Assembly: GCA_964362685.1 (NCBI GenBank)
Contig: CAYIFL010000001.1
Location: 1-29,488, forward strand
Source: an uncultured Candidatus Saccharibacteria bacterium
GTDB taxonomy: Bacteria; Patescibacteriota; Minisyncoccia; UBA6257; UBA9933
Length of the DNA: 29,488 bases
Reading direction: 5' to 3'
Part shown: piece by piece, positions 1-29,488 of the stretch
How the letters are laid out: every line of letters begins with the position of its first letter
Position numbering within the stretch: the first letter of the stretch is position 1
Notes under the pieces: model-generated
What the model was told of the DNA's origin: nothing
What the model saw: the letters and a program-made list of their open reading frames with translations, nothing else
Database searches by the model: none
Translations under genes and position numbers: made by a program

Positions 1-919
1 ACTCCGGTATTGATTTGAAAACAGGCAGTTGCATATTCGGAAATAATTCATGAATAGTTGGCGTATCCTGAATTACCTGGAATGTCTTACTAAGTGCTAC
101 TTCAAAAACCCGAGGAGATATGCCGGAGATAACCTGCGGATTATAAAGGCTTATGGTGGCTTTTGAGCTGTTATAAAGCTCATTTACTGCCTCTATTCCT
201 ATATATTGGTCGCGGCAATCAAATTTTTTGAGCCGCGGATACAGCTCTTTGAAATACGCAATGCCCGGGCCTGAAATAAGAACCCCATACTGGGCCGGCA
301 ATGCAGATAAGACAAACGCGCGGAAAAATCCAGCTGGGTCATTTCTAAAAAAACTTCCCACAAAACTTATATCGAACTTTTTTTCTGCGTCTAACGGCTT
401 GTAGCAAATAGCTGAACTAGCCAGGGGAAGATAGATGGTATTTGTATTAAAAAACTTTACAAAGGGAATCCATCCCGGGTCAGTGCAAAAAACAACGTCA
501 CAATACGGAAGCAGACCAACCAGATCTTCCGCCTGCGTCCGCGAGGGATCATCAACAATCCAACAGGCAATTTTTTTAACTTTTAGATTTTCTTTAGCCG
601 CGCGTATTGCGTCCACGGTAATAAAACTATTATTGAGCATTATCACGAGATCGGGATTGAATGCTTCGATGGTTTTAAGCCATTCGGCGCTTATAAAAGC
701 GCGCTGTTTTTCCTTAAAATCATATTTCGCTCCGTTGAATTTTGCCAAAAGATAGAGCGGACTCCGCTTGATAAGGCGATCGATCTTTAAATAAAAACGC
801 GGATGCTCTGCGCTGTCAAACGCAAAAACCTCGTGCCCAAGATTTTTAAAGGCAGAAGCAAGTAAATTACTATAGTGGTACTGTTGTTTTTTCTGGCAAT
901 CGATGAGATGGACCCGCAT
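1..919 (-). CDS. CgeB-family (GT1_2/DUF3880-type) glycosyltransferase, 3' end truncated by window edge
   Basis: Not in the ORF track because it runs off the edge. I translated it from ATG at 919: MRVHLIDCQKKQQYHYSNLLASAFKNLGHEVFAFD...FNPDLVIMLNN...CWIVDDP...FDISFVGS...SPRVFEVALSKTFQVIQD. The W-x-x-DDP and R-x-FE motifs are typical of CgeB-like GTs. The ATG lies 2 nt after the upstream stop at 922. Confidence 0.8.
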   Translation of the reverse strand, partial: MRVHLIDCQKKQQYHYSNLLASAFKNLGHEVFAFDSAEHPRFYLKIDRLIKRSPLYLLAKFNGAKYDFKEKQRAFISAEWLKTIEAFNPDLVIMLNNSFITVDAIRAAKENLKVKKIACWIVDDPSRTQAEDLVGLLPYCDVVFCTDPGWIPFVKFFNTNTIYLPLASSAICYKPLDAEKKFDISFVGSFFRNDPAGFFRAFVLSALPAQYGVLISGPGIAYFKELYPRLKKFDCRDQYIGIEAVNELYNSSKATISLYNPQVISGISPRVFEVALSKTFQVIQDTPTIHELFPNMQLPVFKSIPE

Positions 920-921
920 AC

Positions 922-1854
922 TTATTTCTTTATCGCAATTACCTCCTGGCCGCTCCCAACCTTAAACCACTCGACGACTTTTTTGATCGGTACAAGTACA
1001 TAATGAATACACATCAGAATGAGCTGTTTTTCGAAAAAGAACTGCTTGCGGTTTACATAATACGCAATACTCCTTAAAACACTTCCGGATAACGCCTCGA
1101 AACGTACTGATTCTATCGTAAATCCGGCATTTTTCAAAATAACAGCTACTACCTCGGGCGCAAAATGAAAAAGATGTCGTGGGGCATCCAAATGATACCA
1201 GTATGTGCCAAAGAAACGGCGGCTTGGACAGGCAAAATTCGGCACCTTAATAATCAATCTCCCGCCCTTCTTTAAAATACGAAAGGCCTCTTCGATAGTT
1301 TTTTTTGGATCAAAGGTGTGCTCTAAAGAATGACTCATCAAAATAACATCAAAAAAGTCCGACTCATAATGGGCGTTTTCTAAAAAACCATTAAATACAT
1401 TAAAATGCGTAATTTTTTTAGCTAATGAAGCAGATAGGGCGCTCGGCTCAACGCCATAGAATTCCCAACGAGGATAATCTTTGATTACATAGGCATCGTA
1501 TGCGCCATTGCCGCAACCCACATCTAAAAATCGCCCGGTCTCCTTTCCAAAATGCCAAAACTTTGGATGCGGCGGCCCAATAATGGCTCTTTTTAACTTT
1601 CGCAGTAGTTGATAGAGCGCTTCGCCTAGAGATGATTTTCTTTCACTGTGAGAAACATTCGTATAATAGTTCCCCCCATAAAAGTACTCTAATTCTTCCC
1701 ATTCAGGCTGGGGATTCAAATATGCCAAGCCGCAACGTTTACAAAGATACAGGTTAAATTCGTCTTTGCTTTCAACCCGAATCATCCGATCCTTCAGTCG
1801 GTAAAGCAAAGTCGAGTCGGTGCTGCCGCAAAGATTGCAGGAAATAGGTTTCAT
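922..1854 (-). CDS. Class I SAM-dependent methyltransferase with N-terminal Zn-ribbon
   Basis: CNLC...CKRC Zn-ligand pairs, SAM motif FLDVGCGNG, FDVILMSHSLEH, HLFHF. Start placed at MKPISC (1854), 1 nt after the upstream stop; the ORF track starts at 1863. Confidence 0.88.
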   Translation of the reverse strand: MKPISCNLCGSTDSTLLYRLKDRMIRVESKDEFNLYLCKRCGLAYLNPQPEWEELEYFYGGNYYTNVSHSERKSSLGEALYQLLRKLKRAIIGPPHPKFWHFGKETGRFLDVGCGNGAYDAYVIKDYPRWEFYGVEPSALSASLAKKITHFNVFNGFLENAHYESDFFDVILMSHSLEHTFDPKKTIEEAFRILKKGGRLIIKVPNFACPSRRFFGTYWYHLDAPRHLFHFAPEVVAVILKNAGFTIESVRFEALSGSVLRSIAYYVNRKQFFFEKQLILMCIHYVLVPIKKVVEWFKVGSGQEVIAIKK

Positions 1855-1855
1855 A

Positions 1856-3091
1856 TTACACAATTTTTACTTCAGGAACGGGAATAATAAATTTCACACC
1901 TTGCTCTCTTAATTCTTTTTCCTTTTCTAAAATCGCACGAGCGTAATTCCAAGCCAAAAGCAGGATATAATCCGGCGGAAATTCCTTAATTTTATCCGGA
2001 TGATGAATCGGCACTCGCATGCCCGGCGAATATAAACCTTGTTTGAATGAAGTTGTGTCAGTTATAAATTCTAAAATATCACTGCCAATTCCAAAATAAT
2101 TTAATAGCGTATTTCCCTTGGCTGGCGCGCCGTAACCTATAATTTTTTTGCCCTCTGCTTTTATTCTTATCAGCATATCCTTCAGATCTCTTTTATTTTT
2201 CTCCACTTTTTTTGCAAAATTTTCGTATGACTCCAATCGGTCGAGGCCAAGCTCTTTTTCTCTGGCTAAAAATTCGTCCACTGATTTTTCCTGCTCACGA
2301 TTTGCGCTTACATACACTCGCAGGGACTCTCCGTGGATCGGAACGAGTTTAACGTCAAAAATTTTCAAGCCCAGTTGGTTAATTAAATAATCGAGTGCGG
2401 TCAAAGAAAAATATGAGAGGTGCTCATGATATATTTGGTCAAATCCGCCATCGCCTATCAAATTGCCCACCCAATGCACTTCAAAAACAAATACGCCATC
2501 TCTGCCGATTAACATTTTTACTCCCTCAAACATATCTTTCAAATTATCTATGTGAGCAACAACATTATTGGCAACAACTACCTTAGCGCGACCATAATCC
2601 TTAAGTATCCCTTCAGCAAACTTTTGATTAAAACCAAAGGAGTCAGAAATCGCCGGTACGCCACGTTGCCTCGAAATCTCTGCCACATTTTCCGCTGGCT
2701 CAACATTTAAAACGCGGCATGTATCTCGTACAGCAGAGAGCAGAGTTCCGTCATTACCTCCAATTTCTAAGATCAAATCTTCTTTTGAGGTAACAAAGGT
2801 ATCTGCTAACTCTCTTGCCATTTTCTCAAAATGATCTGCAAGAGGCTTGCTCGCTGACGTCAAATAATGATAGTTCCGAAAAAGAACCAGGGGGCTCACC
2901 ACGTCCAAAAGTTGAAGCAGTCCGCAGTTGTTGCAAAAATAAACAATGAGAGGAAATTTTTCCTCCGGCGCATCCAACTCTTCCTTTTTTAGATACGCAT
3001 TCGCCGGCGGCATTTCTCCTAAATCTAAGATTTTTATGAAATCAGGTTGGCCGCAAATCCGGCACGCGTTTTTGTGGATACAATCATTCAT
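1856..3091 (-). CDS. NDP-hexose C-methyltransferase (TylC3/TcaB9/NovU-like)
   Basis: CRICG...LDLGEMPPAN...CNNCGLLQL Zn domain, LEIGGNDG, ANNVVAHI, QIYHEHLSYFS, HGESLR, GYGAPAKGNTLLNY, ILLLAWNY: the full three-domain signature of sugar C-methyltransferases. Confidence 0.92.
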   Translation of the reverse strand: MNDCIHKNACRICGQPDFIKILDLGEMPPANAYLKKEELDAPEEKFPLIVYFCNNCGLLQLLDVVSPLVLFRNYHYLTSASKPLADHFEKMARELADTFVTSKEDLILEIGGNDGTLLSAVRDTCRVLNVEPAENVAEISRQRGVPAISDSFGFNQKFAEGILKDYGRAKVVVANNVVAHIDNLKDMFEGVKMLIGRDGVFVFEVHWVGNLIGDGGFDQIYHEHLSYFSLTALDYLINQLGLKIFDVKLVPIHGESLRVYVSANREQEKSVDEFLAREKELGLDRLESYENFAKKVEKNKRDLKDMLIRIKAEGKKIIGYGAPAKGNTLLNYFGIGSDILEFITDTTSFKQGLYSPGMRVPIHHPDKIKEFPPDYILLLAWNYARAILEKEKELREQGVKFIIPVPEVKIV

Positions 3092-3108
3092 AATGCCAAA
3101 GTAATGAC

Positions 3109-4005
3109 TTAGTGCTCTTTCTTTTGTTCTGCCCCGGGCTGATTCACTAAATAGGGATAGGATTCTTTAGTTGCATCGCGGTCCAGGGAAAGAAACGCAT
3201 AATATAAAATTCCACGTGTTTCCATTAAAGCATACTCTGTTTTTCCACCCTCTGGGGTTGATATTGGCAATAATCTTATTTTTGTTCCCTCTGGAAAGGG
3301 TCTATATCTATTAATCATTCGTACTATCCTAGCCAATTGCGGCGCATGAGAAATGATAGCTAATTCATCATGCTCTATATCAAAATTTTCCGGCAAACGA
3401 ACAGACTTCACCTGATCAACACTTTTATCTATACCTTCTCCAATCACCATCACCTTTTCTTGTGGTATGATTATTCCCTCTCGCGTTAAGACATCATGGA
3501 CCACCTCATTTTCATCAGGTCTACCATTATAGATAATGTACGGACCCGACTCTAGGATCGACCTCTTTGTTAATTCTTTTCGTTTTTGAAGAGAACTCAA
3601 TCCTCCTTGATCAAAAACGTCTCCGCTCCGAGCCTCTGTCACCCTTCGCGCAATCCGTGCCGCATAATTTAAACGAGCCCTGTCCATACCTCGCGCCCAC
3701 GGAAAGTTTTTATAACGATCTTCCTTGACTGGATCATCATACGTGCCCGGACCAGAAAGAACCCATATGGCTTCAATTTTTTTAGCAACATCATCTGATA
3801 GGTGAAACTCGCGGTAATCGCGCTCGGCAATTTCTTCCAAAAGATCGATTTCACGAAGCACCTCGTCAATTAATTGTTTTATTTCTTCTGGCGGAAATCG
3901 TTTAAATGCTTCATGCTCTTCTACTGCACTTTCGTACACAGCATCAATGCCAAGGCGAGCCTCTTTTTTTATATTGCGTTTCTCTGATTGATTTTCTATG
4001 GACAT
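3109..4005 (-). CDS. Hypothetical protein, divergent DUF218/YdcF-like
   Basis: 298 aa. AIWVLSG...DRARLNYAARI...YIIYNG...DKSVDQV...LAIISHAPQLARIVR follows the motif order of DUF218, with substitutions. Acidic N-terminal extension. Confidence 0.5.
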   Translation of the reverse strand: MSIENQSEKRNIKKEARLGIDAVYESAVEEHEAFKRFPPEEIKQLIDEVLREIDLLEEIAERDYREFHLSDDVAKKIEAIWVLSGPGTYDDPVKEDRYKNFPWARGMDRARLNYAARIARRVTEARSGDVFDQGGLSSLQKRKELTKRSILESGPYIIYNGRPDENEVVHDVLTREGIIIPQEKVMVIGEGIDKSVDQVKSVRLPENFDIEHDELAIISHAPQLARIVRMINRYRPFPEGTKIRLLPISTPEGGKTEYALMETRGILYYAFLSLDRDATKESYPYLVNQPGAEQKKEH

Positions 4006-4021
4006 ACTATATTTTTATTTC

Positions 4022-4879
4022 CTACTTTTGCAGAAACACATCAGCTTCTCGCCACTCACTTTCCAAATATTCCTTCAGCGCCTCCTGCCATGGCCGCATC
4101 GGATATTTTAGAGAAAGCAAACTTTCGTCTCCGCCTGTCGCATCTGGATTAAAAAAGCTGATGTCTACGGGAATCGCATTAGCATTTGATCCCAGCGTTT
4201 TAATTATTTCCTCTGCCATCTCGAGTCGAGAAGCGCTACCGCTATTTACAATATGAAACACCCCAACTGCGCCTTTTCCCAGCAGTGCCTTTATCGCTCC
4301 GACTACATCCTTGCCAAATGTTGGTGAGCCGATTTGATCCGAAGCCGCTCGAATTTCTTTTGTCCCCTCGCGCGAAAGCTGATCAATAATTTTTCTCACG
4401 AATTTTTTATCCCGAGTGGGGCCGCCGCCGAAAATCCAGCTTGTCAGTATAATAAAGTAATCATCAGATATTCCTCTGACTGCAAGCTCCCCCATATGTT
4501 TTGATTTGCCGTAGACACTTTTTGCAAAAGGGGTATCGCTCTCTCTGAAGGGCCCGTTATCTAATCTGTCGAACACCGCATTCGTTGAAACATACACCAT
4601 TTTCGCGCCGGCTTGTTTCGCCGCGCATGCCACATTATACGTTCCAATTGAATTTATAAAATAGGCGCGTTCTGGATTTTCCTCGCACGCTCCCATATCT
4701 GTTTCTGCGGCTAAGTGAAGTATAGCTCGCGGATTAGTATCCGCGACAAACTTTTGAACCGCATCAAAATCCGTTATATCCAAAATCTCTTTGTTTGTCT
4801 TTATACCGAAATCAATATAGGAACCAACCATGCCGCCGGATCCGGTAATAAGAATCTTGTCTAAATTGATTTCTGCCAT
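4022..4879 (-). CDS. rfbD: dTDP-4-dehydrorhamnose reductase-like SDR
   Basis: ILITGSGGMVGS (GxxGxxG), LHLAAETD, YVSTNAVFD, YGKSK (YxxxK), DQIGSPT, PWQEAL. Start placed at MAEINLDK (4879). Confidence 0.85.
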   Translation of the reverse strand: MAEINLDKILITGSGGMVGSYIDFGIKTNKEILDITDFDAVQKFVADTNPRAILHLAAETDMGACEENPERAYFINSIGTYNVACAAKQAGAKMVYVSTNAVFDRLDNGPFRESDTPFAKSVYGKSKHMGELAVRGISDDYFIILTSWIFGGGPTRDKKFVRKIIDQLSREGTKEIRAASDQIGSPTFGKDVVGAIKALLGKGAVGVFHIVNSGSASRLEMAEEIIKTLGSNANAIPVDISFFNPDATGGDESLLSLKYPMRPWQEALKEYLESEWREADVFLQK

Positions 4880-4898
4880 AGGTATTGATAAATAAGAT

Positions 4899-5489
4899 TT
4901 AGGAGAAAAACTTTTTATGATACTCGATGGCATCATCAAATACGGCGAGCTCACGAGAATCCTGATAGCGGCTGATTCTTTTTGCTTCCTCGTAAACCAC
5001 CTGCCATCGCGGCACCAAAAGCTCGGCCTGACTACCCAAAACTGTCTCGTGCCAGCTGAAAAAGGACGGCGGCTGCATAATAACCTTTAGCTCGCTCTTT
5101 TGTTTTTTAACTTGATCAATAAAGGTGAGCCAACTCCGCACAGTATGATACGGTTGAGCGATAACCATAATTATTGACCAGCCATGTTCTCTCGCAACCG
5201 TTACAACTGCTTCTGCCTCAAGCTTGGTATTGGTTGCTGGCTTAATAGTTAGAAGAGCATGTTCCGGAATTCCTTTTTCTCTTAGATGCCGGAGCCATCG
5301 TTCCCGACCAATATAATCTTTATACTCTCCAAGTCCATTTATGATAATCAAAGGGGCATACTGCGCCTCATAGAGCTCGGCTGCCTTACGTATGGATTCT
5401 CCCCCTTCGCGGGCGTGGATGAAAATCGCATCGGATTTTTCAGGCCTTTGCGTAAAACAAATGTTTGCTAGCAAAAATAATTGATCCAT
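4899..5489 (-). CDS. DUF218/YdcF/ElyC-family protein
   Basis: KSDAIFIH...AAELY...PLIIING...ATNTKLEA...IMVIAQPYHTVRSWLTF matches the DUF218 pattern (NT-x-EN-like and TxxYHxxR-like motifs). Start uncertain (5489, 5555 or 5594). Confidence 0.75.
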   Translation of the reverse strand: MDQLFLLANICFTQRPEKSDAIFIHAREGGESIRKAAELYEAQYAPLIIINGLGEYKDYIGRERWLRHLREKGIPEHALLTIKPATNTKLEAEAVVTVAREHGWSIIMVIAQPYHTVRSWLTFIDQVKKQKSELKVIMQPPSFFSWHETVLGSQAELLVPRWQVVYEEAKRISRYQDSRELAVFDDAIEYHKKFFS

Positions 5490-5511
5490 TGAAAAATCAG
5501 CCGGGAAATAT

Positions 5512-6246
5512 TTAGGTTTCTCTGAAATGTTTTTTTGAAAAGTAAAGATGCGCATGGTGCAGAGATTCAAGCGTACCGGTATCAAACCATTCACCTTCTA
5601 AAATTTCATAGCCAGCAGTACCCTTTTCCACAAAAATATTATTTAGATCGGTCATCTCCAGCTCGCCCCGAGCTGAAGGTTTGAGTGTTTTAATATGGTC
5701 AAAAATAATTGGTTTGCAAAGATAAAAGCCGACCTGGGCTAATTTCGTTTCGGGATTTTTCGGCTTTTCAACAATTTTGATAAGCTTGCCATCCTCTATA
5801 GTGGCAACGCCGAAACGATGCGCGTCGTCTCTCTCCTTAAAGAAAAGCTTTATGTCTGAATTGCCCGCTCTAAACTCCTCTGCGGCTTTGCGCAATTGCT
5901 CATCGCACCCTTCAAAGATATTGTCCCCCAAAATAACCGCGAGCGGGCTCTCGCCGGCAAAGTCTTCTGCTAAGCCCAGAGCTTGGGCTATCCCACCAGC
6001 CTCATCTTGAACCGCGTACTGCAATTTCACTCCATACTCCTTACCTGATCCAAAGAGCTTGATAAAATGCTCAGCGTGATCCCTCCCAGAAATAATTAAG
6101 ATAGACGTAATTCCTAAAGATTGTAAAATCTCTAAGGGATAATAAATCATCGGCTTATTGAAAACCGGCAGAAGATGCTTATTAGTAACTTTAGTCAGGG
6201 GATGGAGACGGGAGCCTGTTCCACCTGCGAGAATCACACCTTTCAT
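5512..6246 (-). CDS. rfbA: Glucose-1-phosphate thymidylyltransferase (short form)
   Basis: MKGVILAGGTGSRLHPLTKVTNKHLLPVFNKPMIYYPL, GDNIF, KPSARGELEMTD, WFDTGT. ATGA overlap with the rfbB stop. Confidence 0.93.
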   Translation of the reverse strand: MKGVILAGGTGSRLHPLTKVTNKHLLPVFNKPMIYYPLEILQSLGITSILIISGRDHAEHFIKLFGSGKEYGVKLQYAVQDEAGGIAQALGLAEDFAGESPLAVILGDNIFEGCDEQLRKAAEEFRAGNSDIKLFFKERDDAHRFGVATIEDGKLIKIVEKPKNPETKLAQVGFYLCKPIIFDHIKTLKPSARGELEMTDLNNIFVEKGTAGYEILEGEWFDTGTLESLHHAHLYFSKKHFRET

Positions 6247-7295
6247 ATCTTTTTGCCTTTTACTTTTACCATATGGCCCTTCCACAGATCAATATGAGGA
6301 TTAAAAACGCCTGTTTTTTTGCGAACATTTTCTATCCATTTTGGATTCTCCATATACCATTCAATGGTATTTTGAAAAGCCTCCGCAAATTTGTAGCTTG
6401 GCCTCCAGCCCAGCGCGCGTCTGATTTTAGATGCATCAATCGCATAGCGGCGGTCGTGCCCGGGCCTATCGTGCACGAATTCAATCCACGAACGATCCCT
6501 GTTGAAATATTTTAAAATCAAATCAGCTATTGCCAAATTGCTCATTTCATTATCTGCGCCGATATTGTATACCCCCCCTGATGCTCCTTTAAGTAAACAC
6601 AGCCATAAAGCTTCGCAATGATCAAGTACGTAAATCCAATCCCGTACATTTTTGCCGTCGCCGTAGAGCGGCAATTTTTTATTTTCAAGCATTCGCAGAA
6701 TAAAAAACGGAATTAGCTTTTCCGGATATTGATAAGGCCCGTAATTATTGGAGCAATGCGTTACCACGACCGGCACGCCAAATGTTTTATGATAGGCACG
6801 GCAAAGCATATCTCCACCGGCTTTTGTCGCGGCGTAAGGGACATTCGGCGCAAAGGCAGTGTCCTCTCTGAATTTCTTTTTTGAATGTAAATCCAGACTG
6901 CCGTATGTTTCATCCGTTGAAACCTGAACGTACTTTTTAATTTTCGGATTATTTTTAACCAATTCCAAAAGATTAAAAACGCCGATGATATTTGTATCAA
7001 TGAATTCTCTGGCGCCAACGTGAATACTTCTGTCCACGTGGGTTTCTGCGGCGAAGGAAATGATATAGTCCGGTTTAAAATTTCTAAAAACCGATTCCAG
7101 CTTCTTTCTGTCTGCAATATCGCCTTTAACAAATGTATATCTTTTATCCCTTTCTACGTCTCTTAAATTATCGAGGTTCCCTGAATACGTAAGCTTATCG
7201 TAATTTAAAATACGCGCATTGTGGTGCTTTTTTAAAATATGCCTTATAAAATTTGAGCCGATAAAACCGGCGCCGCCGCAAACTAGAATCCTCAT
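6243..7295 (-). CDS. rfbB: dTDP-glucose 4,6-dehydratase
   Basis: GGAGFIGSNF, DKLTYSGNLDNL, FAAETHVDRSI, VSTDETYG, YAATK, SNNYGPYQYPEKLIP, DRPGHDRRYAID. Confidence 0.96.
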   Translation of the reverse strand: MRILVCGGAGFIGSNFIRHILKKHHNARILNYDKLTYSGNLDNLRDVERDKRYTFVKGDIADRKKLESVFRNFKPDYIISFAAETHVDRSIHVGAREFIDTNIIGVFNLLELVKNNPKIKKYVQVSTDETYGSLDLHSKKKFREDTAFAPNVPYAATKAGGDMLCRAYHKTFGVPVVVTHCSNNYGPYQYPEKLIPFFILRMLENKKLPLYGDGKNVRDWIYVLDHCEALWLCLLKGASGGVYNIGADNEMSNLAIADLILKYFNRDRSWIEFVHDRPGHDRRYAIDASKIRRALGWRPSYKFAEAFQNTIEWYMENPKWIENVRKKTGVFNPHIDLWKGHMVKVKGKKI

Positions 7296-7306
7296 ACAAA
7301 TGAAAA

Positions 7307-8509
7307 TTAAATGCGTAAAGCTTTTACCAGCGCTTCACTATCTTTATCGTAGCTATATCCTTGAATTATTTCAAACGACTTTTTGCCAAATAACTGGCGC
7401 TTTTTTTTATCACGTGCTTGTTCATACAAAAACGAACCCAAGGCGGAGCTATCGCCCAACGTAAATATAAAACCATTTTCACCCTGTCTCACCAAATCCG
7501 GAGCGCAGCCGACCAGATTGGAAACAACGACCGGCAGTCCAAAGCACATTGCCTCGTTTACCGCGAGTCCCCATGTCTCGCCTGCGCCGGATGGCAAAAC
7601 AAGGATATCCGACATCGCATAGTAGCGAGGCATCTCCGTCTGATTTTTAAATCCCGCAAAGTGGACATTCTGCAAAGCGTGGTCTTTTACATACTTTTCC
7701 ATTTCCCCGCGTAATGCGCCATCGCCGACAAATACTAAATGAGTCACTTGTAACTTGTCACTTGTAACTAGTAATTCATACGCCTTGAGTAAATCGAGCG
7801 GGCGTTTTTTCTCGATCAATTTCCCAACAAAAAGAATGACTACGTCGTTCTTAGCGATCCCCAATGCTCTTCTTAATTCATACTTCTTGCTTCGTGATTC
7901 CTCTGCTTGCTTCATGAAGCGGTTATTATCTACCGCGTACGGGCAGAAAATCAGCTTGTGTTCCGGCACGCCGTAGTACTCGTAAAACTTTTTATTTTCC
8001 TCGCCGATATACAAAAAGGCGCTCGTAATTTTAAAAAGGCTGCCCAAAATAATTTTCTTAACAAAAATTTTAAGCTTGCCCTTACCCGATTCTTGATTAA
8101 AAGGGTTCTCGCCTCGAAGCAAAATAGGCGTGTGAGTTATAAGGCACGTTATGAATGCAAGCCAGTTTGTAAAAGAATTCCAGCCAAAAATAAGCACGGC
8201 GTCATATTTCTTACGTATAAGCTCGGGCACAATGCCAAAATTAATCTGCCCCCAAAATTCACTGGAGGGCCTAGGAGACCAGTTTTTTAAAAAGGCGTGT
8301 GTGTATCCCTGGAGAATGGGTATATCCCATTTGAATTCTTTGCCAAACTCACGATCATAGGCGCCCCTTTCTGCTTGGGCTTCCCAGCAAAAGTATACAG
8401 AAAAATCGAGGTGGGGATCCTCGGCAATTTTCTTAAAAAGCGGCCCCTGATACTGAATAGGATGAGACGTGAGTGCGGCTAAACGATACTTCTTTCTGTC
8501 ATTAGTCAT
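7307..8509 (-). CDS. Glycosyltransferase family 4
   Basis: SHPIQYQGP, CPYAVDN, ILFVGKLIEKKRPLDLL, FVGDG, ETWGLAVNEAM (E-x7-E), GENGF. Confidence 0.93.
   Translation of the reverse strand: MTNDRKKYRLAALTSHPIQYQGPLFKKIAEDPHLDFSVYFCWEAQAERGAYDREFGKEFKWDIPILQGYTHAFLKNWSPRPSSEFWGQINFGIVPELIRKKYDAVLIFGWNSFTNWLAFITCLITHTPILLRGENPFNQESGKGKLKIFVKKIILGSLFKITSAFLYIGEENKKFYEYYGVPEHKLIFCPYAVDNNRFMKQAEESRSKKYELRRALGIAKNDVVILFVGKLIEKKRPLDLLKAYELLVTSDKLQVTHLVFVGDGALRGEMEKYVKDHALQNVHFAGFKNQTEMPRYYAMSDILVLPSGAGETWGLAVNEAMCFGLPVVVSNLVGCAPDLVRQGENGFIFTLGDSSALGSFLYEQARDKKKRQLFGKKSFEIIQGYSYDKDSEALVKALRI
7743..7777. repeat. 7-bp-periodic tandem tract inside GT4 CDS
   Basis: gtcactt gtaactt gtcactt gtaacta gtaattc; encodes ELLVTSDKLQVT on the minus strand. 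Confidence 0.8.
7866..7900. repeat. Degenerate 7-bp-periodic tract inside GT4 CDS
   Basis: Minus strand gaatcac gaagcaa gaagtat gaattaa gaagagc, five units each starting GAA; encodes ESRSKKYELRR. Confidence 0.6.
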
Positions 8510-8513
8510 CTGG

Positions 8514-9251
8514 TCACTTGTCGAAGGTTACGAGCCCTTGCGCTTCTTTATATCTCTCAGGCGTGCCAATATCAAGAAAATCATCCTCCATTACAAAGCC
8601 ATGGCAATACTCACCTAGTACCGAGGGGAAAAAATGGTATTCAATCGAAAAAGAATCTTCCTGCGGCATATGAGCAAACGCATCTTTCTTCATTACATAT
8701 ACACCTGCATTTACCAGTCCTTCCTCGTTCACGCCATCTTTTTCCCGAAAACTTTGAATCCATCCTTCTGTATCAATCTCTACTCTACCGTATGCTGACG
8801 CATCAGATTTTTTTCCCAGAAGAATAGAAACAAGGGCGTCTTTTTCACGATGAGCTCCATACAAATCACGAAAAGGAGGCGCCATAACCTGATCTCCGTT
8901 CATCACAAAAAAATGATCCGTGCGTATCAAATCTTTTGCTCGCTTAACTGCGCCGCCGGTTCCTAAAGGAATATCTTCTTCTGAAAAAACGATTTCAACA
9001 TTCTCTCTACCAAGAGGTTTGTAATCTCGAAAGTGATCTATCACCTGATTCTTGAGGTAGCCCACGCTTAAAATCATGCGGCGGAATCCATGGCGCGCAA
9101 GCATATCGATTGCGCGTTCAAGGAACGGCCTGCCGCCGACCTCAGCCATCACCTTTGGCCGATCAGAAACAACAGACTGCAGACGGGTTCCTTTCCCGCC
9201 CGCAAGAATCAATACATCGCTTGTATGAAAATCATCAAAAGGGTTCGACAT
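8514..9251 (-). CDS. hddC: D-glycero-alpha-D-manno-heptose 1-phosphate guanylyltransferase-like nucleotidyltransferase
   Basis: ILAGGKGTRLQSVVSDRPKVMAEVGGRPFL, LGTGGA, VMNGD, NAGVY, FLDIGTPERY; adjacent to hddA. Start placed at MSNPF (9251). Confidence 0.82.
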   Translation of the reverse strand: MSNPFDDFHTSDVLILAGGKGTRLQSVVSDRPKVMAEVGGRPFLERAIDMLARHGFRRMILSVGYLKNQVIDHFRDYKPLGRENVEIVFSEEDIPLGTGGAVKRAKDLIRTDHFFVMNGDQVMAPPFRDLYGAHREKDALVSILLGKKSDASAYGRVEIDTEGWIQSFREKDGVNEEGLVNAGVYVMKKDAFAHMPQEDSFSIEYHFFPSVLGEYCHGFVMEDDFLDIGTPERYKEAQGLVTFDK

Positions 9252-9261
9252 ATAGCGGGGA

Positions 9262-10275
9262 CTATGCCTGAATATTTTTTTCTGGCGCATAGTAAACCAC
9301 CTGGCTCCCCAAGTGATCAAATAAAATCGGGACATAAAGGAGATGTTTTAAGCGCTCCTTCACCGCCTTTTGTTTTTCAGGCGCAACAAAGAAAACCATA
9401 AAGCCGCCTGCACCAGCACCCAAGAGTTTGCCGCCCCAGGCACCGGCGCCTCTCGCCGCTTCGTATATCTCATCTATGGCAGAATTGCTGATTTGCGATC
9501 CTAAACTTTTCTTGATCTGCCAGGCTTCGTGGAGCAGACGCCCAAAATCCTCGAATGCGCCTTTATGCACCACCTCTATTGCCTCTTCAACCATATCCCG
9601 CATAATCCGGAGCGCTGATCCCTTTTCATTATCTGCCGTACTCTTCACTTGCTCTGCAGCGATGTCAGAGGCAGTGCGCGTGAGTCCGGTAAAAAACATC
9701 ATAAGATGGCTCTGGAACGCCTCCATGCGCTTGGTCGTAAGAAGCACCGGATGCACCGCAATAAGATGTGGTCCGCCAAATTCGATTTTATTTAGTCCCC
9801 CAAATGCAGCTGCGGCTTGATCCTGCGACCCGACATTCTCTTTGAGGCGTTCCTGCTCAATATGGATTGCATCGAGCATTAAGCGCCGCTTTGTAACCAT
9901 GCGTCCATCCAGGGCATGAAGCGCATGAAGCAAACCCACCGTAAAGGACGAACTTGATCCCAAACCAGAACGCGCCGGCAGATCTCCCTGATGGTGTATT
10001 TCGATGCCTTTTTGCACATTCAAGAATTTCAGAACCTCCCGCACTGCCGGATGCTCTATTTCTTCCTGTTCCTTCACAAGCTCTATTTTAGACCATACCA
10101 CACGATTTTTATGCTCGAAAAAAGGCGGCAAGTGCCTGCAGGTAATATAACAATACTTATTAATAGTCGCTGAAAAAACCGCACCATTCCGATTTTGGTT
10201 TTGATTATACCATGCGGGATAATCAGTGCCGCCGCCGAAAAAAGAAATACGAAAAGGGGTTCGAGTAATAACCAT
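9262..10275 (-). CDS. hddA: D-glycero-alpha-D-manno-heptose 7-phosphate kinase (GHMP kinase)
   Basis: TRTPFRISFFGGGTDYP, DLPARSGLGSSSSF, GSQDQAAAAFGG, GGKLLGAGAGGF. Confidence 0.9.
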   Translation of the reverse strand: MVITRTPFRISFFGGGTDYPAWYNQNQNRNGAVFSATINKYCYITCRHLPPFFEHKNRVVWSKIELVKEQEEIEHPAVREVLKFLNVQKGIEIHHQGDLPARSGLGSSSSFTVGLLHALHALDGRMVTKRRLMLDAIHIEQERLKENVGSQDQAAAAFGGLNKIEFGGPHLIAVHPVLLTTKRMEAFQSHLMMFFTGLTRTASDIAAEQVKSTADNEKGSALRIMRDMVEEAIEVVHKGAFEDFGRLLHEAWQIKKSLGSQISNSAIDEIYEAARGAGAWGGKLLGAGAGGFMVFFVAPEKQKAVKERLKHLLYVPILFDHLGSQVVYYAPEKNIQA

Positions 10276-12107
10276 TAGTGGATATCGGGCATCGCCGGAT
10301 GTTCCCAGTCGGAAACCGGCTCGACGCCTATCATATTTTCTCTGAATTCTTCACGCGGAAGATACGGGTACATATCTTCAATAGGCGTCTTCCATCCGAA
10401 GATGCGCGGATTATACACATGCTCTTCATAACAATTTACCACACATACAACCGGACCTTCCATAGCCAAGACTTTCCGTATACCTTCCCGGACTCCAGCG
10501 TTATTCCCGATCTGAACCGTGGGCATTCCATACGCCTGGCATATTTTTATAAAATCCGGCGGATTGTATCCCTTTGGCCCGCATGCTTCCATTCTGCCTT
10601 GAAAATTAGTCTTTTGATAAGACTTAGTAATGCCGTAGATGCGATTATCGATAATAAAGGTTTTAAATCCGAGATTATAATTCAGCACCGTCTGAATCTC
10701 CTGGATATTCATATTGAATCCGCCGTCGCCGATCGTCGCAACCACATTGTGTTTTTTATCAGAGCCGAGCCAGGCGCCCATAGCGCCAGCAAAAGAAAAT
10801 CCCATGGGCGAATTGCCATTATTCGTGATGTTCCGCTGGCCGCGCTTTGTTTCAAAAGAATGATTTGAGGCAACGATATTGCCGCCGCAATCACCTACCA
10901 AAATATCATTTGGTCCCATCTCTTCGGAAAGAATCCGAAAGAAATAATATGGATGCACATTAGACCTATCCAAGCTGGTGTACTCCGGCAAAACCGGATC
11001 ATATTTTTCTTTCCAGTGCATCACTTTTTTAGTCCATGCGGAAATATCCGGCAAGGACACATTCGCTATTTTATCAAAAAGACGCCGCAGAAAGATTTTC
11101 GCGTCGCAAAATACGTTTTCATCAAAAGGAATCTGCTGGAGTTTTTTCTGGAGGAGTGACGGATCAACGTCAATTACCCATTTTTTGGCGCCGCGCGCGA
11201 ATGTTTGCAAATTGCCGCCGGTGATTCTCCCGGAGATACGGCTGCCTACCGCCAAAAGCAAATCAGCATTTTGAAGGCCGAAATTACGCCCCCTTCCTCC
11301 ATAGGTGCCTACCCTGCCGCCATACCACTGCCAATCCGAGGTTACTGCATCGAGCGCATTCCACGTTGGAAATACCGGCATCTTCAATCGCTCGCCCACT
11401 GCCCATAACTCCTCCATTGCGCCCGCGATCCGCACGCCGCCGCCAATGAGCATCACCGGACGCTTGGCACTCATTAAATCCTGGAGCAATGAATCGATTT
11501 TTCTATCGATATATAAAAAATTATACGTGGCCCTCGCGGCTTCCGCATCAAATCCCGTGAGCTTATCTGGCTCGATTAATTCCTTGGCAATATTTAAGGG
11601 GAGATCAATAAGCACTGGCCCTGGCCTGCCTTCGCGCGCATGAAAAAGCGCCTTCTGCAACTCATATTTAATACTTGCGGCATCTTGAATCATCACCGCG
11701 TACTTAGTGATTGGCTTTACAATACTCACAATATCGGTTTCCTGAAAGCCAACCTGCCGCACTTCAGGATCAGGCCGCAAAAATTGCGAATTGACTTGCC
11801 CCGTAATAAAAAGGCACGGCACAGAGTCATAATAGCAATTGCCGATAGGAGTGACCATATTCATGCCTCCGGGACCGCTTGTTGCAATAGTTACGCCGGG
11901 CTTGCCGCTTATTTTTGCGTAACACTCCGCGGCAAAACCCCCTCCCTGCTCGTGCATGACCGCGACATAGCGCGTTTTATCGGTTTTCGTAAACGCGTCA
12001 ATAAGATCGCCGATCGCGGAACCATACACCACAAACATATCCGTAATGCCCAAATCAGCCAGATACTGAATTATAAAATCTGCCACGCGCATTTTTCCAG
12101 AAGACAT
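10275..12107 (-). CDS. ThDP-dependent acetolactate-synthase-like enzyme (YerE-like sugar C-C ligase candidate)
   Basis: Catalytic HEQ, ATSGPG, FAD-domain ADLLLAVGSR, ThDP motif GDGGFNMNIQE...DNRIYG. TAATG stop/start coupling to hddA. Start placed at MSSGKMRVADF (12107). Confidence 0.88.
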   Translation of the reverse strand: MSSGKMRVADFIIQYLADLGITDMFVVYGSAIGDLIDAFTKTDKTRYVAVMHEQGGGFAAECYAKISGKPGVTIATSGPGGMNMVTPIGNCYYDSVPCLFITGQVNSQFLRPDPEVRQVGFQETDIVSIVKPITKYAVMIQDAASIKYELQKALFHAREGRPGPVLIDLPLNIAKELIEPDKLTGFDAEAARATYNFLYIDRKIDSLLQDLMSAKRPVMLIGGGVRIAGAMEELWAVGERLKMPVFPTWNALDAVTSDWQWYGGRVGTYGGRGRNFGLQNADLLLAVGSRISGRITGGNLQTFARGAKKWVIDVDPSLLQKKLQQIPFDENVFCDAKIFLRRLFDKIANVSLPDISAWTKKVMHWKEKYDPVLPEYTSLDRSNVHPYYFFRILSEEMGPNDILVGDCGGNIVASNHSFETKRGQRNITNNGNSPMGFSFAGAMGAWLGSDKKHNVVATIGDGGFNMNIQEIQTVLNYNLGFKTFIIDNRIYGITKSYQKTNFQGRMEACGPKGYNPPDFIKICQAYGMPTVQIGNNAGVREGIRKVLAMEGPVVCVVNCYEEHVYNPRIFGWKTPIEDMYPYLPREEFRENMIGVEPVSDWEHPAMPDIH

Positions 12108-12116
12108 AGCAACTAT

Positions 12117-12145
12117 AATGTATGCCCGATTGAGTAGTGTGTCAA
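12117..12145 (-). promoter_or_regulatory. sigma70-type promoter of ThDP-hddA-hddC-GT4-rml operon
   Basis: TTGACA-17 nt-TACATT, ending 9 nt before ATG 12107. Confidence 0.65.
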
Positions 12146-12160
12146 CAGGGAAGGATTTGT

Positions 12161-12742
12161 TTAGTTCTTCTTGGTAACTTTTACCTCGAGTCCTAAATGC
12201 GGCAATGCGCGCAAAAGCGTAAGGCACGCGTCCCACTGGTCTGATTCGCCTTTAAGCATATAGGCAATCCATTCATCAAGCGGCATTTCTAAAAGCTCCA
12301 TTTGCTCGCTTGGGTCTAGTTTCGGCTCTCCTACTTTTTTACAACCGGTTGCAAGAAAACTATAAAACTTGGTGGTTGAATTTCTTGAGTTAATAAATCC
12401 TGATCCTAAACTAATCACTTCTTTTGGGTCATAGCCGGTTTCTTCTTTTAATTCCCGCTTGATAATTTCTTCGGGCAATTCACCTTTGAAGCTGCCTTGG
12501 CCCCCGGGCGTTTCAATCATAATCTGGCCTGATCCCTGTTTGTATTGGCGAATTAAAATAACTTTGCCGTCTTCGGTAATGGGCAAAACCGCTGACCACG
12601 ACGGCTGTTCGTTAAAATAGAAGTCGGTTTCCTTGCCGGTGTGATCCCTGAATCGTTGTTTATCTAAACGCTTGCCGTATCCTTCGGCTAGTGTTTCCGG
12701 CTTCCCAATTTTTTCCCAGGGGACAATGCTCATATCGTCCAT
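12161..12742 (-). CDS. Nudix hydrolase A (ADP-ribose/NDP-sugar pyrophosphatase-like)
   Basis: VILIRQYK...ETPGG and Nudix box GQGSFKGELPEEIIKRELKEETGY. The true start may be the Met at 12733. Confidence 0.88.
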   Translation of the reverse strand: MDDMSIVPWEKIGKPETLAEGYGKRLDKQRFRDHTGKETDFYFNEQPSWSAVLPITEDGKVILIRQYKQGSGQIMIETPGGQGSFKGELPEEIIKRELKEETGYDPKEVISLGSGFINSRNSTTKFYSFLATGCKKVGEPKLDPSEQMELLEMPLDEWIAYMLKGESDQWDACLTLLRALPHLGLEVKVTKKN

Positions 12743-12776
12743 AGTATTTGAAATTAAAAAGATTTCAAGCTAATGT
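12741..12776. promoter_or_regulatory. Overlapping divergent promoters sharing a palindrome
   Basis: Plus strand TTGAAA(12748)-17-TAATGT(12771); minus strand TTGAAA(12768)-16-TACTAT(12746). The two -35 boxes are the arms of TTGAAAT-N7-ATTTCAA. Confidence 0.5.
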
Positions 12777-12789
12777 AGTAACACTATCT

Positions 12790-13290
12790 ATGACACACAT
12801 TACCTTTAATGACCTAACAAAACTGCGCGAAGAGTTAAGGGGTAAAACCATTGTGTTTTGCTCTGGTGGTTTTGATTTAACACATGCGGGACACGTCTTA
12901 TTCTTCGAGGACTGTAAAAAGCATGGAGATATCTTAGTTGTTGGCCTTGGTTCTGATGCGGCACGGCGGGGTGAAAAAAAAGATGATGGACGGCCTATTA
13001 TAAACGAAAAGATGCGCCTTAAAATGGTTTCATCTTTGAAACCAGTTGATTATGCTTTTATAATTGAGCATTTAGCGGAAACTCACAAACTTGATCCACT
13101 TAACAAAATTTTTGAAGTCTTACAACCAGATGTATATGTGATAAATGCTGATGCATCACATATCCCATACAGAGAAGACCTTGTAAAAAAATTCGGCGCA
13201 AAACTTATTATTTTAGACCGCTGGTGCCCGCCGGAATACGATGCAATTTCAACAACTAAACTGATTGAAAAAATTAAAAAACTGCCATAA
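12790..13290 (+). CDS. Cytidylyltransferase-like / HldC (RfaE domain II)-like nucleotidyltransferase
   Basis: IVFCSGGFDLTHAGH (HxGH), LVVGLGSD, GRPII, VDYAF, ISTTKLIEKI. Start placed at ATG 12790. Confidence 0.85.
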   Translation: MTHITFNDLTKLREELRGKTIVFCSGGFDLTHAGHVLFFEDCKKHGDILVVGLGSDAARRGEKKDDGRPIINEKMRLKMVSSLKPVDYAFIIEHLAETHKLDPLNKIFEVLQPDVYVINADASHIPYREDLVKKFGAKLIILDRWCPPEYDAISTTKLIEKIKKLP

Positions 13291-13326
13291 AAAAGAGGCG
13301 GTTCCGATAAAATCGGAACGCGCCTC
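13289..13326 (-). terminator. Intrinsic terminator downstream of Nudix B (between convergent genes)
   Basis: gaggcg-gttccgat / atcggaac-(g)-cgcctc 14-bp stem with one bulge, followed by a U6 tract on the minus strand. Confidence 0.8.
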
Positions 13327-13345
13327 ACTCAACAATGTTCGCTGA

Positions 13346-13918
13346 CTAATGCAGCCTTTTGAGGTCGTAGCCCAGATGCGGCAACGCCAGAAGTGTTGTC
13401 GCGATAGACTTTGAGTCAGAAACCTCTCCTTCCCAAATTTTCTGAATCCAATCAGAAATGGATAAGGTCATCCTTTCCAGGATTTCTGTTCTTTTCAACC
13501 GCGGCTCCGCAACTTGACGGCAACCTGTTGCCAAAAAAGGTACGTAGTGATTAACATCCGTTGCTGGATCAAAATACGCCTTAGTGGGACCGACCTGAAA
13601 CAATCGGTCCGCGGTAAAACCCGTCTCATCTCGAAGCTCCTTGATCGCAACCTCCTCGGGCTTATCGACAAGTGTGGGATTCCCGCCAGGGAGTTCGAAG
13701 ATGAACTGGTTAGCGGCAATACGGAATTGCCGAAGAACTATTACCTCATACTCTGGAGTTACAGGAAAGATGATAATAGGTGCTTTCGCGCCGCCCCACA
13801 AAAGGAATTTCTCGACACCGTGAGAAAACTCAAAGCTCCTTCGGAATACCCGCTTTCCCCATTCCTCTATAATGAGTTCATCTTCTCCGACAACTTTCGG
13901 AGCCACTAATTCACTCAT
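13346..13918 (-). CDS. Nudix hydrolase B (variant Nudix box)
   Basis: VIVLRQFR...FELPGG and box GNPTLVDKPEEVAIKELRDETGF. AAGGAGG at 13931-13925 supports the start at 13918; the upstream ORF-track extension crosses a terminator. Confidence 0.85.
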   Translation of the reverse strand: MSELVAPKVVGEDELIIEEWGKRVFRRSFEFSHGVEKFLLWGGAKAPIIIFPVTPEYEVIVLRQFRIAANQFIFELPGGNPTLVDKPEEVAIKELRDETGFTADRLFQVGPTKAYFDPATDVNHYVPFLATGCRQVAEPRLKRTEILERMTLSISDWIQKIWEGEVSDSKSIATTLLALPHLGYDLKRLH

Positions 13919-14001
13919 CATCCGCCTCCTTCGTGCAAAGGTTGAAAAGCCTCTTCCTGGAGCTGCCCCATTCAAACATATCGACGGCTTCATTGTCAAA
14001 C

Positions 14002-14039
14002 AAAAAACGGGGCTTCGACTCCTCCATGCCAAAACCCCG
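14002..14039 (-). terminator. Intrinsic terminator downstream of radical SAM gene
   Basis: cggggttttggc-atggagga-gtcgaagccccg 12-bp stem (G-U pairs) followed by TTTTTT. Confidence 0.75.
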
Positions 14040-14041
14040 CG

Positions 14042-14069
14042 TCGATGTTCAAGGTTCAATACTCAATGT
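14042..14069. repeat. Four degenerate 7-bp units immediately after radical SAM stop
   Basis: tcgatgt tcaaggt tcaatac tcaatgt. Confidence 0.5.
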
Positions 14070-15710
14070 TTATTGGTGCCGCGCGCTCATCGGCACAAGC
14101 CGTGCTTGTTCGCTCTCCGACAGCTCCCAGAAGGTCCGGCCGCCTAGAAGATCGCGCTTGAGCGATTTCTGCAGGTGGTCAATCCAAAGATCGATATTGC
14201 GGATAGCCACCGGACCGAGCTTTGGATCCTTGAGTAACCGTTCTCGGTACTCCGGCCGCTTGTAGTAAGCGGCGTGTGCCCAATCGCGGAACGCGATGAT
14301 CTGCTCAGTAGTCAAAGCGTCGCCATCGTAGTGTGGCTCGCTCTCTTCCAAGTATTGGGCATGCCCCGGCCAGCCTGGACCACCAAGCCGCTCAGGCAAT
14401 GGATATCCCTTTGTCTTGGCTTCTCGGTAGAGTTCTGACCCAGGAAGTGCTTGCGCGCAGTAGAAATTGCCGTAGGTGCCGTTTAGATCGCAGGCAAGCT
14501 TAAAGGTCGCTTCAATGGACTCCACGGTCTCGCCGGGAAGCCCGAAGATATAGTTCAATCCGCCTTCAATACCCGCCTCATGCATTCGCCGAACCACATC
14601 GTAAATGGTGTCTTCGCTAAACTTCTTGGCTTGACGAGACCGAACGGTGCTGTTCGCCGCCTCGATACCAAGCCCAAGCCAGCGGAAACCAGCGCTGCGG
14701 AGTAGATCGAGGTACTGCGGTTTGCAGGTGTCAATCCGGAAATAGCACCAGAAGTTAAAAATATCCCGAGCTTCCGGAAAAAGCTGGGTGAGAAGCTTGG
14801 CGATTTCCAGTGGGTGCGAACCCAACCCGAACATTTCGTCTGGGATCTTAAAAAACCTGACCCCATACGTTCTGTAGAGGTACAGAACCTCTTCCACGAA
14901 GAGCTTCGGCATAAGGTGCCGAAAGCTGTTCACGCCTGGCTTCAGTGCTCCGATCTGTTGCAATACCTGCTCGCCTTCGCGGTAGGGCGGCTGAATATTA
15001 CAGAAGTTACAGTGGAACGGACACCCCTCTGCTGAATAGGGATTGGCGTACGGCTCTGGAAGAATCTGCCCTTGTTCGTCAGTCACCCGATAGAACCGAT
15101 GCCAATGATGCGGCCGATACTTCCGCGGATCCATATACTTCCAGCCAGGAAGCGCTGGCTCTTGATTGAGGTCGATGAGCGGCGCTTCAGGACCATGCCC
15201 GATGCCGCTGTTATCCCGGTACCACAAGGACCGCACCTTATGGATATCTACCGGTCGTCCCCCTGCCTTCGTTGCCGCAAGGAGATCCTCCACGGTAATG
15301 GGCCCCTCGCCACCGCAGACGAAATCCACGGCTGGCTCGGTCTCGAGAGTATAAGCAGGAATCGCCGAGGGGTGTGTACCCGTGAGTATGATTGGGATTT
15401 CAGGCGACATCGCCTTGATCGCTTCGGCGAACTCCCGCGCAGATGGCATAGTCTGCGTGCTTGCCGAAGGGTTGTACCCGTAAACCGGCAAAACCACGAG
15501 GCGGGGATGTGCCGCACACACTTCTTCTGCCATCCGTTGTGGCGTCCAGTCCAGGACATTCGCATCAAAAAGATCCATACTCCACTTGCGGCGTTCGCCG
15601 TAAGCGAGCATGAAACGCGCCTTAGCAGGCGGCTCAATTGCATCTGGCACCCCGCCTCTAATATCAAGTACGTTCATCGGAATAACGAAAAGCACGTCCA
15701 ATCGGCTCAT
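14070..15710 (-). CDS. Cobalamin-binding radical SAM protein (class B methyltransferase-like)
   Basis: N-terminal B12-binding-like region (ILTGTHPS...DFVCGGEG), CPFHCNFC (CxxxCxxC), IPDEMF, GIEAAN, YIFGLPGET. SD AAGGAG 5 nt upstream. Confidence 0.9.
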   Translation of the reverse strand: MSRLDVLFVIPMNVLDIRGGVPDAIEPPAKARFMLAYGERRKWSMDLFDANVLDWTPQRMAEEVCAAHPRLVVLPVYGYNPSASTQTMPSAREFAEAIKAMSPEIPIILTGTHPSAIPAYTLETEPAVDFVCGGEGPITVEDLLAATKAGGRPVDIHKVRSLWYRDNSGIGHGPEAPLIDLNQEPALPGWKYMDPRKYRPHHWHRFYRVTDEQGQILPEPYANPYSAEGCPFHCNFCNIQPPYREGEQVLQQIGALKPGVNSFRHLMPKLFVEEVLYLYRTYGVRFFKIPDEMFGLGSHPLEIAKLLTQLFPEARDIFNFWCYFRIDTCKPQYLDLLRSAGFRWLGLGIEAANSTVRSRQAKKFSEDTIYDVVRRMHEAGIEGGLNYIFGLPGETVESIEATFKLACDLNGTYGNFYCAQALPGSELYREAKTKGYPLPERLGGPGWPGHAQYLEESEPHYDGDALTTEQIIAFRDWAHAAYYKRPEYRERLLKDPKLGPVAIRNIDLWIDHLQKSLKRDLLGGRTFWELSESEQARLVPMSARHQ

Positions 15711-15801
15711 GACTTCTCCTTTGCCCTACAGCGATTCAGCGGCTTGTACCGCTTACGATTTAGTTATGCGTTATAGAAAGTTGTCAAAGCAAGCTACAGC
15801 A

Positions 15802-15830
15802 ATTGTATGCGCTAGAAACAAAATCGTCAA
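15802..15830 (-). promoter_or_regulatory. sigma70-type promoter of radical SAM gene
   Basis: TTGACG-17 nt-TACAAT, giving a leader of about 85 nt. Confidence 0.7.
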
Positions 15831-15831
15831 A

Positions 15832-16788
15832 TTATGAGATGGGAGTTTTATCTTCCGGGCTAACCTTGATTGGGGCAAAATCAACCGGCATTCTTTTTTC
15901 CACCGCTTCTCGATTCATATTTTTTATATACCCCACAAATTCACAATTAATACTTGCCACTAAGCTTCCCATCTCTACGGCATCAAGAAATGATCCTCCC
16001 TCATGCCGTTTTACCAAATACCCCGCAGCAAAGGCATCGCCAGCGCCGGTGGTATCTACGGCCATACAAGGAATCACAGGAAAAAGCAAATACTCATATA
16101 ATGGCGTGAGATGGGCTACTAAAACTCCCCGGCTCCCTAGAGTAATTATTACCTGTCCGGCGCCTGCATCTAAAATCTTTTTTGCACAATCTACAACATC
16201 GGAAATATTCACTAATTTTTTTTGAAAAAGAACCTCGCACTCGTTTTGATCCATTTGCACGATATCGGCATACTTTAAATAGGTTGCCCAATCCGGCCAT
16301 CCGCGGTTATACATCTTGCCCCCTTTGTCCGCGCCAAATGGCTTCCGGTGTACATCCACATACACAAGCGCTTTGCTATTTTGCTTTACTTTTATAATTG
16401 CCTCTGGGTCAATATCATCAATATTTCCAAAATTAAATATGACAATATCCACATCGTGGATAAAAGGTTCAATATGCTCGTACGTGGTTGGCTCCATTTG
16501 AACTTTTCTTGTTACAAAATGTTTATTCCCTTCGTGATGATCAGTACCTGCTGGATTTATAAATATGCCACTGGTATTTACAAATGGATAATTCTTTCGA
16601 TAAAATTCTTTTACTTCATCTATATCCTCTTTACCAACACTGCCAACAAAATAGATTTTTGAATCATTGGTAAATAAAGCAGCAAAAGGTGCGATTGCGC
16701 TTTCAGTCATTCCGCCCCAGCCGCTATAGGTTCCTGCATCAGAATGCACGGTGTGGCGGAGCATAGATCCTACTAAACAAATCTTCAT
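15832..16788 (-). CDS. PfkB/ribokinase-family carbohydrate kinase
   Basis: VYVDVH, VIITLGSRG, AVDTTGAGDAFAAGY (PfkB signature 2). Confidence 0.9.
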   Translation of the reverse strand: MKICLVGSMLRHTVHSDAGTYSGWGGMTESAIAPFAALFTNDSKIYFVGSVGKEDIDEVKEFYRKNYPFVNTSGIFINPAGTDHHEGNKHFVTRKVQMEPTTYEHIEPFIHDVDIVIFNFGNIDDIDPEAIIKVKQNSKALVYVDVHRKPFGADKGGKMYNRGWPDWATYLKYADIVQMDQNECEVLFQKKLVNISDVVDCAKKILDAGAGQVIITLGSRGVLVAHLTPLYEYLLFPVIPCMAVDTTGAGDAFAAGYLVKRHEGGSFLDAVEMGSLVASINCEFVGYIKNMNREAVEKRMPVDFAPIKVSPEDKTPIS

Positions 16789-16795
16789 TGTTCAA

Positions 16796-16825
16796 AAAGT
16801 ACCATAGATATTCTATTCCCGTCAA
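16796..16825 (-). promoter_or_regulatory. sigma70-type promoter (extended -10) of pfkB-like gene
   Basis: TTGACG-18 nt-TACTTT, with TGG directly before the -10; ATG 7 nt later. Confidence 0.6.
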
Positions 16826-16833
16826 TTGCCAAT

Positions 16834-16871
16834 AAAAAAAGAGGACCGAGCGAGTGGTTCGCCCGATCCTC
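16834..16871 (-). terminator. Intrinsic terminator downstream of IMPase B
   Basis: gaggatcgggcga-accac-tcgctcggtcctc 13-bp stem followed by T7. Confidence 0.85.
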
Positions 16872-16889
16872 CGCAAGGTTCAGCTCTCG

Positions 16890-17687
16890 CTAGGAGCCGC
16901 AGATACTCATGAGCTCCACCCAGATCTCTCGGTTCCTTGCGAGGATAACCGGGATCTTTTTCTGTTTATACTCAACAGTGCTTCCATCCCAACGAGAAAC
17001 CATACAGCCAGCCTCTAAGGCAAGCAGCTCAGCCGCACCAAGGTCAAAGGGCGTCGCGCCTCCATGTACGTAAGCGCCGATTTTCCCCTCAACCAATAGA
17101 AGCGTGGTCCCGGTAAACGAGTGTACTTCAAGAAGAAAACATCCACGCGATTGCACTTTCTGTGCTATCGCCGGATTTTCTACTGCACCGATACTCACAA
17201 AAAGCTCGTTCGCGAGGTCTCCGCCTCGAGACGTCACTATCCGCTCTCGGTTAATGAAAGCGCCTCTGCCACGTCTTGCGTGCGCGAAAACGCCTCTTGC
17301 CGGAAAGAATATCAAGCCGAGCTCCGGAACACCGTTCAAGGTAAGCCCTGCCGAAATGGAAAAGTAATCCATCCCAGCCGCATATCCGGCAGTACCATCA
17401 ATTGGATCAATGAGCCACTCGTAGCCAGAACTGGAACGCTCTTCTGCGCCTTCTTCGCCGCGGATGCCATGATCCGGCCAGTGCGTCCGAAGACACTGAT
17501 GTATGCGCTCTTCGATTAACGTATCAGCTCTTGTGACGAGATCTTTTGCTCCTGATTTGATAAATCCCTTGAGCGACTGTTCCATCCTGCCGGACTGGCG
17601 AATAGCCAGTGCTTCCCTGCCAAGTTTTGAGAAAAGATCGCCAAGCACCTCAAGCGCCTCACCTGAGCCAAAGCCTTTCGTTGCCAT
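16890..17687 (-). CDS. Inositol monophosphatase-family phosphatase B
   Basis: DLVTRAD, GEE, WLIDPIDGT, PFDLGAA...EAG. GGAGG 7 nt upstream of ATG 17687 (MATKG). Confidence 0.88.
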   Translation of the reverse strand: MATKGFGSGEALEVLGDLFSKLGREALAIRQSGRMEQSLKGFIKSGAKDLVTRADTLIEERIHQCLRTHWPDHGIRGEEGAEERSSSGYEWLIDPIDGTAGYAAGMDYFSISAGLTLNGVPELGLIFFPARGVFAHARRGRGAFINRERIVTSRGGDLANELFVSIGAVENPAIAQKVQSRGCFLLEVHSFTGTTLLLVEGKIGAYVHGGATPFDLGAAELLALEAGCMVSRWDGSTVEYKQKKIPVILARNREIWVELMSICGS

Positions 17688-17764
17688 CTCCCATCCTCCC
17701 TGCGTGTGTACCAACGCGTAATTGCATTGGTAACCAACCACTCATGTCAAAAAGTCCAGCCCGT

Positions 17765-17792
17765 AGCTTACCACAGATTTCTTAATTTGCAA
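17765..17792 (-). promoter_or_regulatory. Putative promoter of IMPase B
   Basis: TTGCAA-16 nt-TAAGCT, with TGG before the -10. Confidence 0.5.
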
Positions 17793-17804
17793 GGATAATT
17801 TTTC

Positions 17805-18593
17805 TTAAATCATTTGTTGAATCTCATCTGCTATGTCTTTATTCCTTGCAAGTATAGCGGGGATTCTCTTCTGTTTAAAATCAATCCGCCCACCATCTGT
17901 TTGAAAAACCGCGCATCCAGCCTCCTCCGCAATTAACACTGCGGCGCCTAAATCAAAAGGAGACGCGCCGCCATGCAAATAAAAACCTATTTTACCCTGA
18001 ATGAGCAAGAGCGTGCTTCCAGTAAAGGAGTGAATCTCTAAAATCATACAACCCAACGAACGAACTTTTTCGGCTATTTCTGGCTTTGTAATAGAATCTA
18101 CGCTTACAAATAACTCGTCCGCAATGCGGCCGCCTTGGGGCACTACAATTTTTTCTCCGTTTATAAAAGCACCCTTGCCGCGGCTCGCATGCGCAAAAAT
18201 ATCATTCGCAGGAAAGTAGAGTGCGCCGAACTCCGGAATGCCGTTTTTAATAAGTCCGACTGAAATCGAGAATAAATCCATTCCGGCTGCAAAACGATGG
18301 GTTGCGTCTATTGGATCGAAAAGCCACTCGTATCCTGAAGAAGATTGCACTTCCGCGCCTTCTTCTCCACGAATGCCGTGCTCGGGCCAATGAGTCCTCA
18401 CGCATTCAGTTAAAAATTTCTCTGAAAATAGATCTGCTTTAGTTACTATTTCCTTTACAGCTGATTTTTTGATAGTGGGATCTAATCTTCCCTCCTCGCG
18501 CATTGTAAGTATCTCTCTGCCTATGTTAGGCAGAAGATCCTTAAAAATTTCAAGGGCTTGTTCATGGTTAAAATTTTTTCTAGATTCATCCAT
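17805..18593 (-). CDS. Inositol monophosphatase-family phosphatase A
   Basis: EIVTKAD, GEE, WLFDPIDAT, PFDLGAA...EEAG; colinear with IMPase B over its whole length. Confidence 0.88.
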   Translation of the reverse strand: MDESRKNFNHEQALEIFKDLLPNIGREILTMREEGRLDPTIKKSAVKEIVTKADLFSEKFLTECVRTHWPEHGIRGEEGAEVQSSSGYEWLFDPIDATHRFAAGMDLFSISVGLIKNGIPEFGALYFPANDIFAHASRGKGAFINGEKIVVPQGGRIADELFVSVDSITKPEIAEKVRSLGCMILEIHSFTGSTLLLIQGKIGFYLHGGASPFDLGAAVLIAEEAGCAVFQTDGGRIDFKQKRIPAILARNKDIADEIQQMI

Positions 18594-18595
18594 AG

Positions 18596-19780
18596 TTACA
18601 GTTTTAAAACTGCTTGCTTTATGCTTTTCAATGCTTTCCCAATATTCTCAATCGAGTTCGCATACGAGAATCTTAAATACCCTTCGCCGTAACTGCCGAA
18701 TGCAATGCCGGGCAAAACCGCAACTCCTGCTTTTTCCAGAATATAGTCAGCCATTTTTTTTGAGGTTATGCCAAATGATTTAATATTCGGAAAAACATAA
18801 AAAGCCCCTTTGGGCACTTGGCACGTTATTCCGGGAATTTCATTCAAACCCTTCACGATAAAATTCCGTCTTTTTTCAAATTCTTTTACCATACTTGAAA
18901 CCTCCTTTTGAGAACCATTTAGGGCCTCGATGCCTGCCCATTGCACAAAAGTTGTGGTACACGCTATAGAATTTACAAGCAGATTTTCTATGTGAGGCAT
19001 AAACCGCTCGGGCATTATAAAATATCCCAGGCGCCAACCAGTCATCGCATAGGTTTTTGAAAATCCATCAATCAAAATAGTCCGCTCTTTTACCCCTGGC
19101 AAACTATAAAAACTATGAAAGGGCAAATTATCGTAAATAATTCTTGAATAAATTTCATCACTTATAACCCAGGCATTTGTTTTTTTGATAAGCTTCGCGA
19201 TCATGGCTAAATCCTCTTTGGGCAATACCCCGCCCGTAGGATTACTCGGAGAATTTAAAATAATTAACTTTGTTTTTTTCGTTATTGCCTTTTTAAATGC
19301 ATACAAATCAAAACTAAAATGATTTTCTTCTAAAATCGGCACAGGCTTTGGCGTGCATCCCAAAAAATCAACCATATTTTCATACACCGGAAATCCTGGA
19401 TTAGGAAAAATCACCTCATCACCTTTTTCTAAAATCGCGGTCATGGCAAGATAGATCGCAGTCTTCGCGCTTGGCGTAACCACAACTTCTCCCGGACGCA
19501 CCGAAACGCCGCGTGTTTCTGTAATGTACTCTGCAATCGCTTGCCGCAGCTCTTTTATGCCTAAGGTTGGCGTATATTTGGTTTTTCCTTGCTCGATTGC
19601 CTTAATGCCGCTTTCGCGAATGTGCTCTGGCGTTTGAAAATCCGGCTCGCCGATTTCCAAATGGATTATGTGTTTGCCTTTCCGCTCGAGTTCCTGCGCT
19701 TTTGCTAAAACCGCATACGCTGCCTCGCCTTTCATAACGGCTGTACTGCGCGACAAGCCCGGAAAATGTTTTTTTACCAT
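18596..19780 (-). CDS. PLP-dependent aminotransferase class I/II (aspartate aminotransferase-like)
   Basis: LEIGEPDF, NSPSNPTG, SDEIY, GFSKTYAMTGWRLGY (Schiff-base Lys), YLRFSYA. Confidence 0.93.
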   Translation of the reverse strand: MVKKHFPGLSRSTAVMKGEAAYAVLAKAQELERKGKHIIHLEIGEPDFQTPEHIRESGIKAIEQGKTKYTPTLGIKELRQAIAEYITETRGVSVRPGEVVVTPSAKTAIYLAMTAILEKGDEVIFPNPGFPVYENMVDFLGCTPKPVPILEENHFSFDLYAFKKAITKKTKLIILNSPSNPTGGVLPKEDLAMIAKLIKKTNAWVISDEIYSRIIYDNLPFHSFYSLPGVKERTILIDGFSKTYAMTGWRLGYFIMPERFMPHIENLLVNSIACTTTFVQWAGIEALNGSQKEVSSMVKEFEKRRNFIVKGLNEIPGITCQVPKGAFYVFPNIKSFGITSKKMADYILEKAGVAVLPGIAFGSYGEGYLRFSYANSIENIGKALKSIKQAVLKL

Positions 19781-19786
19781 AACGTA

Positions 19787-19815
19787 ATACTTGCATCAAA
19801 CGGCTCTTGTGTCAA
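19787..19815 (-). promoter_or_regulatory. Putative promoter of aminotransferase-IMPase A operon
   Basis: TTGACA-17 nt-AAGTAT, preceded by TGc (extended -10); ATG 6 nt later. The -35 overlaps the upstream terminator U-tract. Confidence 0.45.
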
Positions 19816-19850
19816 AAAAAGAAGGGCCTGCCACGATACGTGACAAGCCC
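19814..19850 (-). terminator. Intrinsic terminator downstream of Zn-ribbon gene
   Basis: gggcttgtcacg-tat-cgtggcaggccc 12-bp stem followed by ttc-T7. Confidence 0.8.
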
Positions 19851-19878
19851 CATGGCGTCGAAGAGGTATTTTCCCCTT

Positions 19879-20208
19879 TTAGGGCGTTATCCATGCCTCT
19901 TCAAGGGATATCCCTCTTTCGATTTCCACCTCGTAATCAGCGAGAAGACGCACCCTGTGAGCGCGCTTGAAAAACGGCTTTAAGTTCCTGTGGGTATTGA
20001 ATCCATACTTACCAAAGATGTCCTCCACCCAAAAAGATCTCCCGCAACTTGCGCATCCCACATGTTTTACGAGATAGAAATGCACGTTCATCGGAAAGAA
20101 TCCCGGCATCTGTATAACAGTAGGAATACCGCCGCCACAGTCCGGGCACTTCCCTTCGATATAGATTAAGGAAAATTCCACGAGAGCCTTGGTCTTTAAA
20201 CATTCCAT
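19879..20208 (-). CDS. Hypothetical small Zn-ribbon protein
   Basis: CPDC...CASC pairs; GAGGTG 5 nt upstream of ATG 20208; own promoter and terminator. Confidence 0.7.
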   Translation of the reverse strand: MECLKTKALVEFSLIYIEGKCPDCGGGIPTVIQMPGFFPMNVHFYLVKHVGCASCGRSFWVEDIFGKYGFNTHRNLKPFFKRAHRVRLLADYEVEIERGISLEEAWITP

Positions 20209-20275
20209 CAAAGCACCTCTCTTTTTTACTACGAGTCAGTTGCGCCCTATGCACTTTTCAAGTTTCAAGATTTAT

Positions 20276-20304
20276 AAGATACCATAAGACCTGCAAAATA
20301 ACAA
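20276..20304 (-). promoter_or_regulatory. Putative promoter of Zn-ribbon gene
   Basis: TTGTTA-17 nt-TATCTT, with TGG before the -10. Confidence 0.4.
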
Positions 20305-20336
20305 TTGATCAATAATTAAAACCAACCACATAGCAG

Positions 20337-21272
20337 TTATATATTCGCAAACCCGTTCCGTTTTATAACTTTATACCCCTTGATGAGTTCGGCAATACCT
20401 TCCTGCATCGAAACTTGCGGCATAAAACCGGTTTTCTCGATTTTTTCATTCGAAACAATGTAGTCGCGCTTGTCCGGATCCTCACCAATTGAAGCTTCCA
20501 CAAAATGGAAATCAGAAACTTGTTTTTTTATTTCTTCGCAGAGTTCCCGCTTACTTAAATTCGCATCCGAAAGCCCGACATTATACGCTTCATCTTTCAT
20601 CTGTTCAAAATTATTCATTGCATGCATAAACGCCCGCGCCACATCCCGGATATGGATATAATTCCTCTTAAAGTCAGCTTCGAATAAAACGACAAAGCGA
20701 TCATTTACCGCACGGTACACAAAATCATTAACCAAAAGATCCAGGCGCATCCGAGGACTTACGCCAAACACGGTTGCAAGCCGAAACACAACCGCATTGC
20801 CTGCGGACAAAATGGTTTTCTCTGCTTCAACTTTTAAACGGCCATAGAGCGAAATCGGATTCAAAGGACTTTTTTCATCGCAGTACTGGCCTTTTTCACC
20901 AACACCGTACCCACTATTCGTATTCGGATATAAAATCCGCTGATTGTCTTTTTTTAAAGCTAAAATGGTTTTTATGGCATCAAGGTTAACGCTTGCTGCG
21001 GCTAGAGGGTCCCTATCGCAGGCTGGCGCACCCACAATCGCGGCCAAGGGAATAATATAATCAACGCCGTCCAGATTTTGCGCGATTGTTTTCACACCCC
21101 GCACATCCCCCCGCACAATCGTCAGAGTCTTATGGTGGCAGAGATCCAAAAGCGGCGCCTGATTGTACATAAAGTTATCAAGCGCAATAACCTCATGTCC
21201 CATGTTCAGCAATTCGCCGGTCAAAACCGAACCAATATAACCTGCGGCGCCGGTAATAAGAATTTTCGACAT
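20337..21272 (-). CDS. NAD-dependent SDR, Cj1427-like GDP-D-glycero-D-manno-heptose C4-dehydrogenase
   Basis: GAAGYIGS, IIPLAAIVGAP, YPNTNSGYG.GEK, YGRLK, FRLATVFGVSPRMRLDLLVNDF.YRA, IGEDPDKRDY.VSN, FAN. These match the Campylobacter jejuni Cj1427 sequence as I recall it; not verified by alignment. Confidence 0.8.
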   Translation of the reverse strand: MSKILITGAAGYIGSVLTGELLNMGHEVIALDNFMYNQAPLLDLCHHKTLTIVRGDVRGVKTIAQNLDGVDYIIPLAAIVGAPACDRDPLAAASVNLDAIKTILALKKDNQRILYPNTNSGYGVGEKGQYCDEKSPLNPISLYGRLKVEAEKTILSAGNAVVFRLATVFGVSPRMRLDLLVNDFVYRAVNDRFVVLFEADFKRNYIHIRDVARAFMHAMNNFEQMKDEAYNVGLSDANLSKRELCEEIKKQVSDFHFVEASIGEDPDKRDYIVSNEKIEKTGFMPQVSMQEGIAELIKGYKVIKRNGFANI

Positions 21273-21326
21273 AAATAAAAAATTAAAGATAATAAATAAT
21301 AAATTGTGTTTATTATTTTTTATATA

Positions 21327-22505
21327 TTATTTATCATATCCTACGCTATCTAACACGATATTTGAAATAAATGCAATATCCTCTTCTTTAAGCGAAGGGT
21401 TATTGGGCAAAAACAAGCCCGCATGATGAATTTGGTCAGCTACTGGCGCTGAAAACTTGCCGTACCGCTCAAACCAAAAGGGATGGAGTCCCAGATTGCC
21501 CGCGGAGAAAATCCGGGTTTCAATGCCGTTATCCTCAAGCGCGCGCACGATCTTTCTTCTCTCTTCAATATCATGAGCTACCATGCCGAAATGAATTGAA
21601 CAAATCACTGAATCCGGATCCGCTTGTTGATACCTAAATCGGTCGCCCAAAAGTTTTTTATAGAGAAAATGGTTTTCATGCCTGCGCTTCACAAGCCAAT
21701 CCATCTTATCAATCTGGCGAATGCCTAAAAATGCGCCGAGATCTGTTGAACGAAAATTAAATCCCGGCTCATAGAACACAAAGGGCGAATGAAAATCATC
21801 AATCTCGTATTTTCGTATGAGCTCTTCTTGTGCGGCTGTATCCAGATCCTTGCCCCAGCCATGGCTCCGCGTCATTAAGAGAAGATCGTTAAAAATTTTA
21901 TCATCCGTAGAAACCGCGCCGCCTTCAATGGTAGAAATCTGGTGGCCAAAGTAAAAGGAAAAACTGCTCATATCGCCATAGGTACCTACCTTTCTGCCGC
22001 GGTACAACGATCCCATTGCCGCGCACGCGTCTTCCAAAAGAAAAAAACCGTATTTTTCTTTGAGCGCCATCATCTCCTCCATTTTATGCGGCACGCCCAA
22101 CACTTGCACCAAGACCACGGTAGACGGCTCATGCTGTTTCAATAATTCTTCTAGATGGCCGAGGTCTAAACCAAACGTATCCGGATCCGCCTCGCACATA
22201 ATGGGCTCGAAACCGAATTGGATTGCGGGCGCAACAGTCGTTGCCCAACCCACGCTTGGCACAATCACCTTTTTATTTTTGAGACGACGAGATAAAAGAA
22301 GGACGTAATACATCAGGAGATTCGCAGATGATCCGGAATTCACGAATACCGAATGCTGTCTCCCGAGCCAATCACTCCATTTTTGCTCAAATTCGGACGT
22401 AAGGCGATGCTTCGTAAGCCGCGGGTTGGTTTTAAGCCAATCAATCAACGCGTTAATATCGCCCTGATCAATTGTATCTTCCGCCAAATAATATTTTATA
22501 TCCAT
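21327..22505 (-). CDS. DegT/DnrJ/EryC1/StrS-fold PLP enzyme, ColD-like NDP-4-keto-sugar 3-dehydratase
   Basis: VNSGSSANLL, LLEDACAAMG, SFSFYFGHQISTIEGG (His at the usual Schiff-base Lys), RSHGW, GFNFR. Confidence 0.8.
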   Translation of the reverse strand: MDIKYYLAEDTIDQGDINALIDWLKTNPRLTKHRLTSEFEQKWSDWLGRQHSVFVNSGSSANLLMYYVLLLSRRLKNKKVIVPSVGWATTVAPAIQFGFEPIMCEADPDTFGLDLGHLEELLKQHEPSTVVLVQVLGVPHKMEEMMALKEKYGFFLLEDACAAMGSLYRGRKVGTYGDMSSFSFYFGHQISTIEGGAVSTDDKIFNDLLLMTRSHGWGKDLDTAAQEELIRKYEIDDFHSPFVFYEPGFNFRSTDLGAFLGIRQIDKMDWLVKRRHENHFLYKKLLGDRFRYQQADPDSVICSIHFGMVAHDIEERRKIVRALEDNGIETRIFSAGNLGLHPFWFERYGKFSAPVADQIHHAGLFLPNNPSLKEEDIAFISNIVLDSVGYDK

Positions 22506-22518
22506 ATAATTTGGGGTT

Positions 22519-23229
22519 TTACGTAAAATATTCTCTAAAGATATTAAATAACATCAAAAGTCCGTTGTATGACTTTCTCCATTTTGTGGGATGCGCTCTG
22601 CTTTCTTTCCCGCCGCCAATCCGATCCGGCTCATCGCCCGGAATCTCTGCCACCTTGAGCTTTGCTTTGGCGCATCGCACCGAGAGTAAAACATCATAAA
22701 GCCCCACATTGTATACATTAAGCAACTCGGCGGTATTTTTTGAAAAACCAAGTTCAGAGAGTAGGGTTTTACGAAACGCGCGATACATCACGAGTGCATC
22801 AGTATACTCGGCGCTAAACAGAAAATTGATGATTTTATTAAAGAGGTAATTAGCCCAGGCGCTTGCCGCATCGTCATCCTCGCTTTTGGCTCCGCTCTTG
22901 TACCGAGAAGCTATAACCATATCATATCCCTCTTCTATCTTTTGAATCAAGACAGATATCAACTCCGGAATCGAATTGCCGTCAGGGCTAAAAGGAATAA
23001 TGACATCGCCTGTTGCGGCTTCAAACCCTTCCCACCAGGCGCCCGTCGTTCCGGGCAAGGTTTGCACGCGCGCGTCAAAACCGTTTTCTCGAAGATATTC
23101 CAATGTCCCGTCAGTCGAACCCGCGTCTATAAAAATAATCTCATCCACCCACTCTTTTTTAATTTTGGGCATAACCACCTTGAGCCCTTCAATTTCGTTA
23201 AAAGTCGGTATAAACAAGGTCGTTTTCAT
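22519..23229 (-). CDS. Glycosyltransferase family 2 (DPM1-like)
   Basis: IPTFNE, IDAGSTDGT, FSPDGN in place of DxD, MVIASRY, EIPGDEPDRIGG. Confidence 0.85.
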   Translation of the reverse strand: MKTTLFIPTFNEIEGLKVVMPKIKKEWVDEIIFIDAGSTDGTLEYLRENGFDARVQTLPGTTGAWWEGFEAATGDVIIPFSPDGNSIPELISVLIQKIEEGYDMVIASRYKSGAKSEDDDAASAWANYLFNKIINFLFSAEYTDALVMYRAFRKTLLSELGFSKNTAELLNVYNVGLYDVLLSVRCAKAKLKVAEIPGDEPDRIGGGKESRAHPTKWRKSYNGLLMLFNIFREYFT

Positions 23230-23350
23230 GATATACTTATACTATTATTATGGAATTGCTTTACTTTTTAATTGCTTTGATTAAAGTCAGATGGAGAAAG
23301 CGGCGCTAACTACAATCTATCAGCTAATACCAAGCAATGCAACCGTTTCT

Positions 23351-24364
23351 ATGAAAACAACGCTTTCAATTGTTTTTTCTTTCTGGAACGAAGAAGAGGT
23401 CATTCCTGAACTTATACGGAGGGTCCGCAAAGCGCTCCGCGGAGAAGAAATGCAAAACGATATTCACGCCTACGAACTCATTTTTGTAAATGATGCCTCA
23501 ACCGACAATTCACTCGCCATTCTCACCAAAGAAGCGGGGGCGGAAGGCGACCTGAAAATTATCACGATGTCCCGCAACTGGGGCGCGGTGCCCTGTATTT
23601 TGGCGGGCATGCAGCACGCCCAAGGCGACGCGGTCATCTATATGGATGCTGATCTCCAGGATCCGCCGGAGCTTATTCCGCAGATGGTTGCGCTCTTTAG
23701 AAAAGACGGCGTTGATATTGTCCACACCAAACGGCTGGCGCGGGATGGAGAATCCCGATTTAAACTTCTTATAACTAAGATGGGCTATTACGTATTGCAA
23801 AAGGTCTCTTCGGTCGAAATCCAACCAGAGGTCGGCGACTTCAAACTGTATTCGAAACGGGCGGCGCAGCATATAACCGCCCTTAAAGAAAACTGGCCTT
23901 TTATGCGGGGTATGGCGCAATGGATAGGACTTAAGCAGACGACTATTGAATATAAAAGAGAGAAAAGGTTTGCGGGAAAAACAAAGTATCCAGCGCTCGG
24001 CAAACGGGTACGGGATAATTTCCTGCATTCCGCTTTAATTTCTTTTTCGGAACTGCCCCTAAAACTCGCCTCGCTTATGGGAGTCCTCATATCCCTGGGA
24101 GCATTTCTTTTTTTAATCTACACTGTCATACAAAAATTTCTCGGGCATAATTTGCCCGGCTGGTCAGCGCTTATGGTCACCATACTTTTTTTGGGCGGTT
24201 TGGAACTCTTAACTATCGGTATACTCGGGCTCTATATCGGGTCAATTTTTACCGAGACAAAAAACCGCCCGAAATATATCATTGAAAGTACGTATGGATT
24301 TAAAGATGAAAGTGAAAATACTGCAAATCAAAAAAAGCGCGCGCGAAGCGTACGTACTAGTTAA
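23351..24364 (+). CDS. Glycosyltransferase family 2, ArnC/GtrB-like polyprenyl-phosphate glycosyltransferase
   Basis: FWNEE, FVNDASTD, MSRNWG, MDADLQDPPELI, GDFKL, two C-terminal TM helices, GLYIGSIFTETKNRPKYII. Start placed at 23351. Confidence 0.92.
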   Translation: MKTTLSIVFSFWNEEEVIPELIRRVRKALRGEEMQNDIHAYELIFVNDASTDNSLAILTKEAGAEGDLKIITMSRNWGAVPCILAGMQHAQGDAVIYMDADLQDPPELIPQMVALFRKDGVDIVHTKRLARDGESRFKLLITKMGYYVLQKVSSVEIQPEVGDFKLYSKRAAQHITALKENWPFMRGMAQWIGLKQTTIEYKREKRFAGKTKYPALGKRVRDNFLHSALISFSELPLKLASLMGVLISLGAFLFLIYTVIQKFLGHNLPGWSALMVTILFLGGLELLTIGILGLYIGSIFTETKNRPKYIIESTYGFKDESENTANQKKRARSVRTS

Positions 24365-26261
24365 AACCTTCGCCCAAAAAGACAGCGCGGCTATCGTCCT
24401 TATCGCAGCAGGTCTTTTAGGGTTTGTGATCGGCATACTCCATGCTACGTGGCAGGTCTCTTTGGAATCAGCTCAAGTAGTAGCCCGTACGGTCGCGTAT
24501 TCGACCCCGACTCCTTTTTATTGGTACCACACAAAGCTTTGGACGCTTATGGTCCAAGCGCCGGCACTATTCCTTTATTTAGGGATGTCGGCGAGAGTGC
24601 TCTCATTCATCGTGAGCGGCATTGTGGGAATGTTTTCCTTTCAGGCCTTGTCACTTATTATCTATGCCGTAAGCGGCAGGAAACTGCTCGCAATTTTATC
24701 CCCGTCATTTATCTACACCACCGAGGCAGTGTCTCTTTTTTCCGGATCCTACTACATATATCTTATGGCGACTATGCACACCTACGGCATGATCGGTTTA
24801 TCATTTGCCGTACTGGTTTTAGGACTCTTGAGTGTTGGGTACAACCGGCTTGGCGGATTTCTTTTGGGGCTCGCGCCCGCGGTCCATCCTTCAATCGGTC
24901 TCTGGCTTATACTCATTGTTATGATTGCGTTGCTTTGGAAAAAAGATGAAAAAGAGAAGATGAAAGAGGTGGTGCGGTACGGCATTCTTGGATTGGGCGT
25001 GTCAGCCGTGAGCGCCTTATATCAAGTAGTGTTCGTTATGGATCTGCCAAAAGTGGACTACGCGATTTATCGCCCATACCTTACCGCATTTGTCACCTAC
25101 TGGGACGTACACAGAGTAAAACTGCCTTTTGTATCCAAGGCGATGTTTGCAAATCTCGGCGTACTAGGCCTCTCAATACTCTTACTGCGGCAAAAAGAAA
25201 ATGCGATTTTCAAAAAAGGCGAGTGGCTGCTTCGCTTTTTCTCTATTGCGTGCTTTATGGGAATTACCGCTGTTTTTATAAGCTGGCTGCCTGCGAATTA
25301 TCTGCCGGAGAGTTTACTTGCTCTTATGCCCCAGCGCATACTCGATTTTGCGCCGTACGCCTTAACGCCAATCTTAATTGGCGCGCTATCGTTCCAAAAA
25401 AAGCATGTATTGAAAGAATTTCTTCTTGCAATACTTATACCCGGCCTTCTCTTTTGGTACGCGATATACGAAAATACCGCTGCGACTGCTCTTGTGGTCG
25501 GCATAGTTGCGGTTATAAGCATCTTTCTCTTCTGGAAAGAGGGATCAACAGAAATTAGTACCACGCGCTATCAAAAAGTATGTACTGTTGCGCACACACT
25601 CATCATAGCCAGTCTTGTTTGGATCGTAGTGCGACATCTTACTTCATCAAGGCTTTTGCCTTTAGCTGCCGCGAGCATCACCATACTAGGATTTATATGG
25701 TGGAACGCCGTTATGCGCTCCGGAAAAAAACCGAGCGCTCTCTTTAAATCAGCAGCGCTTGTCTTTTCTCTGCTTATGGCGATTGTAGTATCTCAAAGAG
25801 TAATTGCTTCTTCCGAGCGGCGATTCAAGAACCTCACTGACTGGACAAATGATACTGCCCTCAAAAGAGCATCAGCGTCAGAACTTACGATTGCCACGAG
25901 TTTAGATTTTCGCTTGATCCAGTTGCGCACAGGGCGTCCGGTGCTTCTCGCGAGCATTGACCAAATTCCCTATGTGCCTAAATCAGGAAAAGCAATCAAT
26001 GAAATCCTTAGGGAGATATATGGACTGGATTTATTGAATCCGCCGCGTTCAGATGGACCGTTGGTTGATAATACGTTAGTAGCAGACATCAATAAGAAAA
26101 CGTGGGAGAAGAGAACTCCCAAGGAATGGCAAAAAATACGTGAAATATTCCGCGTGAGCGACCTTATTACGCCGCCTGAGTGGAACTTGCAGTTGCCGAG
26201 AGTGGTTTTGAGCAGTGAACTCGCGGTCTATGAGATACGCGCTGATTTGCCATCTGATTGA
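24306..26261 (+). CDS. Polytopic membrane protein, possible GT-C-fold transferase
   Basis: About 650 aa with many hydrophobic segments and a soluble C-terminal domain (QLRTGRPVLL...PYVP...EIYGLDLLNPP). Start uncertain (overlaps the GT2 gene). Confidence 0.65.
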   Translation: MKVKILQIKKSAREAYVLVKTFAQKDSAAIVLIAAGLLGFVIGILHATWQVSLESAQVVARTVAYSTPTPFYWYHTKLWTLMVQAPALFLYLGMSARVLSFIVSGIVGMFSFQALSLIIYAVSGRKLLAILSPSFIYTTEAVSLFSGSYYIYLMATMHTYGMIGLSFAVLVLGLLSVGYNRLGGFLLGLAPAVHPSIGLWLILIVMIALLWKKDEKEKMKEVVRYGILGLGVSAVSALYQVVFVMDLPKVDYAIYRPYLTAFVTYWDVHRVKLPFVSKAMFANLGVLGLSILLLRQKENAIFKKGEWLLRFFSIACFMGITAVFISWLPANYLPESLLALMPQRILDFAPYALTPILIGALSFQKKHVLKEFLLAILIPGLLFWYAIYENTAATALVVGIVAVISIFLFWKEGSTEISTTRYQKVCTVAHTLIIASLVWIVVRHLTSSRLLPLAAASITILGFIWWNAVMRSGKKPSALFKSAALVFSLLMAIVVSQRVIASSERRFKNLTDWTNDTALKRASASELTIATSLDFRLIQLRTGRPVLLASIDQIPYVPKSGKAINEILREIYGLDLLNPPRSDGPLVDNTLVADINKKTWEKRTPKEWQKIREIFRVSDLITPPEWNLQLPRVVLSSELAVYEIRADLPSD

Positions 26262-26286
26262 TTAGATCATATACTTACGCGGAGTT

Positions 26287-26315
26287 AGAACTACTGAAAT
26301 CAGAACTACTGAAAT
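26287..26315 (+). repeat. Perfect 14-bp direct tandem repeat (15-bp period) abutting start codon
   Basis: agaactactgaaat c agaactactgaaat ATG. Confidence 0.8.
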
Positions 26316-27014
26316 ATGGAAGGCATAATGTACCAAAAACTACAGGAAAACGACGTGCACCACTGGTGGTATAGAGGCAGGCGGGCTATTATTGATTCTT
26401 TAATTGCATCGAAATTAAAACTCCCTCAACATGCCGCTCTGCTTGATGCAGGATGTGGCTATGGCGGAAACGTGCCTATGCTTAAAAAATACGGCCGTGT
26501 TTCAGCAATGGATATTGATTGGGAAGTTATCAAGGACATAGATGCTGACGAAAAAATTGTCGCTAGCATACCCGATACGCTAAAAAACAAGTATGACCTT
26601 ATCTTACTCACTGATGTATTGGAACATATTGAGGATGATAAAGCAGTAAGCCGCTGGATAAAAAATACGCTTAAGCCAGGCGGCTATGCAGTCATTACGG
26701 TTCCTGCGCTCGATATCCTTTGGTCACGGATGGATAATGAGGTCGGACACGTAAGACGCTACACTAAAAAAACCTTGCTGGAACTTTTTAAAAACAATAT
26801 GAATGTGACTTATTGCAGCTACTATAATTTTTTCCTTTTCCCGGTAAAATTTCTCTCAAAAGCTCAAAGCATTAATCATATGACGTATGAAAAACTTGGC
26901 GTTATCGGAACATTATTTTTAGGCATAATGAAATTCGAGGCGTTCTTATTGCAATTTATCACTTTCCCTATCGGCATAGCGCTAATCGCAATAGTTCAAA
27001 ACGACCAAAGATAA
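26316..27014 (+). CDS. Class I SAM-dependent methyltransferase
   Basis: HWWYRGRR, LLDAGCGYG, DLILLTDVLEHIEDD, VITVPA...WSRMD..VGHVRRY. Confidence 0.88.
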   Translation: MEGIMYQKLQENDVHHWWYRGRRAIIDSLIASKLKLPQHAALLDAGCGYGGNVPMLKKYGRVSAMDIDWEVIKDIDADEKIVASIPDTLKNKYDLILLTDVLEHIEDDKAVSRWIKNTLKPGGYAVITVPALDILWSRMDNEVGHVRRYTKKTLLELFKNNMNVTYCSYYNFFLFPVKFLSKAQSINHMTYEKLGVIGTLFLGIMKFEAFLLQFITFPIGIALIAIVQNDQR

Positions 27015-27017
27015 ATC

Positions 27018-28634
27018 GTGAGAATTTTTTTCGCTGCAATCATAGCGGTATACGCCCTACTCTTTCTCGTTCAACCGCACCTAGGCCCCACCGATGATTT
27101 TGTTTTCTTGCGCACGCTTCAGGTTGGAAAACCGTTACTCTATTTTAGTTCAGACTTCCCCTATTATGACACGTGGGCGCTCGGGCGGTTCGGTCTTCTC
27201 TCATCCCTAGAATACAATCTCTTCTGGTTTTTTTCTGATGCGCCGCCGGCTTTTTGGTATTTTCTCTACCATGCTATTCAATTCGCTATTTTTATATATC
27301 TCTTTCTAAAACTACTCCGCGCAATTTCTCAAAACAAATTACTTAATTACCTGATTGTTTTTTTGCTTATTCTCCTCCCTGGATTTGTACTCGCGTGGTT
27401 CCGGCTCCAGCTTCCGGAACGGAATGTGATTTTTTTCTTTACGGCGTTTTTACTTTCATATTTGCTCTACCACAACGAGCGGAAAACGACATACCTCGCA
27501 CTAAGTATTCTCTTGGCTAATGTCGCGATCTACTACAAAGAAATCTCTTTTGCCGCAGTCGCTGCCTTTTCCTGCATCGAACTCTTTACGCTCTGGAAGG
27601 TACACGATATAAAAACAAAACTCTTGAACGTCGCTCTACTCGCCAGCTCTTTCATCTATCTCGGTTTATACTATATTTTTGTTTTCAGCCGGAGCTCCCT
27701 TTTATATTTACCGCAAGGCGCCTCAAACTCCCTTCTCTCATTTGTGAAAAACATTGCAAATTACGCTTTTTCGTCTGACCCGTTCCTTATACTCATCGTA
27801 TTCCCCCTGGCCCTGTGGCGCCTCTATAAGATACTTATTAAAAAATCGCCGCTCACACCGTTTTATGACGCCCTGCTTGCCGGCGCAGTGGGCTACGCAG
27901 TTATTCCCATGCTTCTTAATCTCTATGGCCCATATTACCTTATTCCCGCATATATCTTTGCTATTCCGGCAATACTGCATTTTGCAAAGGGATACTCGCC
28001 AAGATCGCTGCCGCCTTTTTTCAAGGTCGCGGGTGCGCTTACTGCGTTTCTTCTTGTATTCAATACAATACCCTCGGGCATCCATCAACTTACCTATAAT
28101 AAATATCTGCCGTACAATTTTAATACAACCCTTGATTTTCTCGTGCAGGATTTGCGGGCGCGGGAATCAAAAAATCAAAAAGGTAAGCCAAGCATTTTTT
28201 TGGCGGGCGTGGATCGCGGAGCAGGCCGAGGAACATATTTTATTCTTGCTGACTACCTCCACCATCGAGGCATAGAAGACAATGAGTATGATATGAAATC
28301 CGCTATGGCTGCAGCCGAACCATTTAGTCCCGTAACAAAAATCCAACCGCCATTCACTGTTTTCAAGGCTGGTCCGGCAGAAGAACCGCGGCAAGGCGAC
28401 TATCTTATCGTAACGCCGCAGGCAACGCGAGATATAAGCGAGGAGTACCTCTTATCGCTCCGCAAAAAGTATACGCTCGTATTCCAGACATCGAGCCCTT
28501 TTGCCCTTCCTGACCTTAATCTTAAGACCATAGTAAAACAATATCTTCTTAAAAAATCCGCGAATGGCAATACTATCATCAAAGACGAAAATCTTCTCCA
28601 ATTGCCGGACTACTACCTATTTATCAAAACCTAA
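27018..28634 (+). CDS. Polytopic membrane protein, GT-C-like (GtrII/PMT-type) glycosyltransferase
   Basis: GTG start; TDD acidic pair after TM1, GRF motif, PERN, YYKE, about 10 hydrophobic segments, extracytoplasmic C-terminal domain. Confidence 0.68.
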   Translation: MRIFFAAIIAVYALLFLVQPHLGPTDDFVFLRTLQVGKPLLYFSSDFPYYDTWALGRFGLLSSLEYNLFWFFSDAPPAFWYFLYHAIQFAIFIYLFLKLLRAISQNKLLNYLIVFLLILLPGFVLAWFRLQLPERNVIFFFTAFLLSYLLYHNERKTTYLALSILLANVAIYYKEISFAAVAAFSCIELFTLWKVHDIKTKLLNVALLASSFIYLGLYYIFVFSRSSLLYLPQGASNSLLSFVKNIANYAFSSDPFLILIVFPLALWRLYKILIKKSPLTPFYDALLAGAVGYAVIPMLLNLYGPYYLIPAYIFAIPAILHFAKGYSPRSLPPFFKVAGALTAFLLVFNTIPSGIHQLTYNKYLPYNFNTTLDFLVQDLRARESKNQKGKPSIFLAGVDRGAGRGTYFILADYLHHRGIEDNEYDMKSAMAAAEPFSPVTKIQPPFTVFKAGPAEEPRQGDYLIVTPQATRDISEEYLLSLRKKYTLVFQTSSPFALPDLNLKTIVKQYLLKKSANGNTIIKDENLLQLPDYYLFIKT

Positions 28635-29488
28635 TTTTTTTATAACATCCCTGCATGCTTCGATGACTTCATCAACTGAAATCATACCTATGCCCTGCTT
28701 GATACATTCTTCGCTTTTATAATTACAATTTAAAAATTTATGATACAAAATGGTATGCGCGTTTCCGAAAGGAAACCACCTGCCGGGCACGTCTCTGATC
28801 GTATATAAGCCGATAGTCGGAATCCCAGCTGCAGCGGCCAAATGGATCGTGCCGGTGCTATTTGAAATTAAAAATGAGCAATATTTAAGGAGCTCAAATG
28901 TTCCCAAAAAACTCAACTGCCCAGCCGCGCTTATGCCGCCTCGTGTATTTTGCAAAATGATTTGAGCTCGAGACGCATCATCCGAGCCGCCCACAACAAT
29001 AACCTTCGCCTTGTAGGTTACGCTCAAATACTCGGCTATTTTTTGGAAATGCGAAATAGGCCATCGATTTCCCTCCCTCTTCCCCCCGGGGCTTATAAGA
29101 ACCACTACATCGTTTTTTTTGACCTTCGCCTTTTCAAGCAAGCTCATCACGCGTATTTTCTCATCTGCCGTAACGGGAAAATCAAATTCAATCTTATCTG
29201 CTTTTATGCCGTGTCTTTTCAAAAGGCCAAGCAAGCTTTGGACCTCGGCTTCCTGCTCGGTAAAATCAACTTGCGTCTTTTTGAAGATCTGGATCGTGCG
29301 CACCGTAAAGCCAAAAGCATGCCGCGCACCGATCATCTTCGCAAAAATCATATTTCGCACAAGGGTTCGGAAACCTGCCAAGTCATCAGGCAGCTGAATA
29401 AACATATCGTAGGTCTGGGCCCTTAACGCCTGGATGAACTTTTTTCGCTTATCACTGGTATCAATATCATCGCGGTAATAAACCTTGA
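28617..29488 (-). CDS. Glycosyltransferase family 9 (heptosyltransferase-like), 5' end truncated by window edge
   Basis: Frame is open to the window end (KVYYRDD...YDMFIQL). ISPGGKREGNRWP, VVGGSDD, AGQLSF, LISNSTGTIHLAAAAGIPTIGLY. Confidence 0.9.
   Translation of the reverse strand, partial: KVYYRDDIDTSDKRKKFIQALRAQTYDMFIQLPDDLAGFRTLVRNMIFAKMIGARHAFGFTVRTIQIFKKTQVDFTEQEAEVQSLLGLLKRHGIKADKIEFDFPVTADEKIRVMSLLEKAKVKKNDVVVLISPGGKREGNRWPISHFQKIAEYLSVTYKAKVIVVGGSDDASRAQIILQNTRGGISAAGQLSFLGTFELLKYCSFLISNSTGTIHLAAAAGIPTIGLYTIRDVPGRWFPFGNAHTILYHKFLNCNYKSEECIKQGIGMISVDEVIEACRDVIKKLGFDK

Follow-up and report, generated by a model that had tools for sequence, protein, structure and literature searches.

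A Saccharibacteria locus likely to encode GDP-heptose tailoring with a ThDP-dependent C-branching step

Results

Gene content and organisation of the locus

We analysed a 29,488-nucleotide stretch of contig CAYIFL010000001.1 from an uncultured Candidatus Saccharibacteria bacterium (hereafter the window), in which a first-pass annotation had assembled five genes into a candidate sugar pathway. The open reading frames of all five were confirmed on the minus strand, and domain searches identified them as NTP_transferase (8514-9335), GHMP kinase (9262-10275), three-domain ThDP enzyme (10275-12107), extended SDR (20337-21272) and DegT (21327-22505) genes. Seven genes located between the named ones had been left out of that annotation. 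The locus comprises the following features:

7307-8509, minus strand: GT4 glycosyltransferase (Pfam Glycos_transf_1), immediately after the nucleotidyltransferase gene; possible transferase of the product
8514-9251, minus strand: HddC-like sugar-1-phosphate nucleotidyl (probably guanylyl) transferase (Pfam NTP_transferase; longest ORF to 9335)
9262-10275, minus strand: HddA-like GHMP sugar kinase, D-glycero-D-manno-heptose-7-P 1-kinase type (Pfam GHMP_kinases_N and _C)
10275-12107, minus strand: YerE-like ThDP-dependent carboligase, proposed C4-branching enzyme (Pfam TPP_enzyme_N, _M and _C)
12161-12742, minus strand: NUDIX hydrolase 1, accessory module P (Pfam NUDIX; weak NudE-like match)
12748-13290, plus strand: HldC-like cytidylyl/adenylyltransferase, module P (Pfam CTP_transf_like); sole plus-strand gene of the block
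13346-14059, minus strand: NUDIX hydrolase 2, module P (Pfam NUDIX)
14070-15710, minus strand: B12-binding radical SAM enzyme, a probable C-methyltransferase of class B (Pfam B12-binding and Radical_SAM)
15832-16788, minus strand: PfkB-family carbohydrate kinase, module P (Pfam PfkB)
16890-17741, minus strand: IMPase-family phosphatase 1, module P (Pfam Inositol_P)
17805-18593, minus strand: IMPase-family phosphatase 2, module P (HisN/CysQ/SuhB-like matches below cut-offs)
18596-19780, minus strand: aminotransferase AT1 (class I, AspAT/AroAT-like; Pfam Aminotran_1_2), which accompanies the ThDP enzyme
19879-20211, minus strand: small ORF of 110 aa without a family match, which may not be a gene
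20337-21272, minus strand: Cj1427-like NAD-dependent GDP-heptose C4-dehydrogenase (SDR; similarity to PDB 6VO6/6VO8)
21327-22505, minus strand: ColD-type (His-for-Lys) PLP/PMP-dependent NDP-4-keto-sugar 3-dehydratase (motif FYFGHQISTIEGG, His188)
22519-23229, minus strand: GT2 (polyprenyl-phosphate glycosyltransferase-like), head of the minus-strand block (Pfam Glycos_transf_2)

The small ORF gave no Pfam hit and no counterpart was found in related loci. The ThDP stop and GHMP start codons share one base (TAATG at 10277-10273). ATG 9251, 10 nt past the GHMP stop codon (TAG 9264-9262), is a more probable start of the nucleotidyltransferase than 9335; in-frame candidates are also present at 9290 and 9335, and these two would overlap the GHMP gene. 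The three genes are tightly packed whichever start holds. The SDR gene follows the DegT gene after a gap of 54 nt. In the related loci L076 and L098, the nucleotidyltransferase gene is likewise followed by a GT4 orthologue (66% and 44% identity), and orthologues of the GT2 enzyme (51-57%) are present in both cassettes.

Proposed heptose activation and formation of a 3-deoxy-4-keto sugar

The top NCBIfam match of the nucleotidyltransferase is the HddC model (156 bits, cut-off 300), and a PDB search returned Yersinia HddC (5XHW/6JQ8, E = 8e-37) as its closest solved structures; in loci from Nitrospira and CPR, the GHMP gene is followed by orthologues with 36-49% identity. For the GHMP kinase the HddA model ranked first (152 bits, cut-off 600), and the top four PDB matches are all heptose-7-phosphate kinases (3K85, 4N3O, 4USK and 4USM; 1e-39 to 1e-35), followed in fifth place by a fucokinase (1e-19). 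The nearest solved relatives thus agree with the annotation of this pair as HddA and HddC, but both proteins score below the NCBIfam equivalog cut-offs. GmhA is encoded elsewhere in the genome with a score above its model cut-off, and a GmhB-like phosphatase was not found in the host genome, the assembly of which is 80% complete.

The SDR aligned over its full length and without gaps to PDB 6VO6/6VO8, which we take to be Cj1427 (E = 7e-115, ~57% identity over 309 residues, YxxxK conserved), with the runner-up far behind (7e-20), and hence is closest to Cj1427, as had been suggested, and not to epimerases or 4,6-dehydratases. Its orthologues show 57% identity in Nitrospira and 70-77% in CPR. 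In the DegT protein, His188 occupies the position of the Schiff-base Lys, and since there are only three Cys, the E1-type Fe-S motif is absent. ColD (2GMS, 5e-46) ranked above E1 (3BCX, 4e-35) in the PDB, in line with the proposed ColD-like function, and orthologues with an identical His motif are found in Nitrospira (64% identity) and CPR (73-80%). Together, Cj1427 and a ColD-type C3-dehydratase generate GDP-D-glycero-4-keto-3-deoxy-heptose in vitro (PMC10680097).

The first-pass statement that no GDP-sugar 4,6-dehydratase is visible holds within the window, where the sole 4,6-dehydratase is a dTDP-type RmlB (6243-7295), but not for the genome: contig C3 carries a gene for a Gmd (518 bits, cut-off 415) and, as its pair, an Fcl-like one. 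Given this Gmd, the sub-threshold HddA/HddC scores and the missing GmhB, retention of the C6-OH is likely, not certain.

The ThDP enzyme belongs to a YerE-like family

In the PDB, the ThDP enzyme matched JanthE best (8RPH, 308 bits), followed by 5AHK (264 bits), presumably PpYerE, and by AHAS structures at no more than 230 bits; a search with a family profile gave 422, 364 and at most 306 bits, respectively. The enzyme lacks the AHAS motifs RFDDR and GQHQMW and has a C-terminal tail in common with JanthE. In a tree that took in a true AHAS, not YerE itself, the ~63%-identity family formed one clade (support 100/100) far from the AHAS. These results bear out its earlier placement with YerE rather than IlvB/IlvG. 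Candidatus N. defluvii encodes a true AHAS (835 bits) in addition to its operon copy (375 bits). In the host, a CPR bacterium with a genome of ~0.5 Mb, the branched-chain amino-acid pathway was not visible, and neither IlvC nor a second ALS-like gene was found in the 80% complete assembly.

Family members in other loci also sit with Gmd and Fcl-like GDP-sugar enzymes, which ties the family to GDP-sugars. The tree interleaves members from heptose contexts with those from Gmd contexts. YerE-like enzymes couple 3-deoxy-4-keto NDP-sugars with a variety of 2-oxoacid donors (PMC9306805, PMC12247030), and the acceptors of all characterised YerE-type enzymes are 3,6-dideoxy sugars.

Many genomes hold all five genes in one operon with an aminotransferase and a radical SAM enzyme

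The ThDP enzyme served to retrieve 71 loci, and in 41-48 of these it is accompanied by orthologues of the GHMP kinase (~54% identity), nucleotidyltransferase (~37%), SDR (~57%) and His-type DegT protein (~64%) in one co-directional operon, so that all five genes are found together in many genomes, as anticipated. The five-gene operon is present in ~45 genomes, mostly Nitrospira, and the set also occurs in other uncultured microbes; in ~45 loci, a single operon unites these genes with those for AT1 and the radical SAM enzyme. This co-occurrence is far beyond chance. The CPR cassettes without a YerE-like gene (L076 and L079) carry an Fcl-like reductase, and no C4 reductase was found at the window locus.

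AT1, whose closest structures are P. horikoshii AroAT 1DJU and 1GD9 (1e-93), belongs to a family with invariant K242 and R370, members of which directly adjoin the ThDP gene in L001, L049, L052, L057 and L068, occur in 41 Nitrospira loci and accompany a ThDP fragment at a contig edge in L070. Cassettes without the YerE-like enzyme also lack AT1, which tracks the ThDP enzyme and not the Cj1427/ColD pair. In six loci of relatives, PanB-like (2-oxoacid hydroxymethyltransferase) genes adjoin the ThDP gene. Both associations hint at a tailored donor other than pyruvate. Considering that AT1 most likely supplies the 2-oxoacid, the branch need not be acetyl; moreover, no YerF-like reductase was found in the window, which leaves a hydroxyethyl product unsupported. 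In view of these features and of the B12-radical SAM gene, the two-carbon acetyl or hydroxyethyl branch originally proposed lacks support in the form given.

The B12-radical SAM enzyme is a member of the conserved heptose core and shares 36-40% identity with its counterparts in Nitrospira and the L076 and L079 cassettes, and 60-63% with those of PfkB-containing cassettes; its NCBIfam matches were weak and the PDB search gave no informative match. The PfkB kinase matched ribokinase best (74 bits; HldA domain just 27 bits) and belongs to a tiny family of 39 clusters. It adjoins the radical SAM gene within heptose cassettes L098, L099 and L100 (63-73% identity), in the last of which only a reverse-strand cytidylyltransferase gene separates the two. 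The window cytidylyltransferase best matched rfaE domain II (86 bits, cut-off 181), with orthologues (47-57% identity) in L098 and L100, again on the opposite strand. NUDIX genes recur in L098-L100, relatives of NUDIX hydrolase 2 (38-42% identity) being found in L098 and L099; the two window NUDIX proteins share 30% identity. IMPase genes are also carried by L098-L100, and the tandem window paralogues are 57.5% identical, phosphatase 1 giving HisN/CysQ/SuhB-like NCBIfam matches below the cut-offs. Module P (PfkB/IMPase/NUDIX/cytidylyltransferase) is a conserved block.

Discussion

Our analysis suggests that the locus probably encodes a pathway that tailors GDP-heptose and includes C-branching by a ThDP-dependent enzyme. 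Based on the gene relatives, their co-occurrence in operons and a host with GmhA and no visible branched-chain pathway, yersiniose-like logic acting on GDP-heptose is the best reading. This part of the first-pass proposal is supported; its specific product and the completeness of its scheme are not. GmhA would provide D-glycero-D-manno-heptose-7-P; the Cj1427-like SDR would oxidise C4, and the ColD-like enzyme would remove the C3-OH to give GDP-3-deoxy-4-keto-heptose with the C6-OH kept. The genes of the locus are identified by homology, their co-occurrence is conserved and the in vitro feasibility of these first two tailoring steps has been published. Beyond these steps, we infer that the YerE-like enzyme decarboxylates a 2-oxoacid, most likely derived from an amino acid by AT1, and adds the acyl anion to the C4 ketone, which would yield a tertiary alcohol with an acyl branch. 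The radical SAM enzyme may modify the product further, probably by C-methylation, and the GT4 and GT2 enzymes would transfer it to a surface glycan. Seven interleaved genes (module P) have no place in this scheme and weigh against it.

One of the closest known systems makes yersiniose A in Yersinia pseudotuberculosis (DdhA-D, YerE, YerF), with the long-branch relatives ErwE (erwiniose), MMAR_2332 (caryophyllose) and MygE. Common to it and the pathway proposed here is the conversion of an NDP-sugar to a 4-keto and then, by a His-type PMP enzyme, to a 3-deoxy-4-keto intermediate, followed by addition of an acyl group from a 2-oxoacid at C4 by an ALS-like ThDP enzyme. At our locus, however, the nucleotide is probably GDP instead of CDP, the scaffold would be a heptose made via HddA/HddC-like enzymes, and C4 would be oxidised by a Cj1427-type dehydrogenase and not a 4,6-dehydratase, so that the C6-OH would be kept. 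Deoxygenation is of the ColD type, without the Fe-S cluster or E3 partner of the E1/E3 system, the window has no YerF-like reductase, and the aminotransferase and B12-radical SAM enzyme appear as additional conserved partners.

The Campylobacter jejuni capsular GDP-heptose enzymes (HddA, HddC, Cj1427, HS:5 C3-dehydratase) share with the window the HddA/HddC types, to which its closest solved relatives belong, and Cj1427, taken to be the SDR ~57% identical to the window protein. The 4-keto intermediates of C. jejuni are in every case resolved through epimerases and C4 reductases, whereas we propose capture by a ThDP carboligase; the SDR and ColD-like genes are natural neighbours here, whereas the 3-deoxy product was obtained with Cj1427 and the HS:5 enzyme in an artificial mix (PMC10680097). 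The window ColD-like protein is only a distant relative of the enzymes in C. jejuni and E. coli (~160 bits). JanthE from Janthinobacterium sp. HH01 (PDB 8RPH, 8RPI, 8RPJ), the best solved relative of the ThDP enzyme, aligns end to end at moderate similarity, takes non-activated ketones and C3 to C6 2-oxoacid donors, and has CDG in its ThDP-binding motif, compared with the canonical GDG in the window enzyme. Finally, the colitose pathway (Gmd, ColD, ColC) likewise relies on a ColD-type His enzyme that acts on a GDP-4-keto sugar, and the L076 and L079 cassettes resemble it in their Fcl/ColC-like reductase; the window locus differs in having no ColC-like reductase, a substrate that is probably a heptose and a keto group that would be branched, not reduced.

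We considered whether the same chemistry acts on a hexose. The Gmd on contig C3 would then form GDP-4-keto-6-deoxymannose, the ColD-like enzyme GDP-4-keto-3,6-dideoxymannose and the YerE-like enzyme a GDP-linked yersiniose analogue, with the heptose genes feeding a separate, unbranched heptose. The acceptor could be such a 6-deoxyhexose given this above-threshold Gmd and a ThDP tree that does not sort by context, and further points in its favour are the Gmd genes adjoining family members in 7 ThDP-bearing CPR, SAR11 and DPANN loci and the 3,6-dideoxy acceptors of characterised enzymes. However, the host Gmd and its Fcl-like partner reside in a different locus, for EPS, that has glycosyltransferases and a Wzx flippase of its own; in the window, Nitrospira and CPR relatives, the ColD-like and Cj1427-like genes are adjacent and the ThDP and HddA-like genes overlap; and the full Nitrospira operon is devoid of Gmd. 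We therefore regard a hexose acceptor as unlikely.

It is similarly improbable that the sugar is not branched at all, the product being a 3-deoxy (possibly C-methylated) heptose and the ThDP enzyme and aminotransferase making a separate small acyloin or amino-alcohol substituent or precursor from amino-acid-derived 2-oxoacids. The AT1-ThDP module can occur without Cj1427-like or HddA-like genes (L001, L052, L068), CPR cassettes with an Fcl-like reductase could yield unbranched 3-deoxy-heptoses, and ketone acceptance was not seen for MygE in vitro. Yet a GDP-type C4 reductase that could resolve the 4-keto intermediate is missing from the window locus, the minimal loci place an extended NDP-sugar-type SDR after AT1-ThDP amid NDP-sugar enzymes, and the characterised enzymes closest to the ThDP enzyme accept ketones and branch sugars. 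That the ThDP enzyme is a standard acetohydroxyacid synthase serving branched-chain amino-acid synthesis, present in a glycan locus by chance, is scarcely credible: although the AHAS large subunit is the top NCBIfam model (E = 3e-111), the 372 bits fall short of the curated cut-off of 538, both AHAS motifs are missing, as is IlvC from the 80% complete assembly, Nitrospira has its separate true AHAS, and the family, very far from true AHAS in the tree, is conserved within sugar operons.

We found no description of a branched 3-deoxy-heptose of this type in the literature searched. If the proposed GDP-heptose route is right, a CPR bacterium, Nitrospira and other uncultured microbes would share a route to a C-branched 3-deoxy-heptose.

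The glycan locus and its gene order

The window corresponds to one whole 29.5-kb contig of a 515-kb genome that is ~80% complete, and almost all of it is a single minus-strand glycan locus. Aragorn found a tmRNA in this genome (tag AEKSAAPAFAFA), which identifies it as bacterial, and its proteins were nearest to those of Patescibacteria/CPR at 68-77% identity; a 16S search across the genome found nothing. The aragorn output also contained a tRNA-Ile whose anticodon, UAU, is seldom seen in bacteria. Glycosyltransferase genes lie on both flanks of the span analysed here, which contains the following genes:

8514-9335, minus strand: nucleotidyltransferase, first gene of the span
9262-10275, minus strand: GHMP kinase
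10275-12107, minus strand: three-domain ThDP enzyme
next after the ThDP enzyme, minus strand: NUDIX hydrolase
after the first NUDIX gene, plus strand (the only plus-strand gene of the span): HldC-like cytidylyltransferase
after the cytidylyltransferase, minus strand: second NUDIX hydrolase
14070-15710, after the second NUDIX gene, minus strand: B12-binding radical SAM enzyme (B12-rSAM)
after the B12-rSAM gene, minus strand: PfkB kinase
16890-18593, after the PfkB gene, minus strand: two IMPase-family phosphatases
18596-19780, after the IMPase pair, minus strand: class I aminotransferase (AT1)
between AT1 and the SDR, minus strand: small ORF with no family match
20337-21272, minus strand: extended SDR
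21327-22505, minus strand: DegT protein

The first-pass annotation had located five of these genes (hddA, hddC and those for the ThDP enzyme, the SDR and the DegT protein), and we found ORFs with the expected domains exactly where it had placed them. The ThDP stop codon and the GHMP start codon share the overlap TAATG, and the nucleotidyltransferase most likely starts at the ATG at 9251, 10 nt past the GHMP stop codon. Downstream of the span, the genes at 1856-7295 encode RmlA, RmlB (over the cut-off), an RmlD-like reductase, a DUF218 protein and a TylC3-type C-methyltransferase, with RmlC absent; they probably form a dTDP 3-C-methyl-6-deoxyhexose pathway. L044, a relative locus from another genome, has a gene of this C-methyltransferase family beside its cassette.

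The ThDP enzyme is a predicted YerE-like carboligase

The Pfam N, M and C domains of the three-domain ALS-type ThDP fold were all found in the ThDP enzyme. The residues H52-E53-Q54, including the catalytic Glu, are invariant across its family, and the ThDP-binding motif at residue 460 reads GDG-X24-DN, with NN in most family members. When ranked against PDB structures, in a set without YerE, ErwE and MMAR_2332, the enzyme scored 308 bits with 8RPH, 264 bits with 5AHK, which we take to be PpYerE, and 230 bits or less with acetohydroxyacid synthases (AHAS); a 16-sequence family profile widened this gap to 422, 364, and 306 bits or less, respectively. According to a published paper, 8RPH is JanthE, a ketone-accepting YerE-like enzyme. 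A C-terminal tail is present in both JanthE and the ThDP enzyme, and the AHAS motifs RFDDR and GQHQMW were found in neither. Since the enzyme also scored below the cut-off of the AHAS model (372 bits vs 538) and IlvC was not found in the window's ~80% complete genome (nor was a second ALS-like gene), we regard a role as biosynthetic AHAS (IlvB/IlvG/IlvI) as very improbable.

In a maximum-likelihood tree, likewise without YerE, the ThDP family of ~63% identity was recovered as a long-stemmed clade with 100/100 support, very distant from the AHAS of Ca. N. defluvii. Within this clade, the window's enzyme paired, with weak support, with that of L044, a Ca. Harrisonbacteria locus of identical ThDP-GHMP-nucleotidyltransferase order. 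Comparison with AHAS thus sided with the first-pass annotation, grouping the enzyme with YerE-like JanthE and far from true AHAS. From its sequence we predict a YerE-like carboligase, less similar to AHAS and glyoxylate carboligase than to its characterised YerE-like relatives.

Sequences from bacteria and archaea are intermingled in the tree, as are heptose-type and Gmd-type gene contexts. Of 400 genomes sampled from the window's phylum, none had this orthologue and 10 had relatives of 34-40% identity, which makes the distribution of the gene sporadic; this looks like horizontal spread.

Neighbouring genes are predicted to supply a GDP-3-deoxy-4-keto-heptose

The SDR aligned to 6VO6/6VO8, which we take to be Cj1427, without gaps and at ~57% identity over 309 residues (E = 7e-115), far above the next PDB match (7e-20). 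Its YxxxK catalytic motif is kept, with Y-G-R-L-K aligned to Y-G-I-D-K. The earlier description of the SDR as Cj1427-like is borne out by this alignment, and the protein is a predicted Cj1427-type GDP-heptose C4-dehydrogenase. Cj1427 itself oxidises GDP-heptose by a ping-pong mechanism in which 2-oxoglutarate re-oxidises the tightly bound NADH (PMC10680097).

The DegT protein carries His188 at the Schiff-base Lys position, within FYFGHQISTIEGG. It has three Cys residues only (104, 161 and 302) and hence no E1-type [2Fe-2S] motif, and no gene for a ferredoxin-reductase-like (E3) protein was found in the window. Its best PDB match was ColD 2GMS (5e-46, only 161 bits), with E1 ranking after. All of this agrees with its earlier reading as a ColD-like His-type PLP enzyme. 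On the RfbH model the score stayed below the equivalog level (207 bits vs a cut-off of 423), which sets the protein apart as a distinct subfamily.

HddA and HddC were the best models for the GHMP kinase and the nucleotidyltransferase, although both scores were far below the cut-off (152 bits vs 600 and 156 bits vs 300, respectively); the nearest solved structures were heptose-7-P kinases for the former and Yersinia HddC for the latter. GmhA is encoded elsewhere in the genome (contig C8, positions 2948-3406; 213 bits vs a cut-off of 209). GmhB was not found in this ~80% complete genome, either with TIGR00213 or by tblastn with a cluster-encoded GmhB-like HAD protein. Cj1427 combined with the HS:5 ColD-type dehydratase yields GDP-D-glycero-4-keto-3-deoxy-heptose, the product of an in vitro combination that the authors put forward as novel (PMC10680097, PMC10440746).

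The ThDP gene recurs with the same partners in other genomes

With the ThDP enzyme as query, reference genomes yielded 71 loci at about 57-67% identity, 47 of them from Nitrospira/Nitrospirales, including Ca. N. defluvii, and the remainder from CPR bacteria, Woese- and Pacearchaeota, SAR11, Prochlorococcus and Oligoflexia. When every ORF around the ThDP genes was clustered without bias, the partner families were AT1 (48 loci), His-type DegT and B12-rSAM (47 each), the GHMP kinase (44), and the Cj1427-like SDR and the nucleotidyltransferase (41 each). The Cj1427-like SDR and the ColD-like gene share a block with the ThDP enzyme, and the five genes singled out by the first-pass annotation do occur together in other genomes, in ~45 loci. 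In Ca. N. defluvii, a single operon encodes DegT, SDR, GHMP kinase, nucleotidyltransferase, AT1, rSAM, ThDP enzyme and a second rSAM, and beyond it lie genes for an 1800-aa multi-glycosyltransferase and a GT9 protein; a true AHAS is encoded separately (835 bits vs 375 for the ThDP copy in the operon).

In Nitrospirales the cassette abuts genes for FliW or for a YcgR-type PilZ and an HD protein (L014:930-1409; L030:824-3005 and 13565-20153), and after it come genes for an 1800-aa multi-GT2/methyltransferase/GT1/TPR protein and a GT9 protein. These surroundings look like a flagellar glycosylation island.

A proposed heptose core and branching module

The loci L076 and L079, which hold the nearest CPR relatives of the window's SDR, encode a His-type DegT (77-80% identical, with the same His motif), a Cj1427-like SDR (73-75%), a GHMP kinase (64-68%), an rSAM and a nucleotidyltransferase, and L076 also has flanking GT4 and GT2 genes. 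Both are without a YerE-like gene and AT1, and encode instead a Fcl/ColC-like reductase together with a split transketolase that is an additional, divergent copy. Conversely, AT1 directly adjoins the ThDP gene in L001, L049, L052, L057 and L068, none of which has heptose genes, and in L070 it accompanies a ThDP fragment at the contig edge. Because each part persists without the other, we interpret the locus as the union of two parts, a heptose core (HddA-like, HddC-like, Cj1427-like, ColD-like and rSAM) and a branching module (YerE-like enzyme and AT1). This distribution overturned the companion idea of the first-pass annotation that an aminotransferase closes the glutamate/2-oxoglutarate loop for Cj1427 and ColD: AT1 is absent from Cj1427/ColD cassettes that lack a YerE-like enzyme and sits beside the ThDP gene where both Cj1427 and ColD are absent.

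Other members of the ThDP family accompany bona fide Gmd (519 bits), Fcl-like SDRs and RmlC-like genes, which ties the family to GDP-sugars. The YerE family typically, although not by strict definition, pairs with a YerF-like branch-ketone reductase, whereas the window is without one. In loci without heptose genes, an NDP-sugar-type SDR that resembles a counterpart of YerF often comes after the AT1-ThDP pair; this SDR is absent from the window. For the SDR subfamily beside the ThDP gene in L001, L045, L057, L068, L052 and L061, neither the window nor its genome elsewhere encodes a counterpart.

In the closest CPR cassettes, a split transketolase or split mini-E1 is present where a YerE-like gene is absent (L076:7051-8816, L079:7050-8815, L077:10937-12715 and L098:12722-13889). 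The cluster transketolase is only ~40% identical to the other transketolase of its genome and could serve in branching or in sedoheptulose-7-P supply. We softened the idea that it cleanly takes the place of the YerE-like enzyme as a non-orthologous replacement, given that L054 has both enzymes, that loci of this kind have a Fcl-like reductase and that sedoheptulose-7-P supply is possible. In L100, a RidA (Ribonuc_L-PSP) gene (9572-9949) immediately follows that of the Cj1427-like SDR, close to the ColD-like gene, a position that fits the enamine/imine intermediate released by ColD-type enzymes.

Proposed branch chemistry, acceptor and donor

No GDP-type C4 reductase was found in the window locus. 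With this absence, and with the SDR and DegT genes as natural neighbours, attack by an acyl-ThDP carbanion is the most economical fate of the 4-keto sugar. In the proposed mechanism, the carbanion would attack the C4 ketone of GDP-3-deoxy-4-keto-heptose, as in yersiniose. The yersiniose-like logic of the original proposal is retained; the product that it named, GDP-3-deoxy-4-C-acetyl (or hydroxyethyl)-heptose, was over-specific, and its set of genes was incomplete.

Alternatively, though less probably, the acceptor may be a 6-deoxyhexose instead of a heptose, since contig C3 of the same genome encodes Gmd, paired with a Fcl-like gene in a separate EPS locus. This EPS locus (C3:3511-11607, L074) contains genes for GT4, GT2, a NodU-like carbamoyltransferase, Gmd, the Fcl-like protein and a Wzx flippase; together with the window locus it brings the number of sizeable glycan loci in this ~0.5-Mb genome to at least two.

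As to the donor, a PanB-type 3-methyl-2-oxobutanoate hydroxymethyltransferase gene (303 bits, cut-off 272) adjoins the ThDP gene in L035, L044, L046, L063, L008 and L099, which hints at a hydroxymethylated 2-oxoacid; the window's genome has no PanB-type gene. The nearest solved relatives of AT1 are aromatic and aspartate aminotransferases. PanB and AT1 together suggest a tailored, amino-acid-derived 2-oxoacid rather than plain pyruvate, and this reading fits published work on YerE-like enzymes such as ErwE, whose donors are functionalised and which do not accept pyruvate (PMC9306805). The conserved alpha-carboxylate Arg of AT1 was dropped as a discriminator between donor supply and transamination of the branch, because any Glu-dependent transaminase keeps this residue.

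A PfkB block co-varies with the radical SAM subtype

Within the window's cassette, at 12161-18593 and with the B12-rSAM gene inside it, lies a block encoding the PfkB kinase, the HldC-like cytidylyltransferase, two NUDIX hydrolases and two IMPases. The PfkB family is tiny (39 clusters). In L098, L099 and L100 its gene adjoins the B12-rSAM gene (in L100 the reverse-strand cytidylyltransferase gene alone lies between them), is accompanied by IMPase and NUDIX genes and sits, as in the window, inside the heptose cassette; L098 and L100 also share the reverse-strand HldC-like gene with the window. Of these cassettes, L099 has a YerE-like enzyme and PanB, and L098 and L100 have the split mini-E1. 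The window's rSAM is 60-63% identical to those of PfkB cassettes vs 36-40% for those without PfkB, so that rSAM subtype and PfkB block co-vary; no informative solved relative of this rSAM was found. It is possible that the IMPase pair substitutes for GmhB, but L098 has an in-cluster GmhA and both a GmhB-like HAD protein and an IMPase, which argues that IMPases are not simply GmhB substitutes. The two IMPase genes of the window (16890-18593) are tandem paralogues, 57.5% identical, and its two NUDIX genes are 30% identical.

A more speculative reading, which we regard as improbable, is that this block and the associated rSAM subtype act as a Fom3-like 'nucleotide-handle' line, on which a small sugar or keto-acid would be phosphorylated, nucleotidylated, C-methylated and then released; after transamination or oxidation it would be the donor that the YerE-like enzyme couples to GDP-3-deoxy-4-keto-heptose. 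The end product would be a methyl-branched sugar of C10 or larger, of a kind never described, in a ~0.5-Mb CPR bacterium.

Implications for C-branched sugars

All characterised YerE-type sugars come from CDP-3,6-dideoxy-4-keto-hexose (PMC9306805), and no heptose-based or GDP-linked ThDP-branched sugar was found in the literature searched, to which Krug et al. 2024 did not belong. If our reading is true, YerE-type C-branching would reach past the CDP-3,6-dideoxyhexoses made by a small number of proteobacteria and mycobacteria to GDP-heptoses and GDP-6-deoxyhexoses, and its hosts would include Nitrospira, which are key nitrifiers, CPR bacteria, DPANN archaea, SAR11 and Prochlorococcus. GDP-3-deoxy-4-keto-heptose, an 'unnatural' compound obtained in vitro with C. 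jejuni enzymes, would then be a natural intermediate, and the ThDP enzymes would constitute a highly conserved new family of ketone-accepting carboligases with amino-acid-fed donors, of use for tertiary-alcohol biocatalysis. It would also predict an unseen class of surface sugars, possibly on Nitrospira flagellin. In the window's organism the glycan locus takes up roughly 5% of a ~0.5-Mb genome, and so large a share of a small genome suggests that the sugar matters for the episymbiotic surface.

Follow-up and report, generated by a model that had tools for sequence, protein, structure and literature searches.

Gene content of the locus

The window (the whole stretch of 29,488 nucleotides analysed here, from genome G000) holds six intact open frames, Nudix1, HldC-like, Nudix2, PfkB, IMPaseA and IMPaseB, with Pfam matches far above chance and, on motif inspection, catalytic motifs in all six products. 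This bears out the earlier note, which had named two Nudix, two IMPase, one PfkB and one HldC-like gene; domain searches of the window likewise agree with it, finding no gene for a SIS or HAD domain protein there. The genes and their context are:

8514-9335, minus strand: HddC-like NTP_transferase, context (NCBIfam HddC, 156 bits, cut-off 300)
9262-10275, minus strand: HddA-like GHMP kinase, context (NCBIfam HddA, 152 bits, cut-off 600)
10275-12236, minus strand: three-domain ThDP enzyme, acetolactate-synthase/YerE-like (Pfam TPP_enzyme_N, M and C), distal cassette end
12161-12742, minus strand: Nudix1 (Pfam NUDIX, E 3e-11)
12748-13290, plus strand: HldC-like nucleotidyltransferase, cytidylyltransferase-like fold (Pfam CTP_transf_like, E 2e-14)
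13346-14059, minus strand: Nudix2 (Pfam NUDIX, E 8e-6)
14070-15710, minus strand: cobalamin-binding radical-SAM enzyme (Pfam B12-binding and Radical_SAM)
15832-16788, minus strand: PfkB-family kinase (Pfam PfkB, E 3e-24, residues 130-286 only)
16890-17741, minus strand: IMPaseA, inositol-monophosphatase-fold phosphatase (Pfam Inositol_P, E 8e-39)
17805-18593, minus strand: IMPaseB, paralogue of IMPaseA (Pfam Inositol_P, E 4e-36)
18596-19780, minus strand: class I/II (aspartate-aminotransferase-like) aminotransferase (Pfam Aminotran_1_2, E 9e-72), proximal cassette end
28617-29405, minus strand: GT9 (heptosyltransferase-family) glycosyltransferase, context (Pfam Glyco_transf_9, E 1.6e-19; genome-wide search, 84 bits), truncated where the contig ends

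A search for GT9 in the genome G402 found none.

The accessory cassette of ~10 kb (10275-19780) lies between an SDR/ColD-like pair and hddA-hddC, and its order is aminotransferase, IMPaseB, IMPaseA, PfkB, B12 radical-SAM, Nudix2, HldC-like, Nudix1 and ALS-like ThDP enzyme. HldC-like is the sole plus-strand gene of the block, and 2 bp separate IMPaseB from the upstream aminotransferase gene. Seven relatives have the arrangement DegT-Epim-rSAM-HddA-HddC; the slot that contains a mosaic cassette in G000 is occupied by a single radical-SAM gene in sister genomes, where gmhA and gmhB lie side by side at another site. Synteny thus does not support the supposition that gmhA/gmhB are expected in this slot.

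The cassette is rare, horizontally acquired and built around the cobalamin radical-SAM enzyme, whose gene is its hub. This enzyme is 53-65% identical to PfkB-adjacent radical-SAM enzymes elsewhere, as against 38-43% to those of the sister genomes, and the PfkB-linked enzymes, including that of the window, form a monophyletic clade (support 100/98). The radical-SAM gene is accompanied in nearly every locus by a ThDP enzyme (ALS-like, E1-like or transketolase-like); that of the window scores 372 bits against NCBIfam acolac_lg, below cut-off, and is 62-67% identical to the enzymes of loci L030 and L031. The aminotransferase is 52-64% identical to hddC-adjacent genes in L031 and G019. By GC3 the genes fall into two groups, one with HldC-like, PfkB and IMPaseB (0.29-0.38) and one with the radical-SAM gene, IMPaseA, the ThDP enzyme and Nudix2 (0.49-0.62).

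Enzymes of the cassette

Nudix1 has an intact Nudix box and 2yvm as its best PDB match (E 2.5e-30, full length), which place it among the NDP-X pyrophosphatases, in the ADP-ribose/NDP-sugar hydrolase structural class. This protein has D-x-W at the position of the D-x-K of NDP-sugar hydrolases; the ExW motif is kept in all five Nudix1-type orthologues, each of which adjoins an HldC-like gene, the two being divergently transcribed in the window. Nudix2, whose annotated 5' end is probably too long (true start near 13921), also matches 2yvm best (E 9e-16). Its Nudix box is slightly divergent (KELRDETGF, in which Asp replaces the first Glu of the EE pair) and its motif is D-S-K, DxK being kept in all seven Nudix2-type orthologues. 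As DxK is a hallmark of GDP-mannose-type NDP-sugar hydrolases (PMC4629899), Nudix2 is a candidate NudK/Bd3179-type NDP-sugar hydrolase.

IMPaseA and IMPaseB share 57.5% identity. The former, whose annotated 5' end is probably too long (likely start near 17687), has HisN as its best NCBIfam match (105 bits, below cut-off), carries the metal-binding motifs GEEG, DPIDGT and FDLGAA and is GC-rich (GC3 0.53); the latter has a DPIDAT motif and a low GC3 (0.38). An orthologue of IMPaseB with 82% identity occurs in L065/L066 in the same order, AT-IMPaseB-IMPaseA-PfkB, and the IMPase tree indicates that the state with two IMPases arose independently at least twice. Every IMPase gene of G000, G007 and G402 sits in a heptose-related locus and none is found in G010, G011 and G017, which argues that IMPases are not housekeeping enzymes in these genomes; the single IMPase gene of G800 lies far from the heptose locus.

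The HldC-like gene has a probable true start at 12790, the annotated 5' end being in all likelihood too long. Its product carries HAGH and ISTT motifs, matches rfaE_dom_II best in NCBIfam (86 bits, below the cut-off of 181.5; 27 bits against the TagD profile), and returned no NMNAT-type match in that search. In the PDB it matches best 5X9Q, the HldC of B. pseudomallei (PMC7993394), followed by ECT and TagD. The family comprises more than 450 clusters.

PfkB carries DTTGAGD and NECE motifs and belongs to a small, distinct orthologue family of ~38 clusters at 54-85% identity, after which identity drops to 29%. No characterised kinase was matched by sequence in its N-terminal substrate half. The AF2 model (pLDDT 92) has ribokinase, inositol kinase and 1-PFK as nearest folds; myo-inositol kinase is the top Foldseek match in a ranking that does not discriminate, the top matches all having E near 1e-17. 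An orthology with HldA was considered and ruled out by the 27 bits against rfaE_dom_I (cut-off 345), the unmatched N-terminal half and the lack of HldA/HldE among the fold matches listed (50 PDB, 30 Swiss-Prot). The pairing of PfkB with HldC-like resembles a split HldE, a likeness that the earlier note omitted, as it did the B12 radical-SAM gene and the radical-SAM/ThDP pair as organising core.

Heptose genes in the genome and its relatives

HddA/HddC, called by family-level similarity, is a conserved GDP-heptose-type branch common to the sister genomes, where HddA is 66-71% identical; this HddA is of a 'set ii' type, with 55-69% identity within the type and ~40% to canonical-set HddA. Both gmhA and gmhB had been taken to be missing. 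A canonical gmhA, with a score that exceeds the curated cut-off, is however present on contig C8 of G000, and its product is 44-52% identical to SIS genes inside cassette-type loci, against 27-28% to the type that relatives keep beside GmhB. A search for gmhB in this tiny genome, of which 80% is assembled, yielded neither GmhB nor any small HAD. Relatives have gmhB beside gmhA or fused to hddC, and in G000 both neighbourhoods are assembled and gmhB is in neither.

The near-complete sisters G010 and G011 carry hddA/hddC without gmhA, gmhB, IMPase or small HAD, which runs against the assumption that hddA/hddC need gmhA and gmhB. Some members must therefore get their sugar another way, or the hddA-family kinase may not use heptose-7-P at all. 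G800 possesses two heptose gene sets in tandem, a canonical one (HddA, GmhA type B, HddC, GmhB) and another that contains an HldC-like gene.

Co-occurrence in other loci

Across some 15 independent loci from metagenomes, the PfkB and HldC-like genes occur together in every informative one and adjoin each other in L025, L033/38, L034/45, L041, L042, L043 and L044. Members of the HldC-like family have B12 radical-SAM, ThDP-enzyme, Nudix and HddA-like genes as neighbours even without PfkB, as in L054, L055 and L056, where a GHMP kinase and a HAD are adjacent and PfkB is thus dispensable for feeding the HldC-like enzyme. In L025, L027, L029, L054 and L056 the HldC-like gene directly adjoins the radical-SAM gene or lies very close to it.

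The PfkB/HldC-like pair is accompanied by an IMPase in the window, L025, L030, L032, L033, L034, L035 and L065, and by a HAD in L033, L041 and L027/29; L031/L036 possess PfkB, HldC-like, HddA and HddC with no phosphatase within 10 kb. Two kinases, two IMPases and two nucleotidyltransferases are present in both the window and L032, and two kinases with one IMPase and one HAD in both L033 and L027. An IMPase occurs beside canonical GmhB in L033, L030 and G402, where one operon holds it together with a GmhB::HddC fusion. A Nudix2-type gene is translationally coupled to the IMPase gene, with a 4-bp overlap, in L027, whose order is that of L054 plus PfkB, IMPase and Nudix2, and is adjacent to it in G007 and L030. 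G402 has PfkB, HldC-like and IMPase genes with no Nudix nearby, and G007 has Nudix2 and an IMPase without PfkB or an HldC-like gene.

A possible second activation branch

From the gene content, intact motifs, synteny, co-occurrence, clade structure and GmhA presence observed, we infer, with a probability of roughly 0.35, that the cassette adds a second, non-standard nucleotide-activation branch for heptose, with IMPases as phosphatases, rather than replacing a missing isomerase. This branch, analogous to HldA/GmhB/HldC, would operate in parallel with HddA/HddC and take what the unlinked GmhA makes as its starting material. PfkB would phosphorylate the sugar as a functional analogue, not an orthologue, of HldA; one IMPase-fold enzyme would take off a phosphate as a GmhB analogue, the other serving the HddA branch; the HldC-like enzyme would attach a non-GDP nucleotide, and the radical-SAM and ThDP enzymes might tailor the resulting NDP-heptose. 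The two NDP-sugar pools would each be served by a separate Nudix hydrolase, with Nudix2 (DxK, GDP-manno-sugar type) acting on the HddC product and Nudix1 (ExW) on the HldC-like product. All substrates, the anomer, the nucleotide and the division of labour between the IMPases are predictions of this scheme.

The slot replacement and the separate PfkB-linked radical-SAM clade argue for a second branch, as do the PfkB/HldC-like co-occurrence, with an adjacency that mirrors the HldE fusion, the best matches of the HldC-like protein (a true HldC and rfaE_dom_II), and the phosphatase, IMPase or HAD, that travels with the pair. The part counts in the window, L032, L033 and L027 fit two parallel branches, and the tandem gene sets of G800 point the same way. 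Further support comes from the cassette-locus type of the G000 GmhA together with the lack of a detected GmhB or small HAD in the assembly, from the location of the IMPase genes of G000, G007 and G402, from the repeated origin of the two-IMPase state, and from the two Nudix classes and the GC3 grouping. On the same grounds of elimination and location, the suggestion of the earlier note that an IMPase substitutes for GmhB is plausible; a clean replacement is contradicted by the IMPases that coexist with canonical GmhB. This coexistence also weighs against the second branch, as do the status of PfkB as a non-orthologue of HldA, the HldC-like genes without PfkB, the phosphatase-free L031/L036, the gene content of G010/G011 and the 80% completeness. 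The tight coupling of Nudix2 with IMPase fits full stripping of an NDP-sugar better than pool control. We know of no IMPase-fold enzyme that acts on a heptose bisphosphate.

Alternative explanations

The main rival, which we regard as possible and clearly less probable, is a serial re-tagging (nucleotide or anomer switch) of a GDP-heptose intermediate. Nudix2 would cleave the HddA/HddC product, partly tailored, to heptose-1-P, from which an IMPase would release the free sugar; PfkB would phosphorylate this sugar again and the HldC-like enzyme re-activate it with another nucleotide. The new handle would then be acted on by the radical-SAM and ThDP enzymes of the cassette, or by another glycosyltransferase (the GT9, for example), and Nudix1 would release or recycle it. 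Such a line would use all module enzymes, and it accounts well for the GDP-mannose-preferring DxK of every Nudix2-type protein, the Nudix2/IMPase coupling and the composition of L027. In plants, VTC2/VTC4 offer a precedent: there a sugar-1-phosphatase of the IMPase family acts once the NDP-sugar has been cleaved. It sits poorly, however, with the split module of G402 and G007, with L031, which has no IMPase, and with the weakened Nudix box of the window's Nudix2; to our knowledge, re-tagging of an NDP-sugar through the free sugar has no precedent.

An ordinary explanation, in which the 20% of the genome missing from the assembly contains a canonical gmhB, the Nudix proteins are Gmm/NudK-like pool regulators and the IMPases have another role, appears unlikely. 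The IMPases might be sedoheptulose-/fructose-bisphosphatases, or serve NAD(P)/cobamide housekeeping for SDR and B12 enzymes. The incomplete assembly, the HAD GmhB in five of the seven cluster-carrying relatives, the remote IMPase of G800 and the occurrence of Nudix genes inside GDP-sugar clusters, of which the colanic-acid gmm is an example, are all compatible with it. The two assembled neighbourhoods that lack gmhB, the restriction of IMPases to heptose-related loci in G000, G007 and G402 with their absence from G010, G011 and G017, and the failure of the HldC-like protein to match NMNAT-type families speak against it.

Slightly less likely still is the proposal of the earlier note that host-derived ADP-heptose or free heptose is salvaged by Nudix, IMPase and PfkB to heptose-7-P for HddA, with no need for GmhA. 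Both Nudix proteins belong to a suitable hydrolase class, PfkB kinases typically phosphorylate primary hydroxyls, G010/G011 have hddA/hddC without gmhA or gmhB, and the tiny genome is consistent with a dependent lifestyle. Salvage as a bypass nevertheless loses its motive with a GmhA above the curated cut-off and of the cassette-travelling type; the Nudix-to-IMPase part of the proposal is strengthened by the DxK motif and by the coupling or adjacency of Nudix2 and IMPase in three other loci. Moreover, the Nudix2 motif is GDP-mannose-type, not ADP-ribose-type, the module has no linked transporter, and the invariant PfkB/HldC-like pairing, the Nudix1/HldC-like pairing and the radical-SAM link are left unexplained.

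We consider it equally doubtful that the cassette attaches its nucleotide handle to something other than heptose-1-P, by the logic of Fom1/Fom3/FomD or TagD. PfkB would then phosphorylate a small alcohol, be it a polyol, a ketose or another compound, the HldC-like enzyme would nucleotidylate that phosphate and the B12 radical-SAM enzyme modify the tagged substrate, after which Nudix and IMPase would release the product, or the NDP-X would donate a phospho-substituent to a glycan. The proximity of HldC-like and radical-SAM genes agrees with this, as does the cytidylyltransferase-like fold, whose further substrates include glycerol-3-P, phosphoethanolamine and phosphocholine (among the PDB matches, ECT and TagD come next), and the myo-inositol kinase match of PfkB, for what that non-discriminating ranking conveys. 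The HldC-like protein is, however, far nearer HldC than TagD, GmhA-type and HddA-type heptose genes are always in the loci, domain searches detected no PEP mutase in the window, and inositol-1-P synthase was not found in G000, G402 and G800. Lastly, the Nudix genes may serve in the proofreading of keto-sugar nucleotides.

Gene content of the window

The window comprises the entire contig C1 of the genome under study (G000; assembly of 515 kb in 65 contigs, 80% complete, genome GC 0.45), and its genes, nearly all of which are located on the minus strand, form one glycan-biosynthesis island. From its genome size and the names given to its homologues, G000 is presumed to be a member of the Candidate Phyla Radiation. 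In the following, other genomes are referred to by G-numbers and gene loci on other, mostly metagenomic, contigs by L-numbers.

Features of the window in ascending coordinates
Low-coordinate end: glycosyltransferase and methyltransferases
Next: rmlB/rmlA/rmlD-like set and sugar C-methyltransferase
Between the rml-like set and the HddC-like gene: GT4 glycosyltransferase
8514-9335: HddC-like protein (NTP_transferase)
9262-10275: HddA-like protein (GHMP kinase)
10275-12236: ALS/YerE-like ThDP enzyme
12161-12742: Nudix1
12748-13290, plus strand: HldC-like nucleotidyltransferase
13346-14059: Nudix2
14070-15710: B12-binding radical-SAM enzyme
15832-16788: PfkB
16890-17741: IMPaseA (inositol-monophosphatase fold)
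17805-18593: IMPaseB (inositol-monophosphatase fold)
18596-19780: class I aminotransferase
19879-20211, minus strand: small Cys-rich ORF
Above the small Cys-rich ORF: SDR, DegT-family protein, GT2 glycosyltransferases and membrane proteins
Contig end: GT9 glycosyltransferase, truncated

The six genes that an earlier note had recognised between 12161 and 18593 (two Nudix, two IMPase, PfkB and HldC-like) are real and possess their catalytic motifs, the sole deviation being an E-to-D exchange in the Nudix box of Nudix2; the same span also holds the radical-SAM gene, which had gone unmentioned. The longest-ORF calls overlap by 74-76 bp between the ThDP enzyme and Nudix1 and between the HddC-like and HddA-like genes. 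The true starts are probably located downstream and the overlaps not real, as the domain matches begin at residues 41-49. The small ORF between aminotransferase and SDR encodes 110 aa with two Cys pairs (CPDC ... CASC) in a zinc-ribbon-like arrangement, and no family match was found for it.

Synteny and origin of the cassette

Seven relatives share the gene order DegT, SDR, radical-SAM, HddA and HddC, which is followed in some of them by GT4, RmlB and RmlA. G000 has, in place of this one radical-SAM gene of the relatives, a block of ~10 kb with the order aminotransferase, IMPaseB, IMPaseA, PfkB, radical-SAM, Nudix2, HldC-like, Nudix1 and ThDP enzyme. The radical-SAM enzyme of this cassette shares only 38-43% identity with the enzymes of the relatives, as opposed to 53-65% with those encoded beside PfkB homologues on metagenomic contigs, and the PfkB-linked enzymes form one clade (support 100/98). 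GC3 within the block is a mosaic, with values of 0.29 (HldC-like), 0.35 (PfkB), 0.38 (IMPaseB), 0.49 (Nudix2), 0.50 (ThDP enzyme), 0.53 (IMPaseA) and 0.62 (radical-SAM). Since a search of 400 other genomes of the order brought up no member of the PfkB family, we regard the cassette as accessory and probably acquired horizontally. For the HldC-like family, 400 genomes from the phylum gave 3 positives, and both counts are too low for co-occurrence statistics. In a near-identical relative of the cassette (L066:2527-4835; cf. L065), the gene after PfkB is an ORF of 161 aa without a known family, next comes a cut-off ORF of 115 aa, and the 1.3 kb up to the contig end yielded no radical-SAM call; this locus may represent a natural variant without the radical-SAM enzyme.

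gmhA and gmhB in the genome and its relatives

The earlier note had seen neither gmhA nor gmhB in the window and had stated that hddA/hddC need the two. A search of the rest of the genome recovered gmhA on another contig (C8:2948-3406, minus strand; 213.2 bits against the TIGR00441 cut-off of 209.45, with Pfam SIS_2 in agreement), flanked by genes for NDH2 and a cyclophilin, so that only the lack of gmhB was borne out within the 80%-complete assembly. Indeed, no HAD-type gmhB was retrieved from G000 with the NCBIfam models TIGR00213 and TIGR01656, with Pfam HAD_2, by tblastn with the GmhB proteins of relatives, or with lineage-specific HMMs run at maximum sensitivity against all six-frame ORFs (best E = 0.14). 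In relatives, gmhB either adjoins gmhA (G007, G017, G035) or is fused to hddC (G019; also G402), and since the G000 assembly covers both expected neighbourhoods and shows gmhB in neither, the gene is likely, if at 80% completeness not provably, absent. The GmhB::HddC fusions measure 425-433 aa in the two bacteria that carry them (L014:12329-13606 in G019, L053:5465-6766 in G402). A fusion of NTP_transferase and GHMP kinase (HddC::HddA, 679 aa) is located at L056:9435-11474, on a contig with a protein that bears a Nanoarchaeota name.

The supposed need for both genes does not extend across the family. Two relatives that are 98-99% complete (G010 and G011) carry an hddA/hddC/radical-SAM cluster (DegT-SDR-rSAM-HddA-HddC; L018, L016), and searches for gmhA, gmhB, IMPase and small HAD phosphatase genes found none in either genome. 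In these two genomes, the substrate of 'HddA/HddC' may be a free sugar taken up from outside, or another sugar altogether. That hddA/hddC can exist without gmhA or gmhB in this lineage calls automatic pathway assignments into question.

GmhA proteins fall into two types, with identities of 41-69% within and about 27-35% between types (C8 gene of G000 versus L022, L027, L054, L053 and L064), one of which travels with gmhB and the other with HldC-like/radical-SAM loci. The GmhA of G000 is 44-52% identical to the SIS genes of HldC-type loci, as against only 27-28% to the gmhB-adjacent type of the relatives. Both types are present in genome G800, which possesses two heptose sets in tandem, a canonical one (HddA, GmhA type B, HddC, GmhB) and one with an HldC-like gene.

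The HldC-like nucleotidyltransferase and the PfkB kinase

The HldC-like protein matches Pfam PF01467 (E 2e-14) and displays the motifs HAGH (residue 46) and ISTT (close to the C-terminus), both of which are invariant in an alignment of 17 family sequences. Its best NCBIfam family is rfaE_dom_II (TIGR02199), at 86 bits under the equivalog cut-off of 181.5, while TagD reaches only 27 bits. The best PDB match (E 1.4e-13) is 5X9Q, the HldC of B. pseudomallei (PMC7993394).

The kinase matches Pfam PF00294, contains the catalytic DTxGAGD and NxxE motifs, and its AF2 model (pLDDT 92) adopts a ribokinase fold. Against rfaE_dom_I (TIGR02198; cut-off 345) it scores 27 bits, less than the 74 bits of its ribokinase match, and only the C-terminal ATP-binding half aligns to solved PfkB structures, the N-terminal half being novel. 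The fold comparison places it near ribokinases, 1-phosphofructokinases, inositol kinases and pseudouridine kinases, with similar scores throughout; the 50 PDB and 30 Swiss-Prot matches listed include neither HldA nor HldE. Similarly, no canonical HldA was found in G000 or G402, and the Protein Atlas yielded generic PfkB clusters only.

IMPases and Nudix hydrolases

Both window IMPases match Pfam PF00459 (134 and 125 bits, cut-off 27) and contain the metal-binding motifs of the family (EE, DPIDGT, WD/FD-x-GAA). Their best equivalog is HisN (105 and 104 bits, below the cut-off of 275), with lower scores for SuhB, CysQ and the archaeal FBPase/IMPase. IMPaseA and IMPaseB are 57.5% identical and constitute a lineage-specific pair that is also found in L065/L066, only three close homologues of IMPaseB having been found. 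The two IMPases in each of L030 and L032 derive from two other subclades, so the two-IMPase state arose more than once. Every IMPase gene of G000, G007 and G402 is located in a heptose-related locus, and G010, G011 and G017 contain no IMPase gene.

Nudix1 and Nudix2 both fall into the ADP-ribose/NDP-sugar hydrolase class. A D-x-K motif is characteristic of GDP-mannose-preferring NDP-sugar hydrolases, and a Pro 15 residues past the last Gly of the Nudix box is a marker of ADP-ribose pyrophosphatases (PMC4629899). The former was read at the N-terminus of the C-terminal helix, ~65 residues past the same Gly. Nudix2 has D-S-K at this position, and D-[SA]-K occurs in seven of seven Nudix2-type orthologues as well as in both Nudix proteins of L055. 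Nudix1-type proteins, by contrast, all display [DE]-x-W, a pattern that defines Nudix1 as a putatively different class from the NDP-sugar hydrolases. The NudF-type Pro is absent from both, its place being taken by Asn in Nudix1 and by Tyr in Nudix2. Every ExW-type Nudix gene found adjoins an HldC-like gene, and the Nudix2-type gene overlaps or abuts an IMPase gene in L027, G007 and L030.

Co-occurrence across loci

About 15 independent contexts of PfkB were examined. The family is tight, with about 38 clusters at 54-85% identity before the values fall to 29%, and PfkB and HldC-like genes occur together in every informative context and lie side by side in seven. They are usually accompanied by a phosphatase, either an IMPase (window, L025, L030, L032, L033, L034, L035, L065) or, alone or beside an IMPase, a HAD phosphatase (L033, L041, L027/L029). 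The HldC-like family encompasses more than 450 clusters at at least 50% identity, with member names from Yanofskybacteria, Staskawiczbacteria and Nanoarchaeota. Its genes are also found without PfkB (L054, L055, L056), in the company of a B12 radical-SAM enzyme, a ThDP enzyme (split E1, transketolase or ALS-like), Nudix, an HddA-like GHMP kinase, HAD and often a SIS gene. The gene order of L027 is that of L054 with three additions, namely PfkB, an IMPase and a Nudix2-type gene. The idea that the HldC-like protein is the only nucleotidyltransferase of L054-type loci was discarded on account of an NTP_transferase gene just outside that locus in G800.

A proposed second activation branch and its alternatives

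What emerges from the data is a gene set that is conserved yet modular. That the cassette is an uncharacterised pathway module is well supported, short of any demonstrated new mechanism. The reading with the least new chemistry, to which we assign a probability of roughly 0.35, is a second activation branch beside HddA/HddC. PfkB would act in it as an HldA analogue and an IMPase as a GmhB analogue, the HldC-like transferase would complete the branch, and the product would be the substrate tailored by the radical-SAM and ThDP enzymes of the cassette, with one Nudix hydrolase for each NDP-sugar pool. The pairing of PfkB with the HldC-like transferase resembles HldE, although the kinase is not orthologous to HldA and HldC-like loci without PfkB exist. 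The window holds two each of kinases, phosphatases, nucleotidyltransferases and Nudix hydrolases, and L032 has a similar part count but a single Nudix; the tandem heptose sets of G800 likewise favour a second branch. No other phosphatase was found in assembled G000, which suits an IMPase in the role of GmhB, although IMPases elsewhere coexist with canonical GmhB.

The tight coupling of Nudix2 and IMPase fits complete stripping of a GDP-sugar better than a second branch, which makes serial re-tagging the main, though unlikely, rival. According to this alternative, a nucleotide sugar would be stripped and then rebuilt with another nucleotide and perhaps in the opposite anomeric form: a NudK-type Nudix hydrolase and an IMPase would strip a partly tailored GDP-alpha-heptose to the free sugar, the novel PfkB kinase and the HldC-like transferase would rebuild it on a new handle, and the dedicated cobalamin radical-SAM clade and the ThDP enzymes would act on that handle. 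We know of no description of a mid-pathway switch of nucleotide or anomer via the free sugar. The salvage of NDP-heptose proposed in the earlier note survives in reduced form only, as its bypass of GmhA is weakened by the gmhA gene on C8, while its Nudix-IMPase stripping steps gain support from the D-x-K motif and the gene coupling. The probability left after the second branch and re-tagging is shared by other rivals.

Three further readings were rejected. An inositol or CDP-inositol pathway had been prompted by the top Foldseek match of PfkB, a myo-inositol kinase, together with the two IMPases; the Foldseek ranking is non-discriminating, a kinase and a phosphatase on the same position would imply a futile cycle, and the failure to find an inositol-1-P synthase in G000, G402 and G800 also counts against it. 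NAD/ADP-ribose salvage (with NMNAT-like, ADPRase, ribokinase-like and NADP-phosphatase-like members) is contradicted by the lack of an NMNAT-type family match for the HldC-like protein and by the absent ADPRase Pro, and cobamide salvage for the B12 enzyme by the radical-SAM enzymes of sister genomes, which manage without such genes. The GT9 was also dismissed as the ADP-heptose consumer, being present in G000, absent from G402 and not seen in other loci.

Comparison with known systems

The cassette resembles the ADP-heptose pathway (GmhA, HldE or HldA/HldC, GmhB; E. coli, Burkholderia) in the genetic pairing of a PfkB kinase with a cytidylyltransferase-fold nucleotidyltransferase whose nearest solved structure is B. 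pseudomallei HldC, in the phosphatase that accompanies this pair, in the presence of GmhA in G000, and in its heptose glycan locus with a GT9-family transferase in the window. It differs in a kinase that is no HldA orthologue, a nucleotidyltransferase under the equivalog cut-off, a phosphatase of IMPase instead of HAD fold, two extra Nudix hydrolases and the link to B12 radical-SAM and ThDP enzymes. By analogy, the module may work like HldE/GmhB, yet it falls short of the HldA and HldC equivalogs, and the IMPase fold would replace HAD. The likeness to the pathway for GDP-D-glycero-alpha-D-manno-heptose (GmhA, HddA, GmhB, HddC; Aneurinibacillus, Campylobacter) lies in the HddA-like and HddC-like genes, which flank the cassette and are kept in the sisters, and in the GmhB::HddC fusions of G019 and G402. 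However, the window HddA-like and HddC-like proteins score far under the equivalog cut-offs, G000 yielded no HAD GmhB, and two near-complete sisters are without gmhA and gmhB.

Nudix2-type proteins share their fold class and the D-x-K motif (GDP-mannose over ADP-ribose) with NudK/YffH of E. coli, Bd3179 of Bdellovibrio and Gmm/WcaH of the colanic-acid cluster, and their genes likewise lie inside a GDP-manno-sugar locus; these candidate hydrolases, judged from their sequences, differ in scoring below the NudK equivalog cut-off and in their coupling to an IMPase. Nudix1 departs from the same enzymes in having D-x-W for D-x-K and in pairing with an HldC-like gene. In plants, VTC2 and VTC4 convert GDP-L-galactose via L-galactose-1-P to L-galactose for ascorbate synthesis. 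The combination of Nudix and IMPase would be similar in that an IMPase-family sugar-1-phosphatase acts once an NDP-sugar has been cleaved, and the plant precedent shows that an anomeric sugar phosphate can be a substrate of a phosphatase of IMPase fold. The cleaving enzyme in plants is, however, a HIT-family phosphorylase and not a Nudix protein, and sugar and purpose are different.

In fosfomycin biosynthesis, the cytidylyltransferase domain of Fom1 adds a nucleotide handle, the B12 radical-SAM enzyme Fom3 modifies the tagged substrate, and the hydrolase FomD removes the handle. The likeness of the cassette to this system is confined to the adjacency of a cytidylyltransferase-fold gene, a radical-SAM gene and a hydrolase. 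A PEP_mutase domain was found in no window ORF, the cassette is without phosphonate chemistry, its hydrolase would be a Nudix instead of a DUF402 protein, and its context is one of heptose. Finally, the histidinol-phosphate phosphatase step is described in PMC9798254 as filled by non-homologous folds that include HAD and IMPase. Both window IMPases match the IMPase-type HisN best (the HAD-type counterpart being HisB-N), but they score below its cut-off and have no histidine-pathway context.

A possible third gene solution for heptose activation

Heptose activation is known to proceed by two routes, HldE with GmhB and HddA with GmhB and HddC. The cassette suggests a third gene solution, made up of a non-orthologous PfkB, IMPase-fold phosphatases and a widespread HldC-like transferase family, and wired to cobalamin radical-SAM and ThDP enzymes; full-text searches brought up no account of such a gene combination. 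Tiny-genome bacteria and DPANN-type archaea carry it, organisms with surface glycans that are, to our knowledge, essentially unknown. If true, this reading would assign functions to a 'cytidyltransferase-like' protein family of more than 450 clusters and to the ExW proteins as a new Nudix class, would add one more displacement of HAD by IMPase, and would point to new C-branched or C-methylated heptoses.

Other genes of the loci

The PfkB/HldC-like loci L025, L032, L041, L042 and L045 each encode a RidA (Ribonuc_L-PSP) protein, with 78-82% identity between loci, whereas the window has none; RidA may handle an enamine or imine from a ColD-like PLP enzyme. In L027, L029, L054 and L055, genes for a GHMP kinase, HAD_2, DJ-1/PfpI, a cupin-like protein of ~250 aa and a split E1/transketolase precede the Nudix/HldC-like pair, a conserved run in this one subgroup of loci. 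On the metagenomic contig of L042, a few kb downstream of the HldC-PfkB-rSAM genes, a large ORF (L042:17782-20948) combines SpvB, TcdB-middle and RHS-repeat domains in an architecture of the Tc/Rhs toxin type.

Follow-up and report, generated by a model that had tools for sequence, protein, structure and literature searches.

The window, the whole 29,488-nt stretch of DNA that was analysed, is a nucleotide-sugar locus for surface glycan, probably of the heptose type, and all of its Pfam-matched ORFs of at least 80 aa are of the glycan-biosynthesis type. The host is a Patescibacteria genome of about 0.6 Mb whose closest family-level relatives are labelled Candidatus Wolfebacteria. It is represented by a fragmented metagenome bin (515 kb, 65 contigs, 80% complete), and 490 ORFs, obtained together with their starts from a crude caller, make up the reference set. 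The source habitat is groundwater, and the listed runs with matching sequence are all groundwater DNA, with no RNA run among them. The frame of the locus is conserved: GT2, DegT-like and epimerase genes lie to one side, GHMP kinase and nucleotidyltransferase genes to the other. In its variable middle, four GC-richer units (Zn-ribbon, IMPase B, B12-binding radical SAM and Nudix B) are interleaved with AT-richer genes (Table 1).

Table 1. Features of the variable middle of the glycan locus, in window coordinates
Feature	Position	Strand	Details
Zn-ribbon unit	19823..20219	-	SD GAGGTG 20214-20219, 5 nt ahead of ATG 20208; CDS 19879-20208
Zn-ribbon protein	CDS 19879-20208	-	109 aa, CxxC...CxxC
Zn-ribbon terminator	19823-19851	-	13-bp stem plus T-run
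AT-rich two-gene block	17805..19780	-	2-nt gap, no SD
Class I/II aminotransferase	18596-19780	-	member of the AT-rich block
IMPase A	17805-18593	-	member of the AT-rich block
IMPase B unit	16840..17792	-	SD GGAGG 17695-17699, 7 nt ahead of ATG 17687; CDS 16890-17687; ~70-nt leader
IMPase B promoter-like site	17765-17792	-	TTGCAA-16-TGgTAAGCT; coordinates read by eye from the sequence
IMPase B terminator	16840-16872	-	14-bp stem
pfkB-family sugar kinase	15832..16788	-	AT-rich, no SD
B12-binding radical SAM unit	14007..15830	-	SD AAGGAG 15716-15721, 5 nt ahead of ATG 15710; CDS 14070-15710
Radical SAM promoter	15802-15830	-	TTGACG-17-TACAAT
Radical SAM leader	hairpin about 15739-15752	-	~85 nt; hairpin small, conserved
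Radical SAM terminator	14007-14040	-	terminator-like match after the gene
Nudix B unit	13301..13931	-	SD AAGGAGG 13925-13931, 3 or 6 nt before ATG 13921/13918; CDS 13346-13921 (or 13918)
Nudix B terminator	13301-13319	-	weaker, 8-bp stem
Flanking AT-rich pair	12161..13290	mixed	cytidylyl/adenylyltransferase and Nudix A
HldC-like cytidylyl/adenylyltransferase	12748-13290	+	AT-rich flank
Nudix A	12161-12742	-	AT-rich flank

All four GC-richer genes carry the canonical Shine-Dalgarno (SD) sites that the original prediction had read from the sequence, and its statement that the neighbouring starts it had checked lack such sites holds for the aminotransferase, IMPase A and pfkB. A terminator had also been proposed for each gene, and the four best minus-strand matches between 12000 and 21500 directly follow the four genes; the stems, put there at 12-14 bp, measure 13 bp for the Zn-ribbon gene, 14 bp for IMPase B and 8 bp for Nudix B. 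Three units had been said to have their own -35/-10 sequences, and three do have a promoter-like site; those of radical SAM and IMPase B are conserved and sigma-70-like, but for neither Nudix B nor the Zn-ribbon gene was a promoter firmly placed. A conserved TTGACG...TACTTT also precedes pfkB. Its -10-like hexamer stops 7 nt short of the ATG, and the pfkB mRNA may therefore be leaderless. The start of Nudix B is at 13921/13918, as opposed to the longest-ORF TTG at 14059, and that of IMPase B is at 17687, its longest ORF opening further upstream. No Rfam family, including riboswitch or cobalamin-type leaders, reaches the gathering score in the window, and a riboswitch or known leader RNA was rejected on this ground.

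Assembly does not account for the alternation. A chimera or bin contamination interleaving two organisms might be suspected in a bin so fragmented and incomplete, yet its probability is negligible and it was rejected: unitigs from two groundwater samples run at even depth across the junctions of pfkB with IMPase B, of IMPase B with IMPase A and of the aminotransferase with the Zn-ribbon gene, and the gene arrangement is common to four independent assemblies plus L118. Among window ORFs of at least 80 aa with a Pfam match there is no integrase, IS, phage or mobility gene, and only short repeats at chance level were found in the window as candidates for attC-like repeats, target-site duplications or repeats shared at unit boundaries. 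The prediction had likewise seen no integrase, IS or attC.

The GC counts made by hand in four 60-nt samples are exact on recount (32, 36, 20 and 23 of 60). Over whole genes, ranked against the 490 ORFs, radical SAM (GC 0.558, GC3 0.623; 98th percentile for both) and IMPase B (0.529 and 0.519; 97th and 82nd percentiles) are true outliers, but Nudix B (0.481 and 0.495; 81st and 68th) and the Zn-ribbon gene (0.470 and 0.545; 67th and 91st) are only mildly raised. These last two appear GC-rich mainly because their neighbours are unusually AT-rich: the cytidylyltransferase-like gene (0.368 and 0.287) lies at the 3rd and 1st percentiles, and pfkB (0.410 and 0.354), IMPase A (0.432 and 0.376) and the aminotransferase (0.413 and 0.403) fall in the low tail. 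Nudix B, radical SAM and IMPase B stand at the 89th-96th percentile for G+A+R+P usage and at the 3rd-9th for F+Y+M+I+N+K. Among 17 loci, the GC of radical SAM correlates with that of its flanks (r = 0.75) with a positive offset in 16, so that the excess looks partly intrinsic to the gene. GC-biased gene conversion was considered, but the effect sizes reported for it in bacteria are far below the GC3 excess of 0.15-0.25 seen here. A high-expression codon signature was rejected, as the ribosomal-protein operon on C35 has an ordinary GC3 (0.45-0.51) and no SD.

Across the genome, gene starts show no SD enrichment, and the host appears to have largely stopped using SD sites as a genome-wide pattern. 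In-frame SD sites occur at 46 ORFs versus 17 in a frame-shifted control. Genes with SD sites tend to be those with terminators (odds ratio 8.7, P = 7e-8), and GC is raised in both sets. Both signals are present on 16 of the 490 ORFs, and at least three such genes among the nine here has P = 0.0025. With 46 strong terminators genome-wide, a terminator alone is not unusual; the SD sites are. Thus the objection foreseen in the prediction, that genes with such signals might be common throughout the genome, applies to terminators alone but not to SD sites, which are rare. The minority class of which the four units are part numbers about 30 genes across the genome (roughly 6%) and is mostly orphan or accessory; its GC-richest members are mostly accessory enzymes or lack a Pfam family. 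Members are patchy or missing across relatives, and two further ones were found in 0 of 40. One member elsewhere in the genome is an O-methyltransferase whose nearest named homologues are from Binatia, Myxococcales and Nitrospirae, and some members elsewhere probably came from other phyla.

These figures bear on ordinary compositional scatter, in which enzyme amino-acid usage raises GC and SD sites and terminators coincide by chance. Nudix B and the Zn-ribbon gene do lie inside the bulk of the genome GC distribution, terminators are common, and the radical SAM excess lies partly in GC1 and GC2. Scatter is nevertheless very improbable given the GC3 rank of radical SAM, the genome-wide association of SD, terminator and GC, the local clustering, and the retention of the pattern in relatives.

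In contigs about 75% identical in DNA, the units of the Zn-ribbon gene, IMPase B and radical SAM are found again with the order, GC alternation, SDs and terminators that they have here. This relative is known from independent assemblies (L027 and L029), and Nudix B falls outside these contigs. A synteny check had been suggested for presence or absence of the units; the three differ from their counterparts in sequence, not presence. Backbone genes are 82-88% identical in amino acids to those of the relative, with silent-site distances of 0.72-0.85 (aminotransferase and IMPase A versus L027, 88% and 82%, 0.72-0.75; pfkB, 85%). IMPase B is only 55% identical to its L027 counterpart and radical SAM 73% identical to that of the relative, with silent-site distances of 1.5 and 1.4-1.5, values near 1.5 being close to saturation. 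The Zn-ribbon counterpart in L029 is 26% identical and retains GAGGTGC and the terminator; its silent-site estimate of 0.82 comes from only 8 sites. The GC-rich genes appear to diverge about twice as fast at silent sites. DNA identity falls to 0.52-0.73 across the IMPase B unit alone, and the drop coincides with the unit boundaries. The recurrence of the three units indicates that the layer is old and not a recent addition. It predates this genome, and at least the three traceable units are old, conserved and faster-diverging.

Nudix B can be followed in L118, where the slot holds a protein 43% identical with leader and SD kept, the gene body alone having diverged or been replaced. The DNA alignment stops about 40 nt into the gene, with flanking genes 73-85% identical; a break in the gene body, and not at promoter or terminator, does not fit transfer of whole units. 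The Nudix A slot of L118 contains an unrelated 255-aa ORF and is the sole slot with a different gene.

The original prediction had taken the four units for a second gene layer added next to resident homologues. The layer is indeed distinct in its base composition, in how translation is signalled to start, in its transcript architecture and in how fast it evolves, but its addition next to residents is unsupported. IMPase A and B, which the prediction wished to see tested as in-lineage duplicates or xenologues, are 58% identical, with next homologues at no more than 43%, and they form sister clades (100/100 support) that exclude all else among 5.8 billion proteins, the branches of IMPase B being 4-7 times longer. 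This argues for duplication or exchange within a narrow clade and against a distant xenologue. The B-type IMPase is also found alone in another gene context. Nudix A and Nudix B are 30% identical, and the Zn-ribbon gene is a near-orphan with only 2 small homologues at ~32% among 1.8 billion representatives. Apart from radical SAM, no unit has an identifiable outside donor: the only relatives of IMPase B, of Nudix B and of the Zn-ribbon gene are within a narrow clade. The supposed residents IMPase A and pfkB are as absent from 40 relatives as the GC-rich genes, and are themselves low-side compositional outliers.

In same-family relatives the frame genes are 66-80% identical, and the radical SAM that they enclose is of another subtype (38-42% identity). 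The nearest subtype-I homologues (55-61%) occur in MAGs labelled Saccharibacteria, Nomurabacteria and Parcubacteria, where they have the same cytidylyltransferase and Nudix A partners. In identity the radical SAM is nearer to those of other CPR classes than to those of its family, and the frame genes show the opposite. Across CPR lineages, radical SAM belongs to the core of this locus type and keeps its position there, which speaks against its being an added gene. On viral contigs, radical SAM homologues reach only 35-39% and IMPase relatives are absent, and a phage origin was rejected on this ground.

Recent arrival of xenologues from GC-richer, SD-using donors would account for composition, SD sites and terminators unlike those of the neighbours, for a radical SAM subtype nearer to other CPR classes, and for an O-methyltransferase elsewhere that looks imported. 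It is improbable all the same, with three of the four units in the same order and with the same signals in the ~75%-identical relative, IMPase A and B as sisters, and the AT-rich genes just as absent from the 40 relatives, and by these findings this version is already largely refuted. Nearest non-clade homologues at no more than 43% (IMPase) and 61% (radical SAM) leave no recent donor visible.

Both L027 and L118 retain the promoter of radical SAM, its leader and the block AAAGGAGA(A/G)GT, which contains the SD; all three are kept across three lineages whose silent sites differ by 0.8-1.4. Of 17 CPR loci, about 14 have an SD-like motif ahead of the gene, and most have a terminator behind it. 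GC-rich exceptions with SD plus terminator also occur in L040 and in G017, a genome with no anti-SD in its 16S. One such GC-rich gene of G017 encodes 403 aa; among seven orthologues, six (42-52% identical) show an SD 6-9 nt ahead of the start, and the seventh, remoter one (27%) has an SD-like GGAGG further upstream; the orthologues include genomes whose 16S is without anti-SD. If the anti-SD is truly absent, such conservation of SD and promoter amid saturated silent sites makes selection likelier than repeated recent arrival.

The 16S gene of this genome was not assembled in its 65 contigs (80% complete). In 8 relatives, six of the same family and two of the same order, the 16S lacks the anti-SD and terminates in ...GGAACAATTAAATT instead of ...GGATCACCTCCTT. 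No orphan anti-SD fragment or hidden 16S piece was found in the genome, the inspected CACCTCCTT matches being coding sequence or reverse complements of SD sites. Several substitutes were considered. A CsrA-type reader of GGA motifs was rejected, CsrA not being found in the 80%-complete genome. A replacement SD complementary to the new 16S tail (AAUUAA) was dismissed, as AATTAA (8 near starts versus 1 further upstream) and TAATTT (10 versus 2) are only weakly enriched. Leaderless mRNAs as the general native mode were set aside in view of a -10-like hexamer peak 6-7 nt before the ATG that is only weak. We know of no mechanism that reads GGAGG without an anti-SD. That anti-SD-less CPR bacteria hold a small GC-rich, single-gene accessory class whose GGAGG-type SD is kept by purifying selection is a speculative proposal, and we think it unlikely. 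If it were true, GGAGG would be read by something beyond the canonical anti-SD or by a dedicated initiation mode, and the four units would be part of a separately translated gene set.

The reading we favour, at an even chance, is that the four units are portable, moron-like accessory units exchanged among CPR bacteria in the variable middle of the locus. The AT-rich genes without SD, tightly packed or coupled, are in the genome's own style, and the GC-richer single-gene units, each with leader, canonical SD and intrinsic terminator, would be accessory genes passed one at a time between CPR lineages. Such units would retain their own expression signals and hold fixed slots in the glycan locus, their alleles being swapped or diverging independently of the backbone, and IMPase B would stem from duplication or exchange within its narrow clade. 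Against this stand the mobility gene, boundary repeat and close viral homologue that were all not found, the lack of a donor for three of the four units, and the mild GC of Nudix B and the Zn-ribbon gene.

Alternatively, the units could form a native expression class of vertically inherited, separately controlled genes kept by selection, a possibility we hold to be real though rather unlikely. Leadered mRNAs, GGAGG motif, GC-rich bodies and terminators would then be functional features, the motif read by an anti-SD retained in the genus or by an anti-SD-independent reader, and diversifying selection on the enzymes that tailor the glycan would explain the fast divergence. This agrees with the conserved radical SAM block, promoter and leader, with the SD-like motifs and terminators at most CPR loci and the recurrent GC excess there, with the SD of the G017 orthologues even in anti-SD-less genomes, and with the missing outside donors. 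It does not predict a synonymous divergence twice that of the interleaved genes, which is unexpected from protein-level selection, nor patchy members, nor ribosomal-protein genes without such composition or SD, and for reading GGAGG without an anti-SD no mechanism is known to us, with neither CsrA nor an Rfam match found.

Much of bacterial diversity lies within the CPR, and to our knowledge almost nothing is known about how these bacteria start translation and acquire genes. This locus sets two initiation styles side by side, with composition, signals and evolutionary rate switching together at unit boundaries. If the units are portable, gene flow among CPR genomes and in their glycan loci could be followed by a simple signature in the sequence; if SD motifs are maintained without an anti-SD in the ribosomes, this raises a testable question about anti-SD-independent SD function. 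Either way, gene callers with one RBS model per genome mis-call starts here, as at Nudix B and IMPase B.

Loss of the 16S anti-SD has been described in Parcubacteria, with a uL1-lacking subgroup (Tsurumaki et al. 2022, RNA 28:1041, PMC9297842). The 16S tail of the relatives here, ...GGAACAATTAAATT, is alike, and uL1 was not found in this 80%-complete genome, which fits that subgroup. Together with the starts not being enriched in SD, this indirectly suggests that the anti-SD may be missing from this genome too. The accessible part of that paper reports the rRNA loss and does not mention a residual GC-rich gene class with conserved SD (PMC9297842). Nothing on such a class in anti-SD-less lineages was found in the literature searched. 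Like an acquired genomic islet, the locus has genes of extreme GC (radical SAM and IMPase B at the 97th-98th percentile, the other two mildly raised), but mobility genes and insertion-site repeats were not found in the window. In the manner of in-lineage tandem paralogues, IMPase A and B are closer to one another than either is to any outside sequence. Integron cassettes are also gene-sized accessory units in series and typically lack SD sites, terminators and promoters of their own; the units here carry their own SD and terminator, two also a conserved promoter, and come with neither an integrase nor any repeat that is attC-like or common to their boundaries.

Phage morons, as reported by Hendrix and colleagues, are said to be single genes with their own promoter and factor-independent terminator, expressed independently, placed between genes of a conserved block and unlike their neighbours in base composition. 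The four units resemble them in having a terminator each and, for radical SAM and IMPase B, a conserved -35/-10. They differ in that the host block is a chromosomal glycan locus without prophage or phage genes, and that the traceable units vary in sequence in the nearest relatives while being present, with no presence/absence polymorphism encountered. O-antigen and capsule loci are mosaics of atypical GC shaped by gene-sized recombination, with a conserved frame around a laterally exchanged middle. Conserved frame genes, heterogeneous composition, patchy distribution and slot-by-slot replacement are found here too; the difference is that the host, a CPR genome, does not rely on SD sites, and that gene-by-gene alternation coincides with a switch in initiation signal and transcript architecture.

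The four minus-strand units were originally predicted to form a GC-richer layer of genes, each with a Shine-Dalgarno (SD) site and a terminator, added beside resident homologues. The four 60-nt GC counts behind this idea are exact on recount, all four SD sites lie at the predicted positions, 3-7 nt from an ATG, and the best four terminator hits on that strand sit directly 3' of the four genes. Ranked by GC among 490 ORFs of the genome, two of the four genes fall in the top 2-3%: radical SAM (GC 0.558, GC3 0.623) and IMPase B (0.529, 0.519). The other two lie just somewhat over the genome mean (Nudix B, 0.481; Zn-ribbon, 0.470). The interleaved genes occupy the low tail (cytidylyltransferase-like, 0.368; pfkB, 0.410; aminotransferase, 0.413; IMPase A, 0.432), and the compositional shift extends to amino-acid usage. 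The occurrence of at least three SD-plus-terminator genes among the nine genes in this region has P = 0.0025, with ORFs and starts taken from a crude caller and terminators from heuristics.

Features of the locus and of related genomes, with corrected starts where these apply (window positions unless a contig is named; G000 is this genome)
Feature	Position	Strand	Corrected start
Nudix B unit	13301-13931	minus	13921/13918
Radical SAM unit	14007-15830	minus	
IMPase B unit	16840-17792	minus	17687
Zn-ribbon unit	19823-20219	minus	
Epimerase to GHMP kinase, compared with same-family loci L031-L037	9262-21272		
Nudix A slot	12161-12742		
Unrelated ORF in the Nudix A slot of L118	L118:3759-4526		
Spacer region with unitig variant	13909-13989		
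Radical SAM leader hairpin	15739-15752		
Promoter-like pair 5' of pfkB	16789-16830; L027:3030-3074		
SD sites extending to AAGGAGGTGA	G000 C6:9605, C6:9802, C16:4903, C51:2876		
Gene for 403-aa protein	G017:C4:152940-154148		
Segment of Saccharibacteria-labelled chromosome	L040:1-17524		

The genome (515 kb in 65 contigs, 80% complete, GC 0.45) comes with the window as one entire 29.5-kb contig, C1, which is present in groundwater metagenome samples. Nearly all Pfam-matched ORFs of the window are of glycan or nucleotide-sugar biosynthesis types: rml-type genes; GT4, GT2, and GT9 glycosyltransferases; nucleotidyltransferases; a GHMP kinase; a thiamine-diphosphate enzyme; a DegT-like protein; an epimerase; and several methyltransferases. 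Integrases, transposases, phage genes, tRNAs, and Rfam matches are all absent from these 29.5 kb. Same-family relatives have genomes of 0.5-0.9 Mb, several labelled Candidatus Wolfebacteria or Patescibacteria in their record titles. In several of them, the epimerase, a radical SAM gene, and the GHMP kinase adjoin each other, whereas in the window about 10 kb of additional genes separate epimerase from GHMP kinase (Zn-ribbon, aminotransferase, two IMPases, pfkB, two Nudix genes, cytidylyltransferase-like, and thiamine-diphosphate enzyme).

The arrangement is not new. In L027-L030, contigs from four independent metagenome assemblies at about 75% DNA identity, the order Zn-ribbon, aminotransferase, IMPase A, IMPase B, pfkB, radical SAM is kept, and the GC alternation, SD sites, and terminators are likewise retained. 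Nudix B lies beyond the extent of these contigs and has its sole close counterpart in L118, the closest relative contig. In two samples, unitigs span the junctions between units at even depth; the arrangement is neither an assembly chimera nor a recent insertion. For radical SAM, three lineages share the promoter (TTGACG-17-TACAAT), the leader, and the block AAAGGAGA(A/G)GT; in the IMPase B unit, promoter and terminator are likewise conserved. The radical SAM leader also contains a small hairpin, GCGG-N6-CCGC, whose stems are kept in L027 and partly in L118 and which matches no Rfam family. Upstream of pfkB there is a conserved promoter-like pair, TTGACG...TA(C/T)TTT, whose -10-like hexamer ends 7 nt ahead of the ATG; the pfkB mRNA may thus be leaderless. 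Genome-wide, -10-like hexamers show no more than a weak peak at this distance from the ATG. One run-X6 unitig omits 79 bp of the spacer that separates the radical SAM terminator from the Nudix B SD; this may reflect variation in the population with an effect on Nudix B expression.

The units differ from the genes around them in history or in rate of divergence. Against L027, the backbone shows protein identities of 82-88% and fourfold-site distances of 0.72-0.85, whereas identity is 73% for the radical SAM protein, 55% for IMPase B, and 26% for the Zn-ribbon protein. The fourfold-site distance reaches 1.4-1.5, where values near 1.5 are close to saturation, for radical SAM and IMPase B; the Zn-ribbon gene offers just 8 such sites. 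Sliding DNA identity decreases from 0.75-0.88 to 0.52-0.73 over the IMPase B unit, and the 3' half of radical SAM shows a similar drop (0.48-0.73). In L118, radical SAM is 85% identical, in line with its neighbours (73-85%), Nudix B is merely 43% identical, and the DNA alignment ends about 40 nt inside Nudix B. In L118 the slot of Nudix A is taken by a 255-aa ORF that is unrelated to it and has no Pfam hit, between cytidylyltransferase-like and thiamine-diphosphate enzyme genes that share 73-81% identity with those of the window.

The two IMPases, A and B, share 58% identity, and among 5.8 billion proteins searched their close relatives are solely each other's orthologues. In the tree, an A clade and a B clade group as sisters (100/100); branches in the B clade are 4-7 times longer. 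A lone B-type gene occurs in another gene context. Nudix A and B share 30% identity, and both types are present in other versions of the locus in candidate-phyla-radiation (CPR) bacteria. Same-family genomes carry frame genes 59-80% identical to those of the window with a radical SAM gene just 38-42% identical. The window's radical SAM subtype has homologues of 52-85% identity in many metagenome contigs. It also has homologues of 55-61% in MAGs labelled Saccharibacteria, Nomurabacteria, and Parcubacteria, where cytidylyltransferase-like and Nudix A genes again lie next to it. Over 17 loci compared, an SD-like motif and terminator are usual, and radical SAM GC exceeds that of its flanks in 16 (mean +0.062; r = 0.75 with flank GC). 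The original idea is partly right at most: the predicted layer is real, but it is old, and residence of its neighbours is not demonstrable. In 40 relatives, no orthologue of IMPase A/B or of pfkB was found, so the AT-rich genes are as accessory as the GC-rich ones. There is about an even chance that the units are portable, moron-like accessory elements, swapped or replaced one gene at a time within the variable central part of a glycan locus that itself moves laterally.

Genome-wide, SD motifs are no commoner 5' of starts than 5' of internal ATGs. In-frame SD sites at 4-9 nt precede 46 ORFs, against 17 in a frame-shifted control; such ORFs are GC-richer and tend to precede an intrinsic terminator (odds ratio 8.7, P = 7e-8), with mean GC 0.513 for ORFs with both signals and 0.449 for those with neither. 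Strong terminators per se are common (46 in the genome). The GC-richest members of this class are mostly accessory enzymes or proteins without a Pfam family, and the ribosomal operon has no SD and no raised GC3. Two further GC-rich SD genes are found in 0 of 40 relatives; for one, the closest named homologues lie outside CPR. Across 214 confident starts, upstream regions are A/T-rich (65-75%) without G enrichment, and T occupies -1 in 61% of ATG starts, perhaps as a Kozak-like context in place of an SD.

The usual bacterial 16S 3' tail, which pairs with the SD, ends in ...GGATCACCTCCTT. In its place, all eight relatives with a readable 16S 3' end, six of the same family and two of the same order, have ...GTGCGTGGA(A/T/C)(C/A)AATTAAA(C/T)T (G002, G026, G008, G027, G006, G007, G001, and G017, on L120-L123, L124, L125, L127, and L129); the canonical anti-SD is missing from all eight. 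Several SD sites elsewhere in this genome are longer, reading AAGGAGGTGA, and match perfectly, over 10 nt, the complement of the canonical tail lost in those relatives.

Among 225 ORFs of G017, one of these eight, SD sites show no excess (12 against 11 in the control), and its two GC-richest genes have AGGAGG or AAGGAG plus terminators. One encodes a 403-aa protein without a Pfam family, with orthologues in G004, G019, G009, G024, G026, and G027 (L147-L153 with the G017 copy). A canonical SD lies 6-9 nt 5' of the start in six of the seven (the G017 copy and five orthologues, 42-52% identical); the seventh, just 27% identical, has a GGAGG motif farther upstream. Most have a terminator, and the set includes genomes with anti-SD-less 16S. 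Conservation of SD motifs in lineages apparently without an anti-SD lends strength to the main rival explanation, a native gene class maintained by selection, which seems the less likely of the two. Portable accessory units are the preferred reading. This architecture recurs elsewhere in CPR: on an 808-kb chromosome labelled Saccharibacteria (L040), genes of GC 0.41-0.46 have no SD, and three GC-rich genes (0.51-0.59, radical SAM among them) each have an SD and a terminator.

The assembly of this genome (65 contigs, 80% complete) contains no 16S. A published account describes anti-SD loss in a Parcubacteria subgroup that is also without uL1 (PMC9297842), and uL1 was not found in this 80%-complete genome. 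Given this and the tails of the relatives, we infer that this genome too is probably without an anti-SD. The anti-SD-less 16S tails of its relatives agree with the loss published for the Parcubacteria subgroup (PMC9297842).

Follow-up and report, generated by a model that had tools for sequence, protein, structure and literature searches.

A ColD-like dehydratase and a Cj1427-like dehydrogenase form a conserved, sometimes fused pair in a Candidatus Saccharibacteria sugar locus

The window, a 29,488-nucleotide stretch of DNA from an uncultured Candidatus Saccharibacteria bacterium (contig CAYIFL010000001.1) analysed at its full length, holds the following features.

22519-23229, minus strand: GT2 glycosyltransferase (DPM1/AglJ-like; PF00535, E 9e-19)
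21327-22505, minus strand: ColD-type PLP/PMP-dependent NDP-4-keto-sugar 3-dehydratase, 392 aa (PF01041, E 5e-67; PDB matches)
20337-21272, minus strand: Cj1427-type NDP-heptose C4-dehydrogenase, an extended SDR, 311 aa (PDB 6vo6/6vo8; motifs)
19879-20211, minus strand: small Cys-rich (Zn-ribbon-like) ORF, 109/110 aa (ORF and translation)
19823-19851, minus strand: intrinsic terminator-like hairpin (13-bp stem with 8 G-C pairs, T run)
18596-19780, minus strand: class I/II aminotransferase, subgroup I (aspartate/aromatic type), 394 aa (PF00155, E 9e-72)
17805-18593, minus strand: IMPase-family phosphatase (PF00459, E 4e-36)
14070-15710, minus strand: B12-binding radical SAM enzyme (Pfam; synteny in L017-L025 and L206)
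10275-12236, minus strand: YerE/acetolactate-synthase-like ThDP enzyme, likely a C-branching carboligase (Pfam TPP_enzyme N/M/C; PDB 8rph)
9262-10275, minus strand: HddA-like GHMP kinase (best NCBIfam match HddA, E 2e-44, below cut-off)
8514-9335, minus strand: HddC-like nucleotidyltransferase (best NCBIfam match HddC, E 9e-46, below cut-off)

The GT2 gene opens a minus-strand unit in which the ColD-like gene follows 13 nt downstream and the SDR a further 54 nt on; GT2 orthologues (51-67% identity) also adjoin the pair in relatives L017, L018, L021 and L022. Dehydratase, dehydrogenase and aminotransferase genes are all intact, on the minus strand and at the coordinates of the initial annotation, which had described the first two as adjacent and co-oriented and the third as intact, and Pfam and PDB matches bear out all three identities. 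The annotation also placed the aminotransferase about 0.55 kb downstream, which is right as to distance (556 nt from the SDR), but the interval is not empty: it is occupied by the Cys-rich ORF and a strong intrinsic terminator (19851-19823), whose 3' edge stands ~40 nt ahead of the aminotransferase ATG and which separates the transcription unit of the pair from the aminotransferase. Pfam and NCBIfam searches with the Cys-rich ORF gave no match; a copy with 45% identity occupies the equivalent position in metagenome locus L125.

The ColD-like protein belongs to the DegT family, with ColD/WbdK as its closest solved relative (2gms, E 5e-46); the ColD entries 2gms/3b8x/3gr9 (E ~1e-45) outrank the Fe-S enzyme E1 (3bcx, E 5e-35). 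In the alignment the histidine within FGHQIS falls on ColD His188 (the sole position altered in the H188N entry 3b8x), which replaces the Schiff-base lysine and is invariant in 27/27 subfamily members. Cysteines occur only at positions 104, 161 and 302, and a CxC motif and Fe-S cysteines are absent.

Cj1427 (6vo6/6vo8) is the best solved match of the SDR, with E 7e-115 across residues 2-310 and ~56% identity as counted on the printed alignment, and the next solved match drops to E 7e-20. A TGAAGYIG motif, Y143 and K147 are invariant across 27 homologues. For NADH trapping and 2-oxoglutarate (2-OG) use in Cj1427 we know of no defining residue; the overall identity is the sole ground for transferring either property. 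The steadiest neighbours of the SDR family, in relatives and metagenome loci alike, are HddA-like and HddC-like genes, whose products presumably supply a GDP-heptose substrate; counting against this reading, both assignments rest on NCBIfam matches below cut-off, and counting towards a heptose are NTP-transferase-SDR fusion proteins. In relatives (L017-L025, L206) the radical SAM gene directly follows the SDR and is thus part of the conserved core.

SDR orthologues (61-76% identity) were found in 9 of 100 relatives, and in all nine the locus also contains the ColD orthologue; a contig end cuts through a tenth ColD copy. Three gene orders occur: ColD-SDR, SDR-ColD (L025, L188) and a separation of a few kb (L024, L144, L174, L178). 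In-frame ColD-SDR fusions of 713-747 aa make up at least four protein clusters (P0001-P0004; mutual identity 74-100%), with two linker types and from independent assemblies. The pairing of dehydratase and dehydrogenase is genuine and conserved, at times to the point of fusion. Linkage whatever the gene order, together with the fusions, shows that selection keeps the two together, which substrate hand-over alone could explain.

The cofactor chemistries invoked in the initial annotation are both published for Campylobacter homologues (PMC10680097). Cj1427 holds non-exchangeable NADH that is reoxidized by alpha-ketoglutarate (2-OG), giving L-2-hydroxyglutarate, and the C. jejuni HS:5 C3-dehydratase depends on PLP and on L-glutamate, from which it makes alpha-ketoglutarate and ammonia; mixing the two yields GDP-D-glycero-3-deoxy-4-keto-heptose, showing that the product of Cj1427 is a substrate for a ColD-type enzyme (PMC10680097). 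This 3-deoxy-4-keto-heptose, there called novel, has so far been made only in vitro, and the two-enzyme synthesis was run with alpha-ketoglutarate in excess, not in catalytic amounts, which counts against a loop (PMC10680097).

On balance, we think it probable that the pair catalyses consecutive NDP-heptose steps, most likely from GDP-heptose, with a 2-OG loop if the chemistry of the homologues is kept. The SDR would oxidize C4 of the heptose and the ColD-type enzyme would then take the 3-hydroxyl off the 4-keto sugar, leaving a 3-deoxy-4-keto-heptose with its 6-OH retained, on which the conserved radical SAM enzyme and the ThDP carboligase may act in later steps. The dehydratase would draw one 2-oxoglutarate out of glutamate per turnover, possibly in a PLP-to-PMP half-reaction ahead of the sugar, and the dehydrogenase would spend one per turnover in reoxidizing its trapped NADH; with one made and one used, 2-oxoglutarate would be catalytic. 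The predicted net reaction is GDP-heptose + Glu -> GDP-3-deoxy-4-keto-heptose + L-2-hydroxyglutarate + NH3, in which the loop would close without an extra part and each sugar would cost one glutamate. The earlier proposal that the by-product of one step is the oxidant for the preceding one stands in that the stoichiometry closes and the genes are linked and fused; for the loop itself, and with it the substrate, trapped NADH, 2-OG use and coupling in vivo, we infer from homologues.

The 515-kb assembly of the window's own genome (80% complete) shows no glutamate dehydrogenase (GDH), citrate synthase, isocitrate dehydrogenase (IDH) or GOGAT, consistent with the annotation's surmise that the host probably lacks a TCA cycle, and no class III or IV aminotransferase or SerC. 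Nor did it yield a member of the DAO/LhgO family, and no enzyme was found in this genome to return 2-hydroxyglutarate to 2-OG. Relative G017, whose genome is 100% complete, has the ColD-like gene as its sole DegT member and one class III aminotransferase; SerC, GDH, IDH, and class IV and true class I/II aminotransferases were not found in it. Against the loop stand further DegT genes in the window's own genome (contigs C28 and C56), which could also release 2-OG, and GDH in pair-bearing relatives G010 and G067.

Both observations favour a plainer reading, possible in our judgement but not the probable one, in which the two enzymes act consecutively and nothing more: the oxidant of the SDR would come from the cell at large, be it 2-OG made by GDH or other transaminases, a different 2-oxo acid or exchangeable NAD+, and the 2-OG from the dehydratase would be incidental. 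Most Cj1427-like loci in the wider metagenome sample point the same way, a ColD orthologue being present in 20 of 80; those of at least 7 kb (n=49) comprise 13 with a ColD orthologue and 36 without, of which 16 have another DegT gene and 20 none. The dehydrogenase is therefore not generally dependent on ColD for its oxidant, and since those without ColD need one from elsewhere, the loop cannot explain how the family works in tiny genomes. The fusions and order-independent linkage speak against purely incidental 2-OG, subject to the same caveat of substrate hand-over, as does the finding that, of the families searched, none that could be a further source of 2-OG is present in the window's own genome or in G017, bar the latter's class III enzyme.

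The aminotransferase, matched by PF00155 over its full length and with K242 as the lysine of its SKT motif, has Pyrococcus and Thermus aspartate/aromatic aminotransferases as closest solved relatives (PDB 1dju/1gd9, E ~5e-93) and scores under all NCBIfam equivalog cut-offs. The IMPase start codon lies 2 nt past its stop codon; the IMPase gene, to which it is translationally coupled, is thus its actual operon partner. The annotation had raised the question whether such aminotransferases accompany Cj1427/ColD pairs, which as a rule they do not: pair-bearing relatives have one orthologue in nine (G019) and a ~37% paralogue in G033, with no match at E<=1e-40 in the other 7/9; 1 of 80 metagenomic loci has one (L125, of the window's own lineage); none of its 80 closest relatives in other phyla lies beside a pair; and within the family, pair-bearing genomes show no enrichment in class I/II aminotransferases (2/6 against 19/44). 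The aminotransferase does not belong to the module that the conserved pair forms.

What it does instead can be read in two ways, each tentative. It may serve the YerE-like ThDP carboligase, turning an amino acid into a 2-oxo acid to be decarboxylated and attached to a 4-keto sugar, its contact with the Glu/2-OG pool being no more than that of any transaminase of this kind. Five of six orthologues in the phylum (in G008, G078, G019, G235 and the window, but not G451) are in sugar loci with an ALS/YerE-like ThDP gene no more than 6.5 kb away, and in G008 and G078 they stand directly downstream of it (gaps of 39 and 20 nt); because the genomes are related, these five do not count as independent cases. 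PDB entry 8rph is matched by the window's ThDP enzyme (E 1e-90), the usual 2-oxo acid routes are absent from these genomes, and YerE-like enzymes take 2-oxo acid donors from C2 to C8 (PMC12247030). Against such service, G061 has the closest ThDP orthologue (63% identity) and no such aminotransferase, and 6.4 kb separates the two genes in the window, where the aminotransferase is coupled to the IMPase gene. Equally tentatively, this may be an ordinary housekeeping aspartate/aromatic enzyme, horizontally acquired and in the glycan island by chance: it is 46-56% identical to enzymes without sugar-gene neighbours from many phyla (Acidobacteriota, Chloroflexota, Cyanobacteria, Bathyarchaeia), and orthologues are rare in its own phylum (2/400 sampled genomes), yet its placement in sugar loci recurs in 5/6 phylum members that have it. 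The role first proposed, a dedicated third component balancing the Glu/2-OG pool, is very improbable, its distribution having largely refuted it. In its favour, the genome has no other strong class I/II aminotransferase, the gene shares strand and sugar island with the pair, near-identical L125 keeps the arrangement (SDR 94%, aminotransferase 88%) and the G019 orthologue is within 4 kb of the pair. Against it, a terminator and a separate small gene intervene, 79/80 metagenome loci have no orthologue, the orthologues of G008, G078 and G235 have no Cj1427-like gene in their loci, and a stoichiometrically closed loop needs no balancer, while 2-hydroxyglutarate is beyond an aminotransferase's reach.

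Compared with known systems, the dehydratase shares its DegT fold with ColD/WbdK, the E. coli O55:H7 GDP-4-keto-6-deoxy-D-mannose 3-dehydratase (2GMS, 3B8X; at 390 aa of similar length), and resembles both this enzyme and the C. jejuni HS:5 C3-dehydratase in having His188 for the Schiff-base lysine and no Fe-S cluster motif; these two homologues consume glutamate to give 2-OG and ammonia. Its score against ColD, 160 bits, marks it as a distant member of the subfamily, and known ColD-type enzymes act downstream of a 4,6-dehydratase on 6-deoxy substrates, whereas here the upstream enzyme is a C4-dehydrogenase, which is why the product would retain its 6-OH. Cj1427 and this SDR are full-length homologues with the same SDR motifs and HddA/HddC-type neighbours. 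In C. jejuni, Cj1427 supplies epimerases and C4-reductases, and its serotypes (HS:2, 3, 4, 23/36, 33) are distinct from those with the C3-dehydratase (HS:5, 11, 45, 60) (PMC10680097); the SDR described here is instead paired, and in some cases fused, with a 3-dehydratase.

The logic of the loop is not new in kind: Type II phosphoglycerate dehydrogenase (PHGDH; SerA/Ser33) has tightly bound NADH, uses alpha-ketoglutarate and is sustained by the alpha-ketoglutarate that phosphoserine aminotransferase (PSAT) frees from glutamate (PMC13434204), an NADH-holding dehydrogenase with a glutamate-dependent PLP enzyme as proposed here. Folds and substrates are unrelated; PHGDH/PSAT makes D-2-hydroxyglutarate, usually recycled by a dehydrogenase, where the L form is expected here, and PSAT passes the amino group on, where the PLP enzyme here would deaminate glutamate and release NH3. 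The yersiniose pathway (E1/E3 3-deoxygenation, then YerE at C4) likewise hands a 3-deoxy-4-keto NDP-sugar to a ThDP carboligase, and the present gene context includes a YerE-like or transketolase-like enzyme; that pathway uses a CDP-linked 6-deoxyhexose and an Fe-S E1 with its reductase, in place of what would here be a heptose, probably GDP-linked, and a glutamate-using enzyme of the ColD type.

The sugar-nucleotide/glycan island considered here fills nearly the entire window, which is a complete 29.5-kb contig of a 515-kb genome (65 contigs, 80% complete). Homologues from named organisms assign the contig to the Patescibacteria. Its ColD-like, Cj1427-like and aminotransferase genes are intact and lie on the minus strand at the coordinates reported in the initial annotation, whose interpretation as a whole is partly supported by our analysis:

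21327–22505, minus strand: DegT-family ColD-type PLP/PMP sugar 3-dehydratase (best solved relatives ColD/WbdK, E about 5e-46)
20337–21272, minus strand: Cj1427-type NDP-heptose C4-dehydrogenase of the extended SDR family (matches 6vo6 end to end, E 7e-115)
19879–20211, minus strand: small Cys-rich ORF with its own ribosome-binding site
18596–19780, minus strand: class I/II aminotransferase, subgroup I aspartate/aromatic type (PF00155 positions 2–361 of 361)

The dehydratase has a DegT fold in which the internal-aldimine lysine is replaced by the equivalent of ColD His188, a residue invariant in 27 of 27 subfamily members. In the PDB search the histidine of its FGHQIS motif aligns with His188, and is the sole position at which the H188N mutant entry (3b8x) differs. 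ColD differs from E1/RfbH, an enzyme dependent on a reductase and not on glutamate, in lacking a [2Fe-2S] cysteine motif. That motif is absent from the ColD-like sequence, whose only cysteines are Cys104, Cys161 and Cys302, with no CxC, so this is not an Fe–S enzyme of the E1 type. E1/RfbH-type chemistry (cluster plus reductase partner) was also disfavoured by the PDB ranking, which places ColD above E1; the RfbH model scores 207 bits against a cut-off of 423. The ColD-like identity originally proposed thus stands and, by analogy with the Campylobacter jejuni HS:5 enzyme (PMC10680097), the gene product would regenerate PMP from glutamate, releasing 2-oxoglutarate (2-OG) and ammonia. Several ColD-like proteins of 830–885 aa (P0068, P0085, P0086, P0089, P0092, P0093, P0095, P0096 and others) carry intein and LAGLIDADG endonuclease domains (PF14890, PF14528), which suggests that inteins have inserted into this dehydratase family. 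The ColD-like gene of one relative, G061, matches in two pieces (L025:2890–4048; 2890–3285 and 3314–4048), suggesting a frameshift or an assembly error.

The dehydrogenase is about 56% identical to Cj1427 (6vo6; own count on the printed alignment); no other solved SDR matches better than E 7e-20. Its N-terminal Rossmann motif (TGAAGYIG) and residues T118, N119, S120, Y143 and K147 (YGRLK) are invariant in 27 homologues. Full-length similarity clearly above that to other SDR sugar enzymes, together with the retained catalytic Tyr/Lys, upholds its assignment as Cj1427-like. Non-exchangeable NADH that is reoxidised by 2-OG in a ping-pong manner, a property for which we know of no sequence marker, is described only from the biochemistry of Cj1427 (PMC10680097) and is a prediction for the window's enzyme. 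Genes in its neighbourhood have HddA and HddC as best family matches, both below cut-off, and these HddA-like and HddC-like genes are its most constant neighbours in the loci of relatives and metagenomes.

In the window the ColD-like gene follows a GT2 gene and is separated from the SDR gene by 54 AT-rich nucleotides that hold no terminator. SDR orthologues (61–76% identity) occur in 9 of 100 relatives, and the ColD orthologue is found in the same nine; one more ColD copy, the tenth, is truncated where its contig stops. Neighbourhoods of 20 kb share a conserved core of ColD, SDR, a B12 radical SAM enzyme, the HddA-like kinase and the HddC-like nucleotidyltransferase, often with a ThDP enzyme, a GT2 and a large membrane protein nearby. 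Linkage of the pair outlasts rearrangement, the order being ColD then SDR, SDR then ColD, or the two a few kilobases apart. In the relative G079 the two form one 745-aa open frame, and a length-restricted protein search returned four ColD–SDR fusions (P0001–P0004; 713–747 aa, 74–100% mutual identity, two linker types). In-frame ColD-like/Cj1427-like fusions lie at the following positions, and are called as single genes in independent assemblies:

L023:1448–3685, minus strand: fusion
L205:5607–7748: fusion
L206:1993–4236: fusion

Flanking the fusions are split transketolase-like ThDP genes (not YerE-like), plus a radical SAM or Nudix gene. In G079 an internal start is possible, since the NCBI annotation of that contig also lists an SDR of 319 aa on its own (P0171). 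Two other kinds of fusion were seen among P0007, P0082 and P0084, one joining a ColD-like domain to transketolase pyrimidine-binding and C-terminal domains (710 aa), the other an NTP-transferase to a Cj1427-like SDR (576–588 aa); both fit a pathway from NDP-heptose through the 4-keto and 3-deoxy-4-keto sugars to a C-branched sugar. A 988-aa DegT + epimerase protein (P0006) lies on a 3.3-Mb contig assigned to the mayfly Ephemera danica, where its annotation is that of a hypothetical protein; it represents either bacterial contamination or transfer into the insect assembly.

Both half-chemistries invoked in the initial annotation are established in the literature. The NADH of Cj1427 is neither dialysed away nor displaceable, and the HS:5 C3-dehydratase requires PLP and L-glutamate, yielding α-ketoglutarate (2-OG) and ammonia (PMC10680097; Raushel laboratory, 2023, review and research). 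In Campylobacter jejuni the two belong to different serotypes; mixed together (4 mM substrate, 8 mM α-ketoglutarate, 10 mM glutamate) they gave GDP-D-glycero-3-deoxy-4-keto-heptose (m/z 616.08), and the authors termed the 3-deoxy-heptoses so made novel (PMC10680097). Our literature search for such sugars found this paper alone. Its two-enzyme synthesis demonstrates that sugar hand-over between the two enzyme types works; it could not show 2-OG recycling, because 2-OG was given in excess. In the proposed loop the dehydrogenase would convert sugar and 2-OG to 4-keto sugar and 2-hydroxyglutarate, and the dehydratase would convert 4-keto sugar and glutamate to 3-deoxy-4-keto sugar, 2-OG and NH3. 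The net result would be dehydration of the sugar at the cost of glutamate turned into 2-hydroxyglutarate and ammonia, and on paper this stoichiometry closes. We further suggest that the PLP-to-PMP half-reaction of the dehydratase, which needs no sugar and therefore could supply the first 2-OG, may prime the NADH-loaded dehydrogenase. The pair, with its possible 2-OG/glutamate coupling, thus offers a sound and testable proposal with a published analogue. We put forward more tentatively, as a reading that may well prove wrong, that the two enzymes, most of all where fused into one polypeptide, form a self-priming device for net 3,4-dehydration of NDP-heptose, in which 2-OG would be purely catalytic and glutamate the sole consumable, leaving as excreted L-2-hydroxyglutarate and ammonia.

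Searches of the window's own genome (80% complete) gave no match to glutamate dehydrogenase, citrate synthase, isocitrate dehydrogenase or glutamate synthase, so that the genome check proposed in the initial annotation favours its reading; class III and IV aminotransferases and SerC likewise gave no match there. Recycling of L-2-hydroxyglutarate was judged from a search for the DAO family, which includes L-2-hydroxyglutarate oxidase and has no match in the same 80%-complete genome. Two further DegT genes lie on its other contigs. More telling is the pair-bearing relative G017 (100% complete), in which the ColD-like gene is the only DegT member and no glutamate dehydrogenase, isocitrate dehydrogenase, real class I/II or class IV aminotransferase, or SerC was found. 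G017 has one class III aminotransferase (C4:57343–58479; L019:4071–5207, minus strand) about 1 kb beyond the HddC-like gene of the pair locus, a non-orthologous aminotransferase in a place similar to that in the window. Other pair-bearing relatives do have glutamate dehydrogenase (G010 and G067) or other class I/II aminotransferases (G033 and G011).

Distribution sets limits on what the loop can explain. A phylum-wide sample of 400 genomes added no SDR orthologue at E ≤ 1e-90, and the aminotransferase was rare (orthologues in 2 of 400), so a metagenome scan replaced phylum-level co-occurrence statistics. Among its 80 loci centred on SDR homologues (61–94% identity), 20 contain a ColD orthologue. 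Of these loci, 49 are 7 kb or longer: 13 with a ColD orthologue, 16 with another DegT gene and 20 with no DegT gene within 6 kb. Kinase, nucleotidyltransferase and radical SAM genes are more constant SDR partners than ColD in these metagenomic loci. Since ColD or DegT is absent from many of them, Cj1427-like enzymes here often work without a ColD-type supplier. Hand-over of a labile 4-keto sugar explains both the linkage and the fusions as well as the loop does. We regard the loop as something that this variant of the pathway brings about automatically. Where other sources of 2-OG are lacking it is probably useful, but the ColD and SDR genes are not linked because of it.

The aminotransferase, proposed earlier as the balancer of the glutamate/2-OG pool, has the class I/II fold over its full length, with K242 of an SKT motif as catalytic lysine. 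It falls below every curated equivalog cut-off (best NCBIfam scores 364, 358 and 352, for cut-offs of 620, 550 and 415). A histidinol-phosphate aminotransferase identity, raised by the weak HisN matches of neighbouring IMPases, was rejected, all strong matches being of the aspartate/aromatic type. The gene is intact and does lie about 0.55 kb downstream of the SDR, but the 556-nt interval is not empty, being occupied by the Cys-rich ORF and a terminator hairpin (13-bp, G-C-rich, with a T run) that stops roughly 40 nt short of the aminotransferase start codon. Downstream, 2 nt separate the aminotransferase stop codon from the start codon of an IMPase-family gene (window 18593–18598). Terminator and spacing place the aminotransferase in the next transcription unit, where it is translationally coupled to an IMPase/PfkB/Nudix cassette and not to the sugar pair. 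The Cys-rich ORF recurs at the same position in the nearest lineage (L125:1176–1496), only 45% identical, between an SDR and an aminotransferase that are 94% and 88% identical to those of the window.

Within the order, orthologues of the aminotransferase (63% identity) are confined to pair-bearing G019 and pairless G008; G078, also lacking the pair, has one at 44%. An orthologue is present in one of the nine pair-bearing relatives, seven of which show no match at E ≤ 1e-40. The expected association with the pair is not seen within the family: a class I/II aminotransferase occurs in 2 of 6 genomes that have the pair and in 19 of 44 that lack it. Only one of the 80 metagenomic SDR loci, L125 from the window's own lineage, contains the gene. 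Its best 80 relatives elsewhere (46–56% identical, many phyla) have no Cj1427-like or ColD-like gene beside them. The recurrent neighbour is instead an acetolactate-synthase (ALS)/YerE-like ThDP enzyme, directly upstream of the orthologues in G008 and G078 (gaps of 39 and 20 nt):

L040:7144–10173: ALS/YerE-like ThDP gene, then aminotransferase orthologue (G008)
L041:7199–10137: ALS/YerE-like ThDP gene, then aminotransferase orthologue (G078)

Both of these loci also hold RmlB-like and DegT-like genes and no Cj1427-like gene. Distances between the ThDP gene and the aminotransferase are 2.2–6.4 kb in the window, G019 and G235; G451 alone has no such neighbour. Given this recurrence, and the ability of YerE-like enzymes to use C2 to C8 2-oxo acids as donors (PMC12247030), the aminotransferase might make the carboligase's donor 2-oxo acid from an imported amino acid, a reasonable alternative that we nevertheless hold to be somewhat unlikely. 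We are similarly doubtful that it is a housekeeping enzyme acquired by transfer. Its service as pool balancer for the pair is highly improbable in view of the intervening terminator, the scarcity of orthologues in pair-bearing relatives and metagenomic loci, and the absence of the pair beside its 80 relatives in other phyla.

The aminotransferase result cautions that nearness in a dense glycan island is not module membership. Were the coupling true, it would explain how a Cj1427-type enzyme runs in ultra-small bacteria without evident 2-OG supply, and would point to a way in which 6-hydroxy-3-deoxy-heptoses arise in nature; in the Campylobacter literature these have come solely from mixtures of enzymes of different serotypes. 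A self-priming device would allow bacteria with neither a TCA cycle nor exchange of trapped nicotinamide to make 3-deoxy-heptoses that keep the 6-OH, a sugar class known to date from in vitro synthesis alone. The natural fusions offer ready material for testing. Among other literature consulted, the Kim/Copley PdxB paper contains nothing on 2-OG recycling, and the septacidin paper mentions Cj1427 in passing, its own oxidase being an FAD enzyme. A loop of this design has a precedent: α-ketoglutarate is used by type II phosphoglycerate dehydrogenases, whose NADH is tightly bound, and its release by phosphoserine aminotransferase keeps the dehydrogenase running, as shown experimentally and explicitly discussed (PMC13434204). 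The likeness is that 2-OG released by the second enzyme would sustain turnover of the first without an external supply, in our pair as a stoichiometry on paper. If true, this would add a second, unrelated example of a dehydrogenase whose trapped NADH is reoxidised with 2-OG from the enzyme that follows, serine synthesis being the sole described case that we found. Naturally paired or fused, a Cj1427-type dehydrogenase and a ColD-type dehydratase make up a novel variation on known systems.
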